Part shown: piece after piece, positions 1 to 64,000 of the stretch
Position numbering within the stretch: position 1 is the stretch's first letter
Layout of the letters: each line of letters opens with the position of its first letter
Notes under the pieces: generated by a model
Database searches by the model: none
What the model saw: the letters and a program-made list of their open reading frames with translations, nothing else
Told to the model about the DNA's origin: nothing
Assembly (NCBI GenBank): GCA_026417875.1
Contig: JAOACK010000005.1
Span: 5,062 to 69,061 of the forward strand
Direction: 5' to 3'
Origin: Thermodesulfovibrionales bacterium
Lineage (GTDB): Bacteria > Nitrospirota > Thermodesulfovibrionia > Thermodesulfovibrionales > CALJEL01
Length of the DNA stretch: 64,000 nt
Made by a program: the position numbers and the translations under genes

Positions 1-507
1 ATGCGATCTAAGACCCTCTATCTCCACAGTTTCTGGCTCTACCCTTACAGCACTTATAACATACCCCCTTTGAGGTTCACCTGTTAGCTCAGGAATTATT
101 GAAACCCTTTTTACCCTTATCTCATCAAGTCTTATCCTAACACTTGAAGGTTCAATAGATGTTACAGTGAGGGAGGAAGGAATTGAAACATCTTTGCTGC
201 CAAGGTAAATAACATTCATCCCTTTCTTTGCCTTTGAAAGATCTACAGATACCTTTACATCATAGGGTTTCAGATTTTTTATGATCTGTTCAAAGCCCTT
301 AACACCGACTGTCACCTGTGATACACTTTTACTCTCTACGCCAAGCCCTCTGGGTATGTATTTTAATTCAAGGGGTACATTCATTGTAATCTCTGTCTGA
401 CCTTTGATAACAACAAAAAACCATAAAACTATAGCTATAAAAAGGGAGGTAATTTTTAAAATAAGATCTTTTCGGAAAAAATCAAAAAATTTATGAAATT
501 TGCTCAT
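1..507 (-). CDS. cdaR: YbbR/CdaR-like regulator of diadenylate cyclase (N-terminal part; gene runs off the window edge)
   Basis: My own minus-strand translation from the ATG at 507-505 reads MSKFHKFFDFFRKDLILKITSLFIAIVLWFFVVIKGQTEITMNVPLELK... It has one N-terminal TM helix followed by beta-rich sequence. It starts 3 nt after the cdaA stop, which is the conserved cdaA-cdaR arrangement. It is absent from the ORF track because it is open to the window edge. Confidence 0.7.
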   Translation of the reverse strand, partial: MSKFHKFFDFFRKDLILKITSLFIAIVLWFFVVIKGQTEITMNVPLELKYIPRGLGVESKSVSQVTVGVKGFEQIIKNLKPYDVKVSVDLSKAKKGMNVIYLGSKDVSIPSSLTVTSIEPSSVRIRLDEIRVKRVSIIPELTGEPQRGYVISAVRVEPETVEIEGLRSH

Positions 508-510
508 CCC

Positions 511-1272
511 TTACAATTCCTCCTTTTCGGAGAAAAGGTTTGTAAGGATATCCCTTAATGTGCTGAGATCAAGGTTGGTCTTTAACTCACCTCTGATTGC
601 TACAGATATGTGACCTGTTTCCTCTGAAATTATTATCACTACCGCATCCGTTTCCTCACTCAATCCTATTCCAGCACGGTGTCTTGTACCGTACGCCTTA
701 CTTATCTCAGTACCAAGAGCAAGGGGTAGAAAACAGCCAGCAGCCACAACCCTGTTACCCCTTATAATTACAGCGCCATCATGTATGGGTGACGTGGGAT
801 GGAATATGCTTAAAAGTAGCTCTTTTGAGACCTTTGCATCGAGGGGTACGCCTATTTCTACATAATCCCTCAGTGATACCTCCCTTTCGATAACAATAAG
901 GGCACCTATTTTTCTTGAGGCAAGGCTGATAGCCGCTTTGACAATTTCATCAATGGATTTTATCTCCTCAGCTGATGTTAACCCAAATATTGGTGATCTA
1001 CCCATTTGAGCAAGAGCCCTTCTTATCTCTGGCTGAAATATTATTATCAGGGCTATGACTATCTGGCTCCAGAAATTATGAAAAAGCCAGTCAACAGTGT
1101 AAAAGCCAAAGGTTTTGGAAAGTAAAGAAGCTGCAAGGAGAATAACTATCCCTATAACTATCCTTCCTGCCCTGCTTCCGCGCTTAAAAAAGGCAAGAAG
1201 TCTGTAGAGAATGAAAGCGATAATAAGGATGTCAATAAAATCCTGCCACCTTATCTGGTAAAGGGAAAACAT
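511..1272 (-). CDS. cdaA: Diadenylate cyclase CdaA (c-di-AMP synthase), membrane-anchored
   Basis: 253 aa with three N-terminal TM helices followed by a DAC domain. The hallmark motifs HDGAVII and GTRHRAGIGLSEETDA are present. Confidence 0.9.
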   Translation of the reverse strand: MFSLYQIRWQDFIDILIIAFILYRLLAFFKRGSRAGRIVIGIVILLAASLLSKTFGFYTVDWLFHNFWSQIVIALIIIFQPEIRRALAQMGRSPIFGLTSAEEIKSIDEIVKAAISLASRKIGALIVIEREVSLRDYVEIGVPLDAKVSKELLLSIFHPTSPIHDGAVIIRGNRVVAAGCFLPLALGTEISKAYGTRHRAGIGLSEETDAVVIIISEETGHISVAIRGELKTNLDLSTLRDILTNLFSEKEEL

Positions 1273-1362
1273 GTTTTATTATAACCCATGAAAGTCATCT
1301 CTTCAAATTTCCTTCATATTTTTAATGTATTATTAATAAAAACTAATATTAAGGAGGTAAAG

Positions 1363-1746
1363 ATGAAGATAATAACAATCATTTTATCAATGCTTTTACT
1401 TACCGGCATTGCCTTCGGTAAGGACTATGAGGTTAAAAAGACAGTAAATGGCTATGAGGTTGTGGCAAGGATAGATAAAAACCCTCCATCAACTGGAAAG
1501 AATAATATTACAGTCACGATTAAAGAGGCTGGAAAGATTGTTACCGATGCAAAAGTAACAATCAATTACTCCATGCCAGCGATGCCCGGTATGCCACCCA
1601 TGGATTATAAAACTGATGCTTCCCTGAAAGGAAATGAATACGCAGCTACAATGGATCTGAGCATGTCAGGTCCATGGAATATTGCAATAAAGATCAAGAG
1701 AGGAGATAAAACATCAACAATGAAATTCAACATTGATGTAAGATAA
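1363..1746 (+). CDS. Small secreted YtkA/FixH-like protein with a Met-rich motif (putative periplasmic Cu/Ag-binding accessory)
   Basis: I prefer the internal ATG at 1363 (MKIITIILSMLLLTGIAFG signal peptide), which is preceded by AAGGAGG at 1351-1357. The track start at 1288 has no RBS and adds a non-signal extension. The motif MPAMPGMPPM is present. The gene lies immediately upstream of the RND efflux genes. Confidence 0.6.
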   Translation: MKIITIILSMLLLTGIAFGKDYEVKKTVNGYEVVARIDKNPPSTGKNNITVTIKEAGKIVTDAKVTINYSMPAMPGMPPMDYKTDASLKGNEYAATMDLSMSGPWNIAIKIKRGDKTSTMKFNIDVR

Positions 1747-1750
1747 TACT

Positions 1751-3031
1751 GTGAGAGGGGTCCTCATCATCCTTATTCTTTTAGGGATAACTGCTTCATC
1801 AGGGGCAGATGAGGGCCTCTACCCTGTACTTAAATTAGATAGACTCCTTGAGATTGCATCAATGGAAAATCATGAACTCCTGATGGCAAGATCAGGGGTT
1901 GAGATATCTAGGTACCGTATCCAGCAGGCAGGAGCCCTTCCTGATCCAATGATAATGATAGGCTATGAGAATGAGGGATGGTCAAGATACACATACGGCG
2001 AGATGCCAGGTGCCAGATGGATATTCTCTCTATCTCAGACATTTCCTTGGCCGGGCAAGCTTTCCCAAAAAGAACTCTCAGCAGAGAGAGAGGCAGAATC
2101 ATTTAAGGCACTTTATGAAAAAATGAAGCTCAATGTGATTGAAGAGCTGAAGGTTAAATATTATGAACTCCTTCTTGTATATAAGACCATTGATTATATA
2201 GAAGAAAAGAAGGAGCTTCTCAAAAGGCTCGAAGATATAACATCCTCAAGATATTCCTCAGGCATGGCTACACTTTCTGAACTGATCATGGCACAGACAG
2301 AAAAATATATGGCTATGGAACAGGAGATAATGTACAAACAGAAAATAAAATCCCTTGAAGGGATGATAAATTCCCTGATTAATAGAGAGCCATTGAGTCC
2401 TCTTGGAAGGCCCGAAGAGAGATTAACAGAGGAGATAAAACTTGATGAAAATTATCTGATTGATAGGGCAATGGATTCACCTGAAATAAAGGAGATTAAA
2501 TATCTTTTAGAATCAAGACAGTACATATACAAACAAGCAGAGCTGGAATATTATCCAGACCTTACCATCTCAGCACAGGTATCTTTAAAACCTGAACCAT
2601 ATGAAGATATGTGGATGCTTTCACTCTCTTTCAATCTCCCGATATTCTACAGGACAAAACAGAGAAATATGGTTTTAGAGGCAAAGGCAGAGATTGATGA
2701 AAGTTATCATAAACTTGAGGCAGCAAAACAGATGCTAAAGGCGAATATTATTGATACCCTCTCGATGCTCAGGGCATCAGAAGAGCTAATAAGTCTTTAC
2801 AGGGGAGTCTTTATACCAAAGGCTGAACAGGCATTTGAGGCAGCTATCACAGCATACAGAACAGGAAAAATAGAGCTCACAGAGGTAATAAAAGCTCTAA
2901 ATAACCTGATTGATTACAGACTTAATTACTGGAGACAGATTATTGAAAGGGAAAAGTTACTTTCAAGGATTGAAAGACTCTGTGGAGGAAAGATAAATGA
3001 AAAACCCCAGAGCAGTAATGAAAAGGATTAA
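1751..3031 (+). CDS. TolC-family outer membrane efflux protein (CusC/CzcC-like)
   Basis: 426 aa with a GTG start, a signal peptide and two long coiled-coil/beta repeats typical of outer membrane factor proteins. It is the first gene of a three-gene RND set. Confidence 0.85.
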   Translation: MRGVLIILILLGITASSGADEGLYPVLKLDRLLEIASMENHELLMARSGVEISRYRIQQAGALPDPMIMIGYENEGWSRYTYGEMPGARWIFSLSQTFPWPGKLSQKELSAEREAESFKALYEKMKLNVIEELKVKYYELLLVYKTIDYIEEKKELLKRLEDITSSRYSSGMATLSELIMAQTEKYMAMEQEIMYKQKIKSLEGMINSLINREPLSPLGRPEERLTEEIKLDENYLIDRAMDSPEIKEIKYLLESRQYIYKQAELEYYPDLTISAQVSLKPEPYEDMWMLSLSFNLPIFYRTKQRNMVLEAKAEIDESYHKLEAAKQMLKANIIDTLSMLRASEELISLYRGVFIPKAEQAFEAAITAYRTGKIELTEVIKALNNLIDYRLNYWRQIIEREKLLSRIERLCGGKINEKPQSSNEKD

Positions 3032-4112
3032 GGTAGGGATTTTAAAATTTATATTCATCTATCTACTGATATCTCTCTATCCTCATAACCTCTCAGAAGC
3101 TCAGGAACCACTTGTGGAGGTAACCCTTGAGCAACAAAGGATAGTAGGTATCAAAACATCAAAAGTAGCCTATATTGATATGAAACGGACCATAAAAACT
3201 GCTGGAATTGTCCAGTTTGACGAATCCCTTACCTCAACCATAAATATAAAGATAGAGGGCTGGATCGAGAAACTTCATGTGAATACAACAGGAAGATATA
3301 TAAATAAAGGAGAGCCACTTGCAGAGATATACAGTCCTGAACTCCTATCAGCTCAGGAAGAACTCCTCAGTGCCTTGAGGCTTTTGAAGAAGGCGCAGGA
3401 GAAAGGTTCTGAACTTCTCATAAATGATGCCAGAAAGATATATGAAGCAGCAAGACAGAGGCTTCTTTACTGGGACATCCCACAGGAAAAGATAGAAGAT
3501 ATAGAGAAAAATAACAGACCCTTAAGAACACTTACTATCCTAAGTCCTCAAAAGGGTTATGTAATTCAGAAATATGCTGTAGAGGGTATGAGGGTAATGC
3601 CAGGAGAAAGGCTTTTTGACATAGCAGACCTTGAACGTGTATGGATAATTGCAGATGTATATGAAGCTGATATAGCCTTATTACAATCCCTTAAGTCAGC
3701 AGAGATAAGATTAAGCCATATTCCATCAAGGGTATACAGGGCTCCTGTTGATTATATCTATCCTGTGGTTAATGAGAGTACAAGGACATTAAAGGTTAGA
3801 TTTCTTCTTCCAAATCAGGGGCATCTCCTTAGACCTGGCATGTTTACAGATATTTTAATAAAAACAAACCTTGGCAGGAGGCTTGCCATTCCAGAAGATG
3901 CAGTGATCGATACTGGTTTAAGAACCATTGTATATGTTCGTAAATCTGATGAAGAATTCGAACCGAGAGAAATTCTTACAGGACTAAGTGCAGACGGAAT
4001 GCGAGAGGTTATAAGGGGTCTTAAACCAGGCGAAGAGGTAGTGAGCCAGGCAACATTTCTGATTGACTCTGAGGCCAGACTTAAGGGAATAAAACCGCTT
4101 CCATTGAAATAA
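2997..4112 (+). CDS. RND efflux periplasmic adaptor (CusB/CzcB-like membrane fusion protein)
   Basis: 371 aa with an N-terminal anchor and HlyD/MFP-type lipoyl, hairpin and beta-barrel sequence (YSPELLSAQEELL..., RTLTILSPQKGYV). It overlaps the preceding gene. An alternative start at 3018 is possible. Confidence 0.85.
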   Translation: MKNPRAVMKRIKVGILKFIFIYLLISLYPHNLSEAQEPLVEVTLEQQRIVGIKTSKVAYIDMKRTIKTAGIVQFDESLTSTINIKIEGWIEKLHVNTTGRYINKGEPLAEIYSPELLSAQEELLSALRLLKKAQEKGSELLINDARKIYEAARQRLLYWDIPQEKIEDIEKNNRPLRTLTILSPQKGYVIQKYAVEGMRVMPGERLFDIADLERVWIIADVYEADIALLQSLKSAEIRLSHIPSRVYRAPVDYIYPVVNESTRTLKVRFLLPNQGHLLRPGMFTDILIKTNLGRRLAIPEDAVIDTGLRTIVYVRKSDEEFEPREILTGLSADGMREVIRGLKPGEEVVSQATFLIDSEARLKGIKPLPLK

Positions 4113-4118
4113 ACTATT

Positions 4119-7100
4119 ATGATTGCTAAACTTATAGAGTTCAGCTCCCGTAACAGATTTTTTATATTCCTGCTTACAGGAATGCTTGTTGCCTGGGGAT
4201 ACTGGGCATTAAAGCACACACCGCTTGATGCAATACCAGACCTGAGCGACACACAGGTAATCATCTATACTGAATGGCCTGGAAGGAGCCCTGACCTTGT
4301 AGAAAACCAGATAACCTATCCTATATCCTCCACACTTCTTGCAGCACCAGAGGTGAATGTAGTAAGAGGATTCTCTTTCCTGGGAAGTTCCTTTGTCTAT
4401 GTAATATTTAAAGAAGGCACAGACATATACTGGGCCCGAAGCAGGGTTCTTGAGTATCTACAGTCTGTAAGGACAAAGCTTCCCCAGGATGTATCTCCTG
4501 TGCTTGGTCCTGATGCTACAAGTCTTGGATGGGGATTCAGCTATGCAGTTGTTGATGAAAAAGGAAAGATGAATCTTGCAGAGCTCCGCTCACTCCAGGA
4601 CTGGCATATAAAACTTGCCCTTGAGAGTGTACCGGGCGTATCTCAGGTAGCAAGTGTTGGTGGATTTGTAAAGCAATATCAGGTGATAGTTGATCCTATA
4701 AGACTGAGGTCCTATGGGCTCACTCTAATGGATATCATGAATGCCATTAAGGCATCAAATATTGATGTGGAAGGAAGGGTACTTGAACTGAGTGGAGCAG
4801 AATACATGATTAGGGGCAGAGGATACATAAAGAATCTTCAGGATATAAAAAATACTGTCCTAAGGTCAGAAAAAGGAGTGCCTGTCTTGCTGAGAGATGT
4901 TGCAAGAATAGAACTGGGACCTGAGATAAGGAGGGGGATAGCAGAGCTCAATGGCCAAGGAGAGGTTGTTGGTGGCATAGTTATTGTAAGATTCGGTGAG
5001 AATGTCCTTAATGTCATTGAAAGGGTAAAGGAAAAGATAAAAACCGAGATAGAACCATCCCTGCCAGAAGGGGTAAAGATTATTGTTACCTATGACAGGT
5101 CTGATCTCATTTATAGAGCAGTTGATACACTAAGGGAAGAGATAATAAAACTCGCAGTGGCAGTAAGTGCCGTCTGCCTTGTATTTCTGCTTCATCTACC
5201 AAGCGCCTTAGTAATAATACTTACACTGCCTGTAGCAATAATAGCCTCCTTCATACTAATACATCAATTTAATGTCACCTCAAATATAATGAGCCTTAGC
5301 GGCATCGCGATAGCAATCGGCGCCATGGTTGATGCATCAATAATAATGGTAGAAAATGCCCACAAGAAGTTAGAGGAAATAAATAAAGTAGGATTCCATC
5401 ATAACAATGCAACATCTTACAGGATAAATGTGATAATAGAGGCTGCGAAAGAGGTGGGACCTTCCTTATTCTTCTCGCTCCTTGTAATCACAGTTGGATT
5501 CCTCCCTGTCTTCACACTTGAAGCGCAGGCAGGAAGGCTCTTCAAACCACTTGCCTTTACAAAGACCTTTGCCATGCTCTTTGCCTCATTTCTTGCAGTC
5601 ACACTCACACCAGCACTCATGACCTTATTTATCAGGGGAAAGGTTTTATCTGAAGAAAAAAACCCAGTAAGTATAATCCTTCATAAAATCTTTGAACCTC
5701 TTGTGAGACTGGCATTGAGATTTAAATACCTCGTAATAGCAGGTGCCATAATAATAATGGCTTTAACTTATATACCTATTGCAAAACTTGGAACAGAATT
5801 CATGCCACCCCTTTATGAGGGTACCCTTTTTTACATGCCTGTTACAGCACCTGGACTTTCAGCAGCAGAATCAGCAAGACTCCTCCAGATACAGGACAGG
5901 ATTATAAAATCCATACCAGAGGTTGAGCTTGTTTTTGGAAAGGCTGGCAGGGCAGAAACAGCAACAGACCCTGCACCACTTGAGATGTTTGAGACAGTGA
6001 TAAATCTAAAACCTGAATCGCAATGGCGTGAGGGCATGAATGTAGAAAAACTCAAGGACGAACTGAATGAAAAACTCTCCATTCCTGGTGTTGCCAATTC
6101 CTTTACAATGCCCATAAAGGCAAGGATAGATATGCTTGCAACAGGCATAAGAACACCAGCAGGTATAAAAATACTTGGACCCGACATTGAGACCATAGAA
6201 AAAATAGGCATTGAGATTGAAGATGCAATAAAAGATATTCCTGGTACAAGAAGTGTGTATGCAGAAAGGGTCAATACAGGTTACTTTATTGACATAAAAC
6301 CCAGAAGAGAGGTTATCGCAAGGTATGGATTAAGTATAGAAGAGGTCAACACCTTTGTCCAGACAGCCATTGGAGGTATGAATATCACAACCACTGTTGA
6401 GGGAAGAGAGCGTTATCCTGTAAATATAAGATATCCGAGAGAGCTAAGAGATAGCATTGAGAAACTGAAATCCCTTCCTGTACCTCTTAGCCCTGCAGGG
6501 TCAGAAAAAAACACTATGGACCCTTCAACATTTCAACAAACCTTTATTACATTAGGACAGCTTGCAGATATAGAGGTAAAGCCGGGACCTACCATGATTA
6601 AATCAGAGGAGGGACTCCTTGCTGCCTATGTTTATATAGACTTTTCAAGTAAGGATATTGGAGGATATATTGAGGAGGTTAAAAAACGTATAAGAGAAAA
6701 GATAAAGATCCCACCTGGTTACAGACTTCAGTACAGTGGAGAATATGAATACATGCTAAGGACTCATGAAAGGCTTAAGCTGGTAATTCCCCTTACTATA
6801 TTCATAATCTTTGTCCTCATTTATCTAAATACTCGTTCTGTTACAAAGACATTTATTGTTCTTCTTGCTGTACCTTTCTCACTTGTTGGTTCATTCTGGT
6901 TTCTTCATCTCCTTGGATACAATCTTTCAACTGCAGTATGGGTTGGCCTCATTGCCCTTGCTGGACTTGATGCGGAAACAGGTGTTGTTATGCTTCTTTA
7001 TCTGGAGCTTGCCTATCAGAAATGGGTTAAAGAAGGCAGGCTCAAGACTATAGCTGACCTAAGAGATGCAATTATGTATGGTGCTGTAAAAAGGATCAGA

Positions 7101-7313
7101 CCGAAAATAATGACTGTCAGTGTAATACTTGCGGGTCTCATACCCATAATGTTCAGCCAGGGCACAGGCTCAGACGTAATGAAAAGGATCGCAGCACCAA
7201 TGATAGGCGGGGTAATAACATCAACAATCCTGGAGCTGATAATTTACCCTGTAATTTACATGCTCATAAAAAAGAGAGCTCTGAATAATTCTACCCCTTC
7301 AGCCTCTTTGTGA
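4119..7313 (+). CDS. cusA: CusA/CzcA-family heavy-metal efflux RND transporter
   Basis: 1064 aa with a 12-TM RND architecture and two large periplasmic loops. The N-terminus MIAKLIEFSSRNRFFIFLLTG...DAIPDLSDTQVIIYTEWPGRSP is characteristic of the HME-RND family. Confidence 0.92.
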   Translation: MIAKLIEFSSRNRFFIFLLTGMLVAWGYWALKHTPLDAIPDLSDTQVIIYTEWPGRSPDLVENQITYPISSTLLAAPEVNVVRGFSFLGSSFVYVIFKEGTDIYWARSRVLEYLQSVRTKLPQDVSPVLGPDATSLGWGFSYAVVDEKGKMNLAELRSLQDWHIKLALESVPGVSQVASVGGFVKQYQVIVDPIRLRSYGLTLMDIMNAIKASNIDVEGRVLELSGAEYMIRGRGYIKNLQDIKNTVLRSEKGVPVLLRDVARIELGPEIRRGIAELNGQGEVVGGIVIVRFGENVLNVIERVKEKIKTEIEPSLPEGVKIIVTYDRSDLIYRAVDTLREEIIKLAVAVSAVCLVFLLHLPSALVIILTLPVAIIASFILIHQFNVTSNIMSLSGIAIAIGAMVDASIIMVENAHKKLEEINKVGFHHNNATSYRINVIIEAAKEVGPSLFFSLLVITVGFLPVFTLEAQAGRLFKPLAFTKTFAMLFASFLAVTLTPALMTLFIRGKVLSEEKNPVSIILHKIFEPLVRLALRFKYLVIAGAIIIMALTYIPIAKLGTEFMPPLYEGTLFYMPVTAPGLSAAESARLLQIQDRIIKSIPEVELVFGKAGRAETATDPAPLEMFETVINLKPESQWREGMNVEKLKDELNEKLSIPGVANSFTMPIKARIDMLATGIRTPAGIKILGPDIETIEKIGIEIEDAIKDIPGTRSVYAERVNTGYFIDIKPRREVIARYGLSIEEVNTFVQTAIGGMNITTTVEGRERYPVNIRYPRELRDSIEKLKSLPVPLSPAGSEKNTMDPSTFQQTFITLGQLADIEVKPGPTMIKSEEGLLAAYVYIDFSSKDIGGYIEEVKKRIREKIKIPPGYRLQYSGEYEYMLRTHERLKLVIPLTIFIIFVLIYLNTRSVTKTFIVLLAVPFSLVGSFWFLHLLGYNLSTAVWVGLIALAGLDAETGVVMLLYLELAYQKWVKEGRLKTIADLRDAIMYGAVKRIRPKIMTVSVILAGLIPIMFSQGTGSDVMKRIAAPMIGGVITSTILELIIYPVIYMLIKKRALNNSTPSASL

Positions 7314-7744
7314 GTATCTCAAGATCAAGTTCATCCTGTTTTCTCCCTGTAGCCCTTTTATTCTTTATAAGTTCATTAAGCCCTATAAAATATACCTCTG
7401 TATCTCCGTATCTACCTATAGCTCTGTTTTTTCCAGACCTCCTCAAATGTGCACCCATCAATAGATGTCACTATATCAATCCTCACAGGCTCATAACCAA
7501 GCTGAATAATTATTCCAGAGCTCATAAAATCCTTCTCGGTGAGGCCTGTGAAACCGAATTCTTTTATTGCCCTTACCAGTCTTAAAGCATTCTCTTCAGT
7601 TGGTTCTATTAATATATCCATATCCTTGGTATACCTGGCAATAGCATGATAAGCCACTGCATAAGCACCCACTATACAGTATCTGACATCATGTTTTTTT
7701 AACAATCTTAAAAACTCTTCGTAATCCTTCTCTACCCTTTCCAT
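7291..7744 (-). pseudogene. Minimal nucleotidyltransferase-fold protein (copy 2), frame broken at about 7411
   Basis: The 110-aa ORF 7412-7744 carries a G-x(n)-DxD Pol-beta-like motif (CIVGAYAVAYHAIARYTKDMDILIEP) and stops at TAG 7412-7414. One nt downstream, another frame continues: YGDTEVYFIGLNELIKNKRATGRKQDELDLEILTKRLKG* (7410-7291). This aligns in style with the C-terminus of the paralogue at 8244-8723 (IPSIDDLIKLKQLGELRPKDLEDIEYL). The tail overlaps the convergent cusA 3' end by 23 nt. Confidence 0.55.
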
Positions 7745-7889
7745 AACCCTTCAGCTTATAAAAGACCTCCCTGAGATACTCCATGGTCTCAAGTCTCTCC
7801 TCTGGAGTCATATTAAGATGATAATTTATGTCTGCCTCTGAAGCATCCTTAAAAGAATTGAATCTCTTTATCCAGATCTTTTCTCTCAT
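7689..7889 (-). CDS. Small hypothetical protein, upstream partner of nucleotidyltransferase copy 2
   Basis: 66 aa (MREKIWIKRFNSFKDASEADINYHLNMTPEERLETMEYL...). It starts 2 nt after the stop of the CMD gene and overlaps the NTase start. It occupies the same position as the 52-aa ORF at 8710-8868. Confidence 0.45.
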   Translation of the reverse strand: MREKIWIKRFNSFKDASEADINYHLNMTPEERLETMEYLREVFYKLKGYGKGREGLRRVFKIVKKT

Positions 7890-7891
7890 TT

Positions 7892-8206
7892 CTAAAGTAT
7901 ATCATCAACCCAGCTCAGGGCTGCAGATACATTTGGAAAACCAATTGTACTTATTAAAAGTAGAAGCGAATGCCTTATCTCCTCAGGTTTGGCACCTGCC
8001 TCAAGGGCCCTCCTTGTATGGCTGTGAACAGCGCCCTCAGACTTTATTGCAGCTGCAGCAGCAAGCTGAATAAGATGAGCTGTTTTCTCATCAACTGGAC
8101 CTGCATTCTTAATGCTCTTTGCAAGACTATCAAGACTCTCCATTACCTCAGGATATCTCTTTCTGAGTTTAAGATACTGTTTCGGGAGGGCTTTCTGCTT
8201 CTTCAT
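7892..8206 (-). CDS. Carboxymuconolactone decarboxylase (AhpD-like) family protein
   Basis: The core reads LDEKTAHLIQLAAAAAIKSEGAVHSHTRRALEAGAKPEEIRHSLLL, typical of the CMD/AhpD fold. I prefer the start MKKQKALP at 8206, preceded by AAGGGGG, over the track start at 8251. Confidence 0.7.
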   Translation of the reverse strand: MKKQKALPKQYLKLRKRYPEVMESLDSLAKSIKNAGPVDEKTAHLIQLAAAAAIKSEGAVHSHTRRALEAGAKPEEIRHSLLLLISTIGFPNVSAALSWVDDIL

Positions 8207-8243
8207 ATAAAACCCCCTTAATAAAGATAAGATACCAAAGGTA

Positions 8244-8723
8244 TCATACAATTTCCTTCAGTTTTTTAAGATACTCTATATCCTCAAGGTCTTTTGGTCT
8301 CAATTCACCAAGTTGTTTTAACTTTATCAAATCATCTATAGAAGGTATCCTTACATAAAAATCAGAATCAGGATCTTTTTTGACCACTGATCTTTCATAA
8401 ACTTTATCAAAATCTAAAGAGATTCCGATAGAAGGTTTATCAAAGGCCTTTACGAAGAATACATCTATTTTATTACCTTCATCGTCAGAAAAAGAATCCA
8501 CAGGTCTTTTATCTTCAGAAGAATATTTACCGCTCAGGCAAAGCCTTTCCAGTAACCTGTAAACAGAGAAACGGTCTTCAGGATCAATCCAGAAATCGTA
8601 ATCAAAAGAAAAAAGAGGCGCACCATACTGAACAACAGCCTGTCTTCCAATAAGAATGTATCTGATGCCCTCTCTGTTAAAGGCCTTAATAATCTCAAGG
8701 GGATCAAATTCAGGTCTTCTCAT
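8244..8723 (-). CDS. Minimal nucleotidyltransferase-fold protein (copy 1)
   Basis: 159 aa. IRYILIGRQAVVQYGAPLFSFDYDFWIDP matches the Gly ... DxD signature of Pol-beta-type NTases. It is a paralogue of the gene at 7291-7744. Confidence 0.6.
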   Translation of the reverse strand: MRRPEFDPLEIIKAFNREGIRYILIGRQAVVQYGAPLFSFDYDFWIDPEDRFSVYRLLERLCLSGKYSSEDKRPVDSFSDDEGNKIDVFFVKAFDKPSIGISLDFDKVYERSVVKKDPDSDFYVRIPSIDDLIKLKQLGELRPKDLEDIEYLKKLKEIV

Positions 8724-8868
8724 CCCTCTTTATTTCCTTAAGTTTTCTAAAATAGGATAATCTTTTTTTTGCCTTCTCCACGTATCTTATCTTCTCTGAA
8801 GGAGTAAGTTTACTGAAGACCCTTATGTTTTCGATTATCTCATCCTCTCTTTTAAGTTTTATCTCCAT
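8710..8868 (-). CDS. Small hypothetical protein (52 aa), upstream partner of nucleotidyltransferase copy 1
   Basis: My own translation: MEIKLKREDEIIENIRVFSKLTPSEKIRYVEKAKKRLSYFRKLKEIKRDEKT*. Its ATG (8868-8866) shares one nt with the TGA (8870-8868) of the eRF1-like gene. Its 3' end overlaps the NTase start by 14 nt. It falls below the ORF-track length cutoff. Confidence 0.4.
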   Translation of the reverse strand: MEIKLKREDEIIENIRVFSKLTPSEKIRYVEKAKKRLSYFRKLKEIKRDEKT

Positions 8869-9989
8869 CAATACCTCAGGAAAGCACCTATGGACCCGTA
8901 TTTTTTTAATTCCTCAGAGGGTTCTGAAAGAACCTCAACAAGACTTCCCTGTTCAATTGCCTTTTCTCCAGCAAGCCCTATGATATGCTCTATGAATTCT
9001 ATCCTTCCACTGCAATAGGGACATTTCTCTATCTTCTGGGCTGTGAGATATCCACAGCCAGTACAGTGATAACCACCATTTTCAAAATCCTTAGAAATTA
9101 TTAACTTCATCACCCTTTTATCCTGAATTGCCTTAAGGACATCATCAAGTCCAAGCACAGCAGGCCCACCTTTAAGGCTAACCTCTATCAGTTTTTTTAC
9201 ATCCTCTTCCTCCTTTTTTCTTTCAAACTCCTTTATAACAGGTTCAACTTTCCTTAATACCTCATCAGGTTTTGCAAACATTTCTATCCTGACAGTTCCT
9301 ATAACCTTATTTAAAAGCTCTTTTGGAAGTCTATCTTTAATCATGGATACAGCCTCGGGAGAGCCTCCGATAATCAGTCTTCCAATATATTCTCCGTTCA
9401 TGAAGGAAGCAAGTTTTTCAATTACCTCCTTAAGATGAATTCCTACATGGTAATCAATATGTCTCTCATAGTGATCCTGGGAGAGGGCAAACCAACCACC
9501 CTTTTTATGCTTACCTGGCACGCCCTCTGTGTGCACCTCTCCATACTCAACAATCTCTCCGAGATGGACAACAAATATTCTTGCTGATTCCTTATCCACA
9601 ATCAAGATACAGTACCGCTGGTAATTGTCAAGAAGGTCAATAAGTGGTTTTGTATAGGGAAATCTATCTATAATAAGCTCATTCTTAACAGGTACATTTA
9701 GATGATAAACCTTCCAGAATAAATCATCCTCACCAGCAAAAACCGCTAGACCCTTTTTAAAGAGACGTTTACTTGTGAGGACATAATTCTCTATTTTTGA
9801 CATTGAATCCTTAACTTTCCTGTAAATCTCCCTGTCAAGATTATCAGATGTATGTTTAATCATATTTTTAAAATGGACCATATAATCTCCGGCCTTATTG
9901 AAAAGAGGATCGACATTCAGATAAAGACTCACAAAATAACCCTTTCCATCAAGTTCTGCCATCTCTTTTAATTCTCTCCTGTCCAGCAT
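8868..9989 (-). CDS. Bacterial eRF1-like protein (baeRF1 / Vms1-Ankzf1-type peptidyl-tRNA hydrolase family) with a C-terminal zinc ribbon
   Basis: 373 aa. The central loop VPGKHKKGGWFALSQDHYERH resembles the aRF1/eRF1 KKHGRGGQSxxRFxR loop, but with GGW...SQ in place of GGQS. The three-domain length is right for the family. The C-terminal domain carries CTGCGY...CPYCSG (CxxC-x(n)-CxxC). A strong RBS (GGAGG) lies upstream. Confidence 0.65.
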   Translation of the reverse strand: MLDRRELKEMAELDGKGYFVSLYLNVDPLFNKAGDYMVHFKNMIKHTSDNLDREIYRKVKDSMSKIENYVLTSKRLFKKGLAVFAGEDDLFWKVYHLNVPVKNELIIDRFPYTKPLIDLLDNYQRYCILIVDKESARIFVVHLGEIVEYGEVHTEGVPGKHKKGGWFALSQDHYERHIDYHVGIHLKEVIEKLASFMNGEYIGRLIIGGSPEAVSMIKDRLPKELLNKVIGTVRIEMFAKPDEVLRKVEPVIKEFERKKEEEDVKKLIEVSLKGGPAVLGLDDVLKAIQDKRVMKLIISKDFENGGYHCTGCGYLTAQKIEKCPYCSGRIEFIEHIIGLAGEKAIEQGSLVEVLSEPSEELKKYGSIGAFLRY

Positions 9990-10056
9990 ACCCTACCTCC
10001 GTAAAAGAAAATTAGATATGGATTAACCCTTATCAGGGGATTTAGAATTTTATATC

Positions 10057-10065
10057 ATTATAGCA
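10057..10065 (-). promoter_or_regulatory. Candidate extended -10 element (TGCTATAAT) for the eRF1-like operon
   Basis: The plus strand reads ATTATAGCA, which is TGCTATAAT on the minus strand, about 70 nt upstream of the ATG at 9989. No convincing -35 element was seen. Confidence 0.3.
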
Positions 10066-10613
10066 CAGAAAAGAAAAACTCAGAATTAAGATAACACAAA
10101 AAAAGTATATTCTTTTAAAGCAATTTCTGATTCTGAATTTTGCAATCAAATAATACAAATCGAAGATAAAAAGTCAAACTTCAAATTATTAAAAGGAAAG
10201 TAATTTTCTCTCCTAAGGACACAGTAAATAATGAGAGAATCAATATCAAGATTCATATTTTTAACGGGTAATAAGGCTTCTTGTCTGTTCGCACTCTATC
10301 CTCTGATGTCCTTTCTACCGGAACCAACATAGAACTCTCACGTATTTGAGTCTATCACTTTGACATTGCTATCTGCATCTCAGCACTCTTATGAATATCC
10401 TTCTGTATCTCCCATAAGCCCCGACATTAACAAAGATATCATAAAAGCCCACAGGAATGAAGTAAAAACCTCCTATGCCGAACAAAAGCTACACTTTTAC
10501 TTTAAAGAAAAGGACTGAAAAAATCAATAACAGAGAATTAGGGATTAGAGCATTTAAGAAATCTCTTTTTATGTTGACTTACTGCGGACAAACAAAGGAA
10601 GATTAATGACGGG

Positions 10614-11483
10614 CTATATATTAAGTTCAAAACTCTGAATTGCCTCACCACCGTATCCATCACTAACAACTACAGTGAAACTAACTTGGCCTCTAAAACC
10701 CTCAGGAACCAACCATCTAATAATACCGTTCACATGATCGATGGTCATACCCTGAGGCGCAGATTTAAGGAAATAGGTAAGAGTATCGCCATCAATGTCC
10801 ATAGCCTTTATCTGACAGGTAAAAAGATTTCCATCAAATTGATTGTCTTTATAGTCAATTATAATGGGTGGAATATTTGTTATCTCTCTTCTTAAAAGAA
10901 GAGCCTCCCCATAATCCTCCCCATCAAAAGGAGTAATTTTAACTGTGACCTTATCACCTCTTTTTACAGTTTCCTGGATCTGTCTTTCCTTTCCTGCGGG
11001 CTCACCATTTTTTGTCCATTCATAAAGAATTATGACCGGGTCTCCATCAGCGTCAGCTGCTTCCGCATCAACATAGAGTCTATCACCTGGCCTGAATATC
11101 TCTGGCATGAGCTTTACTCTCTTTAACTCCGGTAGTGCGTTTTTAACCCTTACTTCCTTTGAAAATAATAATCTTTCATCCATTAAAGCCCTCACCATTA
11201 TCACATCATCCCTTTTTAATCCTTCTGTGCTTAATCTTAAATTTCCTGTTTCTGCTCTTTTTCCATTTATGTACCATTCAATCTTTACTTTGGATGGATC
11301 AATATTTTTAAAAACCAGTTCCACATAAGAATTACCTTTGGGCTCAGAGGTATTGAGATCTATAGAATAATCAGAAAATTGTATCAGAGAAGAGGGAGTT
11401 TCCTGAAAAGCTTGCTTCTCAGGTCTTTCCTTAGTACAGGATATGAATAAGAACAAAAGGAATATTAAGAAAAATATTCTCAT
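10614..11483 (-). CDS. Lipoprotein with cadherin-like / He_PIG-type Ig domains
   Basis: 289 aa with a lipobox (LFISCT). The C-terminal sequence DIDGDTLTYFLKSAPQGMTIDHVNGIIRWLVPEGFRGQVSFTVVVSDGYGG is typical of putative Ig (dystroglycan/cadherin-like) domains. It is the last gene of the pilus operon, with its start abutting the preceding stop. Confidence 0.6.
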   Translation of the reverse strand: MRIFFLIFLLFLFISCTKERPEKQAFQETPSSLIQFSDYSIDLNTSEPKGNSYVELVFKNIDPSKVKIEWYINGKRAETGNLRLSTEGLKRDDVIMVRALMDERLLFSKEVRVKNALPELKRVKLMPEIFRPGDRLYVDAEAADADGDPVIILYEWTKNGEPAGKERQIQETVKRGDKVTVKITPFDGEDYGEALLLRREITNIPPIIIDYKDNQFDGNLFTCQIKAMDIDGDTLTYFLKSAPQGMTIDHVNGIIRWLVPEGFRGQVSFTVVVSDGYGGEAIQSFELNI

Positions 11484-12103
11484 CAGTATTCATAAAGAAC
11501 AGAGAGTTTTGCCCTCTCGGATGGATTATCAATCCTCTGGCTCAATATCTCAATAGTATAAAGATAAGGTATGCTCATAACAGCAACCTCACCTGGGTTT
11601 GACTCAACCACACCACCTTTTATTAAACCTTCGTCACCGCCAGAATTTCCCTCAACTGTATCTACAATCTTTGCATAAACCCTGTAAGTGCCAATATCAA
11701 AGCGCACGTCATAAGTTAAGGGAGGATTGTTGTTTTCTGAAGGGTCAATTATAAGTGAGGTAGCACTACTTAGATTAGGACAGACGCTGCTCCAGTTGGC
11801 TGTTGCTTTGTTCATCTTTTCTATAAGACAGTTCGGTATAGATCTTTGAAAATTTAATAATCCTGTCACAGTGGAATCAAAAGGATTATTCCCCCTTGCT
11901 GCAATAACCTTCAGGCTTATATCAACTCCACCTGAGGCAGCCTCAAGGGCTGTTTTATATCTCTTCTCAATACCTGATATCTGGGTGCCGACTGTAACAA
12001 GATATATCAGTCCAGCCATTATTACAAGTGATATAGCAGATAGGACAAGCACTGTAACCAAGGCAATGCCACTTTCTGATAAAATCCTTTTAATACCTTT
12101 CAT
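11483..12103 (-). CDS. PilX-like minor pseudopilin
   Basis: 206 aa with the N-terminal hydrophobic segment SESGIALVTVLVLSAISLVIMAGLIYLV typical of the PilX N-terminal domain. It lies in the operon after a PilW-like gene. Confidence 0.6.
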   Translation of the reverse strand: MKGIKRILSESGIALVTVLVLSAISLVIMAGLIYLVTVGTQISGIEKRYKTALEAASGGVDISLKVIAARGNNPFDSTVTGLLNFQRSIPNCLIEKMNKATANWSSVCPNLSSATSLIIDPSENNNPPLTYDVRFDIGTYRVYAKIVDTVEGNSGGDEGLIKGGVVESNPGEVAVMSIPYLYTIEILSQRIDNPSERAKLSVLYEY

Positions 12104-12106
12104 ATC

Positions 12107-13237
12107 TCACCCCAGATTATTCGGCTTGACAACAAGCTTGTAAATCTTCCACCTGTAATATTTATATTCAGGATCACCTATCCTTGTTTTAAGATCAAAG
12201 GACTGCCCCAAACCTGTCTCTCCCACATAAACAGTAGGATTTGGATAATTATAATTAATATCCCTCTGTCCTTCATGGGCAAGGATATAGACCCTGACCT
12301 CTTTCACCTGTTTTCTGATCTGCCCGGCTGTAAGAGCACTTATATCATTTGTTAAGTTATCAGGTACGCCGTTATTATCAGTATCTATTGCAAATACTAT
12401 CTGCATATCTGCCACACAGTCAATAACAGGATATTCAGTAAACTGATTTGTTCCAGAAGTGGAACCATGATTCATTGTTGCTTTATATAGAACACCCGTT
12501 CCAGAAGCACACCTTGAGGGTAAATTATTTCTATTTATAAAATAATCAGCACGGTTAAAGGGTACCTTAGGATTAGTGTTTCGAATAATTCCATAAATAA
12601 CCCTCGTGGATATCGAGTCTGAAGGTTTAAAATCACCAGCATTACTGTACACTTTGTAAAAAGTAGAACCGCTGCCAACAAGTGTTCTATAATTTGATTC
12701 TGATGTCCCAGGGTCAATAACTATAACCCTATCATTTCCATCAAAGGATTCTCCAGAGATATCAGACCTGATTACACCTGTATTTTTTAATAGTGCCCAC
12801 TTTCTGCTAGAATCATTTTCTGTGATAATTGCTGATTTAATAACAAGATAATCAGAACCATTAAAGCACAAATTATTTCCGCTGACTATGGCTCTGGGTG
12901 GATTCGGGGGATTGTCATTATAAGTAACAGGGTTTGCGGTCGTAGCAGGACCGCATGGTTGTGCAGTAAATGTCTCTGCTGCAGCATAGGTAATACCTGA
13001 AGATAGATTCCAGGGCAGCCCATAACCAGCACCTTCTATATCCCTTCTGAGTATCTCAAGACCCATTATACCCTCAACATTTGTCTCCATAATAGCTGAT
13101 TGCTGCCTGAAGAGATTTAGCTGATTGATGAAAAGATTGCTAACAAGTGTTATGGCAATGATAAATATAGACATTGTAATAAGAAGTTCAACAATAGTAA
13201 AACCTTTATTTAACATTTTTTCCATTCTCTTACTCAT
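12107..13237 (-). CDS. PilW-like minor pilin (prepilin-type N-terminal cleavage/methylation domain)
   Basis: The N-terminus reads MSKRMEKMLNKGFTIVELLITMSIFIIAI (G/FTxxE class III signal). The start at 13237 forms an ATGA overlap with the upstream stop. The track start at 13294 adds a non-pilin extension. Confidence 0.7.
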   Translation of the reverse strand: MSKRMEKMLNKGFTIVELLITMSIFIIAITLVSNLFINQLNLFRQQSAIMETNVEGIMGLEILRRDIEGAGYGLPWNLSSGITYAAAETFTAQPCGPATTANPVTYNDNPPNPPRAIVSGNNLCFNGSDYLVIKSAIITENDSSRKWALLKNTGVIRSDISGESFDGNDRVIVIDPGTSESNYRTLVGSGSTFYKVYSNAGDFKPSDSISTRVIYGIIRNTNPKVPFNRADYFINRNNLPSRCASGTGVLYKATMNHGSTSGTNQFTEYPVIDCVADMQIVFAIDTDNNGVPDNLTNDISALTAGQIRKQVKEVRVYILAHEGQRDINYNYPNPTVYVGETGLGQSFDLKTRIGDPEYKYYRWKIYKLVVKPNNLG

Positions 13238-13689
13238 GACTTCTTCCTTATTGAAGTAATGCTGTGGGAATAACATTCTCCCCTGTACTGCCACCGCACC
13301 AGTATATTAACCTCCTTTGTATCTGTACCAAGAGACCTGACTGTCCTCCTGCTTCCAAAATCGATATCATTATTTCTGATTCTTCTTGTTATCTTTACAG
13401 GATAATTATTAGGATCATTCACTGGAGGTCTCTTACACGGTGCTATTTCAAAATTTGCCCCTGGTGTGGCATCAGAAAGGAGAGCATCAAAATTCATATT
13501 TCTTGCTTCCTCCATCCTCTCAGCAGCTATCCTTACTGCTTCATCTCGCATTTCATTTTTTAAATTCGTCTCAAGGGAAATTAACGAGGTCTGCATGAGA
13601 GCAAGAGAGACAATAAGAAAGATCACAAGGGCAACCATAACCTCTATTAATGTTGCACCTTTTTTATTTTGCAATACATTGACTGCCAT
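13234..13689 (-). CDS. PilV-like minor pilin
   Basis: The N-terminus MAVNVLQNKKGATLIEVMVALVIFLIVSLALMQ carries a prepilin methylation motif. I prefer the start at 13689. Confidence 0.7.
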   Translation of the reverse strand: MAVNVLQNKKGATLIEVMVALVIFLIVSLALMQTSLISLETNLKNEMRDEAVRIAAERMEEARNMNFDALLSDATPGANFEIAPCKRPPVNDPNNYPVKITRRIRNNDIDFGSRRTVRSLGTDTKEVNILVRWQYRGECYSHSITSIRKKS

Positions 13690-14140
13690 TCCATTCTCCC
13701 AAGTTAATCCTTGTTGTAAATACATCTATGCAATTAATATAAGCCTGTTCTTCTATCCGGACATGACCCATTCTGTTAGAAAGTCCATCTTTTTGAAAAT
13801 TGAATGTATTGTTTGAAAAATTATTTCTTAAAGTGTATGGAAGGCTCCTCTGGACTATAATTCTATCACCCTGGTCATCGCAATCTCCATCTCCATCAGG
13901 TACTGGACTGTAGTCTCCTTTTATTACATAAGAATTTGTTCCCAGGGTTACGCATACCAATCTGTTTTCTGAAAGTGCTATCTGCCTGCCTCTAAGAAGA
14001 TCTGCATGTATCTCCCTGATGGTCCTTTCAACATTATATCTTCTCATCCATCCCTGAAAGGAAATGGTAATAGCAAACAATATCGCAATTATTGCAACAA
14101 CAATGACAACCTCTGTAATGGTAAAGCCTTTGGTATTCAC
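13664..14140 (-). CDS. FimT/GspH-like minor pilin
   Basis: The N-terminus MNTKGFTITEVVIVVAIIAILFAITI is a prepilin signal, followed by RTIREIHADLLRGRQIAL, typical of the GspH/FimT domain. Confidence 0.7.
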   Translation of the reverse strand: MNTKGFTITEVVIVVAIIAILFAITISFQGWMRRYNVERTIREIHADLLRGRQIALSENRLVCVTLGTNSYVIKGDYSPVPDGDGDCDDQGDRIIVQRSLPYTLRNNFSNNTFNFQKDGLSNRMGHVRIEEQAYINCIDVFTTRINLGEWNGSQCIAK

Positions 14141-17100
14141 CTTTCCCTCACATGAATAATTCTCTTAACCGGTGCAGGTGATGTCATGATAGAAAGACCC
14201 TGCTGAACAGGAGGCACACCTTCAAGGCTGTAGGATTTCCTTCCACCAGCAGCAGTAAAAGCCCGTGAGAGGTCAATCTGCTCAATAGCACCTGTTGAGA
14301 CCTGAAGTATTCCCACACCTTTAAGAAGACCACCTGGAGCACCTCCTGTATCGTATTTAACAGCCCAGAGGAAGCTTTTACCACCAAGTGAGCATATATC
14401 GTTGTAGGGTTTATATGCTGTAAAGAACACTACACCAATTGTTCCTGTGAGGGGGTCTGTTATAACCCTTTCAGCCATATACTGTCTTGTTATCTGGAGG
14501 GCACAGGAACCATCACTATTGTATCTTTCGCAATAGGTATAATTACCCTCGCGATCAAGCCTTATATACCAGCCATCTGGATCATCGGTCCCCTCAGGTC
14601 TATCAGTTACATCTGTGAGCTGACCAAGAGTCCTTAATCTTGCTGATGAATCATTTAAGCAGCTTCCACTCCAGCCATTATTATAGCAGGGTTCTGTAAA
14701 TCCCACAATATGTCTCTGACCAGTGGCATCATCTATGTCATCAGGTCTTGAATAGAAATACCTTCCTGTACCAGCATAGAGCCAGAGCTTACCTGTCTTT
14801 TTATTAAGCAGATTAGCAACTGCTGATGTTACAGGACCTATGTTATCAATCACAGTGCTAAAGGACCATCTGCTCACATCCATTGTTTCCCTCATTGCTC
14901 CCCCAATAGATTCCATAGTAATAAGCCTTAAAATACCACCTTGGGTAAAGGTATTATCAGATGCCCTTTTTACATAAGGTATATAGACTACATCATCCTG
15001 ATAATCCCGGTCTGTATCCATTACACTATTAAGGAGTGAACCTGAAAAGGCATTTGTTATGTTTGTATCCAGTACCCATAGATTATTAGGTTTAGGACCA
15101 TTCTTGAGGTCAAGTATGAATATCTTTAGATTCTGATCTGATCTTCCGAGAAATTGTTGATTAACGGTATCTATTGGACCTGTTGGTCCTGAGCCAAAGA
15201 CTACAAACCATCTGCCATTTTTCCCTTGTTCACCTACTCTTATAATAGCAGGACCAGATGTTGTAAAGCCTAAGTCATCCCGTGCAAATTCCCAAAGAAG
15301 AACAGGATTATCAGGATCTGTCACATCAAGGGCGAAATAGGATGAATAACCGAGAGCAGTCTCGGGTGTTTTTACGCAATCAGTACAAGAAGCATTAACA
15401 TTCCTGCAGGCACCACCAAACCTCATGCCTCCTATAACAATAGTCCTCCAGCTTTCAGGGGTCTTATCACAAGTCCAGTAATCACCTATACAATTAGCAG
15501 GATTATTTATACTTGCATCAAATATATATGGTGTAAGGTCAACTGAATATATATGGCAGTAACCAGGGTCTGCATAATATTTAAGATATGGAAGGACATG
15601 CTTTGGAATAAATGCCCATAGCTCCTTACCAAGTTCAGAGCCAGAAAGACAGGCTTTGTAATCAGAACTGCATGTCTCACTTGTAGGAAATTCAAGTCTT
15701 CCAAGTTTAAAGGCATGGAGCATTCCATCATTCCCACCGGCAAAGACTATACCTCTCTGCCTGTAATTGGTAGAATTAAGATATTGCTCATAGGTAGTAT
15801 CACCATATTTCTGGTGATAACTATTAAGGGGTATCCAGGACATAACCTTTGGTGTAGAGTTCAAAACATCTCCAAGCTTCCAGACCTTCGGCTCCTCACC
15901 ACTATCCAGAACATCACCATCTCCGTTTAGGTCAATTGCAACTGTTCTTGACCTTAAAAAACTGTACTCTCTTCCATTCATGTAATTTATTAATGTTATA
16001 GCATCATTATCGTTTATCTGCAGATCACCATTTAAATCCCCTGGTGCAAGATAAGGTCTTAATTGAGAGGCATTTCCTTCAGAAAAGGAGAGCATATTAT
16101 TCTGGCATGTTCCACCAAGACAGCTTGTGAATATTCTTCTTGGCGAAGTATTAATATCCCTTTTCCACAGTTCAAGACCAGCCTCCCAGAGCACCTTTGT
16201 CCTTTCAAAGATTACAGAGGAAGAAGATGAAGGATTATAGATATTCTGTATTGAATTATAGTCATAAAGATCAGCAAAGGTTGCTTCAAGAGATGGGTCA
16301 AATCTCATGGTGATTTTTTTGTCATCTAAGAATCTGAGCTTTCTGTCCTGATTGCTATCCTCAACAATTGTACTCTGAGCAAAGAGGGGGTCAACAAAAT
16401 ACCAGTAATTTGAGAGCCTTCCTATCCAGGATATCTCCCTGTCAAAGATACCACCTCTCTGGATAGAGGTAGTCCTCGGATAAAATACTGCCTGTATGAG
16501 ATTTGCACCCTGGCCCTCGCCAGAGGCAAGCACAGATGCAGCAGTTCCAGAAGCAGCCCTTCTTAAGATATCCTGAAGAGCCTGCCTCAATTGTTCTTCA
16601 AGATTATTTTCATCAGCAGGATAAAATTTACCTCCGCCTTTTAAAGCAGCCTCTTCAAGATAAGGCCGTGTCTGGTCATTACCAAAGGTGTGGACTACAT
16701 AAAGGGATATAAATTGTTTACCATTTTTATCATTCCTCAGGTCATTAAGAAAAGCCCATTGTGCATTATTTACAAAACATGTTCCTGTTGAAGCATTACA
16801 GGTGTTAGTAGGACCAGTTAGATTTGGTAAGGTAGGGCCAGAAAGATTTGAACCACTTGTAATAAGAAGTATAAAATTTAATCTGCACGGAGTATTATCT
16901 ATTGGATCTCTGTTTGTGCAACCATGATAGGCATTTGAATCATACTCAGGTCTGCCACTTGTAGTATTAATAAAATAATGTGTTATTCCGTATAAGCCCT
17001 TAGCAAGGGCAGAGGCTGGTGCAGGTGTAGCATTCTGTATTGCTGTATAAAAACTTGATGCAGGTGATGCAGGAATACAGGTCTCAACATCTATCCTAGG

Positions 17101-18276
17101 AGTGGTTCCAAAGAAATCTGTCAAGCCCCATCTTGCCCTTGGATTAATATCATCCCAGAATTCCTGAATAACTCCTTTTTTACCATCCCACTGACCATTA
17201 CCATTTTGATCTGTAAATGATTCACCAGGATCCCATATATCATTGCCATTAGAGTCTGTCAGAGGTTCTTCGGGGAGGTCTACTTTTACATTGAATTGCT
17301 TAGAACTTACAGTAGGGCTCTTAACTTGAATAGTTACGGTCTTTGAATCAGTTTGACCCGCTGTATCTCTTACCTGAACTGTAAAAGACCAGGTACCAGT
17401 ACTTGTAGGACTTCCGTAAATTATCCCTGAAGCCTGATCAAGATATAGCCCTGGTGGTAAAGACCCTGCTGTAATGTTCCATGTATACCTTGCAATACAA
17501 GAAGGCTGATTGCTACCTCCGCAGGGAGTATTTACTGGCATTCCCCATTTAGCCTCAAATGTAAACTTATAACAAATACCCACCTCAGCATCTGGAAGAC
17601 TTGAAGATGAAGGGGTAATAATAGATGGAGATTTTGATGCACTTGCACTTCCTGTAGAGCATGGGAAATTGGTATCTGTAGAACAATTTCCACTAGGACT
17701 AGGACATGACCCACCTCCTCCGCTACCACCTAATATTCCACAAGTACTGCCAGATATTGTCAAATTGGCATTACTAACAGAAAATGTGCAATTATTATAT
17801 GTCTTAGTCCAAGAACCACTTATGCTTGAAAGTGTATGGGCATTAGCCTGACGGGAAGCTGTTTTACCACCTAAAAGCACCTTTTGTAGAAGGTCAAACC
17901 TTGACATAGTTGCCCAGTTCATAAGGTTGCCAGGATAACAGTCAGGACCTGGAGAAGTACATCCTGTTGCCTCCTGAAATGTCTGTCCTGAATATCTGTA
18001 ATATTTGTTCGACTTAAAATAGCCGATATATGTTTTATTAGGATCATAAGTACTGCCGTAGGCAGCATTGAGCATGTCTTGAGAGTTGTCCATAAGGATC
18101 ATTATATTTGGAGGAACATTCTTTTTCACATAAGGCGGAACGAGGCAGTAATCCTCCATATTAGCGGCTTCTGAATTCAAGGGAAGGATAGAAAGTATTA
18201 TAAAGAGAACCATTAAAAATCTTGAATTTTTATAGCTATAAGGAAAGTCACTATGCTTATTTAATAGAGTCTTCAT
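14137..18276 (-). CDS. pilY1: PilY1-like type IV pilus tip adhesin (very large, with an Ig-like insert and Ca-binding loops)
   Basis: - About 1379 aa from the ATG at 18276, which is preceded by AAGGAGG.
- Signal peptide, then PPNIMILMDNSQDM (vWA/MIDAS-like).
- A Gly/Ser/Cys low-complexity stretch, then a He_PIG-type Ig domain (RYTWNITAGSLPPGLYLDQASGIIYGSPTSTGTWSFTVQVRD).
- DxDxDG-type loops (DLNGDLQINDND, DLNGDGDVLDSGEE).
- A long C-terminal beta-propeller-like region, as in PilC/PilY1. Confidence 0.72.
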   Translation of the reverse strand: MKTLLNKHSDFPYSYKNSRFLMVLFIILSILPLNSEAANMEDYCLVPPYVKKNVPPNIMILMDNSQDMLNAAYGSTYDPNKTYIGYFKSNKYYRYSGQTFQEATGCTSPGPDCYPGNLMNWATMSRFDLLQKVLLGGKTASRQANAHTLSSISGSWTKTYNNCTFSVSNANLTISGSTCGILGGSGGGGSCPSPSGNCSTDTNFPCSTGSASASKSPSIITPSSSSLPDAEVGICYKFTFEAKWGMPVNTPCGGSNQPSCIARYTWNITAGSLPPGLYLDQASGIIYGSPTSTGTWSFTVQVRDTAGQTDSKTVTIQVKSPTVSSKQFNVKVDLPEEPLTDSNGNDIWDPGESFTDQNGNGQWDGKKGVIQEFWDDINPRARWGLTDFFGTTPRIDVETCIPASPASSFYTAIQNATPAPASALAKGLYGITHYFINTTSGRPEYDSNAYHGCTNRDPIDNTPCRLNFILLITSGSNLSGPTLPNLTGPTNTCNASTGTCFVNNAQWAFLNDLRNDKNGKQFISLYVVHTFGNDQTRPYLEEAALKGGGKFYPADENNLEEQLRQALQDILRRAASGTAASVLASGEGQGANLIQAVFYPRTTSIQRGGIFDREISWIGRLSNYWYFVDPLFAQSTIVEDSNQDRKLRFLDDKKITMRFDPSLEATFADLYDYNSIQNIYNPSSSSSVIFERTKVLWEAGLELWKRDINTSPRRIFTSCLGGTCQNNMLSFSEGNASQLRPYLAPGDLNGDLQINDNDAITLINYMNGREYSFLRSRTVAIDLNGDGDVLDSGEEPKVWKLGDVLNSTPKVMSWIPLNSYHQKYGDTTYEQYLNSTNYRQRGIVFAGGNDGMLHAFKLGRLEFPTSETCSSDYKACLSGSELGKELWAFIPKHVLPYLKYYADPGYCHIYSVDLTPYIFDASINNPANCIGDYWTCDKTPESWRTIVIGGMRFGGACRNVNASCTDCVKTPETALGYSSYFALDVTDPDNPVLLWEFARDDLGFTTSGPAIIRVGEQGKNGRWFVVFGSGPTGPIDTVNQQFLGRSDQNLKIFILDLKNGPKPNNLWVLDTNITNAFSGSLLNSVMDTDRDYQDDVVYIPYVKRASDNTFTQGGILRLITMESIGGAMRETMDVSRWSFSTVIDNIGPVTSAVANLLNKKTGKLWLYAGTGRYFYSRPDDIDDATGQRHIVGFTEPCYNNGWSGSCLNDSSARLRTLGQLTDVTDRPEGTDDPDGWYIRLDREGNYTYCERYNSDGSCALQITRQYMAERVITDPLTGTIGVVFFTAYKPYNDICSLGGKSFLWAVKYDTGGAPGGLLKGVGILQVSTGAIEQIDLSRAFTAAGGRKSYSLEGVPPVQQGLSIMTSPAPVKRIIHVRER

Positions 18277-18312
18277 AATGAGTACCTCCTTAGAGATTCC
18301 TTCTCTTTTTAA

Positions 18313-18327
18313 GCAACTGCCGTGCCA
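18313..18327 (-). promoter_or_regulatory. Sigma-54 (-24/-12) promoter for the pilY1 minor-pilin operon
   Basis: The plus strand reads GCAA-CTGCC-GTGCCA, which is TGGCAC-GGCAG-TTGC on the minus strand. This exactly matches TGGCAC-N5-TTGC. It lies about 37 nt upstream of the ATG at 18276 and inside the over-extended track ORF. Confidence 0.6.
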
Positions 18328-18567
18328 GTTGAAAAGTTTCAAAAAAATCTATAGATTTCCTATTATTTCACAGGCTTGATTGTGTAACAGATTACATAAA
18401 GTAGGCAAAAAAGTACATAATCTTGCACAACCTAAGACAACAGAAATCTATAATATGCCACCTACTATCTAAGAATGTGTAATAAAATAGGAAGGAAAAT
18501 CTAAAGCAAAGTATTTTAAAAGTACTGCACAAAATAATTAGCACTTAAAGTAATACTGCCACTTAAA

Positions 18568-19014
18568 TTAGGCTGCCCAGACCTTCCCCTCAAGCCTCTG
18601 AATCCTTATAAGTACATCATCAATAAGTTCTTTCTGAGAAAGGGCCCTGTTAAGATCACCCCTTATGTGCGATACCTCTATATATAGCTCATCTATCCTC
18701 TTGTTCATCTCATCTATCCTCTTGTTTGTATCATCTATCCTCTGAGTATTAAGCATTATCTCTGACTTAAGCTCTGCCCTTAACTCATCTATCCTCTTGT
18801 TCGTATCATCTAATGACCTCCTCAGGTCTCTTAAGTCAGACTCTATATTCGTCATCCTTGACTCTAAACCAGCCATCCTTGACTCTAAAGAGCTAATTGC
18901 AAGGGCAAATCCAGAAAGCTGCCCTGTTACTGTAGACTTAAAATCCCTGAACTCCTCCCTTAGCTCACCAAGAATTATATCCCTAACCTTCTCTGCTACC
19001 ACTTCCCATTCCAT
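18568..19014 (-). CDS. Coiled-coil protein with DDTNKRIDE repeats
   Basis: 148 aa with heptad-rich sequence and repeated LESRM and DDTNKRIDE(L/M) units. The underlying DNA repeat is CATCTATCCTCTTGTT. It lies directly downstream of the 299-aa gene. Confidence 0.5.
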   Translation of the reverse strand: MEWEVVAEKVRDIILGELREEFRDFKSTVTGQLSGFALAISSLESRMAGLESRMTNIESDLRDLRRSLDDTNKRIDELRAELKSEIMLNTQRIDDTNKRIDEMNKRIDELYIEVSHIRGDLNRALSQKELIDDVLIRIQRLEGKVWAA

Positions 19015-19041
19015 AAAACCTCCTGTTTTTATGCATTAAAC

Positions 19042-19941
19042 TCAAATTCTTGAATATCTCATCTCAAACTCAAAGCTCTTCATTGCCCTTATTTCAGGAT
19101 GCTTCTCCTTTAGATATTTCTCAACCTCAGGTGAATAATAATAACCTGTTATAAAAGAATAAACAGGAGCATTAAGATATCTTTTAACTCTGCTTAAAAC
19201 CTCAGAAAACCTCATAATGTCCTTCTTGCTCGGTCTTGACTTACATTCTCCTATCATATAGACCTTTTCTCCATTCTTTCTTCCCTCTACGTATATATTT
19301 AGCTCATCATACCTGCCATCAGGATAAACCAGATTCCTTCTATCTACAAGTGTAACCTCTATGCCATACTCCTTTTTTGCAAAATCAGGTATGTAAGGCA
19401 TTATCTTATCCTCTAAACCATAACCTACTGTATCAGAAAGGCCAGCAACTATCTCCCTTGTTCTCTCATGCTCCTTGATAAGTTTTCTTAATTCTTCCTC
19501 CGTCCTCTTCTGGGCTTCTGCTAGCTCAGCAACTACCTGCTCAAGCCTGGTAAGCCTCTTCTCGCTCTCCTTCTGCGCCTCTGCTAGCTCCTCTACCCTC
19601 TGCTCTGTCCTCTTCTGGGCTTCTGCTAACTCAGCAACTACCTGCTCAAGCCTGGTAAGTCTCTTCTCGCTCTCCTTATGTGCTTCTGCAAGCTCAGCAA
19701 CTACCTGCTCAAGCCTGGTAAGCCTCTTCTCGCTCTCCTTCTGCGCCTCTGCTAGCTCCTCTACCCTCTGCTCTGTCCTCTTCTGGGCTTCTGCTAGCTC
19801 TTTTACTATTGACTTAAGTTCTTCAAAATCAGACCTTTTTACAGTCTCTGCTATCTCCTCCTTAAAAAACTCAAAGGCCTTAAGAAGTGGAAGCTTTATT
19901 TCCACAGGAAGCTGCTCTATTGCTTCAAGATACTTTAACAT
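19042..19941 (-). CDS. Coiled-coil repeat protein with a C-terminal PD-(D/E)xK nuclease-like domain (DUF3782-type family)
   Basis: 299 aa. The N-terminal half consists of ELAEAQK(R/E)... repeats. The C-terminal half reads ...DELNIYVEGRKNGEKVYMIGECKSRPSKKDIMRF (D ... E-x-K arrangement). It is a paralogue of the gene at 53473-54279. Confidence 0.55.
   Translation of the reverse strand: MLKYLEAIEQLPVEIKLPLLKAFEFFKEEIAETVKRSDFEELKSIVKELAEAQKRTEQRVEELAEAQKESEKRLTRLEQVVAELAEAHKESEKRLTRLEQVVAELAEAQKRTEQRVEELAEAQKESEKRLTRLEQVVAELAEAQKRTEEELRKLIKEHERTREIVAGLSDTVGYGLEDKIMPYIPDFAKKEYGIEVTLVDRRNLVYPDGRYDELNIYVEGRKNGEKVYMIGECKSRPSKKDIMRFSEVLSRVKRYLNAPVYSFITGYYYSPEVEKYLKEKHPEIRAMKSFEFEMRYSRI
19499..19800. 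repeat. Near-identical in-frame tandem DNA repeats (42-nt and 63-nt units; 105-nt super-unit)
   Basis: The blocks CCTCTTCTGGGCTTCTGCTAGCTC and AGCAACTACCTGCTCAAGCCTGGTAAGCCTCTTCTCGCTCTCCTT recur three times each, with only 1-3 substitutions. They encode ELAEAQKRTEQRVE and ELAEAQKESEKRLTRLEQVVA units. Confidence 0.85.
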
Positions 19942-20045
19942 AAAAAATTATAACATATGTTAAAGTAAAAACATTTAAAATCATTTAACACAAATTAAAC
20001 TTATAGGATATTGAGTCTGTTTACATTTTTTCACTGTAGCATCTG

Positions 20046-20075
20046 TTGACAGCTAAGCTATTCACGGGCTAAAAT
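20046..20075 (+). promoter_or_regulatory. Candidate sigma-70 promoter for argB
   Basis: TTGACA (20046-20051), an 18-nt spacer, then TAAAAT (20070-20075), about 30 nt upstream of the argB ATG. Confidence 0.35.
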
Positions 20076-20104
20076 CCAAATCTAATGAACTTCGGGAGGT
20101 CAGG

Positions 20105-20983
20105 ATGAAAAAACTTGCTGAAAAGGCAGCTGTTCTAATAGAGGCATTGCCTTATATAAGAAATTTCTATGGAAAGACCTTTGTAATAAAATATGGTGGT
20201 GCTGCCCAGACTGAAGAAGCGCTCAAGGAAAGCTTTGCTCAGGATATTGTGCTTTTGAATTTTATAGGGATTCATACTGTTGTTGTCCATGGAGGAGGTC
20301 CGAAGATATCAAAGACCATGGAGCAGATGGGGAAAAAGCCCCTCTTCATACAGGGTCAGAGGATAACAGACAGGGAGACAATGGATATTGTGGAGATGGT
20401 GCTTGCAGGAATAATAAATAAAGAGATCGTAAATCTCATAAACAGTCACGGTGGTAAGGCTGTTGGTTTAAGTGGAAAGGATGGTGGCCTTATTAAGGCA
20501 AGAAAGAAATTGATTAAAAAGATATCTCCTGAGACACAGACAGAGGAGATCATAGATCCAGGACTTGTTGGAGATGTGGAGGAGGTTGATCCATCCATAC
20601 TCCACACACTTAAGGAAAAAAACTTTATACCTGTCATAGCACCTGTAGGATATGACAGTAAGGGAAACACACTAAATATTAATGCTGATTATGTGGCTGC
20701 TGCTATTGCAGGAGCACTGAGGGCTGAAAAACTAATACTCATGACCGATGTTGAGGGAATTCTGGATGAAGATGGTCATCTCATTTCATCCATAAAGGCG
20801 TCGAAGGCTGAAAAACTTATTGACAAAGTAATAAAGGGCGGTATGATACCAAAGGTCCAGGCCTGTATCAGTGCCCTCAGGCAGGGATGTTCAAAGACCT
20901 ATATTGTTGATGGAAGGATTGAGCATGCCCTGCTTCTTGAGATTTTCACCAGGGAAGGTCTCGGTACAGAGATAGTTCTTTGA
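20105..20983 (+). CDS. argB: Acetylglutamate kinase
   Basis: 292 aa with FVIKYGGAA, VVVHGGGP and the other AAK-family motifs diagnostic for ArgB. Confidence 0.93.
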   Translation: MKKLAEKAAVLIEALPYIRNFYGKTFVIKYGGAAQTEEALKESFAQDIVLLNFIGIHTVVVHGGGPKISKTMEQMGKKPLFIQGQRITDRETMDIVEMVLAGIINKEIVNLINSHGGKAVGLSGKDGGLIKARKKLIKKISPETQTEEIIDPGLVGDVEEVDPSILHTLKEKNFIPVIAPVGYDSKGNTLNINADYVAAAIAGALRAEKLILMTDVEGILDEDGHLISSIKASKAEKLIDKVIKGGMIPKVQACISALRQGCSKTYIVDGRIEHALLLEIFTREGLGTEIVL

Positions 20984-20984
20984 G

Positions 20985-21776
20985 ATGTCCTTAGGAAAAA
21001 GGTTTTTTAAATATCTTCTGATCTTCTTTTTCTCAGGGCTTATCTTTTTATTTATTGCCTATCTCTTTACAATACCCTCCACTGCATGGCTAAAACATAA
21101 AAATCCTGAACTTACCTCACTTATGAATTACAGGCTGAAAAAAGCCTCTCCAGGATACCATATCAGAAAAAAATGGGTTCCTCTCTCTGAGATTTCACCC
21201 TATCTTATAAAGGCAGTCCTGATTGCTGAGGATGACAGATTTTATATGCATGAGGGATTTGATATTGAAGGTATAAAAGAAGCAATAAGAAAGGACATAA
21301 AAAAAGGAAAGTTTGTTGCAGGTGGAAGCACCATAACACAGCAGCTTGCAAAAAATCTCTTCCTCACACCGGAAAGGACCATCACAAGAAAGATGAAAGA
21401 AGCAATAATTGCATGGAAACTTGAAAGAACCCTTTCCAAGAAAAGGATCTTAGAACTTTACCTTAATGTGGTTGAATGGGGTCCTGGTGTTTTTGGAGCT
21501 GAAGCAGCTGCCAATTATTATTTTGGAAAGAGTTCAAGAGAGCTCACACCAGAGGAGGCGGCAAGGCTTGCTGTAGTTCTTCCCAATCCTATTAGATACA
21601 ATCCCCTGAGTGGCTCAAGGTATGTAGAAAACAGGGCAGCCTTTGTACTTGAGATCATGAGAAAGAGGGGCATTATCCCTCCTGAGTACGGGCTTGAAAA
21701 GGGCTCCTCTGATACCGAGGAACAGAATCTAATGGATCATCCTCAAGAAGAGAAGATTCAAGAAATAAGGGAATAA
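20985..21776 (+). CDS. mtgA: Monofunctional peptidoglycan glycosyltransferase
   Basis: 263 aa with an N-terminal TM helix and the GT51 motifs EDDRFYMHEGFD and GGSTITQQLAKNLFL. Confidence 0.9.
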   Translation: MSLGKRFFKYLLIFFFSGLIFLFIAYLFTIPSTAWLKHKNPELTSLMNYRLKKASPGYHIRKKWVPLSEISPYLIKAVLIAEDDRFYMHEGFDIEGIKEAIRKDIKKGKFVAGGSTITQQLAKNLFLTPERTITRKMKEAIIAWKLERTLSKKRILELYLNVVEWGPGVFGAEAAANYYFGKSSRELTPEEAARLAVVLPNPIRYNPLSGSRYVENRAAFVLEIMRKRGIIPPEYGLEKGSSDTEEQNLMDHPQEEKIQEIRE

Positions 21777-21777
21777 T

Positions 21778-22695
21778 TTATTTTACGAAGGTCAGCCAGT
21801 CTCTATATTTTCTGTTCTTACCCTTTACTGTATCAAAAAAGATAGTCTGCAATTTTTTTGTTATTTCACCTGGTCTGCCTGTTCCGATTATCCGTCCATC
21901 CACCTCTATTATTGGTGTAACCTCAGCTGCTGTTCCTGTAAAAAAAGCCTCATCAGCTGTATAAACCTCATCCCTTGTAAATCTCTGTTCGCTGAAAGAG
22001 ATGCCTTCATCCTTTGCAATTGTTATAATACTATCTCTTGTAATGCCCTCAAGAATTGAGGTCAGGGGAGTTGTCTTCAATATCCCCTTTCTCACTATGA
22101 ATATATTCTCTCCGCTTCCCTCGGAGACATAACCATCGGCATCAAGCAGAAGGGCCTCATCATAGCCATGAGAGATTGCCTCACGCTTTGCAAGCTGGGA
22201 GTTCACATAGTATCCACTAACCTTTGCCCTTGCCATAAAGGAATTTACATGTCCGCGGATAAAAGAGGATATCTTTACCCTTATACCCCTGTTCAATCCC
22301 TCTTCTCCAAGATAGGAACCCCAGGGCCATACTGCAATTGCAAGATTCACAGGATTACCCTTTGGAAAAAGGCCCATGGCACCGTATCCCAGATAGACAA
22401 TTGGTCTTATATAACATTCTGTCATTCTGTTTTCTCTAACAGTCTCTATTACTGCTTTTTTGATATCTTCCTTGGAATAAGGTATCTGGAGCATGAATAT
22501 AGAGGCTGATTTGACCAGTCGATCTATATGCTCATCAAGCCTGAATATGGCAGGACCTTCTACTGTCTCATAGCACCTTATACCCTCAAATATTGCAAGA
22601 CCATAATGAAGGCTGTGGGTAAGTACATGAACCTTTGCCTCATCCCATGGAACGAGCCTTCCATCCATCCATATCTTTTCAGTCTTGTTTATCAT
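21778..22695 (-). CDS. ilvE: Branched-chain amino acid aminotransferase
   Basis: 305 aa, a class IV aminotransferase. It has [33 protein letters not shown] and the C-terminal [10 protein letters not shown] motif. Confidence 0.92.
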
Positions 22696-22704
22696 ACCTG
22701 GCTC

Positions 22705-23865
22705 CTAAGATTTTTTCTTTAATGACTCTTTTATGAGCTCCTGACCTATTACATTTCTCTGGATCTGGTTTGTTCCCTCGTAGATCTGGAGTATCTTTGC
22801 ATCACGCATCATCTTTTCTACAGGATATTCCCTCATATATCCGTAACCACCCAGTATCTGTACAGCATTTGTCGTGACCCTCATTGCCATGTCTGTTGCA
22901 AATAATTTTGCCATTGCCGATTCCTTTGAAAAATCCTTTGCTCCACTATCCATATATCTTGCAACAGAATAGACCAGTGCCCTTGCTGCCTCTATCTCTG
23001 TAGCCATATCAGCAAGCATATGCTGTATAGCCTGAAAACTTATTATTGGATGACCAAACTGATGCCTCTTTCTCGCATAATCAAGGGCAACCTCAAAAGC
23101 TCCCTGAGCTACACCAACTCCCTGAGCTCCCACTCCAACCCTTGAATGGTCAAGGGTCTTCATGGCTACAATAAATCCCATTCCTTCCCTGCCAAGGAGA
23201 TTCTCCTTTGGAACTTTACAGTTTTCAAATATGAGCTCCCTTGTGGCAGATGCCCTTATGCCCATCTTTTTTTCTTTTTTTCCGAAGGAAAATCCCGGTG
23301 TACCCTTCTCCACTATAAAGGCTGATGCTCCTCTTGCACCCTTTTTTTTGTCAGTGATTGCTATGACCGTGTATATCTCTGCCTCACCACCATTTGTTAT
23401 CCATTGTTTTGTGCCATTAAGGATGTAATAGTCACCTTCTTTCTTTGCTGTAGTCTCAATACCTCCTGCATCACTTCCGGCATTTGCCTCTGTAAGGGCA
23501 AAGGCAACAAGCCTTTTACCACTTGCAATATCAGGAAGGTATTTTCTTTTTTGCTCTTCATTACCGAATAATATTATGGGATATGTTCCCAGTGCATTGG
23601 CAGCATATGTGGTCGATACACCAAGGCACGCCCTCGAAAGCTCCTCAACTGCTATACAGAGCTCAAGGGCACCTTTACCTAAACCTTCATACTCTTCAGG
23701 TATAAATATCCTTAAAAGGTCAGCCTGGGCTATGGCCTTCATTATATCCCAGGGAAACTCTTCTTTCTCATCAAGTTCCTCTCTAACAGGAACAACCTTT
23801 TCCTCTGCTATCTTTCTTGCAATCTCCTTTATCATTAGCTGTTCTTCTGTAAGAAAATAATCCAT
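22705..23865 (-). CDS. Acyl-CoA dehydrogenase (short/branched-chain type)
   Basis: 386 aa with canonical ACAD sequence throughout (ALTEANAGSDAGG, QWITNGG, YEGTNQIQR). It lies adjacent to ilvE. Confidence 0.9.
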   Translation of the reverse strand: MDYFLTEEQLMIKEIARKIAEEKVVPVREELDEKEEFPWDIMKAIAQADLLRIFIPEEYEGLGKGALELCIAVEELSRACLGVSTTYAANALGTYPIILFGNEEQKRKYLPDIASGKRLVAFALTEANAGSDAGGIETTAKKEGDYYILNGTKQWITNGGEAEIYTVIAITDKKKGARGASAFIVEKGTPGFSFGKKEKKMGIRASATRELIFENCKVPKENLLGREGMGFIVAMKTLDHSRVGVGAQGVGVAQGAFEVALDYARKRHQFGHPIISFQAIQHMLADMATEIEAARALVYSVARYMDSGAKDFSKESAMAKLFATDMAMRVTTNAVQILGGYGYMREYPVEKMMRDAKILQIYEGTNQIQRNVIGQELIKESLKKKS

Positions 23866-24254
23866 CTCTTCCTCCCTTTCTAAAACAGGTAAATAAGGAT
23901 AAATTATAGGTCTCTATTTTCTCAAAGTATACAAGCCTTTGTCAAGGAAAGTGGTTATCCCCTGATCCGCCGAAAGAAATCTATGATAATCTTATTAAAA
24001 GGACAGGTGTGCCGAAAAGCGAAACCTTATACTGAACGCAGAAAAAATATGGCCCTTTATTAACCACATCACAAAACTCATCTTAATGGTGAATCTATTA
24101 TCAAGTTAATAATAAATTCTTTCGCTATGTAAAGACCTTGAGTCATGCCTGCCCCTTTTCTATAGGCAATTAGGGGTTATCAGCTCAATAAAAATGAATT
24201 TTTTTCCTGATTTGGTGTAAAATGTCTTAAAAATATTTTTACAGGAGGAGTCAA

Positions 24255-24842
24255 ATGGAAAAGTATCTTTTTATGAAAACTCTTGCTGATATGCTCGAAA
24301 GAGAGGATTTTCTTAAAAAGGTCTTCAGTATCTATCTGAAGGCTGTAGCTGTATTTGCTTTGCTTGCAGGTCTTGTAGGATTTGTTATTGGATGGAGAGA
24401 GGTCTTCAAGATGCAGACGTCCGGAATAATAGGAGGCACGATATTTCAGTTACTCTTTGCAGTGGCCGTTTATGCAGGAGTCCATGCCCTCTTAATCGGT
24501 TCACAGAAGATAAGAGACTTAAAAGCTTATGATTCACTCTATACGAATATAGGCCATGAAATAATAAAGACTTTTGCAAACGCCTATTCCGCCTTTGCCA
24601 TTATTATGGCTATCGCTGGAGGCATATTCATATGGTTTGCAGGTCCAGGAGTAATAAATGCAAATCCACTTTTCAAGACCGTAACTTACTATTATCCTTT
24701 TTCCGGTCTTAAGGGAGAGACCTTCATCCAGGGTCTTACTTTCATGGTGAGGGGCATAGCCTATACATTTTTAATATTTCTTGGACTTCAAATAATCGCA
24801 GAACTTCTTAAAGCATTCACAGGATCTTCAAAGGGAAGATAG
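24255..24842 (+). CDS. Hypothetical integral membrane protein
   Basis: 195 aa with 4-5 predicted TM helices. A GGAGGAG RBS lies upstream. No family was recognised. Confidence 0.5.
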   Translation: MEKYLFMKTLADMLEREDFLKKVFSIYLKAVAVFALLAGLVGFVIGWREVFKMQTSGIIGGTIFQLLFAVAVYAGVHALLIGSQKIRDLKAYDSLYTNIGHEIIKTFANAYSAFAIIMAIAGGIFIWFAGPGVINANPLFKTVTYYYPFSGLKGETFIQGLTFMVRGIAYTFLIFLGLQIIAELLKAFTGSSKGR

Positions 24843-27353
24843 AGTGCTTTTAAGTTTAAGCATCCGTTCTCTTAATTTATCCCGGAGGAATTCTGCATCA
24901 GAAGCTCCTCCGGGAGGCATTAGTGGTCTGTCTATAATTATATCTATTCTGCTTAATCTGGGTATCTTCCTTCCTCTTGGGAGACTTTTGAATGTCCCTT
25001 CAATAATTACAGGAACAACAGGTACCTGCTCCTCGATGCTCAAGATTGCAAATCCGGTCTTAAATTCCCTTAGTTCTCCGTCAAAGGACCTTCCTCCTTC
25101 AGGAAATATGCACAGGCATTTGCCTCTTTTAAGTATCTCTTTTGAATAGGCCATTGCACTTAGGATATCACTGTCTGAGCTAATGGATATAACATTTATG
25201 AGCTCGGCAAGGAACTTAGAAGGAAAATATTTCTTGAGTCCCTGAAAATATAAATCTTTTGAGACCCTGTATGGAAGTGAAGCGAAAAGCACAAAACCAT
25301 CAAGATAACTTGTGTGATTGGGTGTAATAATAAAAGGTGGAGCTGGAAGATTATCTATTCCCTGAACCCTGAGTCTGAATAATAGCCTGAACACAATCCT
25401 TAATAAAATATGGGCTATTCTTAATATGACCCGATTGATTAATCTAAAGATTGCTCCTCTCCGTTTTCCGGGGATGAATCTTGCAGGGGGAAGTGTCTGT
25501 AATCTCTCAATGTCCCTTATAACATCATCAAGGATATGCCATCTCGCTACAATATCATCTGTAAGGTTTATGGAAAACTTTTTTTCAATAGCTGCTGCAA
25601 GCTCAAGTCTCTTTAGGGAATCCAGCCCCAGGTCAAGCTCAAGATGGTCTGTAAGATAGACATTATCAATTGATGGCACAAGGGTTTTAAGGACCTTAAG
25701 AACAGCTTTACCTGTAGCTGTCTCAAGACCGGGATCAGGTTTTCTCTCCAGTATAGATTTCTTCTCTATTGTCTCCCTTATAAGAAACCTTTTGAATTTA
25801 CCGAGTCTTGTCTTTGGAAGGGCTTCATTATGAAGCCTGAATCCTTTAAGCCTCATATAAGAAGGTAATTTCCCTGAAAGAGAATCAATCTCCCATTTTA
25901 GACTGGAATTTATATTCACTATACCTTTATTTCTTGCATAATCAAGATCAGGAACAATCACTGCTTCCATTGTATCCAGAATACATATCTCTTTTATAAG
26001 GGGGATTGCCTTTCTGTATCTTTCCTCTATATCTTCAGGATAAATGGTCTTTCCCGAAGGAAGAATTATCACATCCTTTTTTCTTCCTGTAATGTAAAGA
26101 TAACCATCTTTATCAATATATCCGAGGTCTCCTGTGAGAAACCATCCCTCCTGAATGGACTGACTGGTAAGCTCCTCATTTTTATAATAACCCTTCATAA
26201 CCAATGGACCTTTTATAGCTATCTCTCCTGTGCCTGTTTCATCAGGATTAATAATTTTAAGTTCTACTCCGTCAAGTGGTTTTCCTGCAGAACCCGGTTT
26301 TCTTCTTTTAACAGGATTAAATGTAGCAACAGGTGAAGTCTCTGTAAGACCGTAACCTTCAATAACTGTAAAACCAAAAGCCTCAAGGTCCATCATCACA
26401 TCTGGGTCAAGCCTTGCACCTCCGGAGGCAAAAAATCTTAACTGAAAACCAGTTTTTATATGAAGAAAGAAGAACAGCAACCTGCCGATATTTAGATCAT
26501 ATTTTCTTCTTAAAAAAGAACTCAGTCTTTTTACCACAAACAGTGGTATCCTTAAAAAGATTGGAAGTCTCTTTAAACGCTCAAGTATCCTTATTCTCAT
26601 TAGTTCAAGGACCTGCGGTACAGCAATAACAGAAGTTATTTTCCTTTCTTTTATTGTTTTTAAAACCTCAGGACCTCTCAGATAGGGTGAAAAGCTAATA
26701 GTTGCACCCAGACAGAATGGAACAAGGAAATTACACACAAAAGGATAGGTGTGATGAAGTGGTAGAATACAGAGAACATTCTCATCACTACTGATAATAC
26801 CTGTCTTTTTACCTGCCTCTATTTCAAAGCTGAAATTTCTGTGGGTGAGCATCACTGCCTTGGGTCTACCTGTTGTACCTGAGGTATAGATTATAGAGGC
26901 TATTGTATCCTCTGAAGGCTCATAAAATTCAATTTTATCGAATATTAGTAATTCTTCAACTTTTTCAATATTAAAACCATTGTATTCCTTCACCACTGGG
27001 GCTGTCTTTTCTGAATAAAGAACAAACTTTACTTCAGAATCCTTTATAACAAGCTCCACACCCTCCCTGTCTGACTCTACATCAAGCGGAACAGCTATGG
27101 CACCCCGCAGGATAATTGCTATGTAAGCAATGCACCAGTAAACCGAATTCTCTGCATAAAGAAGAACCCTGTCCTGATGTGATACAACTTTATTTAGATA
27201 AACAGCGAGTCTCGTGCTCAGGTCCTTTATATCTTCATAAGTAAAAGAGCGCCAGATATATCTTTCCCCAGTGGCAGGCCGCACAGGCTGAAAAAAGGCA
27301 ATCCTCTTATTGAATCTCTCAAAGGAAAGAAGGAAATGATCCTTAAGGGTCAT
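24828..27353 (-). CDS. Tri-domain fusion: AMP-dependent acyl ligase + carrier (ACP-like) domain + PlsC-type lysophospholipid acyltransferase
   Basis: 841 aa.
- Adenylate-forming motifs: IIYTSGTTGRPKAV, GYGLTETS, TGDLGYIDKDGYLYITGRKKD.
- A phosphopantetheine-type site: LELDLGLDSLKRLEL.
- Acyltransferase motifs: HX4D (ITPNHTSYLDG) and FPEGGRS. Confidence 0.8.
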   Translation of the reverse strand: MTLKDHFLLSFERFNKRIAFFQPVRPATGERYIWRSFTYEDIKDLSTRLAVYLNKVVSHQDRVLLYAENSVYWCIAYIAIILRGAIAVPLDVESDREGVELVIKDSEVKFVLYSEKTAPVVKEYNGFNIEKVEELLIFDKIEFYEPSEDTIASIIYTSGTTGRPKAVMLTHRNFSFEIEAGKKTGIISSDENVLCILPLHHTYPFVCNFLVPFCLGATISFSPYLRGPEVLKTIKERKITSVIAVPQVLELMRIRILERLKRLPIFLRIPLFVVKRLSSFLRRKYDLNIGRLLFFFLHIKTGFQLRFFASGGARLDPDVMMDLEAFGFTVIEGYGLTETSPVATFNPVKRRKPGSAGKPLDGVELKIINPDETGTGEIAIKGPLVMKGYYKNEELTSQSIQEGWFLTGDLGYIDKDGYLYITGRKKDVIILPSGKTIYPEDIEERYRKAIPLIKEICILDTMEAVIVPDLDYARNKGIVNINSSLKWEIDSLSGKLPSYMRLKGFRLHNEALPKTRLGKFKRFLIRETIEKKSILERKPDPGLETATGKAVLKVLKTLVPSIDNVYLTDHLELDLGLDSLKRLELAAAIEKKFSINLTDDIVARWHILDDVIRDIERLQTLPPARFIPGKRRGAIFRLINRVILRIAHILLRIVFRLLFRLRVQGIDNLPAPPFIITPNHTSYLDGFVLFASLPYRVSKDLYFQGLKKYFPSKFLAELINVISISSDSDILSAMAYSKEILKRGKCLCIFPEGGRSFDGELREFKTGFAILSIEEQVPVVPVIIEGTFKSLPRGRKIPRLSRIDIIIDRPLMPPGGASDAEFLRDKLRERMLKLKSTLSSL

Positions 27354-27375
27354 AAAAGATTATATCACATAGAGG

Positions 27376-28809
27376 TCAGAGTTTGAAGATAATCTTTATC
27401 CTTGCACCCCGTTCTGACTCAATCTTCATACATCCATTCAGGTCTTCTCTTACAATGTCCGAGACTATTCTCAATCCTAGATTGGCATCTCTTTCTAAAT
27501 CAAAATCAGCAGGAAATCCGATTCCATTATCGGAGAACTCAAGATTTACCATACCGTCCTGCATATCTGTTATTTTTACATTGATTCTTCCAAATAGTCT
27601 TTCTCTAAAACCATGTTTTATACTGTTTGTTACAAGTTCATTAACAATTATTGCTATATTTGTTGCCTTTCTTGAATCAAGTGATACAGATGATGAGCCT
27701 GTTATTGCGAAATTAAGAAATTTATTTTCTATATTTGAAAGCTGAAGCCCTGATTCCACAATCTTCTCACAGAGTTCTGCTAGATTTACAGTTGAGCTAT
27801 CCTCCTTTGAAAGAAGCTGATGAACATAGGCTATACTTCTTACCCTCATGAGATTATCAATCATAAGTTCCTTTGTTGAAGGGTCATGACACTGCTGAAG
27901 CTGAAGAAGGAAGAGCCCTGAGAGTATCTGGAGGTTATTCTTGATCCTGTGATGAGCATCCCTGCAGATATTCATAATACGTCTGTTCTTCTTTTCCATT
28001 ATTGTATAAAGATGGCTGTTTTCCACTGCAACAGATATGATCCTGGCAATGTTTGTCAGAAGGGATACCTCTTCAATGGATAAATAATGTATCCTGTCAA
28101 GCATCATGCAAACAATTCCTGTAAGCTGGTTCTTGGTTAAGAGTCCGAGACCTATCTTGGTGCTCGGACCCGACACAGCAGAAAGGGTAACACAGTCCTC
28201 TGTCTCTATGAGTTCAGGTCTCTTAAGAGAACCTCTTGGTAAATAATCAATCTGTCTGTAACATTTTAATCCTGAATCACTGTAATAGGTATGATAAACA
28301 GCTATGGGAGGTTTATGTAAAAAAAGCTCCTTGCATATATGAGTGCCAACTGTTAATTCCTTTTCAACAAATTCATGTTCTTCTCCTGCAACTGCCTCAA
28401 AGCTTAGCACCGTGTCAAGCAGAACAGGACATTCAAAGCATACTGTCATCTTTTCTTCAAAATTTTTGGTAGAGCTGTTATCGGGTTTACACTGTGTACC
28501 TGGTATTGACCAGCATCTCTGATCATCGTTGCAATAGGCAGGGCAGGTAACCTTTCCGCATTCCACATATTCCCAGCATTTCTTAAGTCTCTCTGGATTC
28601 AATGACCAGAATACCACAGTCTTTGCATTGAGAATGGGTTTTATAATCTCCAGTATACTGGTGATAAGGGCTTTTGATCTTGGATAGGCTATAATAGCAT
28701 CCGATATAGCAAACAGTGCCTCGAGAGCCTTTTCCTGAGATTCAACAATTGATCTTAACCTTTCTATCTCTTTCAGTTCATTCTCACCTATGGACAATTG
28801 ATAATCCAT
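27376..28809 (-). CDS. Sensor histidine kinase (HisKA_2/HWE-like) with an N-terminal Cys-rich 'CW' module and a GAF-like region
   Basis: 477 aa. The phosphoacceptor box is DAHHRIKNNLQILSGL, and the HATPase region includes ELVTNSIKHGF and DNGIGFP. The N-terminal CWEYVECGKVTCPAYCNDDQRCWSIPGTQC plus CFECP suggests a metal- or redox-sensing module. No TM helices are evident. Confidence 0.8.
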   Translation of the reverse strand: MDYQLSIGENELKEIERLRSIVESQEKALEALFAISDAIIAYPRSKALITSILEIIKPILNAKTVVFWSLNPERLKKCWEYVECGKVTCPAYCNDDQRCWSIPGTQCKPDNSSTKNFEEKMTVCFECPVLLDTVLSFEAVAGEEHEFVEKELTVGTHICKELFLHKPPIAVYHTYYSDSGLKCYRQIDYLPRGSLKRPELIETEDCVTLSAVSGPSTKIGLGLLTKNQLTGIVCMMLDRIHYLSIEEVSLLTNIARIISVAVENSHLYTIMEKKNRRIMNICRDAHHRIKNNLQILSGLFLLQLQQCHDPSTKELMIDNLMRVRSIAYVHQLLSKEDSSTVNLAELCEKIVESGLQLSNIENKFLNFAITGSSSVSLDSRKATNIAIIVNELVTNSIKHGFRERLFGRINVKITDMQDGMVNLEFSDNGIGFPADFDLERDANLGLRIVSDIVREDLNGCMKIESERGARIKIIFKL

Positions 28810-28926
28810 ACTAAATTAATTTTATCAAAATATAAAAGAAAAATAAAACATTTTTAAAAAAGGGTAATTTGCCCCTGAAGATGGGTAAAATAACCCATTT
28901 TAAAGAAATTTTTCACCTGCAAATGA

Positions 28927-28941
28927 TGGCCTATATTTTGC
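28927..28941 (+). promoter_or_regulatory. Candidate sigma-54 promoter upstream of the 13-haem cytochrome gene
   Basis: TGGCCT-ATATT-TTGC has correct GG/GC spacing, but only 14 nt separate it from the ATG at 28955, so the transcript would be nearly leaderless. It is preceded by the palindrome ATGGGTAAAATAACCCAT (28881-28898). Confidence 0.4.
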
Positions 28942-28954
28942 TATTATAGAAAAT

Positions 28955-30211
28955 ATGAGAATAATATCACTGGTTTTATTCCTGATACACCTCTTAAGTT
29001 CAGTATCTTCTTCAGAAGATTCCTGTACAGCCAGATGCCATCAGCCCATGCTCAAGGGAAAGAATATCCATCCACCGGCTTATTCCTGTGAAAGCTGTCA
29101 TTTACTCCTTGGAGACAGGCATCCGGTAAAGAATAAAAAAACCTTTAGTCTTATATCAGAGGTACCATTGCTTTGCTGGACATGCCATCAGGAACCAAAA
29201 CCTTTATCTTCAACCCATCCACCCTTTAAACAGGGACTCTGTACAGGCTGTCATAATCCCCATGAATCCGAGCACAGTGGTCTCCTGAAGGAATCTCCTG
29301 AAAAGGTATGCCTGTCCTGTCATGAAGACAAACATAAAGGAAATTTTCTTCATGGACCATCTGCCGCTGGAGACTGTTTTTACTGTCATGGTGCCCATCA
29401 ATCAGAAAAAAAATTTCTTTTAAAAAATAAGGAGCCAGACCTCTGTCTTGACTGCCATTATGATATCTCAATAGAACTTAAAAAACCCTCTATACATCCA
29501 GCCATTAATTCCGGTTGCTCCTCCTGCCATAATCCCCATGCCTCTAACTATAGAAAATTTCTTATCAATCAGGGCGACAGACTCTGTTTCTCCTGTCATC
29601 CATTGATTGAAGAAAAAATAAGCAGATCAAAATCAGTTCACAGACCTATTAAGACTGATAAAGCCTGTGCATCCTGCCATTTACCTCACTCAAGCTCGGG
29701 CACAAAACTCATGGAAAAGTCTGGTATGGATGCCTGCCTTGAGTGCCATAAGAAATTCATAGATATAAAAAGAGACAGGTATCTTCACGGGCCTATTAAT
29801 AATGGAGATTGCTCTTCCTGTCATGACAGTCATGGAAGCCAGTATAGAAAACTTCTTGTAATGGATTTTCCAGAAGAGTTATATGTGCCTTATAACGAAA
29901 AAGCCTATGCGCTGTGCTTTTCCTGTCATAACAGAGATCTGCTCAGATACCCGGACACAAGTTTTGCCACAGGATTCAGGGATGGAAACAGGAACCTACA
30001 CTATCTTCATGTCAATAAAAAGGACAAGGGCAGAAGCTGCAGGTTCTGCCATACAATCCATGGAGGTACCCTTCCAAAATTAATTGCAGAAAAAGTAAGA
30101 TTCGGAAACTGGGACCTTCCAGTTGGTTTCACTAAAACCGAAACAGGTGGAACCTGCGCACCTGGCTGTCACAGAAAATATACATACGATAGAAAAACCA
30201 GAGCAAGATGA
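28955..30211 (+). CDS. Multihaem c-type cytochrome (13 CXXCH plus 2 CX3CH motifs)
   Basis: 418 aa with a signal peptide. The regularly spaced motifs are CESCH, CWTCH, CTGCH, CLSCH, CFYCH, CLDCH, CSSCH, CFSCH, CASCH, CLECH, CSSCH, CFSCH and CRFCH, plus CTARCH and CAPGCH. The repeats are cytochrome c7/c3-like. Confidence 0.9.
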   Translation: MRIISLVLFLIHLLSSVSSSEDSCTARCHQPMLKGKNIHPPAYSCESCHLLLGDRHPVKNKKTFSLISEVPLLCWTCHQEPKPLSSTHPPFKQGLCTGCHNPHESEHSGLLKESPEKVCLSCHEDKHKGNFLHGPSAAGDCFYCHGAHQSEKKFLLKNKEPDLCLDCHYDISIELKKPSIHPAINSGCSSCHNPHASNYRKFLINQGDRLCFSCHPLIEEKISRSKSVHRPIKTDKACASCHLPHSSSGTKLMEKSGMDACLECHKKFIDIKRDRYLHGPINNGDCSSCHDSHGSQYRKLLVMDFPEELYVPYNEKAYALCFSCHNRDLLRYPDTSFATGFRDGNRNLHYLHVNKKDKGRSCRFCHTIHGGTLPKLIAEKVRFGNWDLPVGFTKTETGGTCAPGCHRKYTYDRKTRAR

Positions 30212-30486
30212 GTATTCCTGAAAGAAAATCCAGAAGGAAAAAGATTTTTCAGGAGATATCCATAAATATACCTGGGGAAGCCAGCAGTAATTTCAAAGGC
30301 GTACTATTAGATATAAGTGAAGAAGGGCTGGGGCTTTCAACAGAATATCCCCTGAAGCCAGGACAGCTAATAGAGATAATAATGCAGGAAGGTATTGTTA
30401 CAGGCACTGTCATGTGGACTTTTAAAAGGAATGGTCTTTTCAGGGCAGGGATCTACAGGAATAGTATAAGAAAGAAATCTATTTGA
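30208..30486 (+). CDS. PilZ-domain protein (putative c-di-GMP receptor)
   Basis: 92 aa with RKSRR (RxxxR) and DISEEG (DxSxxG) motifs at the correct spacing. Its ATG overlaps the cytochrome TGA (ATGA). Confidence 0.7.
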   Translation: MSIPERKSRRKKIFQEISINIPGEASSNFKGVLLDISEEGLGLSTEYPLKPGQLIEIIMQEGIVTGTVMWTFKRNGLFRAGIYRNSIRKKSI

Positions 30487-30515
30487 ATAACCAAATTTAT
30501 TAATGTAATATATTT

Positions 30516-31940
30516 ATGAAACATGTAAACTTTTTAAATCGGGGTCAAAACATGATGACTGCAATAAACAGTCCTGAGGCTTCAGGCTTCAGAAAGAAAG
30601 CCCTTGTTGTGGATGATGAATCCATAATAAGACTTTCACTGAAAAAATTTCTTGAGGATGAGGGATTTATCTCCCTTACTTCAAGCACAGGTATGGATGC
30701 CCTTAAAAAGATTGAAGAGGACCATCCAGATTTAGTAATCCTTGATATCCAGCTTCCTGACTCAAATGGATTAAACCTCCTTAAAACAATTAAGGAGATG
30801 AATCCATCAATAACAGTGATCATGATAACAGGGCATGCAGATGTGAAAGGTGCTGTTGAGGCAATGAAGATTGGCGCCCTTGATTATCTTGAAAAACCAA
30901 TAGATTTCAAAAATCTCAAAGAAACCCTTTCAAGATTAAGGTTTGATGTTCAAGAACATGCTACCGAAGCAGAAGGTTTGATTACCTTAAATCCAAGGAT
31001 GAAGGAGATTTACAGGGTAGCAGAAAGGCTCGCCACAAAGTCAGATGTAACAATACTTGTTCTCGGTGAAAGCGGAACCGGTAAAAATTTTCTTTGCAAA
31101 AAACTCCATGATATAAGTCCTAGAAGGAACATGCCTTTTGTAGAGGTAAGCTGTTCAAACATACCCGAACATCTAATAGAAAGTGAGCTTTTTGGATACG
31201 AAAAAGGTGCCTTTACTGATGCAAAGAACCTGAAAAAGGGTCTTGTTGAAATAGCCCATGGAGGAACCATATTCCTTGATGAAATAGGTGACATGCCCTA
31301 TCCTATGCAGTCAAAACTTCTCACTCTTATTGAAGAAAAAAGATTCAGAAGGATCGGGGGTCTGCAGTTCCTAAGAACAGATGTAAGGATACTTGCTGCA
31401 ACCAATAAAAACCTGCAGCAGCTGGTACATGAAGGAAAATTCAGGCTTGACCTTTATTACAGATTAAATGTGGCTACTGTGGAACTGCTACCTCTTAGAG
31501 AAAGAAAGGAAGATATTCCACTACTGGCAAACAATTTCTTAAAACATTACACCGAAAAATACAGTACCGGTAAGAAAACCTTCACAGAGCAAACAATTGA
31601 GGCAATGCAGAGATACAGCTGGCCAGGAAATATAAGGGAATTAAAAAATCTTGTAGAAAAGCTTGTCATACTTTCAAAATCTTATGAGATTGGAATCCAT
31701 GACCTGCCAGAATATTTTTTAAAAAATGAGACAACATGTCCATCAGAGGAATTAAAAACTTTTGAAAGAAGTTTCGCTAACCTCTCGCTTAGGGACATAG
31801 AAATAGAATGTATAAGAAAAGCCCTCCAAATTGCCAGAGGAAATCAAAAAAAGGCTGCTGAACTGCTCAATATAAGCAGGGATACACTCCGCTACCGCTT
31901 AAAAAAACTAGGTATCAGGGCTTCAGAATACAAAAGGTGA
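30516..31940 (+). CDS. Sigma-54-dependent response regulator (NtrC-family bEBP: REC + AAA+ + Fis-type HTH)
   Basis: 474 aa.
- Receiver domain: ALVVDDE ... LVILDIQLPDSNG.
- AAA+ domain: Walker A GESGTGKN, sigma-54 contact loop ELFGYEKGAFTDA, and Walker B IFLDEIGDM.
- C-terminal HTH: GNQKKAAELLNISRDTLRYRLKKLGI.
The true start may be the internal ATG near 30552. Confidence 0.9.
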   Translation: MKHVNFLNRGQNMMTAINSPEASGFRKKALVVDDESIIRLSLKKFLEDEGFISLTSSTGMDALKKIEEDHPDLVILDIQLPDSNGLNLLKTIKEMNPSITVIMITGHADVKGAVEAMKIGALDYLEKPIDFKNLKETLSRLRFDVQEHATEAEGLITLNPRMKEIYRVAERLATKSDVTILVLGESGTGKNFLCKKLHDISPRRNMPFVEVSCSNIPEHLIESELFGYEKGAFTDAKNLKKGLVEIAHGGTIFLDEIGDMPYPMQSKLLTLIEEKRFRRIGGLQFLRTDVRILAATNKNLQQLVHEGKFRLDLYYRLNVATVELLPLRERKEDIPLLANNFLKHYTEKYSTGKKTFTEQTIEAMQRYSWPGNIRELKNLVEKLVILSKSYEIGIHDLPEYFLKNETTCPSEELKTFERSFANLSLRDIEIECIRKALQIARGNQKKAAELLNISRDTLRYRLKKLGIRASEYKR

Positions 31941-31944
31941 ATAA

Positions 31945-33693
31945 TCATGGATATCTGGAATTTGACTCATTATGGAGCCTTCCGTGACAGTTCAGAACAC
32001 AGGATCCTGAAAAGCTTCCATAGTCAATAAACTTTGGATACAGATTTCCCTCGGCAGGCTGAACAATCCTTGTATCAAAATTTATAAGATGGGTGTGGTC
32101 ACCAGATTCAGGTGATAGCTCAACACCATGGGGATCATGACAGGCTGCGCATGATATAGCATTAAAAAGATGACCGCTATGACCTCCTCTTCCCGAAATA
32201 TTTCTCTGAAAACTCTCATCCCTTAAAATACTATCCCTGTTATGACATCTATAGCAAAGGGCATAATTATTATAGGACTCAGGAATTCCATCATCAGTCT
32301 CGTACCTCTCAGCAAGTATGGGTCTGAACCGCGATCCATGAACACCCCTTGCACCACTTCCTCCTACATCAGGACTGTCATCAGCCTGATGGCAGTCACT
32401 GCATCTGATAATGCTTGAGTATGTGAGGTCAGGTCTAAGGCTGCTGGGGATACTGGGTACAGCAGGATTTTTACCAGCTTCAATCACGGGGTGGTAGGAT
32501 GGGTTTGATGGACTGAACTCTATCCTTGTATTAACAGTATTTACTACCCTTGGCACAAAAGGAATTGAACCGCTTGAATCACCGTGACATTTAAAACATA
32601 ATTCATATTCATAAGTGACCTCCCTTACAGGGCCACCATTTCTGTCAATACCTTTTACACCGAGAAGCCTTCCTCCCGCATAGGGTGGGAGAGCATTACC
32701 ATCATTTACGGTATGAGGATTATGGCAATCAACACATTCCACATGTCCCCAAAGGGGAATCTCTTCTTCTGGCTTATGATAGGATGCAGTTATTCCTGTT
32801 GTTGTATCTTCAACAGGGTGTCTTGATATTCTTTGAAACTGAGAATAGACATCCTTTTGAGCTACATTTCCATTATGACATTTATAACAATTTCTTTCCT
32901 CCTCCTGATGATAAAGCAATCTCTCTCTTCCTTGTGCCCCATGAGGTGTATGACAGTTTTCACATCCATTTTCAGATACTGTAAGCCATCCAAAATCCGT
33001 TCCTCTTCCAGTAAAGGGCCAGGGATTAGGTTCAGCGCCATTCCAGACTGAAACAGAGGTCTTGTGGCTAGATGATTCCCAGCGATTTTTCATGTGGCAT
33101 TTAAGGCACAACCCTGAATACCTGTTATCAACAGCAAGAAACTTTCCATATTGATTATTATGGGGATCATGACAGGTGGAACAATGTATATTATACTGGA
33201 AGCCATAAAAGGTAAGGTCCCGGGGTGGCATGGGCACTATCTCGGGATTTGAAATCGAATCAAAATAGGAAAAAGAAACAGGATGGTCATCAGAAAGGTC
33301 AGTGCCTATATAGGACCTTCTATCGAGTGTGATCCTACCAGCAACCTCTATTCCACCCATTGGTCTCAGGACCATCCCCACAGCAACTATGCCATCATGA
33401 CAGCTAAGACAGAGTCTTGAAGGACCTTCAGGTTGTGCTGGAGACGCCCTGAGGGTTGAGCTCGCGTAAATATCATAATTCAGAGGTTCAAGTTCTCTGT
33501 TCCATAATGGAGTGAGGGGTTTTGCATTGTGAGGTGTATGACAGAACACACATATCCTTGTCTCTGAAAGTGCCTTTATCTCGCCAGGACCTGTAACTGA
33601 TAGATTGTGTTTTGTTCCGACAATACCGGTTGAAGCCTGAAGAGAGGATACCGTAACGAATGCAATAATCAACTCGATGACTATTTTTTTCAT
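31945..33693 (-). CDS. Multihaem c-type cytochrome (11 CXXCH plus 1 CX3CH)
   Basis: 582 aa with a signal peptide. The N-terminal signature is GTKHNL...ICVFCHTPHNAKPLTPLWN. The remaining motifs are CLSCH, CSTCH, CLKCH, CENCH, CYKCH, CVDCH, CFKCH, CSDCH, CYRCH, CAACH and CVLNCH. It is the last gene of the operon, and its start overlaps the upstream stop. Confidence 0.9.
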   Translation of the reverse strand: MKKIVIELIIAFVTVSSLQASTGIVGTKHNLSVTGPGEIKALSETRICVFCHTPHNAKPLTPLWNRELEPLNYDIYASSTLRASPAQPEGPSRLCLSCHDGIVAVGMVLRPMGGIEVAGRITLDRRSYIGTDLSDDHPVSFSYFDSISNPEIVPMPPRDLTFYGFQYNIHCSTCHDPHNNQYGKFLAVDNRYSGLCLKCHMKNRWESSSHKTSVSVWNGAEPNPWPFTGRGTDFGWLTVSENGCENCHTPHGAQGRERLLYHQEEERNCYKCHNGNVAQKDVYSQFQRISRHPVEDTTTGITASYHKPEEEIPLWGHVECVDCHNPHTVNDGNALPPYAGGRLLGVKGIDRNGGPVREVTYEYELCFKCHGDSSGSIPFVPRVVNTVNTRIEFSPSNPSYHPVIEAGKNPAVPSIPSSLRPDLTYSSIIRCSDCHQADDSPDVGGSGARGVHGSRFRPILAERYETDDGIPESYNNYALCYRCHNRDSILRDESFQRNISGRGGHSGHLFNAISCAACHDPHGVELSPESGDHTHLINFDTRIVQPAEGNLYPKFIDYGSFSGSCVLNCHGRLHNESNSRYP

Positions 33694-34667
33694 CTCTCCC
33701 TCTTCAGTTTGAATACCTGAATCCTCTGGTTATAGGTATCACATATATAAATATTCTCTGAAGTATCAATAAATATACAGGAAGGTAGCCAGAACTCAGC
33801 CTCACCCTTTCCCCTGGCACCCAGGGTGAGGAGAAATTCCCCTTTTTCATTGAAAAGCTGAACATTATCAAAAAGGGCATCAACCACATAGATTATCCCG
33901 TCCCTGTCAGCTCCCACTCCCTTGGGCATGGCAAAGTCTCCAGAACCATTTCCATGGTGACCGAAGAGATTTATAAGTGAACCGTCCTTTCTGAAAATCT
34001 GTATTCTGAAATTCATTGCATCAGTAACATACAGTCTGTCAGAAAGAGCTATATAAGTCGGAAAATTGAATTTCCCCGGCTCCTCTCCCCTTCCACCAAA
34101 GTGAAAAAGAGGCTTACCATCATGATAAACTGCACTCACAACATTTCTTAAAGTATCAACAACATAAAGGATTCCGGTCTCTCTGTCACAAACAAGCCCT
34201 GTAGGTTTGCTGAAACCATCTATAAATCCTCCATATCTACCTTCACTATCATATATAAAAACCTTTCCACGTAGAGAATCACTTACATAAAGTCTGTTAC
34301 TTTCATCAAAGGCAACACCAGCAGGTGAAAGAAGTTCACCGGAATCTATTTTGAAGAGGGTAATATATCTGCCATCCTCGGGTATAAAAAGATGAACACA
34401 TCCGCAACCACCATCAGCTATAGCAATCCTTCCATCACTTCCTTTTGCAAATGCCAGGGGTTTAATAAGCCTCACTTCCGTTCTACCAGTAAAAAAAGAA
34501 CGTAGGATATAATTTTTTTCCTTAAAACCATAAATCATTCCACCATAAACAATCTTACCGGACTGGTGGTACCATGAATGAGTCTTGGAAGAATCCTCAT
34601 GAAGAATGGACCATGAAGATGCACAGGCTGAAATGAAAAATATAATTAAAACAGGCAGCAGCTTCAT
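33690..34667 (-). CDS. NHL-repeat six-bladed beta-propeller lipoprotein
   Basis: 325 aa with a lipobox (FFISAC). NHL-type blades repeat throughout (PTGLVCDRETGILYVVDTLRN, PKGVGADRDGIIYVVDALFDNVQLFNEKGEF, IYICDTYNQRIQVF). Confidence 0.8.
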   Translation of the reverse strand: MKLLPVLIIFFISACASSWSILHEDSSKTHSWYHQSGKIVYGGMIYGFKEKNYILRSFFTGRTEVRLIKPLAFAKGSDGRIAIADGGCGCVHLFIPEDGRYITLFKIDSGELLSPAGVAFDESNRLYVSDSLRGKVFIYDSEGRYGGFIDGFSKPTGLVCDRETGILYVVDTLRNVVSAVYHDGKPLFHFGGRGEEPGKFNFPTYIALSDRLYVTDAMNFRIQIFRKDGSLINLFGHHGNGSGDFAMPKGVGADRDGIIYVVDALFDNVQLFNEKGEFLLTLGARGKGEAEFWLPSCIFIDTSENIYICDTYNQRIQVFKLKRER

Positions 34668-35578
34668 CTCTCTAAAACCTTCAATCTTTCTTCGTATATC
34701 TTTATCTCAGCACCTTTTTTTAATTCTTCTTTCCATTCTAACTCCCTCTTTTTCAATGCATTGGGGAAAAGCCTGTTTTCAAGATACACCCTCATCTCCT
34801 CAAGAGATGGGTACCTCTCCCCAGAATAATCAACAAGTTTGATAATATGCAAACCGTCAGTGGACTTAATCAATCCCGATAATTCTCCTGGTTTTAGCTT
34901 TTTTGCCTCTTCATAAAGTTCCTTGTGTTTCTCCCTGTTGAGCCTTATCTGGTTTATTATGAATGTTCCATCCTGAACAAGCCTCCAAGGATCACCATTA
35001 TATTCATTTTTTATTTTTGTAAGGAGTAATTCTGCTTTTTTTTCCATATCATCAGTATCTTTCAGAAATCTCAAATCAACAACTATAACCTTCTCTGGAA
35101 GTTTAAATTTCCCTTTCTCCTTCTCATAGTCAGCCTTTATATCATCCTCAGTAATCACGACTTTTTTTATAACCTCCTCAACATAAAGCATCTCCAGAAG
35201 AAGTTTTCTTTCAATTAATGAATAAAGTGATTCCTCTGATAAACCCTCTTTTTTAAGATAATCCGAGAATCCTCTTTCTCCAAGTCCTATTTTCAGTTCC
35301 ATAATTGCATTTTTAACATTTTTTTCATCAACTGTCATGCCAAGCTTTTTTGCTCTCTGAAAGGCTAGCTCTTCTATGATAATATTCTCAAGTATTTCTC
35401 TTACAGAGTCAACTGACGATGAGCCGACCTTTTGAGACAACAAATTCAGAAAATTAGAAAGATATACGGGATTTCCGTTTATCTCAGCAACGACGGCCTC
35501 TGGAAGCCTCTCCTCTGCAGAAATAGTATGAGCTAACAGAAGAACAATTATTAAACCCATAATAAAAAATCTAATCAT
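34664..35578 (-). CDS. SurA/PrsA-like parvulin-type peptidyl-prolyl isomerase (periplasmic chaperone)
   Basis: 304 aa with a signal peptide, a SurA-N-like helical region and a parvulin core (LKPGELSGLIKSTDGLHIIKL). Confidence 0.72.
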   Translation of the reverse strand: MIRFFIMGLIIVLLLAHTISAEERLPEAVVAEINGNPVYLSNFLNLLSQKVGSSSVDSVREILENIIIEELAFQRAKKLGMTVDEKNVKNAIMELKIGLGERGFSDYLKKEGLSEESLYSLIERKLLLEMLYVEEVIKKVVITEDDIKADYEKEKGKFKLPEKVIVVDLRFLKDTDDMEKKAELLLTKIKNEYNGDPWRLVQDGTFIINQIRLNREKHKELYEEAKKLKPGELSGLIKSTDGLHIIKLVDYSGERYPSLEEMRVYLENRLFPNALKKRELEWKEELKKGAEIKIYEERLKVLER

Positions 35579-35586
35579 CCTGCCTC

Positions 35587-37596
35587 CTAAAAAAGTTTTC
35601 TTTTTATATTTATATAAAACAGTTCAGAAAATCTTCTTGTATCCATATTATCTGAATGGGTCCTGCTCCACTGAAGATTTAGACCACCTGTAAGCTCAAG
35701 CATGCCTGACCTGAATGAAAGAGAAGAAGAAAGTAAATAGGCATCAGCATCGGAAAGAGAGTCCCTTCTTGTATACTTTGCCCCGCCATTCAACCAGAGG
35801 TTCCTGTAAAACTTTCTTCTTATATCAATAGCTGCTCCCTTTGTTGTCTCCTTGTAATCTCTTCTGGTCATGTAACCTTTCTGATACCAGGTCTCTGAAT
35901 AGAATATCTTTGATAGGATGTTAAAATTAGGATTTAGGTCTATTCCATATCTGAATTCTGCTCTGAAGGACTCTGAGGGATTTATGTTTGAATCAACATT
36001 CTGATACTGCAGAAAAATATTATAAGGCTTCCGTGAAATAATCAAGCCGACAGTATCTATCTCTGTATCAGGAAGTCTTCCCTCATAGAAACCGGACCTA
36101 AGGTATGTTTTCAGACTGTTATGGCTGTAATAGGGAGATAGAAGATTATTGAATAAATCAAGTCGCAGGTTATAACCATGGGTATCTGTTTTTAATTCAA
36201 CATCCCTGGCCTCTGTTCTATAGGATACAAAGAATTGGTAGGTTGTTATTGACGGATCTGTGCTCCATGCTCCTGGAGGTAGGTCAAGGATTCTGATTCT
36301 TGTAATATCCCCTATCTCTATGACCTCGTAATGAATTACCGGCGTGAGCAGGTAAAGCATCCTGTTATCAGGATTCTCGACATAGACTTCTATAGATTGT
36401 ATAAGGACATTTCTTTCATTCAGATCAAATTCATCATTACCTATGATACCCGGCTGTGCAGAATGGGGTTCTTTAATTATGCTCATTTCTCCCTTTCTAT
36501 CATGAAGGGATGTTCCCAAGTTAAAACCCGCAGTAAATCTACCACCCCTTATAGACTTTGTATAATTTGTTGAAAAAAAGTGAGAGGTTGTCTTGATCTC
36601 GCTCTGAATAGTTCTTAGAAGATTATCCTCAAAAGACATTGATGACAGGTAATTGAACCGGTAAGTGGTGCTCAAACTTGCAAATAACTGATGGGAAAGG
36701 CTGAAAAGGCCACTATTTACCTCACGCTCTCTTTTAATCCTCTTATCAGCGGTACTTTCATCTTTTGTATAACTGAATGATAGACCTGATGAAAAATTAA
36801 AGGGTAACCTCAGTAACAGTCTCTCAGACCAGTTGAAAGAATCAATATCCTGTTTAAGCAGGTCTCTGTGTGTTGAATGGTCAAAGGATAAAGATGAATT
36901 AAGATTAAAGAATCCAAGATTTATACCATTACCTAACTGATAAAGTTCTCTTGAATCTGAACCAGGGGATTCACTCTTTAAAAAAGAACCTGTAAATGAA
37001 AGGCTCCTTCCACCTTTGAATTCCTTAAAGTACCTCATGCTATTACTGAATAGTCTTGTATCATATCTTATATCTTCCTGATGGGTGGAAACCTGAGAGT
37101 AGAGCATATTAAGAAAATAAGGTTTTTTTTCATATTTGAATTTCCCACCTTCAATGGTAATCACAGCAGGTGATATCCTCATGAGACCCTGCCTTGAAAG
37201 CGGTTCTTTTCTGATAAAGAAGAGCTCAAGATTATAAGGATGTTCAGGAAGAATAAAGTTCCTCCATTCGTATTCAAATGATGAAGAAGTCCACCAGGAT
37301 GCCTTACGATTCTCTGTCCTGAAATCCTCATGCTTCAGACCCGCAGATGTCTTTAAATAGATCGTAATAAATCTTGGATGGTATACATAGCCTCTCAGGA
37401 TAAGATTAATTTTTTCCTTGAGAAAAACATCCTGCCTCATGAAACCACTTTCATCTGTTCTATTCTCATCCCTGGTAAAGGAGAAATTTATCTCAAGCTC
37501 ACCCTCTGCATCGTAAAGCCTGGGCGTAAAATCAAGGGCATGGACAGGGCCAATATCCATTAATAAAAGGAACATCATTATTAAAAATAAATTCAT
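35587..37596 (-). CDS. Predicted outer-membrane beta-barrel protein (no recognised family)
   Basis: 669 aa with a signal peptide. Alternating hydrophobic/polar beta-strand patterns rich in Y/F/S/N/R run throughout. The C-terminal residue is aromatic (...INIKRKLF), as in OMP sorting signals. Confidence 0.55.
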   Translation of the reverse strand: MNLFLIMMFLLLMDIGPVHALDFTPRLYDAEGELEINFSFTRDENRTDESGFMRQDVFLKEKINLILRGYVYHPRFITIYLKTSAGLKHEDFRTENRKASWWTSSSFEYEWRNFILPEHPYNLELFFIRKEPLSRQGLMRISPAVITIEGGKFKYEKKPYFLNMLYSQVSTHQEDIRYDTRLFSNSMRYFKEFKGGRSLSFTGSFLKSESPGSDSRELYQLGNGINLGFFNLNSSLSFDHSTHRDLLKQDIDSFNWSERLLLRLPFNFSSGLSFSYTKDESTADKRIKREREVNSGLFSLSHQLFASLSTTYRFNYLSSMSFEDNLLRTIQSEIKTTSHFFSTNYTKSIRGGRFTAGFNLGTSLHDRKGEMSIIKEPHSAQPGIIGNDEFDLNERNVLIQSIEVYVENPDNRMLYLLTPVIHYEVIEIGDITRIRILDLPPGAWSTDPSITTYQFFVSYRTEARDVELKTDTHGYNLRLDLFNNLLSPYYSHNSLKTYLRSGFYEGRLPDTEIDTVGLIISRKPYNIFLQYQNVDSNINPSESFRAEFRYGIDLNPNFNILSKIFYSETWYQKGYMTRRDYKETTKGAAIDIRRKFYRNLWLNGGAKYTRRDSLSDADAYLLSSSLSFRSGMLELTGGLNLQWSRTHSDNMDTRRFSELFYINIKRKLF

Positions 37597-37631
37597 TTCT
37601 AAAAAATCTCGTCTCCATAAATTCTGTAAAA

Positions 37632-38165
37632 TTAATTCTTTAAAATAAATCTATCATTCCCTGAATGGGCATCATGACAGTCAAGACATCTGAGGTCTGA
37701 ATACATATGAACGTCATTCTTGAGGATATCGTTTTTATCATGGCAGTACAGACAGAATTCTCTGGGTTCTGATACAAGCATATAGGCATAGCCTGAACTA
37801 TGAGGCAGATGACAGACCCTGCATCCACCTGCAGCGATTGGACCGTGAATCCATCTATTTTCAATATTCATATCATGACAGTAAAGACATAATTTTTCAG
37901 CAGGCATTATTAATTCATTCGTATCCCTTTTATGACAGCCATAACACATCTTTGCAGCATAGGGACCATGCTCTGTAGGTCTGCCCAGCAGCTTTTTTTC
38001 TGTAGAATCACCGTCCTTTTCTTTTTTTGCAGTTGGCTCAGGCTCTGTTATTTTTGGCGGGGGTACACCATCAAAGAAGAAAGAGAGTATCCTGTATCTC
38101 TTCACTGGGTCAGAGCATCCAGAGATGAACGCTACCATCAGATATATCATCATGAGTCTTTTCAT
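37632..38165 (-). CDS. Pentahaem c-type cytochrome lipoprotein
   Basis: 177 aa with a lipobox (FISGCS). The five motifs are CYGCH, CLYCH, CRVCH, CLYCH and CLDCH. Confidence 0.85.
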   Translation of the reverse strand: MKRLMMIYLMVAFISGCSDPVKRYRILSFFFDGVPPPKITEPEPTAKKEKDGDSTEKKLLGRPTEHGPYAAKMCYGCHKRDTNELIMPAEKLCLYCHDMNIENRWIHGPIAAGGCRVCHLPHSSGYAYMLVSEPREFCLYCHDKNDILKNDVHMYSDLRCLDCHDAHSGNDRFILKN

Positions 38166-38177
38166 GAGTTAACTGAT

Positions 38178-39332
38178 TCAGTCCGATTTTTCACCCTCCG
38201 GTAAACTCTGTCTTTCAAAGACCTGCTGTTTCTTTCTTACCTCCTCCAGAAGTTCCTGATCTGTGCGATACCTCACACCTTTTTGTTTGCCAAAGGCATA
38301 TACATTCACCATCCTGTCACCGAACTGACTTGTAACTATTATAATGTATTCAATTTCAAAATCAGGTGCAGCATACTGTCTGAAATAATCTATATGTTTA
38401 TAATCAATCACTACCTCTGCAGGAAGGATGAGCCTTCCTGGTCTTGTCCCTCCACCACCAAAGAACATGAGAAGAAATCCATCCTTATTAAATATCTGGA
38501 CATTAAAGAATGCAGCATCAACAACATATATCCTGCCTTCTTTATCAACAGCAACACCTCTGGGTCTTGCAAAATGTCCGAGATTAACACCGAGCCTTCC
38601 TACTGTTCCCTTAAAATGACCATCCCTGTCAAATTTTACAATCTGGAACCTTCCTGCATCGCTTACATAAAGAATACCTTCTCTGTCAAAGACAAGATTT
38701 GTTGGTCTGTCAAGCCATTCAGATATATCACCCTTTCTACCAAAGGTTCTGTTGAGTTCACCAGTGAGTTTATCAAATACCTTTATCTCACCGTTCTTTA
38801 TATCAGCTACATATACTTCATCGCCAAAGGCAACGGCATCAACTGGTTTCCAGTCTCCTATAATGCCGAAGGATTTTACATAAAAATCATTTCTATCAAA
38901 CACAACAACCTGTTTTCTAACGGGGTCAGATACATATTTATTCCCCTCTTCATCTATGCTTATATTAACAGGTTGCATGAGCTTTCCCTGACCTATTGCA
39001 CCCTTAAGGTATTCATATCTTTTATTTCTTAAATCAAAGACAATAACACCTGCATTAGTATCACATACATAGATCTTTCCATCGTATATAGCTACTCCAT
39101 AGGGTTTATCAAGCCTCCTTATATCCTCCTTTTCGCCTGTTATGAATTTTTCAAAACTGGATTTTGGAGGTTCAACATCCTTTGCACCTGTAAAGGACAT
39201 GAGAAATTGAATTCTTGGAGGATCGGGCGGTTCAGGAAAAAATACAGCAGGTTCTTTTATCTCCTTTTGGGGTGCAGCGCAAGCAGATATGATAATTATT
39301 AGAAACAGGAGCCCTGATTTTAACGTTGGCAT
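38178..39332 (-). CDS. NHL-repeat six-bladed beta-propeller lipoprotein
   Basis: 384 aa with a lipobox (IIISAC). Its blades include PYGVAIYDGKIYVCDTNAG, PTNLVFDREGILYVSDAGRFQIVKFDRDGHF and PRGVAVDKEGRIYVVDAAFFNVQIFNKDGF. The long plus-strand ORF 38283-39032 is its antisense shadow. Confidence 0.85.
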   Translation of the reverse strand: MPTLKSGLLFLIIIISACAAPQKEIKEPAVFFPEPPDPPRIQFLMSFTGAKDVEPPKSSFEKFITGEKEDIRRLDKPYGVAIYDGKIYVCDTNAGVIVFDLRNKRYEYLKGAIGQGKLMQPVNISIDEEGNKYVSDPVRKQVVVFDRNDFYVKSFGIIGDWKPVDAVAFGDEVYVADIKNGEIKVFDKLTGELNRTFGRKGDISEWLDRPTNLVFDREGILYVSDAGRFQIVKFDRDGHFKGTVGRLGVNLGHFARPRGVAVDKEGRIYVVDAAFFNVQIFNKDGFLLMFFGGGGTRPGRLILPAEVVIDYKHIDYFRQYAAPDFEIEYIIIVTSQFGDRMVNVYAFGKQKGVRYRTDQELLEEVRKKQQVFERQSLPEGEKSD

Positions 39333-39388
39333 TATTAATTTAAAAATTTATTATTATATTCTAAACACTGAAATTATAGCATTTAATT

Positions 39389-39420
39389 AAAAAAGAAGGG
39401 AAGGGGAAACCCTTCCCTTC
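39389..39420 (-). terminator. Rho-independent terminator after the tetrahaem cytochrome gene
   Basis: On the minus strand the sequence reads GAAGGGAAGGG-TTT-CCCCTTCCCTTC followed by TTTTTT, starting 10 nt after the stop codon. Confidence 0.8.
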
Positions 39421-39429
39421 TAATTGAGT

Positions 39430-40218
39430 TTAAGGTGTCTTCTGTCCTTTTGCGTGGCAGGAAAGACAGAGATTGCTGTTAGAGTCGCTCACGTATAGCA
39501 ATTTCTCACCGCTATTTCCAGTGTTATGAACTGCGTGGCAGGTTGAGCATTCCATCTTTCCATTCCAGAGATAGTTGCTAACAGGCACTGTGCCGAAGGT
39601 TGCTGTTGCAGAGTCATAGATTTCAGGATCTTCAGCAGCAACACTGTCATAGTCAAAACCGATTGGATGATGGTTGAGGAGATAGCCATCTTTACCAATT
39701 TTATACTGATCTGCAATAACGCTTCCTCCTGAACTCCTTGATCTTGAATCCTGTGGCGCATGACCATACTCATTAACTGCAACAGTTCCATCATGGCAGC
39801 TTAAGCAGAGAAGTGATACAGAGCCCACTCTGTCAAAATAATCAACGGACTGTGGAGCCTTTGATCCTGCGATGGGTTTATCAGGTCCTGGATCATAGGG
39901 TGCGAAGACCTGAGTGGTGACAGCATGGTTCCATAACGGAAGATAGGTATAGTCAGCAGGTGCCTCAGGACCTGTACCTGCTCCGGCTGCTGTGCTTAAC
40001 TTATATGCATGGTGAGGTGCATGACACCAAACACAGATTCTGTTCAGATAATCAGCTGGTTGAGCAGGATAATTTCCGCCTGGCTGACCCTGCCTTAAAT
40101 CATGGGGTGTGCCATTTATACCTGTACCAGGTGTATAGTTTCCAGTAAAAGCCATTGCTACAGCACATACGAGAATAACCACTAGTAGGCTGAACAAAGG
40201 TATTAAAGACCTTTTCAT
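39430..40218 (-). CDS. Tetrahaem c-type cytochrome (secreted)
   Basis: 262 aa with a signal peptide. The motifs are CVWCHAPH...PLWN (the same N-terminal signature as the 582-aa cytochrome), CLSCH, CSTCH and CLSCH. A strong RBS (AAGGAGG) lies upstream. The codon composition is visibly more G/C-rich than in neighbouring genes. Confidence 0.9.
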   Translation of the reverse strand: MKRSLIPLFSLLVVILVCAVAMAFTGNYTPGTGINGTPHDLRQGQPGGNYPAQPADYLNRICVWCHAPHHAYKLSTAAGAGTGPEAPADYTYLPLWNHAVTTQVFAPYDPGPDKPIAGSKAPQSVDYFDRVGSVSLLCLSCHDGTVAVNEYGHAPQDSRSRSSGGSVIADQYKIGKDGYLLNHHPIGFDYDSVAAEDPEIYDSATATFGTVPVSNYLWNGKMECSTCHAVHNTGNSGEKLLYVSDSNSNLCLSCHAKGQKTP

Positions 40219-40292
40219 CTGAAAACCTCCTTACTAAACTGAACTGCTCAATGAGCAGCCGAAACCCTTTCCTGACAGGCACATATTATTTA

Positions 40293-40307
40293 GCAATTCA
40301 TGTGCCA
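40293..40307 (-). promoter_or_regulatory. Sigma-54 promoter for the tetrahaem cytochrome gene
   Basis: The plus strand reads GCAA-TTCAT-GTGCCA, which is TGGCAC-ATGAA-TTGC(T) on the minus strand. This is a perfect consensus, about 75 nt upstream of the ATG at 40218. Confidence 0.7.
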
Positions 40308-40369
40308 GACACAAAAATAATGAATTTTAAGCAAAATATCCTTTAAACCTCTCTTCACTTTCTCATCAG

Positions 40370-40568
40370 TGGTGAAATAACCCATATTAAATGGGTGAAA
40401 TTCTAACTTAATTGAGTTTAGTCATAAATTTGATTGGGTGATAGAAATTACGCCATCTTTAGAGATAGAAACTGGATGAAAAGAATTGCCTGCGAGCCTG
40501 TAAGTCTTTTTATTAATTCTCACATTCCTGACTATAAAATTTTACAAAAATAGGGTGAAATCACCCAT
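40370..40568. promoter_or_regulatory. Cluster of GGGTGAAAT(A/C)ACCCAT-type palindromic sites (candidate enhancer/UAS for the sigma-54 activator)
   Basis: Sites are TGGTGAAATAACCCAT (40370-40385), ATGGGTGAAATTC (40391-40403), GGGTGATAGAAAT (40436-40448) and GGGTGAAATCACCCAT (40553-40568). They lie between two divergent sigma-54 promoters, 65-100 bp from each. Confidence 0.45.
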
Positions 40569-40630
40569 GCTGGTCAGATTAAGATAATTATAATATTTTA
40601 AAAAAGAATAAAAAATTAGGAAATTTATCC

Positions 40631-40646
40631 TGGCATGCTTATTGCT
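40631..40646 (+). promoter_or_regulatory. Sigma-54 promoter for the large extracellular cytochrome gene
   Basis: TGGCAT-GCTTA-TTGCT lies about 100 nt upstream of the ATG at 40746, which has an AAAGGAGG RBS. Confidence 0.65.
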
Positions 40647-40745
40647 TAAACAAATGATGAGCCCTTAATCTGACAGGCTTGGAGGTGAAATTCAAATTTT
40701 AACTTAAAAATTTCCTTATTCAAGAAACCTTAAAAGGAGGAACGC

Positions 40746-41141
40746 ATGAAGTTAGTTTGCTGGTTAATAAGCCTGATAGTTCTATCAGGGACAATATTTG
40801 GGGCATCGGAGGGAATGGCTGCCCATCCTGATGTAGCTTTAAGGGATGCAGATGGAAACCTTATTCAACCAGGTTCCAATATACCCTATTCTCCAAAGCA
40901 GACCTGTGGAACTAGCCAGTGCCATGATACCATAGCCTCAAGATACGGGCTGAATAACATCTATGAGCACGGAGTGCTTTATGCACAGAAGGATCACGGT
41001 TCAGGTTCACCATCATACACAAATCCCTACAGTGTGCTCTATCCAGAACATGGAATAACATCCGGCTTTCACTTCCAGCAGGGAAGGGATGTTCCATGGG
41101 GAGATACAGAGAACATATTACGGTGTCCCGTCATTCACTAA
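40746..41141 (+). CDS. N-terminal fragment of a large multihaem cytochrome (signal peptide + CX4CH site)
   Basis: 131 aa with a signal peptide (MKLVCWLISLIVLSGTIFGASEG) and TCGTSQCHD. It ends in ...GFHFQQGRDVPWGDTENILRCPVIH*. The +1 frame is open from about 41059 and carries the plausible continuation QRTYYGVPSFTNSPGMYGKY. Confidence 0.6.
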   Translation: MKLVCWLISLIVLSGTIFGASEGMAAHPDVALRDADGNLIQPGSNIPYSPKQTCGTSQCHDTIASRYGLNNIYEHGVLYAQKDHGSGSPSYTNPYSVLYPEHGITSGFHFQQGRDVPWGDTENILRCPVIH

Positions 41142-41187
41142 CTCACCAGGAATGTATGGCAAGTATTGACCACCTTCAAACCGCCAG

Positions 41188-44010
41188 TTGGCGGACCTAA
41201 CAGAAAGTACACCTGCCAGGTTTGATATGAGCAGCTTTGAGTGGGCTTACGGAAATTGCGCATGGTGCCATCCAGGTGGTGGAAACCTTGAATATGACAG
41301 GGCAGGTTACAGATATGATAACAGACCGAGTGGTCTTATACCTGGTGGAACGGCAAATCCACAGAAGGATAATCACAAAGGTGATTATTATATTTTTGTG
41401 GCTGGAACAGGTATTGTATCAAGGGTAAGTGCCTGGATTAATCAGGGTGTTGGAGAAGCAGACTGCCTTATGTGTCACCTCAATTACCAGAATGCAGGAA
41501 GATTTGCAAATCTGGAGAGAAATTATACTGTGGCTGAACCACCAGCAATAGCTGATGACCCGAAGACACTTAAAGGCCTTAAATTCTCACCAACACTCGG
41601 TCTTGCGAGGACAGGATTGCTTACTGGAATAACCACTGGTTCACCAAATATAAATCCAAGCTTGAGTGGCTGGTCATGGGCAAGCACCACTATTCCCGGG
41701 TCATGGATAACAATGACACCTCCAAAGGAAAACTGTTCCATATGTCATTTTCCTGACAGAAGCTGGTTCGGTCCTTCTGGTTCAGCAAACAGAGGTCCTG
41801 CTGACAGACCTCTTGGATTCACGAGTTTTCAGAAGAGAATTCCAGCAGGTACTGTAACAGATGATGATGAAATAGCTGGTGTTGGTGGAAAGGATGGAAA
41901 GAATGACGCAGCCTGGGACATTGTAAATGGAAGGGTTGAAGGTGGCAAGAGAGGAGAATCCATAAATGATCCCAATAATCCAGATGCCCATATGGATAGA
42001 GGATTTGTATGCGCTACCTGCCATTATACTCTCGGAGATGAAGATGGAGAACTCTACGGACCAAAAAGAGATGCTGCTGGCAACATCGTCGCTCCTCAGG
42101 TAAATATAAAGAAAATAGACCATCAGTTTGCAAAAGGTGATGCCTTCCAGGATACAAAAGGAATGGACCAGGTAGACTACACTGTTACCTGTGAAAGCTG
42201 CCACATAACAAAGACCCATCCTAATGCAGGAAATGCACCTACACCCACACATGCTGGATTCCCATCAGTACACTTTGTAAAGATACATTGCAAAACCTGT
42301 CATATTCCCGTAGTGAATGGTCCGGTAAAACAATTCTTAGCTGATTTCTCAGCAGGACCATACAGGGGATTTGCAAGGGTTCAGTCAGTTGAGATGCCTT
42401 CAACAGGAATAGGTCTTAAGCCCCTTAAGACCTGGCAGAAAAGAGAGGATGGCATAAAGCTCGTACCACACGGTACAATGGCTGCCAGTGTATGGGTAGA
42501 TGGTTCTCCAGCTAAACCCACATTCCAGAGATATGCAAGGGCTGTGGCTGTAAATTACAGGGCATTTGTGGGAGATGCAAATGGAGATGGCCTTTATGAC
42601 TGGCCCCTTAACAGACCGCATGATGGTGGCACAAGGGTAAGCCATATAGTTAATGATCCTCCTGAGATTGCTGGTTTTGTGGCAAGGCTTAATAACCCAA
42701 CAGGTTTTGGAATCTCAGGTGTTCCATCCATATCTGATCCTGTACTCAACATATACAATATAGTATTCAGCATAAGCCACAATATCCAGCCTATCACAAG
42801 GGATGCTCAGGGAAAACCCGTACCAGGTCCTCTCAAAACTTATACATTTACTAAACCAGATGGTACAACTGGCACCTTCCAGAGAAACACCGGACCTCTT
42901 GGTATAAATGGTTGTGTAGAGTGCCATTCCAGTTCAGATCCAAACTCAAAAAATTACAGCCCTAAGTCTATTGGTTTCTTTGATATGGATTACACACTCT
43001 ATCTAAACTCATCAAGACTTACCCAGACATGCACGGATAGTGCTGGAAACATTGATCCTAACTGCACAACTGGAAAAAGAAGGGTGAGATATGTGCTTAG
43101 CTATAAAAATCCAGATGGAAGCTCAAACATCATAGACCTTGGTTCAAGGGCCGCTCACGGTCAGACTGTTCCAAATACCGTTAATCAGGCTGAGGTAATG
43201 GGATACAGCTCCTATGATGTAACCATGCTCACAGATCCTGCAACTGCAGGTATACCAAAACCCAGAGCCCAATTCGCCTATTCCCTGAACGGTCTTAACA
43301 TCTCTGTGAAAACCTCTACCGCTTCATGTTCAAGCACCAGCTGTTCCTATAACTGGTCATTCGGTGATGGCTCGACTGCATCAGGACTGACTGCCTCTTA
43401 TACATATTCTCAGCCGGGCACCTATACAGTTAAGCTCACTGTTGTTGACAACATCAATTCCACCCAGGATGTTAGATCTATCCCGGTGTCAATTTCAACA
43501 TATGCTGCAAACCGTCCACCTCAGGCAAGCTGGAATATCTCAGTGAATCAGAACTCCTGGACTGTATCTATTACTGATACCTCTACTGATCCAGATGGTA
43601 ATCTTTCAAGCATTACAATTAACTGGGGAGATGGTTATGTACAGACTCTTTCACCCGGAGCTACTGTGACCCGTACCTATGCAACACAGGGCTCTTATTC
43701 CATTACACTGACTGCAAAGGACTCCACTGGCGCTAAGTCCTCTGTATCACAGATTGTCTCCTTCTCCAGATTCAAGATCACTGGATCTGTTACTAATTCA
43801 AGTGGTAACCCGGTTGGCGGCGCAACCCTTAAACTCTATAAAGGCTCAACACTTCTGAAAACCTCTTACTCAACTACAGCAGGCTCTTTCTCCTTCACTT
43901 ATCTTAAACCCGGTACATACACAATTAAAACCACCAAATCTGGTTACACATTCCCTGATACAGAGGTAACTGTTGGACCTGACCAGTCTGTGACCATTCG
44001 GGCTCAGTAA
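41188..44010 (+). CDS. Main body of the large extracellular multihaem cytochrome (7 CXXCH, two PKD domains, CarboxypepD_reg-like C-terminal domain)
   Basis: - 940 aa as listed in the track, which uses a TTG start with no signal peptide.
- The frame is actually open upstream to the UGA at 41167-41169 and, beyond it, to about 41059.
- Haem motifs: CAWCH, CLMCH, CSICH, CATCH, CESCH, CKTCH, CVECH.
- PKD-like repeats: YNWSFGDGSTASG...YTVKLTVVD and INWGDGYVQTL...YSITLTAKD.
- C-terminal domain: ITGSVTNSSGNPVGGATLKLY...GTYTIKTTKSGYTF. Confidence 0.75.
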   Translation: MADLTESTPARFDMSSFEWAYGNCAWCHPGGGNLEYDRAGYRYDNRPSGLIPGGTANPQKDNHKGDYYIFVAGTGIVSRVSAWINQGVGEADCLMCHLNYQNAGRFANLERNYTVAEPPAIADDPKTLKGLKFSPTLGLARTGLLTGITTGSPNINPSLSGWSWASTTIPGSWITMTPPKENCSICHFPDRSWFGPSGSANRGPADRPLGFTSFQKRIPAGTVTDDDEIAGVGGKDGKNDAAWDIVNGRVEGGKRGESINDPNNPDAHMDRGFVCATCHYTLGDEDGELYGPKRDAAGNIVAPQVNIKKIDHQFAKGDAFQDTKGMDQVDYTVTCESCHITKTHPNAGNAPTPTHAGFPSVHFVKIHCKTCHIPVVNGPVKQFLADFSAGPYRGFARVQSVEMPSTGIGLKPLKTWQKREDGIKLVPHGTMAASVWVDGSPAKPTFQRYARAVAVNYRAFVGDANGDGLYDWPLNRPHDGGTRVSHIVNDPPEIAGFVARLNNPTGFGISGVPSISDPVLNIYNIVFSISHNIQPITRDAQGKPVPGPLKTYTFTKPDGTTGTFQRNTGPLGINGCVECHSSSDPNSKNYSPKSIGFFDMDYTLYLNSSRLTQTCTDSAGNIDPNCTTGKRRVRYVLSYKNPDGSSNIIDLGSRAAHGQTVPNTVNQAEVMGYSSYDVTMLTDPATAGIPKPRAQFAYSLNGLNISVKTSTASCSSTSCSYNWSFGDGSTASGLTASYTYSQPGTYTVKLTVVDNINSTQDVRSIPVSISTYAANRPPQASWNISVNQNSWTVSITDTSTDPDGNLSSITINWGDGYVQTLSPGATVTRTYATQGSYSITLTAKDSTGAKSSVSQIVSFSRFKITGSVTNSSGNPVGGATLKLYKGSTLLKTSYSTTAGSFSFTYLKPGTYTIKTTKSGYTFPDTEVTVGPDQSVTIRAQ

Positions 44011-44019
44011 AAAAATTGA

Positions 44020-44079
44020 CCGGGCAGAAATGCCCGGCCTTACCTCCCATCCCGTTGCCCGGAGCCATTGGCTCCGGGC
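44020..44079. terminator. Bidirectional terminator pair between convergent genes
   Basis: Hairpin 1 is CCGGGCA-GAAA-TGCCCGG (44020-44037), flanked by an A-run on the plus strand, which is a T-run for mutS2. Hairpin 2 is GCCCGGAGCC-ATT-GGCTCCGGGC (44057-44079), followed by TTTATTTT for the cytochrome gene. Confidence 0.75.
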
Positions 44080-44081
44080 AT

Positions 44082-46418
44082 TTATTTTAACTTTACTATT
44101 GATACTCCGTCTCCACCCTCTTCAGTATTTCCTGGTCTGAAATTATCAACTAGTGGATGGCCTTTAAGATAATCCCTCACTGCCCTTTTAAGTCTTCCTG
44201 TGCCAAGACCGTGAATAATCTTAACTCCACTCAATCCAGCAAGGGAGGCATGATTTAAATAGGTTTCGAGCCTTGAGAGGGCCTCCTCCACAGTCATGCC
44301 TGTTAAATTGATTGATTCAGCAACTCGCTCTTCAGGCATTCTTTCTTCATAACTTTTTAATAATATACCTCTTGGAGCCTCTATATCGCTCAGGGCTACC
44401 TCTGCCTCAAAGGCACCTGCCCTAACCCTGACCCTGTCGGATTCTACCCTCATGACTACACCGTCATAACCAAGGCTTTTGATATAAACCTTTGAGCCAG
44501 GTTCTGGAATAAAGACCTCTTCTTTCTTTTTAAATTCATTTAAAGCCTTTTCAATCTCCATCTCTTTTGCCCTGAGATTTTTAATACTCTCCTTGGGACT
44601 TCTCTTTGCTTCCATAATTAATTTATTAATAAAGACCTTTGTCTCATTCAATAGCTCCTTTGACTCCTCAAGGGCCTTTCTTATAATCTCCTTTTTTTTA
44701 ATTACCAGCTCTGATTCCTTTTCTTGCAGGATCCTTTCTTTTTCAGAAATCTCTTGTTGAAGCTTCCTTAGTCTTTCTAACTCAAGCTCATAAAACTTCT
44801 GCTTTTTCCTAAGATCATCCAGTACAAGCTGAAAGTCAAGCTTGCCCTTTCCAATAAACTCCTTTGCCCTCCGAATAATATTCTCAGGAAGACCGAATCT
44901 CTCTGCTATAGAGATACCATGGGATTGTCCTGGCAGACCCATTCTCAATCTGTAGAGCGGCCTCATCAGGCTTTCGTCAAACTCCATTGAAGCATTAACC
45001 ATACCTTCAGTATTTGAGACAAAGGCAGCAACCTCAAGCAGATGGGTTGTTGCTATAACTGTGCTACCCCTCATCTTTAACTCCTCAAGTATGGCACAGG
45101 AAAGGGCAGCACCTTCTGAGGGATCTGTAGCCCTGCCAATCTCATCAAGAAGCACAAGGACTTCAGGCTTTGACCTATTGATTATATCTGAAACATTCTT
45201 TATATGGCCTGAAAATGTGGAGAGATTTTCCTCTATGGACTGCTCATCACCCATATCAACAAGAACATCACTCACAAAGGGTAAGACCGAGCCAGATTGA
45301 GCCGGAACAGGTATTCCAGAGAGTGCCATGATAGTAAGAAGACCTGCTGTCTTGAGGGCAATGGTCTTTCCTCCAGCATTGGGTCCTGTAATAATCATTA
45401 TCCTGTGAGAACCTCCCAGCTCGAGATCAAGGGGAACAACATCCTGAATGACTCTCTTTTCCTTTAGAAGGAGAAGCACTGGATGTCTTGCTCCAAAGAG
45501 CTGGAGTCTCTGTTCACTGTCTATCTCAGGCTCGGTCAGTCCGAGCCTTTCAGAGAATAAGGCAATGCTTCTTAATAGGTCAAAATAAATAAGGTTTCCA
45601 TAAGAGGCTTCTATTTTAGAAAGATCTGCCCTCAAAAGAGAGGATATACCTCTCAATACCCTTATCTCCTCTGCCTTTTCCTCTGCAATTATATTTTCGT
45701 GCTCATTGGCAAGTTCGACAATCTCAAGGGGTTCAACATAAAGGGTCTCGCCTGTCCTTGAGATATCATGTATAACACCTGGAATCTTTCCCTTAAAATC
45801 AGCCTTCAATGGAATAACCCACCTTCCTCCTCTGATGGTAACATATTCATCCTGAATAGCAGGTGCTAATTCCCTTGCATGGATAATTTCATCTAGCCTT
45901 TTTCTGATCCCCTGCTCGAGATTCCTTTTTCTCCTTCTAATTTCCCTCAATTCATGAGATGCTGTATCGAGGATATTACCTTCATGGTCGACAGACCTGT
46001 CAATAAGATCTATAAGGTCTTTAAAATCACCCATTCCTGAAATTAGATGAGATAAATGGGGAATGTCCTTTGCTGTCCCGACGGAGTTTCTGATTCTCTC
46101 TATGTTTAAAAAGACCTTTCTTAAGGTATAAAGCTCCTCTGGCTCAATAAAAGAACCCTCTGGCCTTAACTTCTGAAGAATTCCTGAAAGATCATCAAAT
46201 TCATCAAGGGCTATCTCCCTTCCCTCAGATATGACCCTTCTCAGTTCAGCCACAAGGTGAAATCTCTTTTCAATCTCATCTTTATAACCCAAAGGCCTTA
46301 TTGAGAGTATGAGCCTCTTAGAGGCAGGACTCCTTGCATAAAGCGAAATCTCCTCAAGGACCTTATGAAACTCAAGAAGCCTTAAAGAATTTTCATCCAT
46401 TCTTAATTTTCCATACAA
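44082..46418 (-). CDS. mutS2: Endonuclease MutS2 (MutS ATPase + C-terminal Smr domain)
   Basis: 778 aa with Walker A (ITGPNAGGKT), a long coiled-coil and a C-terminal Smr domain (VKIIHGLGTGRLKRAVRDYL). Confidence 0.92.
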   Translation of the reverse strand: MYGKLRMDENSLRLLEFHKVLEEISLYARSPASKRLILSIRPLGYKDEIEKRFHLVAELRRVISEGREIALDEFDDLSGILQKLRPEGSFIEPEELYTLRKVFLNIERIRNSVGTAKDIPHLSHLISGMGDFKDLIDLIDRSVDHEGNILDTASHELREIRRRKRNLEQGIRKRLDEIIHARELAPAIQDEYVTIRGGRWVIPLKADFKGKIPGVIHDISRTGETLYVEPLEIVELANEHENIIAEEKAEEIRVLRGISSLLRADLSKIEASYGNLIYFDLLRSIALFSERLGLTEPEIDSEQRLQLFGARHPVLLLLKEKRVIQDVVPLDLELGGSHRIMIITGPNAGGKTIALKTAGLLTIMALSGIPVPAQSGSVLPFVSDVLVDMGDEQSIEENLSTFSGHIKNVSDIINRSKPEVLVLLDEIGRATDPSEGAALSCAILEELKMRGSTVIATTHLLEVAAFVSNTEGMVNASMEFDESLMRPLYRLRMGLPGQSHGISIAERFGLPENIIRRAKEFIGKGKLDFQLVLDDLRKKQKFYELELERLRKLQQEISEKERILQEKESELVIKKKEIIRKALEESKELLNETKVFINKLIMEAKRSPKESIKNLRAKEMEIEKALNEFKKKEEVFIPEPGSKVYIKSLGYDGVVMRVESDRVRVRAGAFEAEVALSDIEAPRGILLKSYEERMPEERVAESINLTGMTVEEALSRLETYLNHASLAGLSGVKIIHGLGTGRLKRAVRDYLKGHPLVDNFRPGNTEEGGDGVSIVKLK

Positions 46419-46614
46419 AAGTTATTTCTAATCGTTTTCTTCTGTCTATTAATTATACAACCTTTAAATTAATCTTTTTAAAGATAAGGGCCTCTTAGGT
46501 AATGTCAATACTTCTGCGTAAATTCCTTTAAAGGTTTTATCCGCCAATGTTCATTTAACTGGCTAATTACTGCTGAGAATATCCTCTCTATGCTCGCTGT
46601 GTTGTTAAAGCAAC

Positions 46615-47232
46615 TCATCTTTTTCTTGCTATATTATCTTCTGTGACAGGTATTGCCTACTGCCAGAGATTATCAAAATACTTTTCTGCCTCATCTACCC
46701 CATAATCACTTATCTCCACATTGAACTACTGCTCCCGTGTTAAGCCAGATGATGTAAGATTACTACTTCCTGTGATAAAAAGGGCCTTTCTTCCGACCTG
46801 TGTTTCTTCAAGCTTGAAGATATAAAGCTTGGCATGGTTTGGCTCATAGGTCTTTCTTATTATGAGGCGGTTGTTTTTTATAAGTTCAATAAAAAATCTT
46901 ACCTGCTCGTAAAATTCCCTGTTGTCAAATTGTTCTGTGTTTATGGATTTCTTTATAGAGTCAAAAAATTTATAAAGCCTTTAGTAATCTGAAAGCCCCT
47001 TTTCATCACTTCCGTGCTCAATGAGTCCATAGATAGTTTTATCAACATTCAGCCCAACAAGGATTTTCAATGTAACATAAGGATTATTCTTCAGGCCTTC
47101 ATAGAGTTCCATAAGACCTGAAAAATAAAAAAATCCAACGAGGAATTTGAGCTCTTTACTCTTTGAAAGAAGTTCAAGAAGTCTCTTTTTAAGGAGCTTT
47201 GTAGAACTATTTGTTATGAAATTGTTCATCAA
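46615..47232 (-). pseudogene. Remnant of a PLD (HKD)-domain helicase-type gene; only the 5' portion survives, with three in-frame stops
   Basis: The 83-aa ORF 46981-47232 continues in the SAME frame through TAA (46981-46983), TAG (46726-46728) and TAG (46657-46659) to TGA (46615-46617). The read-through translation is ...RLYKFFDSIKKSINTEQFDNREFYEQVRFFIELIKNNRLIIRKTYEPNHAKLYIFKLEETQVGRKALFITGSSNLTSSGLTREQ*FNVEISDYGVDEAEKYFDNLWQ*AIPVTEDNIARKR*. It contains an HxK...GSxN phospholipase-D motif. No helicase body follows. Confidence 0.65.
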
Positions 47233-47243
47233 CTTAGCCGATG

Positions 47244-47657
47244 TTATATTTCATCATCCCTTTCTCTGTAAACTTCATATTTCTTCTCTGCCCTTTTCTT
47301 CCTCTTTGCCTTCTGCTTTCTGAGCCTCTCTATTTCAGCTTGTCTTGAAGACCTCAATCCATGGAGCTCCTCTATCTTCCAGATAAGTTCCCTTCTTGCA
47401 AGGAATCTGTTAATGGACTGGCTTCTGGTATCCATGCATTTAACTTCAATACCGGTAGGGACATGTTTTAGATAAACACAGGTTGCGGTCTTGTTAACCT
47501 TCTGACCACCCCTGCCCGAGGAACGAATAAATTTTTCAATAATATCCTCTTCCCTTATATTCAGGGCCTCCATTCTCTCCTGTAGCCAGCGGTTCTTTTC
47601 TTCACTGACAGCAAAATCAGGCATTTCCTCAACCTTTATTAATGTTAAGTTTAGCAT
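47244..47657 (-). CDS. arfB: ArfB-like GGQ-domain peptidyl-tRNA hydrolase (RF-1 domain protein with a basic C-terminal tail)
   Basis: 137 aa with SSGRGGQKVNKTATCVYLKH (class I release-factor GGQ loop) and a Lys/Arg-rich C-terminal tail (RLRKQKAKRKKRAEKK). Confidence 0.72.
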   Translation of the reverse strand: MLNLTLIKVEEMPDFAVSEEKNRWLQERMEALNIREEDIIEKFIRSSGRGGQKVNKTATCVYLKHVPTGIEVKCMDTRSQSINRFLARRELIWKIEELHGLRSSRQAEIERLRKQKAKRKKRAEKKYEVYRERDDEI

Positions 47658-47796
47658 AAAAGAAAGGGCGAAATTAATACCTGTAAATTAATATCTTTTA
47701 ACTCTAAGATTTTAAAATCAGGTAGAAACCATTCTAAGACAGGGACTGAAGATCCTAACTATTGACTTTAAAAAGAAATCATTACATTATATAAAT

Positions 47797-48342
47797 ATGA
47801 AAAGACAAATCGCCATAACCCTTCTCTTCTTTTTATTAACAGGCTGCGCCACCATTGCTGGTGTTAAAGAGGGAGAAGAAGAATTTTTACCGCCTGTAGC
47901 AGGACCACCTTATGATAGTTATATCCAGGGTCAGCCAGCAATAGATATGAGGATAGAAGGAGGTATTTATTACTGGAAGAGTGCAAATACCTGGCATGTA
48001 AGATTTGCGAGACCCTATACGGCTCCAAGGGCCTTTCCTGAAGGTACAGTATTTTCAGGCAATATCAGGGTTGAGGACGGTATCATAATTGATGTAAGCA
48101 GATTCAATGCCTCTCCCATTGATGACATAAGAAGACTCAGAGATACCCTTTCCTTCAGATTCGAGATAAAGGATGACATCAAGGGCTTTGACTTTGTTGT
48201 CCAGCCTGTTCTTTCCCGGTACTGCGTTATATCAGACTTCAGAGTACAGGGCATTTTAAACCCGGAGCTAGTGAGGCTCGGTGCATTCATGCACAGACCT
48301 GAATCAGTACCATTTAAGATATGTGTCAGGAGCTTTGAATGA
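47797..48342 (+). CDS. Hypothetical lipoprotein
   Basis: 181 aa with a lipobox (LLTGCA). It is the first gene of a four-gene operon with overlapping stops and starts. Confidence 0.5.
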   Translation: MKRQIAITLLFFLLTGCATIAGVKEGEEEFLPPVAGPPYDSYIQGQPAIDMRIEGGIYYWKSANTWHVRFARPYTAPRAFPEGTVFSGNIRVEDGIIIDVSRFNASPIDDIRRLRDTLSFRFEIKDDIKGFDFVVQPVLSRYCVISDFRVQGILNPELVRLGAFMHRPESVPFKICVRSFE

Positions 48343-49373
48343 GAAAGTTTGTGATTCTTCTAATGCTGGTTTTACTTCTTATCTCTTCTGCCATTTCTCA
48401 GGAAGAGAGATATCTCAGTAATATACAACAGCTAACCTTTGAGGGAGACAATGGAGAAGCCTATTTCAGCTCTGATGGAAAAAAACTGATCTATCAATCA
48501 AACAGGGGATATAAATGTGACAAGATATGGATCATGAATATTGATGGAACAGAAAAAAGGATGGTAAGCCCCTCAAGAGGTGCCCATACCTGTGCCTTCT
48601 TCTTTCCTGACGGAAAGAGGATACTTTTTTCTTCCACAGTCCATCTTGAGGGTGATTGTCCTGAGCAGGCAGTTCCAGCTCAAAAAAGATATGTATGGCC
48701 CCTTTATCCCTATGATATCTATGTTGCAAACATTGATGGTTCAGGACTTAAGAGGCTAACAGAAAATCCTGAATATGATGCTGAGGCGATTGTATCACCC
48801 GATGGAAAGGAGATTGTCTTTACATCAAAAAGAAATGGAGATGTGGATATCTATATTATGAATGCTGATGGAACAAACATAAGAAGACTAACAGATAGAT
48901 TCGGTTATGACGGAGGTGCATGGTTTTCTCCTGACGGTACTAAGATTGTATGGCGTGCCTGGTATCCTGAAACAGAGGAAGAGCTCAATCTATGGAAAGA
49001 GTGCATAAAGGGTAATTACATAGTTCCTCTGCCCCTTGACCTGTGGGTCATGAACAGGGATGGATCTGACAAGAGAAGAATACTTCATAACGGTGCAACA
49101 AACTGGGCTCCTTCCTGGCATCCTGATGGTAGAAGGATAATATTTTCAAGTAATATGGATGACTGGAGAGAGGAACTTAAACAGTACGGGCCGAACTTCG
49201 AGCTCTACATGATAAACATTGATGGCACAGGACTTAAAAGGATCACCTATAACAATGTCTTTGATAGTTTTCCAATGTTCAGTCCGGATGGGAAAAAACT
49301 TGTCTTTGCCTCAAACAGGAATCCAGAAAAGCCCAGACAGACTGATATCTTCATTGCAGACTGGATAGAATAG
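48339..49373 (+). CDS. TolB-like PD40/WD40 beta-propeller protein
   Basis: 344 aa with a signal peptide and repeated PD40 units (FSSDGKKLIYQSNR, SPDGKEIVFTSKRNGDVDIYIMNADG, FSPDGKKLVFASNRN). Confidence 0.8.
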   Translation: MRKFVILLMLVLLLISSAISQEERYLSNIQQLTFEGDNGEAYFSSDGKKLIYQSNRGYKCDKIWIMNIDGTEKRMVSPSRGAHTCAFFFPDGKRILFSSTVHLEGDCPEQAVPAQKRYVWPLYPYDIYVANIDGSGLKRLTENPEYDAEAIVSPDGKEIVFTSKRNGDVDIYIMNADGTNIRRLTDRFGYDGGAWFSPDGTKIVWRAWYPETEEELNLWKECIKGNYIVPLPLDLWVMNRDGSDKRRILHNGATNWAPSWHPDGRRIIFSSNMDDWREELKQYGPNFELYMINIDGTGLKRITYNNVFDSFPMFSPDGKKLVFASNRNPEKPRQTDIFIADWIE

Positions 49374-52300
49374 ATGAAAATCATCTTAAGGGTTCTTTTC
49401 ATCTTAATCTTCCAGATTCCCCTCTTAGGCCTTTCATCCTGCCTCAGGTCTGAGTCAACTTATGCTGACACATACTGTCATCATGAACTCCATGTAAAGA
49501 TCATTCCTGAAAGGCATTATATTGTAGCAAGCGACACCATAACTTTTGAAGAACCGAGAAAAAGACTCTCCTTTTTTATCAACAAAAATCTTGATATAAA
49601 AAAAACAACACCCGAAGCATCAGTTGAGATTAAAGAGACTGCGGAAGCAAAACTGATTGAGATAATCTTTGATTCTCCACGGAGTTCAATAACCCTCACT
49701 TATGAAGGCCTAATTAATGAGCCAGTAAGAACCATAGGGGAACAGGCACGGGGTTACAGCTATACAGGAGGAATAATCTCAGAGGAAGGTATATTTCTTC
49801 ACGGTGGCTCTTACTGGTATCCTGTTTCGAAAGGTCTTTTGACCTTCAGACTTGCTGTGGAGCTTCCTCAAGGATGGTATGGAATAAGCCAGGGAGAGGA
49901 AAAAAAAGGGGATACCGTTATCTGGGATTCACCAGAGCCTCAAGAGGAGATATATCTGGTTGCAAATAGATTTATAAAGTATGAAGAGGAGCTTGATGGG
50001 ATAAGTGCTATGGTGCTTCTGAGAAGTCCTGATGATGAGATTGCAAAAAAATATATCAGTGCAACATTCAGGTATATAAAACTCTATGAGGAACTGATCG
50101 GACCCTATCCCTATAAAAAATTTGCCCTTGTTGAAAACTTCTTTGAATCAGGATTTGGTATGCCTTCGTTCACACTTCTTGGACCGAAGGTTCTCAGACT
50201 TCCCTTCATAATAGACACCTCCTATCCCCATGAGATTCTCCACAACTGGTGGGGTAACAGTGTATGGCCAAGACCTGGAAGAGGAAACTGGACAGAAGGG
50301 CTCACTGCCTATTTGTCAGACCATCTGATGAAAGAACTCAAAGGTGAAGACAGAGAATACAGGTTCACGACACTCCAGAAATATGCAGACTATGTTCTTG
50401 ATGAAAAGGATTTTCCTATTGAAGAGTTCAGGAGCAGGCATTCAGGAGCAACAGAGGCGATAGGCTATGGAAAATCCCTCTTCTTCTTTCATATGCTCAG
50501 AAGGTCTCTTGGAGAAAAGCTCTTTAAAGAGGGCCTCAGGGATTTTTACCAGGAAAAAAAGTTCAGGTATGCAGACCTTGATGATCTGAGAAGGAGTTTT
50601 GAAAGGGTTTCGGGAAGGGATTTAAGAGATTTCTTTGATCAATGGACAAAGAGAACAGGCGCACCTGTTATTGAGATAAAGGAGGCAGTGGTAAAGGAAA
50701 GCCACCTTAGGCTCACCCTCCGACAGAGCCAGGATGGTTCTCCTTACATACTTGAGATACCTGTAAGAATTATTCTCAGAAATGGCACTATCCATGAGAC
50801 CGCATTAAAAATGAGAGATAAAAACCAGTCTTTTATGGAGAGACTTCCTGAAAAGCCCTTAAGAATAGATATTGATCCTGATCTTCATGTATTCAGAAAA
50901 CTTTCAAGAGATGAGATACCTCCTGCAATAACCGCTGTTTTAGGCTCAAAGGAGATAGTTATTATAAAACCCGAAGCAGGAAAGAAAGAGCTTATGGATA
51001 CCTGGGATGATGTTACAAGAGTAATAGAAAATGCCGGTCCTGAAAGGATAAAGGTAGTTATTGACAGTAAAATAGATACTTTACCTGAATCCTCAATTAT
51101 AATCCTTGGATGGGAGAATAAATTTTTAGATTATCTTTTCTCTGATCAAAAATATATAAAGATAGAGAACAACGGGTACAGGCTATCAGAAAGATTGCTT
51201 GACACAGAAAAAGACTCCGTAGTCATTGTCAGGAATAATCCACTAAAAAGGGATAGACCTCTCATGTTTATCGGTTCTAAAAATCCATCAACACTCAGGG
51301 CTCTATTAAGAAAGCTTCCCCACTACCATAAATACAGTTATCTTGTCTTTGAGGGAGAGGAAGCAACAAATACTATGAAAGGCAGATGGGAGATTGAGGA
51401 AACTCCGATGAATATCATTCTCGATGAGAAATCCCGATCTCTCAGTATAAAATCAAGTGATAAATTACTCATCCCTTTCTTCTCACAGGAATCAATCAAC
51501 AAGACATTAGAATTTCTCACCTCTCCTCATTTAGAAGGTAGAAAGGCCGGCTCAGATGGAGCAATGAGGGCTGCTGAATTTATCAGAGAATCCTTTAGAA
51601 AGGCTGGACTACAGCCCCTAAATAGTGATTATCTTCAGAAATGGCATGATGAAAAAGGCATGACCTTTGCCAATGTTATAGGAAAAATAAAGGGAAGGTC
51701 TGAAGAATGTATAATCATAGGAGCCCATTATGACCATCTTGGGAAAGATGATAAAGGAAATATCTATCCTGGTGCTGATGACAACGCAAGCGGTGTTGCC
51801 CTTCTTCTGGAGCTGGCAAGGATAAAGGCTGAAAAAGGTGGAATCAACAGGGACTTAATATTCATTGCCTTTACCGGTGAGGAATACGGCAGAAAAGGTT
51901 CAAGACACTTTGTTGAACATGCTGACTCATACAGATGTATAGCAATGATAAATCTTGATACTGTGGGCAGACTGGAGGGAAGAAGACTCCTTGTCATCGG
52001 TGCCCATTCAGCAAAGGAATGGCCCATGCTTCTTAAGGAGGCATCCCTTATTTCAGGCATTAAGATTGATATCGCAAAGGAAGATCTTGATTCAAGTGAC
52101 CAGAAAAGCTTTGAGGAGGCTGGCATTCCGGCCATACAATTATCTTCCGGACCTCATGAAGACTACCACAAAATAACCGATACCATTGACAAAGTTGATA
52201 TTGATGGCATAATTAAGATAGGGACTTTTACAGAAGAGTTAATAAAGAGAGTGGACAGACTCCCGGAACTGAGCTTCACAGGCAATATAAATAAAAGAAC

Positions 52301-52586
52301 CTCACAAGAAGAAAGTAAAAGAAGGGTAAGTATAGGCACAATACCTGATTTTACATATAAAGGCACTGGATACAGAATTAGCGGAACAACAAAGGGTTCT
52401 CCTGCCCATGAGGCTGGTCTGAGGGAAGGAGATGTGATAATAGAGGTCAGCTCAAAACCTGTAAAGGGTATCAGGGATTTTTCTGAATATCTTAAAAACC
52501 TTCAGCCGGGTGATAAAATCCTGCTAAAGATAGAAAGGGATGGAAAGACCTTAAACATTGAGGTTGAATTAAGGGAGAGGAAGTGA
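49374..52586 (+). CDS. Fusion protease: M1-type gluzincin aminopeptidase + M28 aminopeptidase + C-terminal PDZ domain
   Basis: 1070 aa.
- M1 motif HEILH-x18-E: HEILHNWWGNSVWPRPGRGNWTE.
- M28 metal ligand motifs: AHYDHLG, GADDNASGVALLLELAR, FTGEEYG, NLDTVG.
- C-terminal PDZ domain: GSPAHEAGLREGDVIIEVSSKPV. Confidence 0.8.
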   Translation: MKIILRVLFILIFQIPLLGLSSCLRSESTYADTYCHHELHVKIIPERHYIVASDTITFEEPRKRLSFFINKNLDIKKTTPEASVEIKETAEAKLIEIIFDSPRSSITLTYEGLINEPVRTIGEQARGYSYTGGIISEEGIFLHGGSYWYPVSKGLLTFRLAVELPQGWYGISQGEEKKGDTVIWDSPEPQEEIYLVANRFIKYEEELDGISAMVLLRSPDDEIAKKYISATFRYIKLYEELIGPYPYKKFALVENFFESGFGMPSFTLLGPKVLRLPFIIDTSYPHEILHNWWGNSVWPRPGRGNWTEGLTAYLSDHLMKELKGEDREYRFTTLQKYADYVLDEKDFPIEEFRSRHSGATEAIGYGKSLFFFHMLRRSLGEKLFKEGLRDFYQEKKFRYADLDDLRRSFERVSGRDLRDFFDQWTKRTGAPVIEIKEAVVKESHLRLTLRQSQDGSPYILEIPVRIILRNGTIHETALKMRDKNQSFMERLPEKPLRIDIDPDLHVFRKLSRDEIPPAITAVLGSKEIVIIKPEAGKKELMDTWDDVTRVIENAGPERIKVVIDSKIDTLPESSIIILGWENKFLDYLFSDQKYIKIENNGYRLSERLLDTEKDSVVIVRNNPLKRDRPLMFIGSKNPSTLRALLRKLPHYHKYSYLVFEGEEATNTMKGRWEIEETPMNIILDEKSRSLSIKSSDKLLIPFFSQESINKTLEFLTSPHLEGRKAGSDGAMRAAEFIRESFRKAGLQPLNSDYLQKWHDEKGMTFANVIGKIKGRSEECIIIGAHYDHLGKDDKGNIYPGADDNASGVALLLELARIKAEKGGINRDLIFIAFTGEEYGRKGSRHFVEHADSYRCIAMINLDTVGRLEGRRLLVIGAHSAKEWPMLLKEASLISGIKIDIAKEDLDSSDQKSFEEAGIPAIQLSSGPHEDYHKITDTIDKVDIDGIIKIGTFTEELIKRVDRLPELSFTGNINKRTSQEESKRRVSIGTIPDFTYKGTGYRISGTTKGSPAHEAGLREGDVIIEVSSKPVKGIRDFSEYLKNLQPGDKILLKIERDGKTLNIEVELRERK

Positions 52587-53458
52587 ACTCCATCAGACTC
52601 AGATTAAAAGGTTTAATCTATCTTTACAGCTTAATTATTATCTTTTTTTCTGTTTCTGCAGATGCATCATCAGTAATCATTAAACCTGATGTACTCTATC
52701 CGGGAGATATATTTTTTATAAAATTATCTTATCCTGCTGAAAGCCTGCTCAGGGCTGAGTTTAATGGCATAGATTTATACTTTTCATCCTGCGGTGAGCG
52801 ATGCAGTTACGCCATCGGAGCAATAGATATAGAAACAAAACCAGGAGTTTACAGGATTAAAATCTTTCCTAAAAAGGGGAGAGAGATCTTTTTTTCTATC
52901 AAGGTAAGAAAAAAGGAATTTCCTTTAATTCATCTTGAGCTACCAGAAGATAAGGTGACATTAAGTCCTGAAAATCTCGCAAGGGCAGAGGCAGAGGAGG
53001 AACTTCTCAGGGCTATCTGGCAACTGAGAACAGAAAGGCTCTGGAGCGGGGTATTCACTAAACCAATTGAAAGCGAAGTATCAACATCATATGGTGTAAA
53101 AAGAATGATAAATAGAAAAAAGTTGAGTATCCACAAGGGAATTGACCTGCGGGCAAAAGAAGGTGATCCTGTAAAGGCTGTTAATAATGGAAGGGTTGTT
53201 CTAACAGAGGAATTATTCTTTGGTGGAAAGACTGTTGTGATTGATCATGGTGAGGGACTCTTTTCTGTGTACATGCATCTATCTGGATATACTGTAAGAG
53301 AGGGCGACATTGTCTTAAAAGGTGACCTGATCGGCTTTGCCGGTGCAACAGGCCGAGCAAGTGGACCACACCTTCATTTCGGATTCAAGGTTAAAGATAT
53401 AAGTATAAATCCTGAGTCTCTTTTTGAATTAAAGGAGCTACCTCCCCCTTATGAGTAA
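52583..53458 (+). CDS. M23 (LytM-type) metallopeptidase
   Basis: 291 aa with a GTG start overlapping the upstream stop. The motifs are HKGIDL, VIDHGEGLFSVYMHLS and GPHLHFG. Confidence 0.85.
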   Translation: MNSIRLRLKGLIYLYSLIIIFFSVSADASSVIIKPDVLYPGDIFFIKLSYPAESLLRAEFNGIDLYFSSCGERCSYAIGAIDIETKPGVYRIKIFPKKGREIFFSIKVRKKEFPLIHLELPEDKVTLSPENLARAEAEEELLRAIWQLRTERLWSGVFTKPIESEVSTSYGVKRMINRKKLSIHKGIDLRAKEGDPVKAVNNGRVVLTEELFFGGKTVVIDHGEGLFSVYMHLSGYTVREGDIVLKGDLIGFAGATGRASGPHLHFGFKVKDISINPESLFELKELPPPYE

Positions 53459-53472
53459 ATTCGGGAAAAAAT

Positions 53473-54279
53473 CTATGATTGAAGTTCTGCTATATCTATT
53501 TCCTCAGGATATCCGTATACTTTTAAGCCGCTCTCTTTTGCAAATGCAAGGGCTGAACTCTCTACCATTGGAGAGATTATAATCTTTGTGTTAACTTTTC
53601 TTCCCTACTTTTTCTCATAAACCTGAACCTTTCTGAGAAAGGTAATAACATCGCCTTTACTTATAGAAGATTTTATCTCAGCCACAGTAATAAAACCGTT
53701 CTTTATAATCAGGTCAAGTTCTACCTGATCTGGCTTTCCGAAGACGATACCCTCTTCATCTATTGTCCTGTATCTTTCAACCTTTACAGGAAAATCTTCC
53801 TCCAGGATGCCTTTTATTGCGTCCCTGAAAGAAGACTCTGCCCTTAAACCCCACCTTGAACCAAGGGCGCCTATACCTGTATCATATTTCCTGTGTAGAA
53901 ACTTTATTTCTTCAAGTATGGAGTTTATTACCATCTGATTCTCCTCCCACTTCCTCTGGTTCTCCTCCCACTTCTTAGCCCATTCCCTCTCAAGACTCTC
54001 AAGATGCCTCTGATTCTCCTCCCACCTCCTCTGGTTCTCCTCCCACTTCCTCTGATTCTCCTCCCACTTCCTCTGGTTCTCCTCTCTCTCCTTCCTTAAT
54101 TCTTCCAGGAGTCTGTCGAACCTGTCCTCGGTCTTCTTTTTATCAGCAAACTTTTCAGCAGAGATCTTGAGAATAAATTCTCTTATTTCAGGGTCCTTTT
54201 TAACAAAACGGGGCACTTCTCTCAGGATAATCTTTTTTATTTCTGTTTTTGTAAGAGGTTTTAGAGCTGATTTTTTCAT
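53473..54279 (-). pseudogene. Coiled-coil repeat / PD-(D/E)xK nuclease-like protein (paralogue of 19042-19941) with an in-frame TAG at 53605-53607
   Basis: The 224-aa ORF 53605-54279 has WEENQRK repeats and a QVELDLIIKNGFITVAEIKSS core (D ... E-x-K). After the TAG, the same frame continues: GRKVNTKIIISPMVESSALAFAKESGLKVYGYPEEIDIAELQS* (to the TAG at 53473-53475). This corresponds to the C-terminal segment ...YYYSPEVEKYLKEKHPEIRAM of the paralogue. Confidence 0.55.
53936..54085. repeat. In-frame 21-nt tandem repeats encoding (W/K)WEENQR units
   Basis: The unit CTG(A/G)TTCTCCTCCCAC(T/C)TCCT repeats about 6 times in two blocks (53936-53975 and 54010-54085). Confidence 0.8.
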
Positions 54280-54322
54280 AAATAATAATCACACAGATAA
54301 ATCTAAAAAGTCAAATGATTCT

Positions 54323-55429
54323 TTATACCGCCCTCTCATAAATCCTGAACTTTTTATATAGCGTTGCGCCTATCATCTCAACAAGTCTCTGAACCTGAAT
54401 ATTGTCTTCCAGAATCCATGAAAACTCTACCTTTTTAAATCCTTTTCTTTTTACCTCTTTAAATCCTTCCCTGAATAGCAGTGCATCAACCCCCCTCTGT
54501 CTGAAACCAGGTCTTATACCAAGAAGAAGCAATCTCAATCCCTTTACCTTTCTCATGGCAAAGATTGCCTTAAGAAGTGTCAGCGGATTAAATTTCCCCT
54601 TCATTACCCTGAGCACCACATTATAATCAGGAATTAGTCCCAGAAAACCAACTGGTTCGTCTTTATAGTGAGCTATAAGCATTAGCTCAGGAACGATTAT
54701 GCTCTTTAATTGATGGGCCATAAATCTTATCTCATCATCTAGGAACGGGATAAAACCCCAATTATTCCTCCATGCCTCATTGTATATGAGTTTGAACATG
54801 AGAAGGTCATCCTCAAGCCTGCTCATATCAACCTTTCTTATCCTGATCCCCCTTCTGTCGGCTATCTCAGCAATCCTGTTGACTTTCTCATCCAGTTCAG
54901 AAGGAATATCGGCTATATAGGCATAAAGATCCTTTGACTTTACAAAACCGCAGGCTTCCATTAACTCATTGTAATAAGGAGGATTATAAGGTGTAAGTAA
55001 CATGGGTGGATGTTGAAAACCCTCAATGAGAAAACCACATTCTTCATTTGTCGATAGGTTCATGGGTCCTCGCATTATTTGGAGTCCTGCTTCTCTGAGA
55101 TCTGAAGCAACCCTCTCAAGTAATGCTTCTGCAACAGCTCTGTCGTTTATTGATTCAAAGAGTCCAAAGAATCCTGCCCTTTCATTGTGTATGGAGATAT
55201 GCCTGTGATTTATAATGGTGGCTATCCTTCCAGCCACCTTTCCATCCTTCATGGCGATATAGAGTCTTACATCTTCATGCCTGAAGAAAGGATTTGCCTC
55301 TGAAAGATAGACCTTCTGGTCTTTTATAAGAAGGGGTGAAAAAAAGGGGTCATCTTTATAATTCTCAAAAGGGAAAAGGATAAAGGCAGAGAGAAGCTCA
55401 TCACCCTCAGCCCGTAAAACCTCTATCAT
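54323..55429 (-). CDS. GNAT-fold N-acyltransferase-like protein (candidate bacterial ceramide synthase-type enzyme)
   Basis: 368 aa. The C-terminal half has GNAT-like beta-alpha topology ([11 protein letters not shown]..., [19 protein letters not shown] = Q/RxxGxG/A-type acyl-CoA loop). It overlaps the upstream AOS gene by 4 nt. The functional call rests on operon context only. Confidence 0.5.
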
Positions 55430-56652
55430 CTTATAAGACCGAGGGTCCTTCCTACTTTCTTGAATGCTTCAAGGACAAAGTCCAGATGTTCATCTGTATG
55501 GGTTGCCATATAGGATGTCCTTATAAGTGCCTTTCCAGGAGGAACCGCTGGACTCACCGCGACATTTGCAAAGACACCCTCAGCCTCAAGCATCTTTACA
55601 AAGGTGAAGGCAGTTGCATCCTCACCCACTATTACAGGAACAATTGGTGTCTGGGTAGGCCCTATCTCAAATCCAAGATTTTTGAAACCCTCTATCATCT
55701 TTCTTGTATTCTTCCAGAGCCTTTCCCTTCTTTCGGGCTCCTTCTCTATTATGTCAATAGCTGCGCTCACTGCTGCTATTGATGCCGGTGGAGGGCTTGC
55801 ACTGAATATAAGTGAACGGGCAAAATGTTTTATATAATTTATGACTTCCTTAGAACCAGCGACAAATCCACCTATTGAAGCAAGGCTCTTGCTGTATGTT
55901 CCCATTATGAGGTCAACCTCTTGCTCAAGTCCAAAATGCTCTGCAGTACCCCTGCCGGTTTTTCCAAGAACACCAATTCCATGGGCATCATCAACAAGAA
56001 GCCTTGCTCCATACTTCCTCGCAAGCCTTAAAACCTCAGGTAGGTTAATTATATCACCTTCCATGCTGAATACACCATCAACAACCACCAGACATGCCCT
56101 TCCGTTGTTTTCTGTAAGAACTCTCTCAAGATCCTGAGGATTATTATGCTTGAACTTCCTAACCTCACCAAAGGAAAGCCTGCATCCATCAATAATGCTT
56201 GCATGATCCATCTTATCTATTAAGACGAGGTCATCCTTCCCTACAAGGGCGGATATCACTCCAAGATTCACCTGAAAACCCGTGGAAAAAACAAGTGCGG
56301 CTTCTTTACGCATGAACCTGGCTAATTTTTCTTCAAGCTCAACGTGGATATCAAGAGTACCATTCAGGAATCTTGAACCAGCACATCCTGTTCCGTATTT
56401 TTTGATTGCCTCTATGGCTGCCTCTTTGACCTTTGGATGGTTTGTAAGACCGAGATAATTATTAGAGCCAATCATGATAAATTTCCTTCCATTCATTATC
56501 ACAACTGGATCCTGTGCAGACTGGATGGTTCTGAAGAAAGGATATATACCCTTCTCCATGAGCTCATTGGCTGCAGTGAACTTGTAACACTTTTCAAATA
56601 GGTCTTTTTTCATTACAGCCATCTGTGAAGTCTGTACCAGTTTGCTGTCCAT
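55426..56652 (-). CDS. PLP-dependent alpha-oxoamine synthase (serine palmitoyltransferase / KBL / BioF family)
   Basis: 408 aa, class II aminotransferase-like, with [16 protein letters not shown] and the Schiff-base lysine in [13 protein letters not shown]. An alternative start at 56613 forms a TAATG overlap with the upstream stop. Confidence 0.85.
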
Positions 56653-57572
56653 TTCATCCCTTCCCGAATATTTACTTTTGGATTAAAGCCCAGCTCATCT
56701 CGGGCCCTTGATATATCACATATCCAGTGAGTGTATCTCAGCTCAATTAATTTGTCGTTGTTTATTATACTATTTTTCGCGACCTTTGATGCAAGCCTTC
56801 CAATAAAGGGCATCAGATTTCGCGGAATTCTTATCCTGACCGGTTTTTTCTGCAGGCTCTCTGCGATGGCAAAGGCAATCTCATCACTTGTTATAATAGA
56901 CCCATCAGCGAGAAAATAAATCTTACCCTGAGCCTCGGGTCTCAGGGCTCCGAGAATAATTCCTTTCACAAGATCTTCTACATAAATAAGGGAATAGTAG
57001 GCTTTTCCAAAATAGGGCATTATCCCGGCATTGACCATTTTAAAAAAGACAAAAAAATCTCTGTCCCTCGGCCCGTAAACAGCGGTTGGTCTCAAGATTG
57101 TAAAGGGAATACTCTCCTTGTGTTTAAGTAAAACCTCCTCGGCAAGTAATTTGCTTTTACCGTAGGCTGAAACAGGTGTGGCTGGAGAATCTTCACATTT
57201 TGGTCTTCCATTATCAGATGGTCCTGCTGCAGCAAGACTGCTTAAAAGGATAAATCTTTTAAGGCCAGGATTATTCTTTATTGCAACATCAATAATATTC
57301 TCTGTACCTTTAACATTCGCTCTGTAAAACTCATCCCAGGAAGATGCCTTTGTTAAACCTGCAAGATGGAAGATATAATCAAATTTCTTGATCTTCTCAA
57401 GTGATTCCCTTACGCAGCAATCTCCCTCAATAAAATTTACCTCAAGCCCTTCAAGCCATTTTTTATTTGAAAGATCTCTCACGAGACAGTAAACTTCAAA
57501 CCCTTTTTTTATGAGAGCCTCAGCTAGATGACTTCCGATAAAACCCGTACCACCTGTAATAAGTGCCTTCAT
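56613..57572 (-). CDS. NAD(P)-dependent epimerase/dehydratase-family (extended SDR) reductase
   Basis: 319 aa with a Rossmann motif ([12 protein letters not shown]) and a YxxxK catalytic pair (SAYGKSK). Confidence 0.85.
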
Positions 57573-57610
57573 ATGTTATATTCTCTTTCAATCAGCATAA
57601 AATAGTCAAG

Positions 57611-57958
57611 TTATTTATTGGCAAGCCTCTTTATTGTTTCTTTCAATTCTTTTAGATCAGATGACTTTACTACATAGGCCTCTGCAGCCCACACACCAAA
57701 ATCATCTCTGTAGTCATAGGCTGTTGACATTATAACAGGAATATTTGGATCCTTATTTTTCATTGCCCTCAACACAGCTATACCATCCATATCAGGCATG
57801 AGGATGTCAAGGGTAACAATATCAGGTTTTTCTCGTTCAAATAGCTCTATTGCCTCTTTACCTGATGTGGCTGCAAAGACCTGATATCCTTCATCCTCGA
57901 GCTCTTCTCTGTAAAGTCTTAGGATACTTTCATCATCATCAACAATAAGTATCTTCAT
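57611..57958 (-). CDS. Single-domain response regulator (CheY-like)
   Basis: 115 aa with MKILIVDDDE, the phospho-acceptor in VTLDILMPDMDG and a conserved ST...K pattern. It overlaps the upstream kinase stop. Confidence 0.9.
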   Translation of the reverse strand: MKILIVDDDESILRLYREELEDEGYQVFAATSGKEAIELFEREKPDIVTLDILMPDMDGIAVLRAMKNKDPNIPVIMSTAYDYRDDFGVWAAEAYVVKSSDLKELKETIKRLANK

Positions 57959-60900
57959 AAAATACCTCCTTGATTGCCACGGAATAAAGGTAAAAATATT
58001 TTAAAACTTGTACCTTTCCCTATAACTGTCTCTACTTCTATTCTTCCGCCATGTTCATCGATGATCCTCTTGGTAATAGCCAGACCGAGTCCTGTACCAC
58101 CTGCTTTTGTCGTGAAAAAGGGATTAAAAATATTTGGCAGATCCTTTTCATTTATTCCAGGACCTGTATCCTTTATAATTATAACACCCTCTGAATTCTT
58201 TTTGTCAGTAATTATTGTAATAATACCATCTCTTTCAATTGCCTGAATGGCATTGGTAAAAATATTGATTACTGCTTCCTTTATTCTTCCCGCATCAACT
58301 GGAAGTCTCAAAAATGTGTTGTATTCCTTCCTGACCTGTATTTTTCTGTTATTCAATTCTTCTCTATAAAGGAGAACGATATCATCAAGAAGAGAATTTA
58401 TATCGGTCTCTTCAATGGCAAGTCCCATCCCCCTGACAAAGCTCAATATGTCATGAAGGATATTTTCAAGTCTGTTCACCTCTTTTGTGATTATCGACGC
58501 ATATTCTTTAAGTTTACCATCAAGTCTTGCTTCTAGCCTTCTTGCAAAACCTCCTACTGAAACAAGGGGATTTCTTATCTCATGGGCTACCTTTGCAGCC
58601 ACCTCTCCAAGAGCAGCCATCTTCTCCGATGCCTGAAGCATCTCCCTGAGTCTCTTTAATTCTGTTATATCTCTTACCACATGTACAGTTCCGAGAAAAC
58701 CACCTGTTGAATCAAATAATGGAGAGGTGGAAGAAAGACTGGTTATCCCTAAATAGGGATCCTCAAATTCCTCCACATAGGCTTTTTTATCTATTACTGT
58801 TTTATGATGAGGGCAATTTTCATAGGGTCTATCCATTCCATGAAAGACTTCATAACATTTTTTTCCAATAACAGCCTCCTTGGTCCATGTCCTTTCTATA
58901 CCCTCTTCCATGCATCTTTTATTCAACCTTTCAAGTACAGCCCTGTTTATGTTTTTTATAGTGTAATCAGCAGTAGTGATATAGATCATATCTGATATTG
59001 ATTCGAAGATATTTTCAAGCTCTGCTTCTGCAAGTCTTACCCTTTCAAAAAGTCTTGCATTCTCAATGGCTGCTGCCACCTGATTAGAAAAACCTGTAAG
59101 AAATCTTATATCATCCTCTGTAATGGGTCTTCTGTTAAAGAGATTATCAACCCAGAGAAGTCCTATTACCCTGTCCCTTGATATAAGAGGAACTACAGCA
59201 TAGGCCTCTGTTCCAAGCTGCTGAACAAGAACCGGGTCAGATAAAGGCTCGGTCTTTACATCAGTTATGTTGAATATCCTTTTTTCCTTTACAGATCTGG
59301 TAAGGACCGTGTCTTCTGAAAGAGGTATTTCTATATTAAGGGAAAGTCTGTCAAGAAGAGAGTCCTTTCTCAGGGGACCTGATTCTATTTCCTTCAAGAG
59401 ATCTTCAAGAGTCTTGCGCTCCATGGAAAGACTCGACCAGACCCTCCAGGCCTCTTCAGGACTTGACGGTCCAACACCCATTGCTCCCTTTAATATGCCT
59501 CTTTCTTCATCAACGAGAAAGAGAATTGCTCTGTTAAATCCAAGACCATCGCTCATGGTAACGGCTGTAAGAATCATCCTAAGAAGTCTGTCAAGCTCAA
59601 GGGTGCTTCTCATTGCAGAACTGATAAAAAAGAGCCTTGAAAGTTCCTGATTCCTCTTTGCAAGCTCCCGCTCATACCTCTTCTTTTCCGTAATATCCCT
59701 TGATATACCGCTTATTCCTATGATATTGCCGTAGGCATCCTTTATTGGAGAAAGGGTAAGACTGACCTCTATAACAGAACCATCCTTCCTCAGTCTGTAT
59801 GTCTCTATATCTTTTAAAACCTCTCCTCGCCTTATCCTTTCTGTATATTCTCTTTCGATGTCATATAGTCCTTGGGGAATAAATGGCAGGTATTTACCAA
59901 TGACCTCCTCTACCTTAAATCCATAAATCCTTTCAGCACCTTTATTCCAGGATGTGACAATTCCATTAAGGTCTGAGGTGACAATTGCATCAGCAGTGTT
60001 TTCAATAACACTCTCAAGATACTCCTTGGTCTGCATCACTTCTCTGTAAAGTCCCATGAGCTCTTCCTGATAAAGGACCCTCTCAGAAACATCCTGAATA
60101 AAAACTATCACCTCTTTTACTGAACCATCTCGGTCCTTTATTGGATAGGAGCTCAGCTCACTGTAGGAAAAGACATCCTTCGCCCTTACCCTCTGGGACA
60201 TGAAGTTAATCTCGCCTGTTTCAAAGGTTGCAGCAGCAACACAATGAGGACAGACTGGCGCAATCTCATGAAAGACCTCCCTTGAGTCCCTGCCAACAAG
60301 TACCTCAGGATGTTCAATCCAGTGTTCCATGTATTTATTTATGGATACTATCCTGAATTCTTTATCAAGAGTTACTATACCACCCCTTACACTATCAAAT
60401 AATATCTCCATCCTTCTTTTTGATTCTTCGGTTTCTCTCTCTCTATCTACAATCTGTTCGAAGGCCATTGCCTTATCAATATCTATGACCAGGAAGGGTA
60501 TGATTCCATGAGCAAGCTGGATATCCCTCTCTGTGAATACCCTTGTAGGTTTGAGTAGCAACTGACCTTTATAATCCTTTGCCTGAAAGGGGAAAGAAAG
60601 ATAGGGAGCCTCGGGTTCCACAAGACCCTCTTTTATTGCAGACAGCTCTTTCTGAGAGAAGAAATCCGGGGGATAGAAATAAAGCTCCTTTCCTTTTTCT
60701 ATCTCAATCCAGATCAGAGAAGGGGCATTGAATACCTTCCATATTTCATAACAGGACTTATTTAGAAGCTCACTTATATTTACCTCACCGGATATTGCCT
60801 TGCCGAATTCATAGAGGCTCCTAAATCTTTCATACCCTGCCTGCAGCTCTGAATAGAGTTCTGCATTTCTTATTATTGAGCTAAGGATATGAGAAAGAAC

Positions 60901-62043
60901 CTCTGAGCTGTATAGGTCATCCTTTATAAAGGAGTCAATATGTCTTCTCCTGAGAACAAGCAGACCTCTTAATTGGTCGTGAGAATAAAGAGGTGCTATA
61001 ATGGCTGATTCATGAATACCATCATAAATAAATCTTAGTTCTTCAGATGTTCCGATCCTGTTTGACCAGATCACTCCTGAGTCTTTGATAAATTCTATAT
61101 TATGATAAAGTATTTCTTTTATCCTGGATAACTCTGGATGGCTTGTGGAAAAAAGTTTAAATCTGTATTCTTCGGGCTCAAGCATGTATATCTCGGCAAG
61201 CGTATCAAATCCCTTTGATATCTTTAAGACCGTATGGTCAAGGTAATCTTTCAGATCAACACCGCTTACCGGTCGTGATACCTCAAGAAAAAGCTCTGCC
61301 GTCCTGAGTTTGAGTCTAAGTTTATCAACTATTTCATAGAACCTCTCGGCTATTATTCCGAATTCATCCCTTCCAAGCTCTACCCTGTAAGTAAGCTCAC
61401 CTCCTGAAATCCGCTCTGTAGCATCAAGAAGTTTTTTGAAAGGCCTGTCAATGGATCTTCTTAACATCAGCAGTAGAAATCCTGCAGCTGCAATGCTTAC
61501 TGTAAAAAGTGCGATTATATTTAAAAAGATATTCCTCTGAATATCCATACCCCTCTCTATGGCGCCATCAATAAGCCTTATAGATTCCATGTGCAATCTA
61601 TCAAGATCATCCTGAACAGATCTGTAGAAATCCATTATTCTCTGATAGTTTTTCTGTAAGTTCTTATCCGTGAACTCCTTTTTAAGAAGCCGGGAGGTTT
61701 CATCCGAAATACTTATGAGATTGCTTTTAATCCTCTGCACTGTTTCGGGAGATCTGCCCGAGCCTTCTATATCTCTCAGTATCGCCTTTATATTCTCCTC
61801 TCTCTTAAGAATAACAACCTTGAGATTCTCTGATCCTGTATTTACATATCTGGAAATAGCAGAGACATATGCTGTAAAGGCATCCTTCAGTTGCTCATCC
61901 TGTTTGTGGAAGGCATTTACATCGTGAAGTATAACTATCTCCTCTTTCAGCGTTAAAGAAAGGGAAATAAAGCCTATACCTGTTATAATAGTAAGACTGA
62001 GAAAGGCAATTAGAAAGAGTATTAATCTTGTTCTTAGCTTCAT
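57955..62043 (-). CDS. Large hybrid-architecture sensor histidine kinase (TM sensor, HAMP, GAF, multiple PAS, GAF, PAS, HisKA, HATPase_c)
   Basis: 1362 aa with two TM segments flanking a roughly 150-aa periplasmic region and a HAMP domain. The PAS cores include TSWNKGAERIYGF and ISGISRDITEKKR. The H-box is AKVAHEIRNPL, and the G-boxes are DTGPGI and GTGLGLAI. Confidence 0.85.
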   Translation of the reverse strand: MKLRTRLILFLIAFLSLTIITGIGFISLSLTLKEEIVILHDVNAFHKQDEQLKDAFTAYVSAISRYVNTGSENLKVVILKREENIKAILRDIEGSGRSPETVQRIKSNLISISDETSRLLKKEFTDKNLQKNYQRIMDFYRSVQDDLDRLHMESIRLIDGAIERGMDIQRNIFLNIIALFTVSIAAAGFLLLMLRRSIDRPFKKLLDATERISGGELTYRVELGRDEFGIIAERFYEIVDKLRLKLRTAELFLEVSRPVSGVDLKDYLDHTVLKISKGFDTLAEIYMLEPEEYRFKLFSTSHPELSRIKEILYHNIEFIKDSGVIWSNRIGTSEELRFIYDGIHESAIIAPLYSHDQLRGLLVLRRRHIDSFIKDDLYSSEVLSHILSSIIRNAELYSELQAGYERFRSLYEFGKAISGEVNISELLNKSCYEIWKVFNAPSLIWIEIEKGKELYFYPPDFFSQKELSAIKEGLVEPEAPYLSFPFQAKDYKGQLLLKPTRVFTERDIQLAHGIIPFLVIDIDKAMAFEQIVDRERETEESKRRMEILFDSVRGGIVTLDKEFRIVSINKYMEHWIEHPEVLVGRDSREVFHEIAPVCPHCVAAATFETGEINFMSQRVRAKDVFSYSELSSYPIKDRDGSVKEVIVFIQDVSERVLYQEELMGLYREVMQTKEYLESVIENTADAIVTSDLNGIVTSWNKGAERIYGFKVEEVIGKYLPFIPQGLYDIEREYTERIRRGEVLKDIETYRLRKDGSVIEVSLTLSPIKDAYGNIIGISGISRDITEKKRYERELAKRNQELSRLFFISSAMRSTLELDRLLRMILTAVTMSDGLGFNRAILFLVDEERGILKGAMGVGPSSPEEAWRVWSSLSMERKTLEDLLKEIESGPLRKDSLLDRLSLNIEIPLSEDTVLTRSVKEKRIFNITDVKTEPLSDPVLVQQLGTEAYAVVPLISRDRVIGLLWVDNLFNRRPITEDDIRFLTGFSNQVAAAIENARLFERVRLAEAELENIFESISDMIYITTADYTIKNINRAVLERLNKRCMEEGIERTWTKEAVIGKKCYEVFHGMDRPYENCPHHKTVIDKKAYVEEFEDPYLGITSLSSTSPLFDSTGGFLGTVHVVRDITELKRLREMLQASEKMAALGEVAAKVAHEIRNPLVSVGGFARRLEARLDGKLKEYASIITKEVNRLENILHDILSFVRGMGLAIEETDINSLLDDIVLLYREELNNRKIQVRKEYNTFLRLPVDAGRIKEAVINIFTNAIQAIERDGIITIITDKKNSEGVIIIKDTGPGINEKDLPNIFNPFFTTKAGGTGLGLAITKRIIDEHGGRIEVETVIGKGTSFKIFLPLFRGNQGGIL

Positions 62044-63491
62044 GGGTCTTTCCGGATTAAGAGATCATTAAAAAGTTTAATATATTTCTGAGCAGAATGC
62101 TTCCATGAAAAATCCTTTTTCATACTATCTTTTACTAAAGCTGACCACCTTCTCTTATTCTGAAAAACACACATAGCTCTTTTTAATGACTCAAGCATTG
62201 CCGAGCCATTATATCCACTGAACAGAAAGCCGCTTCCCTTTCCTGAAAGATGATTATAATCCTCGATTGTATCCTTGAGTCCGCCCGTAGCCCTTGCGAC
62301 AGGAATCGTACCGTATCGCATTGCAATCAGTTGGACAAGACCGCAGGGCTCGTATCTTGAGGGCATGAGGAATATATCAGAACCAGCATAGACCTTTCTT
62401 GCAAGTGAGTCATCATAAACCCTTTTAAAAAAGAAATTCTTTTTAAACTCTCTGTGCTTTTTGTCGAGACTTTGTTCAAAAGTCTTTTCTCCCTGACCTA
62501 TCATAACAAGACCGAAACCAGCTTTTATAATCTCTGGTAAAGTACTTTCAATAAGGTCAATACCCTTCTGAGAAACAAATCTTCCCACAAAGCCTATCAA
62601 AGGTTGCGAATCCCTGATCTCGATACCCAACTCCTTTATAAGTTTTTTCCTGCAGAATAATTTTCCCTTAAGAGAACTAAGACTGTATCTGTGGGGAATA
62701 ACAGGGTCAGTCTCTGGATTCCAGATGGAATAATCAATTCCATTGAGAATTCCATATAACCTTCCTGCCCGTTTCCTTAGCACACCATCAAGCCCGTAAC
62801 CATATTCTTCTGTAAGGATCTCCCTCGCATAGCTTTCACTCACTGTTGTTATTGCATCAGCAGAGATAATGCCTGCCTTCAGAAAATTGATCTTTCCGTA
62901 AAACTCAATACCCTCGGGATTGAAATACTCCAGACCTATTCCAGTGTATGGAAGTTCAGTCGGCGAAAAAAGACCCTGATAGCCCAAATTATGGATCGTC
63001 AGGACTGTCTTTGTATCTCTGAAAAAAAGATCATCTTTATAGAAATTTTTGAGATAGAAAGGGATAAGGGCTGTCTGCCAGTCATGGACATGAAGTACAT
63101 CAGGTCTTTTATTGAGGGTTTTAAAAAGCTTTATGGCAGCCCTTGAAAAAAAAGAAAACCTGATACAATTATCAAGGTAATCTCCAGCCGAGGTTCCATA
63201 AAGACCTTCTCTCATAAAAAACCTGTCACACCTCACAAAAAAAGCAGGATACTCCCTGTCCATTGATTCAATAACAGAAGCCTCTATCTTCTGAGATAAG
63301 ATATCCACGGAAAATCTTATGCCTGTATCAGAAAACCCTCCTGACTTCTCTACCGCTGAATAAAAAGGTAAAATAATCCATGCCTCATGGCCTGCTCTTC
63401 TGAACTCCTTAAGGAGAGCACCTGTGACATCAGCAAGGCCACCTGTCTTTGCATAGGGCACTGCCTCAGGTGTAACTATGAATATCTTCAA
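62040..63491 (-). CDS. glgA: Glycogen synthase (ADP-glucose type, GT5)
   Basis: 483 aa with the N-terminal AKTGGLADV motif and GT-B features throughout (PSRYEPCGL). Confidence 0.92.
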   Translation of the reverse strand: MKIFIVTPEAVPYAKTGGLADVTGALLKEFRRAGHEAWIILPFYSAVEKSGGFSDTGIRFSVDILSQKIEASVIESMDREYPAFFVRCDRFFMREGLYGTSAGDYLDNCIRFSFFSRAAIKLFKTLNKRPDVLHVHDWQTALIPFYLKNFYKDDLFFRDTKTVLTIHNLGYQGLFSPTELPYTGIGLEYFNPEGIEFYGKINFLKAGIISADAITTVSESYAREILTEEYGYGLDGVLRKRAGRLYGILNGIDYSIWNPETDPVIPHRYSLSSLKGKLFCRKKLIKELGIEIRDSQPLIGFVGRFVSQKGIDLIESTLPEIIKAGFGLVMIGQGEKTFEQSLDKKHREFKKNFFFKRVYDDSLARKVYAGSDIFLMPSRYEPCGLVQLIAMRYGTIPVARATGGLKDTIEDYNHLSGKGSGFLFSGYNGSAMLESLKRAMCVFQNKRRWSALVKDSMKKDFSWKHSAQKYIKLFNDLLIRKDP

Positions 63492-63514
63492 GGCTTACCC
63501 TCCTTGAAGGCTCC

Positions 63515-64000
63515 TTATATCTTTGCCTCTCTCATAAACTTTGCTGCCTCCTCAGGAGGAACAGAATTAATAAAGAATCCAGAACCCCACTCAAAACCAG
63601 CAATCTTTGTAATCTTTGGTGTTATCTCGATATGCCATCTGTAAAATTCATTTTCCTCCTCTGTAAAAGGGGATGTATGGAGCATAAAATTATAAGGTGG
63701 TATATCAAGGACAGCATCAATCTGCCTTAGAGTCCTCTGGAGTATCTCTGCAAGAAGCATAAAATCATTATTTCTGGGCTGAAAGTAACTCTGGTGATCC
63801 TTTGGAAGTATCCATGTTTCAAAAGGCGTTCTGGGAGCATAAGGTGCTATTGCTATATAACCGTCATTCTGTGAAACTACCCGCCTACCATCCTCAAGTT
63901 CCTGGGCTATGATATCACAGAATATGCATCGCTCCTTGAGGTCATAATATTTTTTTGCAGATTCGAATTCCTCCTTTACAGTTGCTGGCACAATAGGTAA
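63515..64000 (-). CDS. galT: Galactose-1-phosphate uridylyltransferase (C-terminal half; gene continues past the window edge)
   Basis: The HIT-like GalT sequence includes CIFCDII, APYAPRTPFETWILPK and HTSPF...YRWHIEI. The frame is open to position 64000 (…LPIVPATVKEE), so the GTG start in the track is an artefact. Confidence 0.8.
   Translation of the reverse strand, partial: LPIVPATVKEEFESAKKYYDLKERCIFCDIIAQELEDGRRVVSQNDGYIAIAPYAPRTPFETWILPKDHQSYFQPRNNDFMLLAEILQRTLRQIDAVLDIPPYNFMLHTSPFTEEENEFYRWHIEITPKITKIAGFEWGSGFFINSVPPEEAAKFMREAKI

Follow-up and report, generated by a model that had tools for sequence, protein, structure and literature searches.

The gene block and its conserved core

The window analysed here is a 64-kb stretch of a Thermodesulfovibrionales (Nitrospirota) genome. 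Seven minus-strand genes with close spacing and overlaps (40218 down to 31945) form the core of a multihaem cytochrome block; a 13-haem cytochrome gene, two regulatory genes and a histidine kinase gene adjoin the core on one side, and a large, divergent cytochrome gene lies on the other. The same order of core genes recurs, in synteny, in about 45 species spread over Nitrospirota, Acidobacteriota, Binatia and Desulfobacterota (46 genome loci were compared), and because this synteny spans phyla, the core genes belong together. CXXCH motifs number 13, 11, 5, 4 and 7 in the respective cytochrome genes, 40 in total, to which one CX4CH and three CX3CH motifs are to be added. What an earlier note had observed in this DNA is confirmed: besides the 40 CXXCH motifs, the block has a pair of NHL lipoproteins, a PPIase of the SurA kind, a histidine kinase, a PilZ protein and an NtrC-type activator, and -24/-12 promoters stand at three places. 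The domain matches (NHL twice, SurA_N/Rotamase, HisKA_2 with HATPase, PilZ, and Response_reg with Sigma54_activat and HTH_8) all bear this out.

Three of the core products are predicted lipoproteins: a six-blade NHL beta-propeller of 325 aa (33690..34667, minus strand; Pfam NHL and DUF5128; lipobox ISAC), a second NHL propeller of 384 aa (38178..39332, minus strand; NHL match; lipobox ISAC) and a 5-haem cytochrome of 177 aa (37632..38165, minus strand; lipobox ISGC). Both propellers are syntenic, as is the 5-haem protein in nearly all loci. Within the cluster, conservation is highest in the 384-aa propeller, at 49-62% identity across phyla and 85-87% in the two closest relatives (L004 and L005). 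The periplasmic, SurA-like parvulin PPIase (304 aa; 34664..35578, minus strand; Pfam Rotamase_2 and SurA_N_3) is found in Nitrospirota and Desulfobacterota loci but is missing from most of those in Acidobacteriota and Binatia, and is therefore non-essential to the core.

The remaining non-haem product of the core is a 669-aa protein (35587..37596, minus strand), which the earlier note had taken for a beta-barrel. Its AlphaFold2 model (mean pLDDT 88.8) bears this out, predicting a very large outer-membrane barrel of about 28 strands with a beta-rich insert (about residues 373-461) and Phe as its last residue (...RKLF). Foldseek matches it to LptD, the FimD usher and MtrB; searches of Pfam and NCBIfam gave no match, the MtrB_PioB signature of Pfam included. 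Its family comprises 1,981 clusters at 50% identity (E<=1e-3), and the protein carries an invariant motif, LPEHPYNL.

Two OmcE-like cytochromes

OmcE is a nanowire subunit of Geobacter. The 262-aa, 4-haem protein of the core (39430..40218, minus strand) is, on alignment, an OmcE homologue and thus a candidate filament subunit: it matches the G. sulfurreducens OmcE filament (PDB 7TFS_A, E=3.1e-15) and D. soudanensis OmcE (9YUQ_N, E=6.4e-11), and all four CXXCH motifs align together with the HDL, PH, PLWN and (D/H)HP motifs. It has a competitor at the far end of the core. The UetJ-like 11-haem cytochrome (31945..33693, minus strand) consists of an OmcE-like tetrahaem module at residues 2-202 followed by a 7-haem extension, and its N-terminal module aligns with the entire OmcE chain (7TFS_A, E=2.7e-25; 9YUQ_N, E=5.4e-25). 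The two proteins share 29% identity, and OmcE is closer to the 11-haem than to the 4-haem protein, so that the polymerising subunit could be either one, if it is either. According to one account (PMC13194489), what OmcE filaments do physiologically is disputed even in Geobacter, where neither Fe(III) oxide reduction nor current production is abolished by omcE deletion.

Directly 3' of the 4-haem gene lies a hairpin resembling an intrinsic terminator (39394..39421, minus strand; 12 bp stem followed by a U-run; z = -3.4). In 20 of the 21 loci examined, the orthologous gene is followed by an equivalent GC hairpin with a T-run, and a terminator placed 3' of a subunit gene suggests stoichiometric overproduction of that subunit.

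The 13-haem operon and the possibility of a permanent conduit

On the plus strand, a gene at 28955..30211 encodes a periplasmic MtrA/DmsE-like cytochrome with a signal peptide, 13 CXXCH and 2 CX3CH motifs; it matches the NCBIfam DmsE family (E=7e-38, below cut-off) and chain A of the Mtr complex (PDB 6R2Q, E=1e-18). Its stop codon overlaps the start (ATGA) of a gene for a 92-aa PilZ protein (30208..30486, plus strand; Pfam PilZ score 32.8 bits, cut-off 22.5), in which the c-di-GMP motifs RxxxR (RKSRR) and DxSxxG (DISEEG) are intact. Next comes an NtrC-type sigma-54 activator (30516..31940, plus strand; REC, AAA+ and HTH_8 by Pfam) with a GAFTDA loop; activators adjoining the cluster carry GAFTDA or the variants GSFTDA or GAYTDA in 19 other loci from three phyla. 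On the opposite strand (27376..28809, minus) is a soluble 477-aa histidine kinase (Pfam HisKA_2 and HATPase_c), likely to be the activator's partner. Its Cys-rich N-terminal segment resembles the two_CW_domain weakly (E=1e-4, below cut-off), and this segment is the sole basis for calling the block potentially redox-responsive. What had been proposed as a self-contained extracellular electron transfer module stands as a coherent one, with its own sigma-54 activator, a PilZ protein whose c-di-GMP motifs are intact and a core that is syntenic across phyla; the kinase adjoins the cluster only in L004 and L005.

The MtrA match of the 13-haem protein, together with a barrel that is MtrB-sized or larger and draws MtrB into its Foldseek list, raises the thought that there is no nanowire at all. 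The barrel would then house the 13-, 5- and 11-haem proteins permanently, as in MtrCAB, and the OmcE-like protein would be a surface cytochrome, monomeric or forming small oligomers. The authors who described the uet cluster, to which we turn below, did propose a porin-cytochrome complex (bioRxiv 10.1101/2022.05.06.490989). We nevertheless consider such a conduit unlikely: the MtrB_PioB signature is absent from the barrel, the 13-haem gene lies outside the conserved core and, in many Nitrospirota loci, is missing or sits in another place, all the conserved haem ligands of the filament-forming OmcE are retained, and the terminator points to an excess of the subunit.

Relation to omcE and uet clusters

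The block had been thought to match no characterised system, and that view has to be given up. Besides the OmcE homology of the 4-haem protein, the gene set is that of the minimal omcE nanowire cluster as published, for which Nitrospirota examples have been noted (bioRxiv 10.1101/2025.10.22.684050), and it has the part list of the uet cluster of Tenderiales, namely a tetrahaem cytochrome, a PPIase, a 28-strand barrel, two NHL proteins and an undecahaem cytochrome (bioRxiv 10.1101/2022.05.06.490989); in both comparisons the barrel, NHL proteins and PPIase are likened by part list. The osc machinery for OmcS, which speaks for the same reading, is described as combining a prolyl isomerase with channel proteins and one more factor that bears on nanowire morphology. 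The narrower statement that the block is not of the Mtr, Pcc or Ext type holds up, the barrel lacking an MtrB_PioB match; the note's own ground for refutation, synteny with a system already characterised, applies in part.

The likeness to uet brings with it the question of direction. Uet has been proposed to serve electron uptake in cathode-oxidising Tenderiales and is also present in iron-oxidising Gallionella, and the corrosive sulfate reducer D. ferrophilus has clusters that combine NHL with multihaem genes; the module might accordingly run in reverse, with a cell that respires sulfate or sulfur taking up electrons from minerals, Fe(0), cathodes or partner cells. Against this, the block has neither the trihaem c7 proteins nor the cupredoxin of uet, and cytochrome deletion in D. 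ferrophilus gave no Fe(III)-reduction phenotype. Multihaem wires are, moreover, reversible, and whether electrons are exported or taken up cannot be read from sequence. Uptake is a real possibility, although we would not bet on it.

An eight-haem cytochrome with a candidate selenocysteine

The gene that diverges from the core (40746..44010, plus strand) was at first taken to begin at 41188 and to encode seven haem sites. The seven CXXCH motifs are there, but the ORF of 41188-44010 makes up just the 3' portion of a longer, eight-haem gene for a secreted protein of about 1,087 aa, with two PKD domains and a CarboxypepD_reg domain; an upstream ORF of 131 aa contributes the signal peptide and a CX4CH site. 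In this assembly the gene is broken by a 2-nt gap near 41106, as comparison with an intact relative shows, and it has an in-frame TGA at 41167. The UGA (41167-41169) is followed, starting 11 nt on, by a SECIS-like hairpin, CCGCC-AGUU-GGCGG (41181-41194). A terminator-like hairpin (44056..44080, plus strand) follows the gene and marks the right-hand end of the island. The next gene beyond it, on the opposite strand, is MutS2.

Could the TGA be an ordinary stop, so that the ORFs of 131 aa and 940 aa would be two genes, or what is left of a dead one? Public annotation has only a downstream ORF of 927 aa (P0241), and the frame is disrupted near 41106. Yet in 45 of 45 distinct sequences the TGA stands at the same codon, in continuous frame, and the hairpin is present; the four downstream synonymous sites that form the hairpin are invariant, while the three ahead of it vary freely; one pair has changed in compensatory fashion, from C-G to U-A (n=1); three homologues with TGT (Cys) in the same peptide lack the hairpin; and the downstream ORF has no signal peptide of its own. 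A plain stop is thus very improbable.

The island might, as a further reading, serve mainly chalcogen (sulfur or selenium) respiration, with the octahaem protein as a surface polysulfide/S0 or selenite reductase to which the rest supplies electrons. The Sec/Cys site is conserved (Cys stands at the UGA column in 13 of 18 full-length homologues), and MccSep, a Sec-dependent multihaem polysulfide reductase common in Thermodesulfovibrionia, offers a precedent. The haem domain also weakly resembles octahaem tetrathionate reductase by fold and HMM: in the AlphaFold2 model of the Cys-type homologue P0247 (pLDDT 86.3) its only fold match is 1SP3 (E=3.5e-5, TM 0.40). However, the protein shows no sequence similarity to MccSep, which the library searched did contain; the haem domain has no spare Cys for a His/Cys haem ligand; Cys-type members also occur where no such cluster is nearby; the copy in this assembly carries a frameshift; and most omcE-type core loci lack the family, which stands beside the core only in L004, L005, L045 and, partly, L044. 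As the main business of the island, chalcogen respiration seems a doubtful proposition.

Probable sigma-54 control

TGGC-N7-TTGCW occurs four times in the window against 1.04 expected, a modest excess over chance and by itself weak evidence, since 4 of 100 shuffles also reach four. Three of the four sites lie directly upstream of cytochrome genes, and these, which had been claimed as promoters of cytochrome transcription units, recur at the same positions in L004 and L005. The first, TGGCCTatattTTGCT (TGGCCT...TTGCT; 28927..28942, plus strand), ends 12-13 nt ahead of the ATG of the 13-haem gene, with position and spacing kept in both relatives, which implies a nearly leaderless mRNA. Upstream of it are two activator-type sites (28860..28898), GGGTAAAATAACCCAT and, at a distance of about 21 nt, a degenerate copy, again in the same place in L004 and L005. 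The second promoter, TGGCACatgaaTTGCT (40292..40307, minus strand), belongs to the OmcE-like gene, which has a sigma-54 promoter in 13 Nitrospirota loci, and the third, TGGCATgcttaTTGCT (40631..40646, plus strand), to the large cytochrome gene. Between these two (40370..40568) lie the activator-type sites TGGTGAAATAACCCAT (40370), GGGTGAAAT (40393) and GGGTGAAATCACCCAT (40553); from each it is about 65-80 bp downstream to one or other of the divergent promoters; exact GGTGAAAT occurs seven times in the window, four of them within this 527-bp divergent spacer. The conserved promoters, the shared upstream site GGGTGAAATnACCCAT and the co-travelling GAFTDA activator support a predicted sigma-54 control.

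A working model

The seven-gene core is probably an omcE/uet-type extracellular cytochrome module that works along the following lines. The NtrC-type activator would probably bind the GGGTGAAATnACCCAT sites and switch on each of the three sigma-54 units; as one of these is the operon that holds the PilZ gene and the activator gene itself, this would make for positive feedback. Strong promoter firing and partial termination 3' of the gene would lead to overproduction of the OmcE-like tetrahaem protein, which would be exported through the barrel, or mounted on it, and polymerise outside the cell into a haem wire; folding and assembly in the periplasm would be the task of the SurA-like PPIase and the two NHL propellers. 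Electrons would pass through the barrel by way of the 5-haem lipoprotein and the 11-haem protein, the latter docking onto the filament by way of its OmcE-like head, and the MtrA-like 13-haem protein would connect the periplasm to this path. The divergent octahaem selenoprotein may serve as a surface catalytic end-point or contact protein. By its gene content, then, the block belongs to a cluster type described before, OmcE/Uet, and is predicted to move electrons across the outer membrane. Only one part looks new: the adjacent eight-haem cytochrome, which almost certainly contains selenocysteine.

An OmcE/Uet-type gene set

The island (27376-44010) belongs to a metagenome-assembled genome of a member of the Thermodesulfovibrionales (Nitrospirota), and NCBI entry N2257_02020 matches its 669-aa protein with 100% identity. 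The gene inventory of the earlier note is accurate: the five cytochrome ORFs contain 13, 11, 5, 4 and 7 CXXCH motifs, and Pfam and NCBIfam bear out the two NHL proteins, the SurA-like parvulin, the HisKA_2/HATPase kinase, the PilZ protein and the REC-AAA+-HTH_8 sigma-54 activator. Lipoboxes can be read in both NHL proteins (ISAC) and in the 5-haem protein. The PilZ protein (30208-30486, plus strand) scores above the Pfam cut-off for PF07238 and, with its RxxxR (RKSRR) and DxSxxG (DISEEG) motifs intact, is a predicted c-di-GMP receptor. The flanks of the island are unrelated to it: it is bordered by an acyl-CoA synthetase/acyltransferase fusion and, at the opposite end, by MutS2, and farther out come peptidases, an RND pump and minor pilins of the type IV pilus. 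The window also encodes a bacterial eRF1-like protein of baeRF family 10 (8868-9989, minus strand) and a small protein that consists of an RF-1 domain only (47244-47657, minus strand).

The 262-aa 4-haem protein, whose gene heads the minus-strand core (40218 to 31945), matches 7TFS_A (E=3.1e-15) and the OmcE of D. soudanensis (9YUQ_N; E=6.4e-11). The alignment with OmcE keeps HDL, CxxCHxPH, PLWN, CLSCHDG, (D/H)HP, CxxCHxVH and the terminal CxxCH, so that all four CXXCH motifs and the four conserved distal histidines of OmcE are present. On this alignment it is homologous to OmcE, the tetrahaem protein from which Geobacter builds an extracellular cytochrome filament, and it is a candidate to polymerise into such a filament with a continuous chain of haems. 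(Even for Geobacter, how much OmcE filaments matter physiologically is a matter of dispute; PMC13194489.) Two further multihaem cytochromes of the core, the 5-haem lipoprotein and the 11-haem protein, are syntenic in nearly all related loci. The whole OmcE chain can also be aligned with the first 202 residues of the 11-haem protein, at an E value (about 3e-25) better than that of the 4-haem protein's own match; the 4-haem protein and this OmcE-like module are 29% identical.

The minimal omcE cluster has been defined as an OmcE subunit, a large beta-barrel, two beta-propeller lipoproteins and two multihaem cytochromes, and homologues of the cluster have been reported in five phyla, the Nitrospirota among them (Petersen et al., bioRxiv 10.1101/2025.10.22.684050). 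The minus-strand core contains exactly this set, plus a peptidyl-prolyl isomerase (PPIase). The island is thus best regarded as a known kind of system, an OmcE/Uet-type extracellular cytochrome module, the likeness to the accessory proteins of Geobacter/Desulfuromonas and Tenderia being one of published part lists and not of compared sequences. The proposal that the island is a coherent extracellular electron-transfer module is in this way supported, as is its separation from Mtr, Pcc and Ext conduits (the 669-aa protein, for example, has no MtrB_PioB match). The companion proposal, that the part list matches no characterised system, has to be given up, both the omcE minimal set and the uet part list being recognisable in it.

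Comparison with related systems

The omcE clusters of the Desulfuromonadia (the GSU0618 region of G. sulfurreducens and D. soudanensis WTL; Petersen et al. 2025) share with the window an OmcE-type tetrahaem protein with all its haem ligands, a large barrel, two beta-propeller lipoproteins and two more multihaem cytochromes. In contrast, the core in the window has a SurA-like PPIase inside it and lacks the glycosylation gene block, and its 11-haem protein has an OmcE-like head; according to these authors, the omcE operons that they examined have no gene for an OmcE-like protein carrying additional haems (bioRxiv 10.1101/2025.10.22.684050). The sigma-54, activator and PilZ wiring of the window and its neighbouring selenoprotein, both taken up below, are likewise not described for omcE clusters.

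The best match of part lists is with uetABCDEFGHIJ of 'Ca. Tenderia electrophaga' and some Gallionella (Eddie et al. 2022, bioRxiv 10.1101/2022.05.06.490989; PMC10734462), which encodes the tetrahaem protein UetA, the PPIase UetB, a predicted 28-strand barrel, UetC, the NHL proteins UetH and UetI and the undecahaem protein UetJ. All six kinds of protein are found in the window (what is compared is kinds, not sequences). The differences lie in gene order and in the position of the trihaem c7 proteins UetD, UetE and UetG and the cupredoxin UetF, which is taken here by the 5-haem lipoprotein; neither trihaem c7 proteins nor a cupredoxin turn up in the window, nor in any of the 46 related loci. 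The hosts of uet are aerobic Gammaproteobacteria and Betaproteobacteria, and the role proposed for it is electron uptake.

The osc (omcS-companion) cluster of G. sulfurreducens, in the part of its description drawn on here (Shen et al. 2025, Cell Chem Biol), comprises the prolyl isomerase OscH, the channel-like secretion proteins OscEFG, the accessory protein OscD and extra cytochromes; a citing paper ascribes to OscD a role in nanowire morphology only. As far as that partial description goes, the logic is the same: a filament cytochrome is encoded together with a prolyl isomerase, channel proteins and a nanowire-morphology factor. The OmcS of this system, however, is a hexahaem protein without sequence relation to OmcE. 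OscD is reportedly beta-propeller-like.

With MtrCAB/Pcc conduits the island has in common a large outer-membrane barrel and an MtrA-like multihaem protein, encoded by the 13-haem gene (28955-30211, plus strand). The latter scores 130.6 bits against TIGR03508 (E=7e-38), where the cut-off is 192.2, and matches PDB chain 6R2Q_A with E=1e-18; to judge from these scores it is related to MtrA/DmsE, yet not a member of the family by the curated threshold. (The chain 6R2Q_A is named 'Cystathionine beta-synthase' in the PDB table; 6R2Q is the Mtr complex and this 333-aa chain behaves as MtrA, so that the name looks like a depositor or annotation error.) The barrels differ: neither Pfam nor NCBIfam finds the MtrB/PioB signature in the 669-aa protein, which has ~28 strands, compared with 26 in the MtrCAB/Pcc barrel. 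Also unlike MtrCAB/Pcc, the window has no MtrC/OmcA-type decahaem cytochrome and does have NHL proteins and a PPIase. The clusters DFE_0448-0451 and DFE_0461-0465 of D. ferrophilus IS5, for which electron exchange at the outer surface has been proposed, also combine multihaem cytochromes with NHL beta-propeller proteins; compared by description, no porin is reported for them, and their deletion gave no Fe(III)-reduction phenotype.

A large family of outer-membrane barrels

The 669-aa protein belongs to no curated family in Pfam or NCBIfam. Among ~127 close homologues the motif LPEHPYNL is invariant and the C-terminal residue is Phe. An AlphaFold2 model made from 54 sequences (mean pLDDT 88.8) has ~28 long antiparallel strands and a beta-rich insert at residues 373-461. 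Foldseek groups it with the largest barrels known (LptD, the FimD usher, TonB-dependent receptors and MtrB), with low TM-scores, as fits the differing strand number. Judged by the model and these matches, the 669-aa protein is a barrel of the outer membrane. When 1.84 billion representatives were searched with a profile, 1,981 clusters came up at E<=1e-3 (542 at E<=1e-30); with this number of clusters and no curated family to hold them, the barrel family is both big and unannotated.

Distribution and synteny

In a scan of one genome per species, 46 loci encode the barrel; the scan used the single peptide pattern LPEHPYNL, and the taxonomic range that it gives is a lower bound. The loci come from Nitrospirota, Thermoanaerobaculia/Acidobacteriota, Binatia and Desulfobacterota metagenome-assembled genomes. 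In essentially all of those with enough flanking sequence the order is [large PKD-tailed cytochrome]-OmcE-like-NHL-5-haem-barrel-(PPIase)-NHL-11-haem-[13-haem]-[activator], the PPIase being missing from most of the Acidobacteriota and Binatia versions. Across phyla, identity is highest for the first NHL protein (49-62%) and lowest for the barrel (about 30%). The histidine kinase (27376-28809, minus strand) was considered as a conserved part of the module and rejected as such: it adjoins the cluster only in the two closest relatives, L004 and L005. One locus from the Thermoanaerobaculia (L002) encodes a decahaem cytochrome and an MtrB_PioB-family porin (PF11854) at 9958-12726, directly beside its omcE-type cluster, and thus has two different outer-membrane electron systems adjacent to each other.

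Sigma-54 promoters, activator and terminator

The window contains four matches to TGGC-N7-TTGCW (1.04 are expected). Three of them are the promoters already listed in the earlier note, at 28927-28942 (plus strand), 40292-40307 (minus strand) and 40631-40646 (plus strand), the last two diverging within one spacer, and all three recur at the orthologous positions in L004 and L005. More widely, 13 Nitrospirota loci have a -24/-12 match no more than 200 nt ahead of the OmcE-like ORF. A sigma-70 scan did no better than shuffles. The fourth consensus match, TGGCACggcagTTGCT (18312-18327, minus strand), lies just inside the listed 5' end of a 1,401-aa PilY1-like ORF that heads the type IV pilus minor-pilin gene block; the true start of this ORF is probably downstream of TGGCACggcagTTGCT.

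The 16-bp site GGGTGAAATnACCCAT, with one mismatch or fewer, occurs only at 28883, 40370 and 40553. The two copies in the divergent spacer (40370 and 40553) are about 65-80 bp upstream of their respective promoters and the copy at 28883 is about 30-45 bp upstream of the 13-haem promoter; each is accompanied by a second site of the same type ~21 nt away. The site is kept in L004, L005, another related locus (L047) and others. The activator (30516-31940, plus strand) has GAFTDA as its sigma-54 contact loop (31179-31260), and in 19 other loci from three phyla the cluster-associated activators all have GAFTDA, GSFTDA or GAYTDA, as against the canonical GAFTGA. On these sequences the GAFTDA-type loop marks a dedicated activator subfamily. 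Promoter spacing, upstream sites and an adjacent AAA+ activator are all present, and they point to a predicted sigma-54 regulon with its dedicated enhancer-binding protein.

The 13-haem, PilZ and activator genes appear to form one sigma-54 unit, the PilZ start overlapping the preceding stop; since that unit includes the activator gene, positive autoregulation is implied. In the window (28927-28957), in L004 (about 14640-14700) and in L005 (about 14710-14771) only 12-13 nt separate the end of the -12 element of the 13-haem promoter from the start codon, which suggests that the sigma-54 mRNA of this unit is leaderless or nearly so.

The OmcE-like gene is followed directly by a GC-rich hairpin of 12 bp and a U-run (39394-39421, minus strand), and an equivalent hairpin, differing in sequence, follows the OmcE-like orthologue in 20 of 21 loci. 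Hairpins placed directly after a subunit gene are known from major pilin genes. A terminator-type hairpin here would fit production of the OmcE-like subunit in excess over its machinery, and its conservation lends indirect support to the idea that the subunit may polymerise. The GC hairpin with its U-run spans four phyla, and the core GGGGAATGG...CCATTCCCC is common to many of the copies.

A probable selenocysteine codon in the large cytochrome

The 131-aa ORF (a signal peptide and CX4CH) and the "7-haem" 940-aa ORF at the plus-strand end of the island are one gene (40746-44010, ~1,087 aa). Its orthologues in L004, L005 and L045 are in a single frame except for an in-frame TGA at the codon equivalent to window position 41167. 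Compared with the intact gene of L075, to which it is 78% identical, the window has in addition a 2-nt gap near 41106, which may be an error of assembly or else a true inactivating lesion. At this place (about 41104-41108, plus strand) the window reads GATA--CAGAGA and L075 reads GATACCCAGAGA; the frame is broken in this assembly only. A frame shift at the GGGG run at 41097-41100 was considered and dropped, the alignment with L075 putting the gap near 41106.

A degenerate DNA pattern that allowed TGN at the codon of the TGA retrieved 45 distinct sequences, and TGA is found in all 45. In the codons that follow, the synonymous positions of Pro-Pro-Ser (6, 9 and 12) vary; positions 18, 21, 24 and 27 are invariant, a pattern that speaks for selection on the RNA. 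The stretch AAC CGC CAG TTG GCG G is the same in 44 of the 45 sequences, the one exception being a compensatory change of C-G to U-A. It forms a SECIS-like hairpin, CCGCC-AGUU-GGCGG, that begins 11 nt past the UGA and has G-U in its loop (UGA and hairpin, 41167-41194, plus strand). Spacing and loop type are those expected of a bacterial SECIS, such as the E. coli fdhF element. The same peptide, C-PPSNRQLA, is found in three homologues with TGT (Cys), written with other codons and without the hairpin, and among the full-length homologues 13 of 18 have Cys in the Sec column. Rfam gave no match in the window, and hence neither a curated SECIS nor a riboswitch model, and selA, selB, selC and selD are not found within the 64-kb window. 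At the level of sequence, the evidence for Sec in the large cytochrome is strong. Public annotation keeps only the ORF that comes after the TGA; the gene of the octahaem selenoprotein, if it is one, is systematically either split in two or truncated by annotation.

In the literature searched, MccSep is the only characterised Sec-containing multihaem cytochrome. MccSep (GSU2937-2936, ExtKL) is a Sec-containing pentahaem polysulfide reductase (Sci Adv 2026, PMC13510729) and its Sec-type form is reported, as frequent, in the Thermodesulfovibrionia (PMC13510729). Like the protein of the window, MccSep is a multihaem c-type cytochrome with one UGA-encoded Sec and a SECIS-like hairpin just downstream; in both cases Sec-type and Cys-type members coexist, and the local motif U-P-x-x-N-R is common to the two. 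The differences are considerable. The window protein has eight haem sites, compared with five, and a PKD and CarboxypepD_reg tail in its ~1,087 aa that is unlike MccSep. Its Sec141 falls between the first and the second haem site, with seven of the haem motifs still to come, whereas the Sec of MccSep is in a C-terminal Ig domain; and it has no spare Cys to serve as haem ligand, whereas MccSep has a His/Cys-ligated haem. The MccSep structures 9WT8/9WT9, which are in the PDB sequence set searched, were matched neither by the single window protein nor by a 52-sequence profile.

Sequence and profile searches of the PDB with the haem domain of the selenoprotein gave no match. For an AlphaFold2 model of the Cys-type homologue P0247 (pLDDT 86.3), Ig and PKD domains dominate the Foldseek results, the sole match of the haem part being a weak one to octahaem tetrathionate reductase (1SP3); a sub-threshold NCBIfam match agrees with this weak resemblance. 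Catalysis on a chalcogen substrate by the octahaem selenoprotein would be an analogy, not a finding.

Members of the octahaem cytochrome family are found beside omcE-type clusters and elsewhere. The large cytochrome of the window is 28-29% identical to the copies in L004 (646-3093) and L005 (2-3163), compared with 66-90% for the other cluster genes, which argues that the gene in this slot has been replaced or is diverging fast. Such fast change seems to be what is expected for a surface-exposed protein. The large cytochromes beside more distant clusters (for example that of L001, 1,091 aa) were rejected as orthologues, only the PKD tail being in common.

A tentative reading, which we regard as possible and somewhat short of probable, is that the large cytochrome founds a second, undescribed family of Sec multihaem proteins, unrelated in sequence to MccSep, octahaem, with a surface-type PKD/Ig tail, and serving as the catalytic terminal oxidoreductase that ends an OmcE-type wire, with the 11-haem protein as an adaptor at the base or tip of the filament, a part which, by the structural work on OmcE, operons of the Geobacter type do not have.

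A working scheme and its implications

The homologies, folds, synteny and conserved motifs described here allow a scheme to be drawn for the OmcE/Uet-type module as a whole. The barrel would be a secretion pore or an anchor, and the propellers and the PPIase would be assembly factors. The path through the membrane would be provided by the 5-haem and 11-haem proteins and the periplasmic link by the MtrA-like 13-haem protein, and the sigma-54 activator would coordinate the three transcription units. The scheme presumes polymerisation, the localisation of these proteins, the direction of electron flow, the sensing of c-di-GMP and of redox state, and co-expression.

The newest-looking element of the island is the octahaem selenoprotein, followed by the OmcE-headed 11-haem protein and the conserved regulatory architecture. 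The sigma-54 promoter, the 16-bp activator site, the GAFTDA activator and the terminator after the subunit gene are testable regulatory features of the module, and the barrel family alone comprises about 2,000 clusters at 50% identity. The OmcE-headed 11-haem protein bears on how such filaments get anchored or started. If real and new, the family of the large cytochrome would be only the second of Sec-containing multihaem cytochromes. The OmcE/Uet-type module itself reaches far past the relatives of Geobacter, into uncultured Nitrospirota, Acidobacteriota (Thermoanaerobaculia) and Binatia.

What the first reader, a model, noticed from the sequence alone, without database searches (positions are those of the whole stretch)
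31945..39332. Six-gene operon: NHL lipoprotein, 5-haem lipoprotein, beta-barrel, PPIase, NHL lipoprotein, 11/12-haem cytochrome, resembling a porin-cytochrome conduit
The genes abut or overlap: 33690/33693, 34664/34667, and an 8-nt gap at 35578/35587. Co-translation as one unit is therefore likely. A small lipoprotein cytochrome, a large barrel and a large secreted cytochrome recall the Geobacter porin-cytochrome logic. Two features are unusual. The operon contains duplicated six-bladed NHL propeller lipoproteins, both with ISAC lipoboxes, and a dedicated SurA-like chaperone. NHL propellers could act as scaffolds or substrate and mineral-binding modules.
Basis: partly seen in the sequence, partly recalled or inferred. 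Interest (0 to 1): 0.7.

Follow-up and report, generated by a model that had tools for sequence, protein, structure and literature searches.

The report
Cytochrome nanowire-type electron conduit gene cluster

Summary
They are not a free-standing porin-cytochrome operon. The gene immediately upstream (39430-40218) encodes a tetrahaem homologue of OmcE, the subunit of two solved cytochrome nanowires. It has a sigma-54-type promoter and a strong terminator.

The large cytochrome (31945-33693) begins with a complete second OmcE module fused to a novel eight-haem domain. The unannotated 669-aa protein models confidently as a beta-barrel of about 30 strands.

The order tetrahaem, NHL, pentahaem lipoprotein, barrel, (PPIase), NHL, undeca/dodecahaem is conserved around the barrel in 46 genomes. 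It recurs in at least nine phyla. The parts list matches two published systems:
- the uet cluster of Ca. Tenderia;
- the minimal omcE nanowire cluster of Desulfuromonadia.

The two NHL propellers and the PPIase are therefore hallmarks of this cluster type, not oddities.

Best reading: this is a Thermodesulfovibrionales member of that family. The barrel operon would assemble, anchor and wire a probably polymerising OmcE-like subunit. Filament formation is inferred, not shown.

The most novel reading left open is that the fused cytochrome is the filament's base or cap.

The parts
39430..40218 (-). OmcE-like tetrahaem cytochrome (262 aa, Sec signal peptide). Proposed extracellular, probably polymerising, subunit. 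Lies outside the finding's coordinates.
   Evidence: PDB sequence search: 7TFS (OmcE nanowire) E 3.1e-15; 9YUQ E 6.4e-11. Four CxxCH and four distal His align with Geobacter OmcE. The family has 3701 hits at 50-90% identity.
40292..40307 (-). Sigma-54 type -24/-12 promoter consensus (TGGCACATGAATTGCT), 74 nt upstream of the OmcE-like start codon.
   Evidence: Exact match. The same motif (at most 1 mismatch) occurs upstream of OmcE-like genes in 19/31 related loci, against 23/620 control windows.
39394..39421 (-). Intrinsic terminator hairpin (12-bp stem plus T-run) directly after the OmcE-like stop codon and before the six-gene operon.
   Evidence: An equivalent hairpin plus T-run (dG -17.6 kcal/mol or stronger) is present in 27/28 related loci, against 1/112 random windows at dG <= -15.
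38178..39332 (-). NHL_A: beta-propeller lipoprotein (384 aa, lipobox ISAC). Always follows the tetrahaem gene.
   Evidence: Pfam NHL E 1.5e-15. PDB TRIM71 NHL E 3e-33. Lipobox; Cys kept in 91% of 77 homologues. Found upstream of the barrel in 37/37 loci.
37632..38165 (-). Pentahaem lipoprotein cytochrome (177 aa, lipobox ISGC, conserved FDGVP motif after the anchor).
   Evidence: Five CxxCH. Five haem motifs, five distal His and the lipobox Cys are invariant or near-invariant in 48 homologues. Present in 39/42 loci.
35587..37596 (-). Large outer-membrane beta-barrel (669 aa, about 30 strands, roughly 70-aa insert at residues 381-452, all other loops short). Family has no Pfam or NCBIfam model.
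   Evidence: AF2 mean pLDDT 91.7, pTM 0.77. Foldseek finds only generic large barrels (LptD, ushers, TonB-dependent receptors; TM about 0.35). A profile search finds 2003 cluster representatives. No family hit.
34664..35578 (-). SurA/PrsA-like periplasmic peptidyl-prolyl isomerase chaperone (304 aa, signal peptide). Optional member of the cluster.
   Evidence: Pfam Rotamase_2 E 1.4e-11, SurA_N_3 E 3.6e-7. Present between the barrel and NHL_B in 23/38 loci, mostly Nitrospirota.
33690..34667 (-). NHL_B: beta-propeller lipoprotein (325 aa, lipobox ISAC). Its gene immediately precedes the large cytochrome gene, with a 4-nt overlap in the window.
   Evidence: Pfam NHL E 3.9e-23, DUF5128 6-bladed propeller E 1.3e-18. 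The NHL_B / large-cytochrome gene pair occurs in nearly all of 120 loci from many phyla.
31945..33693 (-). Dodecahaem cytochrome (582 aa, Sec signal, no lipobox). It is an N-terminal complete OmcE module (residues 1-202) fused to a novel C-terminal eight-haem domain, and is the UetJ-like undecahaem equivalent.
   Evidence: 7TFS E 2.7e-25; 9YUQ E 5.4e-25 over 2-218 of 218 residues. All eight OmcE haem ligands are conserved. Foldseek finds only 7TFS (E 3.9e-4) and nothing for the C-terminal domain. E 8e-39 to an 11-haem protein in a c7-NHL-NHL-cytochrome locus of a gammaproteobacterial MAG.
28955..30211 (+). MtrA/DmsE-like periplasmic multihaem cytochrome (418 aa, 13 CxxCH plus 2 variant motifs). 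Proposed periplasmic feeder.
   Evidence: PDB 6R2Q chain A E 1.1e-18. NCBIfam DmsE-family E 6.8e-38, but below its curated cut-off. Homologues occur in Geobacter omcE loci (E about 1e-74) and OmcS loci (E 1e-80 to 1e-120).
30208..30486 (+). PilZ-domain protein (92 aa). Its start overlaps the stop of the MtrA-like cytochrome gene.
   Evidence: Pfam PilZ E 9e-8. Conserved next to the cluster in close relatives.
30516..31940 (+). NtrC-type sigma-54 activator / response regulator (474 aa). Proposed activator of the OmcE-like promoter.
   Evidence: Pfam Response_reg, Sigma54_activat E 1.2e-63, HTH_8. Homologues lie beside window-type loci (13/21) and OmcS loci (E about 1e-100).
40746..44010 (+). 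Divergently transcribed pair: a 131-aa signal-peptide ORF and a 940-aa heptahaem cytochrome with two PKD domains and a CarboxypepD_reg domain. Probable surface cytochrome linked to the cluster.
   Evidence: Pfam. Seven CxxCH. A PKD-cytochrome occurs in 16/21 loci, but only its C-terminal domains are homologous between lineages.

Best explanation
The six genes are the outer-membrane assembly, anchoring and wiring operon of a Uet / OmcE-type extracellular electron-transfer system. The host is a Thermodesulfovibrionales (Nitrospirota) bacterium. The whole locus spans about 28.9-44.0 kb.

Shown by tool results:
- A tetrahaem OmcE homologue is encoded directly upstream. It has a sigma-54-type promoter and a terminator.
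- The operon encodes a beta-barrel of about 30 strands, two propeller lipoproteins, a pentahaem lipoprotein and a SurA-like PPIase.
- It also encodes a dodecahaem cytochrome whose first ~200 residues are a second complete OmcE module.
- An MtrA-like periplasmic multihaem cytochrome, a PilZ protein and a sigma-54 activator sit alongside.
- The gene set and order are conserved across phyla.

Inferred mechanism:
1. All proteins are exported by Sec and the cytochromes are haem-loaded in the periplasm.
2. The PPIase and the NHL lipoproteins keep the largely coil-structured OmcE-type modules assembly-competent and dock them at the barrel.
3. The barrel lets cytochrome cross or sit in the outer membrane.
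4. The abundantly expressed tetrahaem protein polymerises outside the cell into an OmcE-like haem wire.
5. The fused cytochrome joins one filament end through its OmcE module. Its extra eight haems, the pentahaem lipoprotein and the MtrA-like cytochrome connect the wire to the periplasm.

The direction of electron flow (out to minerals or partner cells, or inward) cannot be read from the sequence.
For: OmcE homology and intact haem ligands:
- The standalone tetrahaem protein matches 7TFS and 9YUQ, with all four CxxCH and four distal His conserved.
- The N-terminus of the 582-aa protein matches them even better.

Match to published clusters:
- The minimal omcE cluster is described as two multihaem cytochromes, two beta-propeller lipoproteins, OmcE and a large beta-barrel. 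OmcE homologues with that context are reported from Nitrospirota.
- The uet cluster has a tetrahaem, a PPIase, a 28-strand barrel, two NHL proteins and an undecahaem.
- The 582-aa protein is collinear (E 8e-39) with an 11-haem protein in a c7-NHL-NHL-cytochrome locus.

Barrel: the model has pLDDT 91.7 and about 30 strands.

Synteny: conserved in 46 barrel-centred loci and in many phyla.

Expression architecture fits a subunit made in large excess:
- A terminator follows the tetrahaem gene in 27/28 loci, against 1/112 control windows.
- A sigma-54 motif is upstream in 19/31 loci, against 23/620 controls.
- A sigma-54 activator is adjacent.

Shared toolkit with Geobacter omcE and OmcS loci: NHL lipoprotein, MtrA-like cytochrome and sigma-54 activator.

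PPIases are needed for OmcS and OmcZ nanowires according to papers.
Against: - No filament has been seen for any member of this Nitrospirota/Acidobacteriota-type cluster. All 46 barrel-centred loci are MAGs or uncultured-organism assemblies.
- The standalone tetrahaem protein is only distantly related to solved OmcE (E 3e-15). It carries a ~20-residue insertion after haem 1.
- The barrel family shows no detectable sequence homology to the ~750-aa proteins of Geobacter omcE loci (hhalign 12.9%) or OmcS loci (39.9%).
- The PPIase is missing in 15/38 loci.
- The uet authors read their cluster as a non-filamentous porin-cytochrome conduit for electron uptake.
- No complex was modelled, so every protein-protein contact is inference.
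Confidence: 0.6

Rival explanations
1. A non-polymerising porin-cytochrome conduit. One multihaem cytochrome sits inside the barrel. The tetrahaem protein and the lipoprotein cytochrome act as 1:1 surface or periplasmic partners, and no nanowire is made.
For: - Barrel plus cytochromes plus lipoprotein cytochrome.
- An MtrA-like cytochrome is adjacent.
- The uet cluster was interpreted this way.
- No filament evidence exists for this lineage.
Against: - Two OmcE modules have every inter-subunit haem ligand kept.
- The conserved terminator and own promoter set the tetrahaem gene apart, as expected for a component made in excess.
- The barrel is not in the MtrB/PioB family.
- A canonical MtrB_PioB porin with its own cytochrome sits next to the cluster in a Thermoanaerobaculia locus. 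The two are therefore separate devices.
Confidence: 0.28
2. The 582-aa fused cytochrome, not the 262-aa protein, is the polymerising subunit. Its OmcE modules would form the core wire and the eight-haem domains would decorate it. The small tetrahaem protein would be a minor subunit, a tip or a shuttle.
For: - Its OmcE module is closer to the solved OmcE filaments (E about 1e-25) than the standalone protein is (E 3e-15).
- The family is extremely widespread and 50-60% conserved.
- UetJ is reported as highly expressed in Ca. Tenderia.
Against: - It is the last, translationally coupled gene of the accessory operon. It is always paired with an NHL gene.
- The standalone gene has the strong promoter and terminator signals.
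- A standalone tetrahaem gene almost always co-occurs with it.
Confidence: 0.08
3. Not an electron conduit to the outside. Instead it is a periplasmic or outer-membrane redox enzyme complex, for example for sulfur or metal-compound turnover, in which the NHL propellers are catalytic.
For: - The NHL proteins weakly resemble ScyF, arylesterase and SMP-30 type propellers.
- The host order is known for sulfur metabolism (own knowledge).
Against: - Those hits are far below the curated cut-offs.
- No conserved His or Cys beyond the lipobox exists in the NHL families.
- Every other component is a cytochrome, barrel or chaperone of a known extracellular electron-transfer cluster type.
Confidence: 0.04

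Closest known systems
uet (undecahaem electron transfer) cluster uetABCDEFGHIJ of Ca. Tenderia electrophaga, also reported in Gallionella and Leptothrix/Ideonella (bioRxiv 10.1101/2022.05.06.490989; PMC10734462; PMC13386937)
   Same: - Tetrahaem extracellular cytochrome, PPIase, large barrel (28 strands predicted there, about 30 here), two NHL propeller proteins and an 11-CxxCH secreted cytochrome.
- The NHL gene directly precedes the undecahaem gene.
- The window's 582-aa protein is collinear (E 8e-39) with the 11-haem protein of a c7-NHL-NHL-cytochrome locus in a gammaproteobacterial MAG.
   Different: - The window has no trihaem c7 proteins and no cupredoxin.
- It has a pentahaem lipoprotein, a twelfth CX3CH haem motif and a different gene order.
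- The host is an anaerobic Nitrospirota lineage rather than an aerobic electroautotroph.
- Direct comparison with the Tenderia sequences was not possible.
omcE nanowire gene cluster of Desulfuromonadia (G. sulfurreducens OmcE, PDB 7TFS; D. soudanensis OmcE, matched here as PDB 9YUQ; bioRxiv 10.1101/2025.10.22.684050)
   Same: - OmcE-homologous tetrahaem subunit.
- NHL lipoproteins homologous at E 1e-34 to 1e-44.
- MtrA-like cytochrome homologous at E about 1e-74.
- A large barrel gene beside the subunit.
   Different: - The barrel family is not detectably homologous.
- Geobacter loci have no fused OmcE-module cytochrome and no PPIase within 10 kb.
- No glycosylation genes are present here.
- The window subunit carries an insertion after haem 1.
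osc (OmcS-companion) cluster of G. sulfurreducens (Shen et al. 2025, as summarised in PMC13194489)
   Same: - The logic is subunit plus PPIase chaperone (OscH), channel-like proteins (OscEFG) and a propeller-like protein (OscD).
- OmcS loci share the NHL neighbour, the sigma-54 activator and the MtrA-like cytochrome with the window.
   Different: - There is no OmcS homologue in the window.
- The ~750-aa protein of OmcS loci is not detectably related to the window barrel (hhalign 39.9% over 64 columns).
- The original paper could not be read.
MtrCAB / Pcc / Ext porin-cytochrome conduits
   Same: - A barrel combined with multihaem cytochromes and a lipoprotein cytochrome.
- The neighbouring 418-aa cytochrome resembles MtrA (6R2Q chain A E 1e-18).
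   Different: - The barrel has no MtrB_PioB signature and has more strands.
- The MtrA-like gene is outside the operon.
- There is no MtrC/OmcA-type lipoprotein decahaem.
- OmcE modules, NHL lipoproteins and a PPIase are present.

Membership tests
OmcE-type cytochrome nanowire cluster | Tetrahaem OmcE homologue with four CxxCH motifs and four further haem-ligating His | tested here: met
   39430-40218: 7TFS E 3.1e-15, 9YUQ E 6.4e-11. All eight ligand positions align. A second complete module lies in residues 1-202 of the 582-aa protein.
OmcE-type cytochrome nanowire cluster | Large outer-membrane beta-barrel gene next to the subunit gene | tested here: met
   The 669-aa protein is modelled as a barrel of about 30 strands, pLDDT 91.7. 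This is met by fold and position only. Sequence homology to the Geobacter omcE-locus ~750-aa protein was not detected.
OmcE-type cytochrome nanowire cluster | Beta-propeller lipoprotein(s) and two further multihaem cytochromes in the cluster | tested here: met
   Two NHL lipoproteins are homologous to the NHL genes of Geobacter omcE loci. There are 5-haem, 12-haem and 13-15-haem cytochromes.
OmcE-type cytochrome nanowire cluster | The subunit polymerises into an extracellular haem filament | not testable with these tools
   Needs cryo-EM or biochemistry, or at least multimer modelling with haems. Only indirect support exists from the promoter and terminator architecture.
Uet cluster | Tetrahaem + PPIase + ~28-strand barrel + two NHL proteins + secreted undecahaem cytochrome | tested here: met
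   Haem counts are 4 and 11(+1). PPIase. Barrel of about 30 strands. Two NHL proteins. Signal peptide without lipobox on the 582-aa protein.
Uet cluster | Three trihaem c7 cytochromes and a cupredoxin (UetDEFG) | tested here: not met
   The window holds only five multihaem ORFs, with 4, 5, 7, 11 and 13 CxxCH. None has three haems. The ORF list of the region shows no cupredoxin-sized extra gene inside the cluster.
Uet cluster | Sequence homology to the Ca. Tenderia Uet proteins | tested here: inconclusive
   The Tenderia sequences could not be fetched. As a proxy, the 11-CxxCH protein of a c7-NHL-NHL-cytochrome locus in an Ectothiorhodospiraceae MAG (L168) aligns with the window protein at E 8e-39 over residues 4-372. 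An Ideonella MAG has the same arrangement.
MtrCAB / Pcc porin-cytochrome conduit | MtrB/PioB-family porin | tested here: not met
   The barrel has no Pfam or NCBIfam hit. A true PF11854 porin lies next to the homologous cluster in L002 as a separate gene.
MtrCAB / Pcc porin-cytochrome conduit | MtrA/DmsE-family periplasmic decahaem encoded with the porin | tested here: inconclusive
   The 418-aa cytochrome matches DmsE-family TIGR03508 at E 6.8e-38, but its 130.6 bits fall below the 192.2-bit cut-off. It matches 6R2Q chain A at E 1.1e-18. It lies outside the six-gene operon, on the other strand.
osc (OmcS companion) cluster | OmcS-family hexahaem subunit | tested here: not met
   tblastn of an OmcS sequence recalled from memory finds only haem-motif-level matches in the window (best E 0.01). 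The recalled sequence is valid enough as a query, since it retrieved 236 relatives from genomes.

The most novel reading that the evidence does not exclude
The UetJ-type undeca/dodecahaem cytochrome (here 31945-33693) is the dedicated base (initiator or anchor) or cap of an OmcE-type nanowire. Its N-terminal OmcE module would slot into one filament end through the same His-haem cross-ligation used between subunits. Its eight-haem tail, held by its cognate NHL lipoprotein at a ~30-strand barrel, would wire the filament to the periplasm.

If so, 'Uet porin-cytochrome conduits' and 'OmcE nanowire clusters' would be one ancient machine found in at least nine phyla. The published open question of what starts, stops or anchors cytochrome nanowires would then have a concrete candidate. 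The authors of the D. soudanensis OmcE study state that no such candidate is encoded in the Desulfuromonadia omcE operons.
Probability: 0.3. Interest if true: 0.8.

Novelty: new member of a known kind. Interest (0 to 1): 0.5.

Why it matters
Cytochrome nanowires and outer-membrane conduits let microbes respire minerals and electrodes and exchange electrons with partner cells. How the wires are secreted, anchored, started and stopped is unresolved.

This locus shows that uncultured Thermodesulfovibrionales carry the full toolkit, and many other phyla do too. It links two literatures (Uet and OmcE) that my paper searches did not find connected.

It also points to three testable features:
- a fused OmcE-module cytochrome that could be the filament's base or cap;
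- one propeller lipoprotein gene next to each OmcE-module gene;
- a sigma-54 promoter and terminator arrangement consistent with high subunit expression.

Some cultured carriers were seen, for example Carboxylicivirga marina N1Y132, so experiments are feasible.

Tried and rejected
1. **Geobacter-type barrel.** I asked whether the barrel is a diverged copy of the Geobacter omcE or osc barrel. A profile HMM of 105 family members found nothing in 32 Geobacter omcE loci or 78 OmcS loci. hhalign gave 12.9% and 39.9%. Homology is therefore not claimed.

2. **MtrB-type porin.** There is no Pfam or NCBIfam hit. MtrB was not among the top 50 Foldseek matches.

3. **NHL lipoproteins capping an open haem through a conserved His.** Rejected, because no His is conserved in 77 or 117 homologues.

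4. **Barrel His73 and His119 as haem ligands.** His119 is conserved only in the Nitrospirota/Acidobacteriota subfamily. His73 (YHP motif) is 85% conserved across phyla but may simply be structural. Left as an unexplained note.

5. **The 131-aa ORF and the 940-aa PKD cytochrome as one frameshifted gene.** The split is conserved in relatives. Only the C-terminal PKD part is homologous across lineages. Not resolved.

6. **Reading Shen et al. 2025 and Wang et al. 2022.** Neither is held in the library.

8. **First terminator scan.** A whole-segment fold misplaced the hairpins. It was replaced by a local hairpin search with a random-window control.

9. **Geobacter sulfurreducens itself.** It was never returned by the genome scans, so close relatives were used instead.

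Full report
**Observation.**
The coordinates are 39332..38178, 38165..37632, 37596..35587, 35578..34664, 34667..33690 and 33693..31945. The junctions are gaps of 12, 35 and 8 nt followed by two 4-nt overlaps.

Pfam and NCBIfam support NHL / six-bladed propeller families for the first and fifth proteins. They support a Rotamase_2 plus SurA_N chaperone for the fourth and multihaem cytochrome families for the second and sixth. They find nothing for the 669-aa protein.

The lipoboxes (ISAC, ISGC, ISAC) and the haem counts (5, and 11 CxxCH plus CVLNCH) are as stated. The lipid-anchor Cys and the twelfth haem motif are conserved in homologues.

AlphaFold2, run with an 86-sequence alignment, models the 669-aa protein with mean pLDDT 91.7. 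The model is an all-beta barrel with about 30 DSSP strands, very short loops on both sides and one insert of roughly 70 residues. Foldseek finds only generic large outer-membrane barrels such as LptD, ushers and TonB-dependent receptors, at TM about 0.35.

The ORF immediately upstream on the same strand (40218..39430, 262 aa, four CxxCH) matches the OmcE nanowire subunit of G. sulfurreducens (PDB 7TFS, E 3.1e-15). It also matches a second OmcE-type chain, 9YUQ (E 6.4e-11).

The first 202 residues of the 582-aa cytochrome match these two structures even better. The E-values are 2.7e-25 and 5.4e-25, and the second match covers residues 2-218 of 218. In an alignment with Geobacter OmcE proteins, both window modules keep all four CxxCH motifs and all four additional His ligands.

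An AlphaFold2 model of the 582-aa protein (pLDDT 74) finds only 7TFS in the PDB (E 3.9e-4, 205 columns, 32% identity). The C-terminal region of about 380 residues, with eight haem motifs, has no structural match.

On the other side of the operon lies a 418-aa cytochrome with 13-15 haem motifs. It resembles chain A of PDB 6R2Q at E 1.1e-18. From my own knowledge, 6R2Q is the MtrCAB complex and chain A is MtrA, although the file's molecule label says otherwise. This cytochrome is also related to the DmsE family but scores below the curated cut-off. Next come a PilZ protein and an NtrC-type sigma-54 activator.

All five multihaem ORFs of the 64-kb window lie between 28.9 and 44.0 kb. A histidine kinase gene and a MutS2 gene flank this block.

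**Source and relatives.**
The barrel protein is identical to a hypothetical protein of a Thermodesulfovibrionales MAG. The barrel family has no Pfam model. A profile search nevertheless finds 2003 cluster representatives at E <= 1e-3.

Forty-six species-representative genomes carry a barrel homologue. All are MAGs or uncultured-organism assemblies. They come from Nitrospirota, Acidobacteriota/Thermoanaerobaculia, Binatia and some Desulfobacterota.

Around these homologues the gene order is tetrahaem, NHL_A, pentahaem lipoprotein, barrel, (PPIase), NHL_B, large cytochrome. The counts are:
- NHL_A 37/37
- pentahaem lipoprotein 39/42
- NHL_B 33/38
- large cytochrome 33/34
- tetrahaem on the same strand within 4.5 kb upstream 27/33
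- PPIase 23/38

I also scanned genomes for a motif specific to the C-terminal part of the large cytochrome. These loci came from Planctomycetota, Verrucomicrobiota, Calditrichota, Bacteroidota, Gemmatimonadota, Chloroflexi, Myxococcota and Alpha-, Beta- and Gammaproteobacteria. They include cultured strains.

In nearly all of these loci an NHL gene directly precedes the cytochrome gene. Many also hold the same barrel family (HMM E 1e-20 to 1e-50), the pentahaem lipoprotein, NHL_A and a tetrahaem protein of about 210-270 aa.

**Comparison with known systems.**
[quoted passage not shown] They also report OmcE homologues with such context in five phyla, including Nitrospirota.

I fetched 32 omcE loci, nearly all from Geobacter relatives, and compared them with the window. 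Their NHL genes (E 1e-34 to 1e-44) and their first cytochrome (E about 1e-74 to the window's 418-aa protein) are homologous to the window genes. They contain no fused OmcE-module cytochrome. Their ~750-aa barrel-position protein is not detectably related to the window barrel.

OmcS loci share the NHL neighbour, a sigma-54 activator (E about 1e-100) and an MtrA-like cytochrome. They again lack the window's barrel family.

The closest parts list is the uet cluster of Ca. Tenderia electrophaga: UetA tetrahaem, UetB PPIase, UetC barrel (28 strands, about 5 nm pore), UetH and UetI NHL, and UetJ secreted undecahaem. Its authors read it as a porin-cytochrome conduit for electron uptake. They also remarked that UetA and UetJ might interact or polymerise.

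I could not obtain the Tenderia sequences. As a proxy I used a gammaproteobacterial MAG locus with the order c7 trihaem, NHL, NHL, 11-CxxCH cytochrome. Its large cytochrome is collinear with the window's 582-aa protein at E 8e-39, including the whole OmcE module. An Ideonella MAG has the same arrangement, and UetJ has been reported in the Leptothrix/Ideonella group.

My paper searches found no paper that connects Uet with OmcE. The window lacks the trihaem c7 proteins and the cupredoxin of uet.

**Expression signals.**
An exact sigma-54 -24/-12 consensus lies 74 nt upstream of the OmcE-like start codon. The motif, with at most one mismatch, recurs upstream of the orthologous gene in 19/31 loci, against 23/620 control windows.

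A 12-bp GC-rich hairpin with a T-run follows the stop codon. Equivalent terminators (dG -17.6 kcal/mol or stronger) occur in 27/28 loci, against 1/112 random windows at dG <= -15.

The tetrahaem gene is therefore a separately controlled, terminator-bounded unit in front of the machinery operon. From my own knowledge, this layout is typical of major subunits of surface polymers. It fits a protein made in large excess over its partners.

**Mechanism.**
The shown facts are the parts, their homologies, their conserved order and the expression signals. The rest is inferred.

I propose that the PPIase and the two NHL lipoproteins keep the coil-rich OmcE modules assembly-competent and dock them at the barrel. 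One NHL gene lies next to each OmcE-module gene. The barrel would pass or hold cytochrome across the outer membrane, and the tetrahaem protein would polymerise outside the cell.

The fused cytochrome would couple one filament end to the pentahaem lipoprotein and the MtrA-like periplasmic cytochrome.

Papers report that PPIases matter for OmcS and OmcZ nanowires and that nanowire anchoring and termination are unsolved.

The main rival is a non-polymerising conduit. It cannot be excluded, because no filament has been observed for this cluster type. The direction of electron flow is also unknown.

**Verdict.**
The operon is real and interesting. It is a member of an already described kind of system (Uet / OmcE-type clusters) rather than a new one.

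The residual novelty has three parts. One is the fused OmcE module as a candidate filament base or cap. The second is the apparent unity of Uet and OmcE clusters. The third is the size and breadth of an unannotated ~30-strand barrel family.

Noticed in passing
window 18312-18327 (-): A second exact sigma-54 -24/-12 consensus (TGGCACGGCAGTTGCT). It lies just inside the listed 5' end of a 1401-aa ORF (14137..18342) that has He_PIG and dockerin domains. The real start codon is probably further downstream, and this large surface protein may also be sigma-54 controlled.
   Followed up: no
window 40746-41141 (+) and 41188-44010 (+); motif at 40631-40646 (+): A 131-aa signal-peptide ORF with a CX4CH motif and the 940-aa heptahaem-PKD cytochrome lie in different frames, 46 nt apart. 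The same split is seen in relatives whose barrel protein is about 80% identical. This could be two genes, a frameshift or recoding. A one-mismatch sigma-54 motif lies about 100 nt upstream. Only the PKD/CarboxypepD part is homologous to the 'PKD cytochromes' of other lineages.
   Followed up: partly
window 35587-37596 (-), barrel residues 69-76 and 116-125: The motifs GYVYHPRF and LPEHPYNLELF are invariant in the Nitrospirota/Acidobacteriota subfamily and sit at neighbouring turns. Across phyla only the YHP motif persists (His 85%, Pro 96%). Its function is unknown; it may be a docking site or purely structural.
   Followed up: partly
window 30208-30486 (+): The PilZ-domain gene overlaps the stop of the MtrA-like cytochrome gene by 4 nt. 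This hints at cyclic-di-GMP-linked control of the system. PilZ or PilZ-receiver genes also flank related loci.
   Followed up: no
L002 9958-12726 (Thermoanaerobaculia MAG GCA_039932055): A canonical MtrB_PioB-family porin with its own cytochrome sits directly beside the homologous cluster. The two barrel types therefore coexist as separate devices.
   Followed up: no
L004 15135-17341 (Nitrospirae MAG GCA_016217675): Directly downstream of the large cytochrome gene lie an AAA_16/AAA_22 ATPase gene and a T2SSB-domain gene. They may be a secretion-related add-on. They are absent from the window.
   Followed up: no
L251 (Carboxylicivirga marina N1Y132), L202 (Motiliproteus sp. SC1-56), L250 (Aromatoleum evansii KB740): Cultured strains carry homologues of the large cytochrome. 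In C. marina the locus also holds NHL_B, a ~224-aa tetrahaem protein, NHL_A, a pentahaem-lipoprotein-like ORF and a sigma-54 activator. These strains could serve as experimental hosts.
   Followed up: no
window 33066 region (-): residue 210 of the 582-aa protein: A conserved G-W-x-S-x-x-H motif lies about 10 residues after the last haem motif of the OmcE module. The His is kept in at least 90% of homologues. It could be the 'ninth histidine' that Petersen et al. postulate for a stopper protein, or simply a ligand of a C-terminal haem.
   Followed up: partly
Genome-contig collection: Geobacter sulfurreducens itself was never returned when OmcE (7TFS-derived) and OmcS sequences were used as queries. 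The best hits had only 82% and 67% identity. The reference loci may be masked or absent from the collection.
   Followed up: no

What the first reader, a model, noticed from the sequence alone, without database searches (positions are those of the whole stretch)
41059..41230. Giant cytochrome gene interrupted by a +1 frame change and an in-frame UGA followed by a GC hairpin at SECIS-like spacing
**Two ORFs are pieces of one gene**
- ORF 40746-41141 carries the signal peptide and the CX4CH site.
- ORF 41188-44010 has no signal peptide and a dubious TTG start.
- The CxxxxCH...CXXCH pairing typical of Geobacter-type cytochromes spans the break.

**Two events separate them**
1. A +1 shift lies somewhere in about 41090-41120. 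Frame A reads ...WGDTENILRCPVIH*. Frame B reads QRTYYGVPSFTNSPGMYGKY.
2. A UGA lies at 41167-41169 in frame B (GMYGKY-UGA-PPSNRQLADLTE...).

**Hairpin**
Exactly 11 nt after the UGA lies the hairpin CCGCC-AGUU-GGCGG (41181-41194), which has a GU-containing loop. In E. coli fdhF, the minimal SECIS stem-loop must also sit 11 nt after the UGA.

**Possible explanations**
- A selenocysteine-containing multihaem cytochrome, plus an assembly indel.
- Programmed recoding.
- A very recent pseudogene, since the downstream 2.8 kb is still fully open.
Basis: partly seen in the sequence, partly recalled or inferred. Interest (0 to 1): 0.65.

Follow-up and report, generated by a model that had tools for sequence, protein, structure and literature searches.

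The report
Selenocysteine octahaem cytochrome gene, frame broken
The two reading frames are one gene for a secreted eight-haem cytochrome whose in-frame UGA almost certainly encodes selenocysteine, directed by a conserved hairpin; it belongs to a widespread family that gene callers routinely cut in two, and only in this assembly is the gene also broken by a 2-base gap.

Summary
ORF 40746-41141 and ORF 41188-44010 are halves of one gene. Full-length homologues run straight across the junction.

**The UGA and its hairpin**
- The UGA at 41167-41169 lies in a conserved motif, GMYGKY-U-PPSNRQLA.
- Across 85 distinct related sites, that column is TGA in 30, Cys in 47, Tyr in 6, Asp in 1 and Ser in 1.
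- The hairpin CCGCC-AGUU-GGCGG (41181-41194) or a compensated variant follows 27-30 of the 30 TGA sites, but only 2 of the 47 Cys sites (Fisher p about 3e-15).
- Cys genes encode the same R-Q-L-A peptide with other codons.
- This is the signature of selenocysteine with a bacterial SECIS.

**The frame change**
- It is a 2-nt gap between 41106 and 41107.
- All six nearest relatives lack it, so it is not programmed.
- It is either an assembly error or a recent lesion. Only reads can decide.

**The protein**
- It has eight haem motifs, two PKD domains and a carboxypeptidase-regulatory-like domain.
- A modelled relative matches only Shewanella octahaem tetrathionate reductase.
- It fits neither MccSep/ExtKL nor any curated family.

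No sel genes lie in the window.

The parts
40734..40740 (+). Shine-Dalgarno sequence AAGGAGG, 5 nt before the start codon
   Evidence: Read directly from the sequence. No comparable site precedes TTG 41188.
40746..41106 (+). 5' part of the gene in frame 0: start codon, predicted signal peptide (about residues 1-26, inferred from the hydrophobic N-terminus), and conserved N-terminal domain up to ...PWGD
   Evidence: Aligns with full-length homologues P0004-P0017 up to W-G-D.
40905..40925 (+). First haem-binding motif, C-GTSQ-CH (CX4CH)
   Evidence: C54, C59 and H60 are invariant in alignment A1. The spacer varies from 2 to about 21 residues among homologues.
41106..41107 (+). Site of the private 2-nt gap that moves the reading frame by +1 (window GATA--CAG; relatives GATACCCAG, GATATCCAG or GACACACAA)
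   Evidence: DNA alignment with L001, L003, L004, L005, L006 and L084. All six relatives stay in frame.
41107..41166 (+). Coding segment in frame +1 from QRTYYG... to ...GMYGKY, directly before the Sec codon
   Evidence: Frame B translation matches the homologue consensus Q-R-x-Y-Y-G...S-P-G-M-Y-G-K-Y.
41167..41169 (+). In-frame UGA read as selenocysteine
   Evidence: The same column is TGA at 30 distinct related sites, Cys (TGY) at 47, and another residue at 8. It is Cys in 8 of 13 full-length homologues. TGA is otherwise the commonest ordinary stop in the window, 22 of 42 long ORFs.
41181..41194 (+). SECIS hairpin: stem 41181-41185 pairs with 41190-41194; apical loop AGUU 41186-41189. The stem starts 11 nt after UGA and the loop 16 nt after.
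   Evidence: Present at 27-30 of 30 TGA sites against 2 of 47 Cys sites. Compensatory changes were counted: pair 8-21 is CG14/UA8/GC1/UG1, pair 9-20 is CG21/AU3, pair 11-18 is CG21/UA1/UG1. Covariation score 0.313 against 0.111 for shuffles, 0 of 500 shuffles as high.
41170..44010 (+). Rest of the coding region to the stop codon: seven CXXCH haem motifs (the second, CAWCH, at 41257-41271), then C-terminal domains
   Evidence: ORF list and translation. Homologues align over the whole length.
43255..43770 (+). Two PKD domains (approximate limits)
   Evidence: Pfam PKD_4 9.6e-24 and PKD 3.5e-20, two stretches each; best stretch at ORF-B residues 708-763.
43777..44001 (+). Carboxypeptidase-regulatory-like (prealbumin-fold) domain
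   Evidence: Pfam CarboxypepD_reg 1.9e-11, ORF-B residues 864-938.
44056..44090 (+). Terminator-like hairpin (11 pairs, 9 G-C) followed by a T-rich tail, 46 nt after the stop codon
   Evidence: Consensus scan only.

Best explanation
**What it is.** Bases 40746-44010 are a single gene for a secreted octahaem c-type cytochrome. It has one CX4CH and seven CXXCH motifs, two PKD domains and a carboxypeptidase-regulatory-like domain. It is a selenoprotein.

**How the UGA is read.**
- UGA 41167-41169 is decoded as selenocysteine.
- The hairpin 41181-41194 is the bacterial SECIS.
- As the ribosome reaches the UGA, SelB-GTP carrying Sec-tRNA(Sec) binds the apical loop (AGUU, G and U exposed) and delivers Sec in place of release factor 2.
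- The Sec lies in the conserved motif G-M-Y-G-K-Y-U-P-P-S-N-R-Q-L-A, between the first and second haem sites.
- By analogy it is the reactive residue of a respiratory reductase at or outside the cell surface.

**The frame change.**
- In this assembly the gene is also broken, 60 nt upstream of the UGA, by a 2-nt gap between 41106 and 41107.
- No relative shares the gap.
- It is either a sequencing or assembly error, or a very recent inactivating deletion. It is not a programmed event.

**Shown versus inferred.**
- Shown: gene unity, conservation of the UGA, Sec/Cys alternation, hairpin covariation and its tie to TGA, and that the gap is private to this assembly.
- Inferred: SelB dependence, actual selenium incorporation, the catalytic role, and the protein's location.
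For: **One gene**
- Thirteen full-length homologues span the junction...HFQQGR..PWGxxQRxYYG..SPGMYGxxCP..NRQLA..CAWCH.
- A strong Shine-Dalgarno sequence precedes only ATG 40746.

**Conserved UGA**
- L001, L003, L004, L005 and L006 (55-82% identical) have the identical GMYGKY-TGA-PPSNRQLA with both halves in one frame.
- Over 85 distinct sites the column is TGA 30, Cys 47, Tyr 6, Asp 1, Ser 1, spread across at least five subgroups and many phyla.
- Read-through translations give complete signal-peptide-bearing cytochromes with 7-16 CxxCH motifs.

**SECIS**
- The hairpin is present at 27-30 of 30 TGA sites and 2 of 47 Cys sites (Fisher p 3e-15).
- Cys genes encode the same R-Q-L-A with other codons (CGG CAG CTC GCC and the like).
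- Compensatory pairs occur: CCGCC/GGCGG, UCGCC/GGCGA, CCGUC/GACGG, UCCAGCC/GGCUGGA, UCGAGCC/GGCUCGA.
- The five inner pairs are paired in 118 of 120 cells. Over all eight counted pairs the figure is 79%. Sliding the 3' partner drops pairing to 27-58%.

**No general reassignment of UGA**
- 22 of 42 long ORFs in the window end in TGA.

**Gene callers are fooled in the same way elsewhere**
- About 40 of the 58 closest protein clusters start at LADL... (the TTG in the loop) or MSS[FY]..., just after the site.
- So do 39 of 128 further representatives.

**Private gap**
- DNA alignment.
- Other long ORFs in the window are intact. For example AcrB covers 2-1021 of the 1021-position profile.

**Selenium use in this lineage**
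- Sec-type MccSep homologues are reported mainly in Thermodesulfovibrionia within Nitrospirota (PMC13510729).
- selB/selC are described in Nitrospirae (PMC13188914).
Against: - No selA, selB, selD or tRNA-Sec lies in the 64 kb or in the fetched loci, so the machinery is unverified for this organism.
- The hairpin is short (5 bp), and in this one sequence its folding energy is not unusual (z = -1.4).
- Part of its sequence is constrained by the conserved R-Q-L-A peptide.
- No Rfam family matches.
- There are no protein data.
- If the 2-nt gap is real, this particular copy makes no full-length protein.
- The catalytic role rests on analogy alone. The residue is not universally Cys/Sec in the family: Tyr, Ser, Asp, Leu, Gly and others also occur.
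Confidence: 0.85

Rival explanations
1. Sub-alternative A, within the best explanation: the 2-nt gap is a sequencing or assembly error. The organism carries an intact, expressed Sec-cytochrome gene.
For: The 2.8 kb downstream stays fully open and 82% identical to its orthologue P0002. The gap would sit in a short C run (relatives read GATACCCAG), a plausible place for a miscall. The neighbouring cytochrome, NHL and 669-aa genes that accompany the gene in L001 and L003 are intact.
Against: All other long ORFs in the window are intact, so the assembly is not indel-prone. No second assembly of the same strain was found for comparison.
Confidence: 0.4
2. Sub-alternative B, within the best explanation: the 2-nt deletion is real and recent. 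This copy is a fresh pseudogene or a minority strain allele. At most it yields a 131-aa monohaem fragment.
For: The gap is absent from all six relatives, and nothing compensates for it. The assembly is otherwise clean. ORF B has no Shine-Dalgarno sequence and no signal peptide, so it could not be matured as a c-type cytochrome on its own. Frameshift-degraded cytochrome genes are reported in Shewanella (PMC3769277).
Against: No further lesions have accumulated in 3.2 kb. It is the only copy in the window and sits in a conserved cluster.
Confidence: 0.45
3. The frame change is a programmed ribosomal frameshift (+1 or -2) that acts together with Sec insertion.
For: A -2 slip on ACA-G would reproduce the consensus W-G-D-T-Q-R exactly (my reading of the codons).
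Against: None of the six nearest relatives, nor any other homologue, has a frame change here. The site has no slippery run, no in-frame stop or rare-codon pause, and no upstream Shine-Dalgarno-like element. A +1 skip would delete a conserved residue.
Confidence: 0.03
4. The UGA is an ordinary stop. These are two separate genes, or decay products, and the hairpin is a by-product of the conserved R-Q-L-A peptide.
For: TGA is the usual stop codon here. The hairpin overlaps codons of a conserved peptide. The single-sequence fold is unremarkable.
Against: The TGA is kept at exactly this column in 30 distinct genes from many phyla, with conserved coding sequence on both sides. Cys replaces it in homologues. 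Cys genes keep R-Q-L-A but not the hairpin (2 of 47). Stem changes are compensatory, and some cost an amino-acid change, for example Ala to Thr in L003 at 5719. The downstream part lacks its own signal peptide and Shine-Dalgarno sequence.
Confidence: 0.03

Closest known systems
MccSep / ExtKL (GSU2937-2936) of Geobacter sulfurreducens, a pentahaem selenocysteine polysulfide reductase (PMC13510729; first predicted in PMC1914089; NCBIfam NF040886)
   Same: Both are periplasmic or secreted multihaem c-type cytochromes with one in-frame UGA, a downstream SECIS-like stem-loop, Cys-type homologues, and annotation as two ORFs. Both are frequent in Desulfobacterota and Thermodesulfovibrionia. The flank U-P-x-x-N-R is shared (GUPTPNR there, YUPPSNR here); I did not test whether this means anything. 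Functionally it is the best model: a Sec nucleophile next to a catalytic haem.
   Different: There is no detectable sequence relationship: no NF040886 hit at E <= 0.01. Haem motifs number eight here and five there. Sec is near the N-terminus here (about residue 142, before haem 2), not in a C-terminal Ig-like domain (U325). The C-terminal modules differ (PKD and CarboxypepD_reg).
Octahaem tetrathionate reductase family (Shewanella OTR SO4144, PDB 1SP3; NCBIfam TIGR04315). The 2026 selenoproteome review lists one GenBank-annotated Sec-containing member (PMC13188914).
   Same: Both have eight haems. TIGR04315 is the best, though weak, curated hit for the window protein and its relatives (22-47 bits). 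The AF2 model of relative P0114 has 1SP3 as its only significant PDB match (E 1.2e-5, TM 0.46 on the target). OTR has an unusual active-site haem, ligated by Lys56 (PMC3769277).
   Different: Scores are far below the family cut-off of 375 bits. The proteins are 600-1400 aa against about 440. They have an extra conserved N-terminal region carrying the Sec motif, and the first haem motif has a variable CXnCH spacer. I could not establish whether the Sec aligns with an OTR active-site residue, or with the Sec of the annotated OTR-family selenoprotein.
Bacterial SECIS as defined for E. coli fdhF, and the general bacterial SECIS consensus (my own knowledge of Liu et al. 1998 and Zhang & Gladyshev 2005; not re-read here)
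   Same: The stem-loop starts 11 nt after UGA. The apical loop starts 16 nt after UGA. G and U are exposed in the loop. The hairpin lies inside the coding sequence.
   Different: The perfect 5-bp stem has a 4-nt loop and no bulged U. The loop AGUU is nearly invariant across phyla. Some subgroups place the same hairpin 17 nt after UGA, or extend the stem to 7-8 bp.

Membership tests
Bacterial selenoprotein gene (UGA-Sec with SECIS) | In-frame UGA kept at the same column in orthologues | tested here: met
   30 distinct TGA sites at the aligned column. The nearest relatives L001 and L003-L006 are identical in motif.
Bacterial selenoprotein gene (UGA-Sec with SECIS) | Homologues with Cys at that column | tested here: met
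   47 distinct TGY sites. Cys in 8 of 13 full-length close homologues.
Bacterial selenoprotein gene (UGA-Sec with SECIS) | Stem-loop just 3' of the UGA, with a G-containing apical loop about 16-37 nt from the UGA | tested here: met
   Stem 41181-41185/41190-41194. Loop AGUU starts 16 nt after UGA. The spacing criterion is from my own knowledge.
Bacterial selenoprotein gene (UGA-Sec with SECIS) | Structure supported by covariation and specific to the UGA forms | tested here: met
   Covariation 0.313 against 0.111 for shuffles, 0 of 500 as high. Hairpin at 27-30 of 30 TGA sites against 2 of 47 Cys sites, p 3e-15.
Bacterial selenoprotein gene (UGA-Sec with SECIS) | selA, selB, selC and selD in the same genome | not testable with these tools
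   None in the 64-kb window. The checks were ARAGORN, Rfam and Pfam on 41 of the 42 long ORFs. The rest of the genome is not available.
Bacterial selenoprotein gene (UGA-Sec with SECIS) | Selenium in the mature protein | not testable with these tools
   Needs 75Se labelling or mass spectrometry.
MccSep / ExtKL (NF040886) | Match to the family model | tested here: not met
   No NF040886 hit at E <= 0.01 for the fused protein or nine relatives.
MccSep / ExtKL (NF040886) | Five CXXCH motifs followed by a C-terminal Ig-like domain that carries the Sec | tested here: not met
   Eight haem motifs, with Sec between the first and second. MccSep architecture taken from PMC13510729.
Octahaem tetrathionate reductase family (TIGR04315) | Score at or above the curated cut-off (375 bits) | tested here: not met
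   21.8 bits for the fused protein; 28-47 bits for relatives.
Octahaem tetrathionate reductase family (TIGR04315) | Eight c-type haem sites | tested here: met
   CGTSQCH plus seven CXXCH.
Octahaem tetrathionate reductase family (TIGR04315) | OTR fold | tested here: inconclusive
   The model of relative P0114 (pLDDT 66) hits only 1SP3, at E 1.2e-5 and TM 0.30/0.46. The model of P0008 (pLDDT 86) returned only PKD/Ig matches. The window protein itself was not modelled.
Octahaem tetrathionate reductase family (TIGR04315) | Lys-ligated catalytic haem | not tested
   No residue-level alignment to 1SP3 could be obtained.
Programmed ribosomal frameshift | Frame change conserved in orthologues | tested here: not met
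   Six nearest relatives and all full-length homologues are in frame.
Programmed ribosomal frameshift | Slippery or pause motif at the shift site | tested here: not met
   GGA GAU ACA GAG AAC has no homopolymer run, no stop or hungry codon, and no upstream Shine-Dalgarno-like element (direct reading).
E. coli fdhF-type minimal SECIS | 11-nt spacing, GU in the apical loop, bulged U in the upper stem | tested here: inconclusive
   Spacing and loop GU are met. There is no bulged U. Criteria are from my own knowledge.

The most novel reading that the evidence does not exclude
This is a large selenoprotein family not so far recognised as such. Its members are OTR-like octahaem cytochromes found in Nitrospirota, Desulfobacterota, Acidobacteriota, Planctomycetota, Ignavibacteriota, Bacillota (Ammonifex) and others. 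In this family Sec sits in the pocket of a catalytic haem. There it would act either as the nucleophile or, more radically, as an axial selenolate ligand of haem c. The enzyme would be a cell-surface or quinol-linked reductase of sulfur, selenium or metal species.
Probability: 0.35. Interest if true: 0.72.

Novelty: new member of a known kind. Interest (0 to 1): 0.55.

Why it matters
**A likely new selenoprotein family**
- Selenocysteine in multihaem cytochromes was shown biochemically only in 2026 (MccSep).
- The 2026 catalogue of prokaryotic selenoproteins lists three cytochrome-linked families.
- This gene matches none of their models above cut-off. Its best match is a weak one to the tetrathionate reductase family (TIGR04315).

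**The family is large and mis-annotated**
- It has 673 clusters at 50% identity with E <= 1e-30.
- Gene callers routinely cut the Sec forms at the UGA and restart them at the TTG inside the SECIS loop.
- The real proteins, with signal peptide and first haem, are therefore missing from databases.
- Metabolic reconstructions of subsurface Nitrospirota and Desulfobacterota undercount intact extracellular cytochromes.

**Practical uses**
- The very simple, nearly invariant SECIS (NGCC-AGUU-GGCN) gives a marker for repairing these annotations.
- It is also a compact element for testing SelB recognition across phyla.
- A cultivated carrier, Ammonifex thiophilus, makes the prediction directly testable.

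**The frame change** matters only as a quality flag for this assembly, or as a sign of gene loss in this strain.

Tried and rejected
- **PDB by sequence.** The fused protein gave nothing relevant. P0093 gave no hit. A 64-sequence profile gave only weak NrfA-type haem-motif hits at E >= 1.6e-4, with neither OTR nor MccSep.
- **First structure search.** The model of P0008 was swamped by its PKD/Ig domains. I therefore modelled a relative without them.
- **Rfam at gathering thresholds.** No match in the window, so no tRNA-Sec and no known SECIS family.
- **ARAGORN.** No tRNA in the window. No tRNA-Sec in 28 Sec-type loci.
- **Pfam on 41 of the window's 42 long ORFs.** No SelA, SelB or SelD.
- **Other selenoprotein genes in the window.** A scan for further in-frame-TGA gene pairs found none convincing.
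- **Independent assembly of the same strain.** The metagenome scan returned only 4 relatives, the closest 77% identical. This would have settled the 2-nt gap.
- **Overlapping minus-strand ORFs at 12107-14140.** They looked like possible extra frameshifts but are separate pilin-like genes.
- **Literature searches for this family as a selenoprotein.** They found only MccSep, the selenoproteome review and the 2007 prediction of GSU2937-2936.
- **Mapping the Sec onto OTR residues.** I could not do this. No residue-level alignment was obtainable, and I did not write the OTR sequence from memory.

Full report
**Observation.**
- ORF 40746-41141 (131 aa) starts at an ATG preceded by AAGGAGG. It encodes a hydrophobic signal-like N-terminus and CGTSQCH.
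- ORF 41188-44010 (940 aa) lies one frame further on and begins at a TTG with no Shine-Dalgarno sequence.
- In that second frame the sequence stays open back to 41059, apart from a TGA at 41167-41169.
- Eleven bases after the TGA comes CCGCC-AGTT-GGCGG at 41181-41194.

**One gene.**
- I searched with a conceptual fusion and found 157 homologues.
- Thirteen full-length ones align across the junction without interruption. They read ...HGVSAGFHFQQGR..PWGxxQRxYYG.P.FTSSPGMYGxx-C-P..NRQLA...CAWCHPGGG.
- The two ORFs are therefore parts of one coding sequence of about 1088 codons.

**The frame change.**
- Frame A follows the homologues up to P-W-G-D. Frame B follows them from Q-R-T-Y-Y-G onward.
- I aligned the DNA with the six nearest relatives: L001, L004, L005, L006, L084 (74-82% protein identity) and L003 (55%).
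- The window reads GGAGATA--CAGAGAAC where they read GATACCCAG, GATATCCAG or GACACACAA. That is a 2-nt gap between 41106 and 41107.
- In all relatives the small and large called ORFs share one frame.
- The site has no slippery or pausing features. A 1-nt skip would remove a conserved residue.
- The change is therefore private to this assembly and not programmed.
- The rest of the window is not indel-ridden. Long ORFs are intact; for example AcrB covers 2-1021 of the 1021-position profile.
- No second assembly of the strain was found. Error and recent real deletion cannot be told apart here. I rate them about equal.

**The UGA.**
- The five nearest relatives with a resolved site, and second paralogues in L001 and L003, all carry TGA in the same motif: GM[YFW]G[KR]Y-TGA-PPSNRQL[AT].
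- A scan of one genome per GTDB species found 325 related stretches in many phyla.
- Across the 87 loci held plus the window, I aligned the motif in all forward frames and read the codon at the Sec column.
- The 85 distinct sites gave TGA 30, TGY (Cys) 47, TAY (Tyr) 6, GAT 1 and TCA 1.
- TGA occurs in at least five sequence subgroups.
- Reading through it gives complete proteins with signal peptides and 7-16 CxxCH motifs. Some are fused to an FdnI-like cytochrome b.
- UGA is not reassigned in this genome. It ends 22 of 42 long ORFs in the window.
- Sec/Cys alternation at one conserved column is the classical signature of a selenoprotein.

**The hairpin.**
- On its own it is unremarkable (z = -1.4). 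Even so, GC-rich hairpins of this shape occur only 6 times in 64 kb.
- Comparison makes the case:
  - 27 of 30 TGA sites are followed by NGCC-AGTT-GGCN, and the other three by variant hairpins such as CCGC-GGUCUU-GCGG.
  - Only 2 of 47 Cys sites have it (Fisher p 3e-15).
- The peptide R-Q-L-A is conserved in both classes. Cys genes write it as CGG CAG CTC GCC, CGT CAA CTT GCG and so on. Sec genes always use ..C CAG TTG G...
- The stem changes in compensating pairs: CCGCC/GGCGG, UCGCC/GGCGA, CCGUC/GACGG (which costs Ala to Thr), GCAGCC/GGCUGC, UCCAGCC/GGCUGGA and UCGAGCC/GGCUCGA.
- On 24 aligned hairpins:
  - The five inner pairs are paired in 118 of 120 cells.
  - Six of eight pairs show double changes.
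  - The covariation score is 0.313 against 0.111 for shuffles (0 of 500 as high).
  - Sliding the 3' partner destroys pairing.
- The loop starts 16 or 22 nt after the UGA and exposes G and U. As I recall them, these fit the bacterial SECIS rules and the 11-nt spacing of E. coli fdhF.
- Four Cys genes (L040, L059, L065, L066) still keep the hairpin. That looks like recent Sec-to-Cys conversion.

**The protein and its setting.**
- The product has eight haem sites, two PKD domains and a CarboxypepD_reg domain.
- No curated NCBIfam or Pfam family covers the cytochrome part. The best hit is TIGR04315 (tetrathionate reductase octahaem family) at 22 bits against a cut-off of 375. Relatives reach 28-47 bits.
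- An AF2 model of relative P0114 (699 aa, Cys type, pLDDT 66) has one significant PDB match, 1SP3, the Shewanella octahaem tetrathionate reductase (E 1.2e-5).
- Sequence searches of the PDB find nothing closer than NrfA-type haem motifs.
- The family has 673 clusters at 50% identity with E <= 1e-30.
- About 40 of the 58 closest clusters, and 39 of 128 further representatives, begin just after the Sec column. They often start at the TTG inside the SECIS loop ('LADLNET...'). The Sec forms are therefore systematically truncated in databases.
- Upstream on the other strand lie a 262-aa cytochrome, an NHL propeller, a paired-CXXCH cytochrome and a 669-aa protein with no family. The order is the same in L001 and L003.
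- The nearest relatives are Thermodesulfovibrionales MAGs.

**Mechanism.**
- Shown:
  - a conserved UGA;
  - Cys homologues;
  - a UGA-specific, covarying hairpin at SECIS spacing.
- Inferred from established knowledge of bacterial Sec decoding: SelB-GTP carrying Sec-tRNA(Sec) binds the hairpin loop and inserts Sec at UGA 41167.
- Inferred by analogy with MccSep, and with the OTR-like fold: the Sec is the reactive residue of a reductase acting on sulfur or selenium species or similar acceptors.
  - In MccSep a Sec next to a His/Cys-ligated haem is essential for polysulfide reduction (PMC13510729).
- The PKD and prealbumin-like domains, and the cytochrome-b fusions in relatives, suggest a cell-surface or quinol-linked respiratory enzyme.
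- The residue at this column is not always Cys or Sec (Tyr, Ser, Asp, Leu, Gly also occur). Subfamilies may therefore differ in chemistry.

**Comparison with what is known.**
- Multihaem selenoproteins are known. ExtKL/MccSep was predicted in 2007 (PMC1914089) and proven in 2026 (PMC13510729).
- The 2026 review also lists the GSU2204 family and a GenBank-annotated Sec member of TIGR04315 (PMC13188914).
- The present protein fails the model tests for ExtKL and TIGR04315. It also differs in architecture: Sec near the N-terminus, eight haems, and a variable CXnCH first motif.
- I file it as a new member of a known kind: a further, apparently unannotated, selenoprotein family among multihaem cytochromes, distantly OTR-like.
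- I could not test whether its Sec column corresponds to that of the annotated OTR-family selenoprotein.

**Unresolved.**
- The Sec machinery could not be checked. There is no selA/B/D and no tRNA-Sec in the window or the loci.
- Selenium incorporation is untested.
- The nature of the 2-nt gap is undecided.

Noticed in passing
window 35587-40218 (minus strand); L001 1-4498; L003 1-4755: A conserved divergent cluster sits next to the Sec-cytochrome gene. It comprises a 669-aa protein with no Pfam or NCBIfam hit, a 177-aa paired-CXXCH cytochrome, a 384-aa NHL beta-propeller and a 262-aa cytochrome. The order is the same in both relatives. It could be a porin-cytochrome-type conduit, but that was not tested.
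   Followed up: partly
L001 5257 and 9941; L003 5719 and 9941; L010 2152 and 6397; L009 1788 (TGA) and 6424 (TGT): Relatives carry two tandem paralogues of the gene. Usually both have TGA plus hairpin; L009 has one Sec-type and one Cys-type copy. The window has a single copy.
   Followed up: partly
L040 6238, L059 323, L065 1196, L066 4739: These Cys-type (TGT) genes still carry the full UUUCGCC-AGUU-GGCGAAA hairpin. They look like recent Sec-to-Cys conversions. L066 is from a SeepSRB2 bin.
   Followed up: no
window 40905-40925; alignment A1 columns about 77-100: The first haem-binding motif has a variable spacer: CX2CH in P0005, CX4CH in the window, CX7-9CH in P0007 and P0009, and about CX21CH in P0011, P0016 and P0017. 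This recalls the long-spacer motifs that need dedicated haem lyases in MccA-type cytochromes.
   Followed up: no
L033 1932-4496 (Ammonifex thiophilus strain SR); also L076, L063: Some Sec-type family members are fused at the C-terminus to an FdnI-like membrane cytochrome b (TIGR01583, 137 bits, above cut-off). This suggests a self-contained quinol-oxidising reductase. L033 comes from a cultivated isolate.
   Followed up: partly
P0014, P0018, P0027, P0035, P0037, P0038, P0043, P0044, P0046 and others: Database proteins of this family often start with 'LADLNET...'. Gene callers used the TTG inside the SECIS loop as the start codon, exactly as for ORF 41188 in the window.
   Followed up: yes
MccSep peptide in PMC13510729 compared with window 41167-41187: The residues after Sec are alike in two otherwise unrelated cytochrome selenoproteins: G-U-P-T-P-N-R in MccSep and Y-U-P-P-S-N-R here. 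This may be chance, a shared local active-site loop, or a constraint from the SECIS.
   Followed up: no
L039, L050, L061, L067, L071, L080: One subgroup has Tyr (TAY) at the Sec/Cys column (W-Y-P-[YF]-A-[YF]-R-Q-L-A-K). Other members have Ser, Asp, Leu, Gly, His or Met. The site is functionally plastic across the family.
   Followed up: no
L037 3032-7258: A Sec-type relative with at least 16 CXXCH motifs (more than 1400 aa, running off the contig end). Its SECIS stem is 6 bp and the loop starts 22 nt after the UGA.
   Followed up: no
window 8868-9989 (minus strand): This ORF encodes a bacterial eRF1-like protein (baeRF family 10, 4.4e-32). It is an unusual release-factor-like gene. Nothing links it to the UGA recoding.
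   Followed up: no
window 28955-30211, 31945-33693, 33690-35578, 30516-31940, 27376-28809: The surrounding region holds further multihaem cytochromes (418 aa with five paired-CXXCH units; 582 aa), a second NHL propeller, a SurA-like chaperone, a sigma-54 activator and a histidine kinase. The whole region looks like an electron-transfer island.
   Followed up: partly
window 10614-18342 (minus strand): A pilin-like cluster (N-methyl motif, PilW-like) lies next to a 1401-aa protein with He_PIG and dockerin domains. The overlapping ORFs are separate genes, not frameshift fragments.
   Followed up: partly
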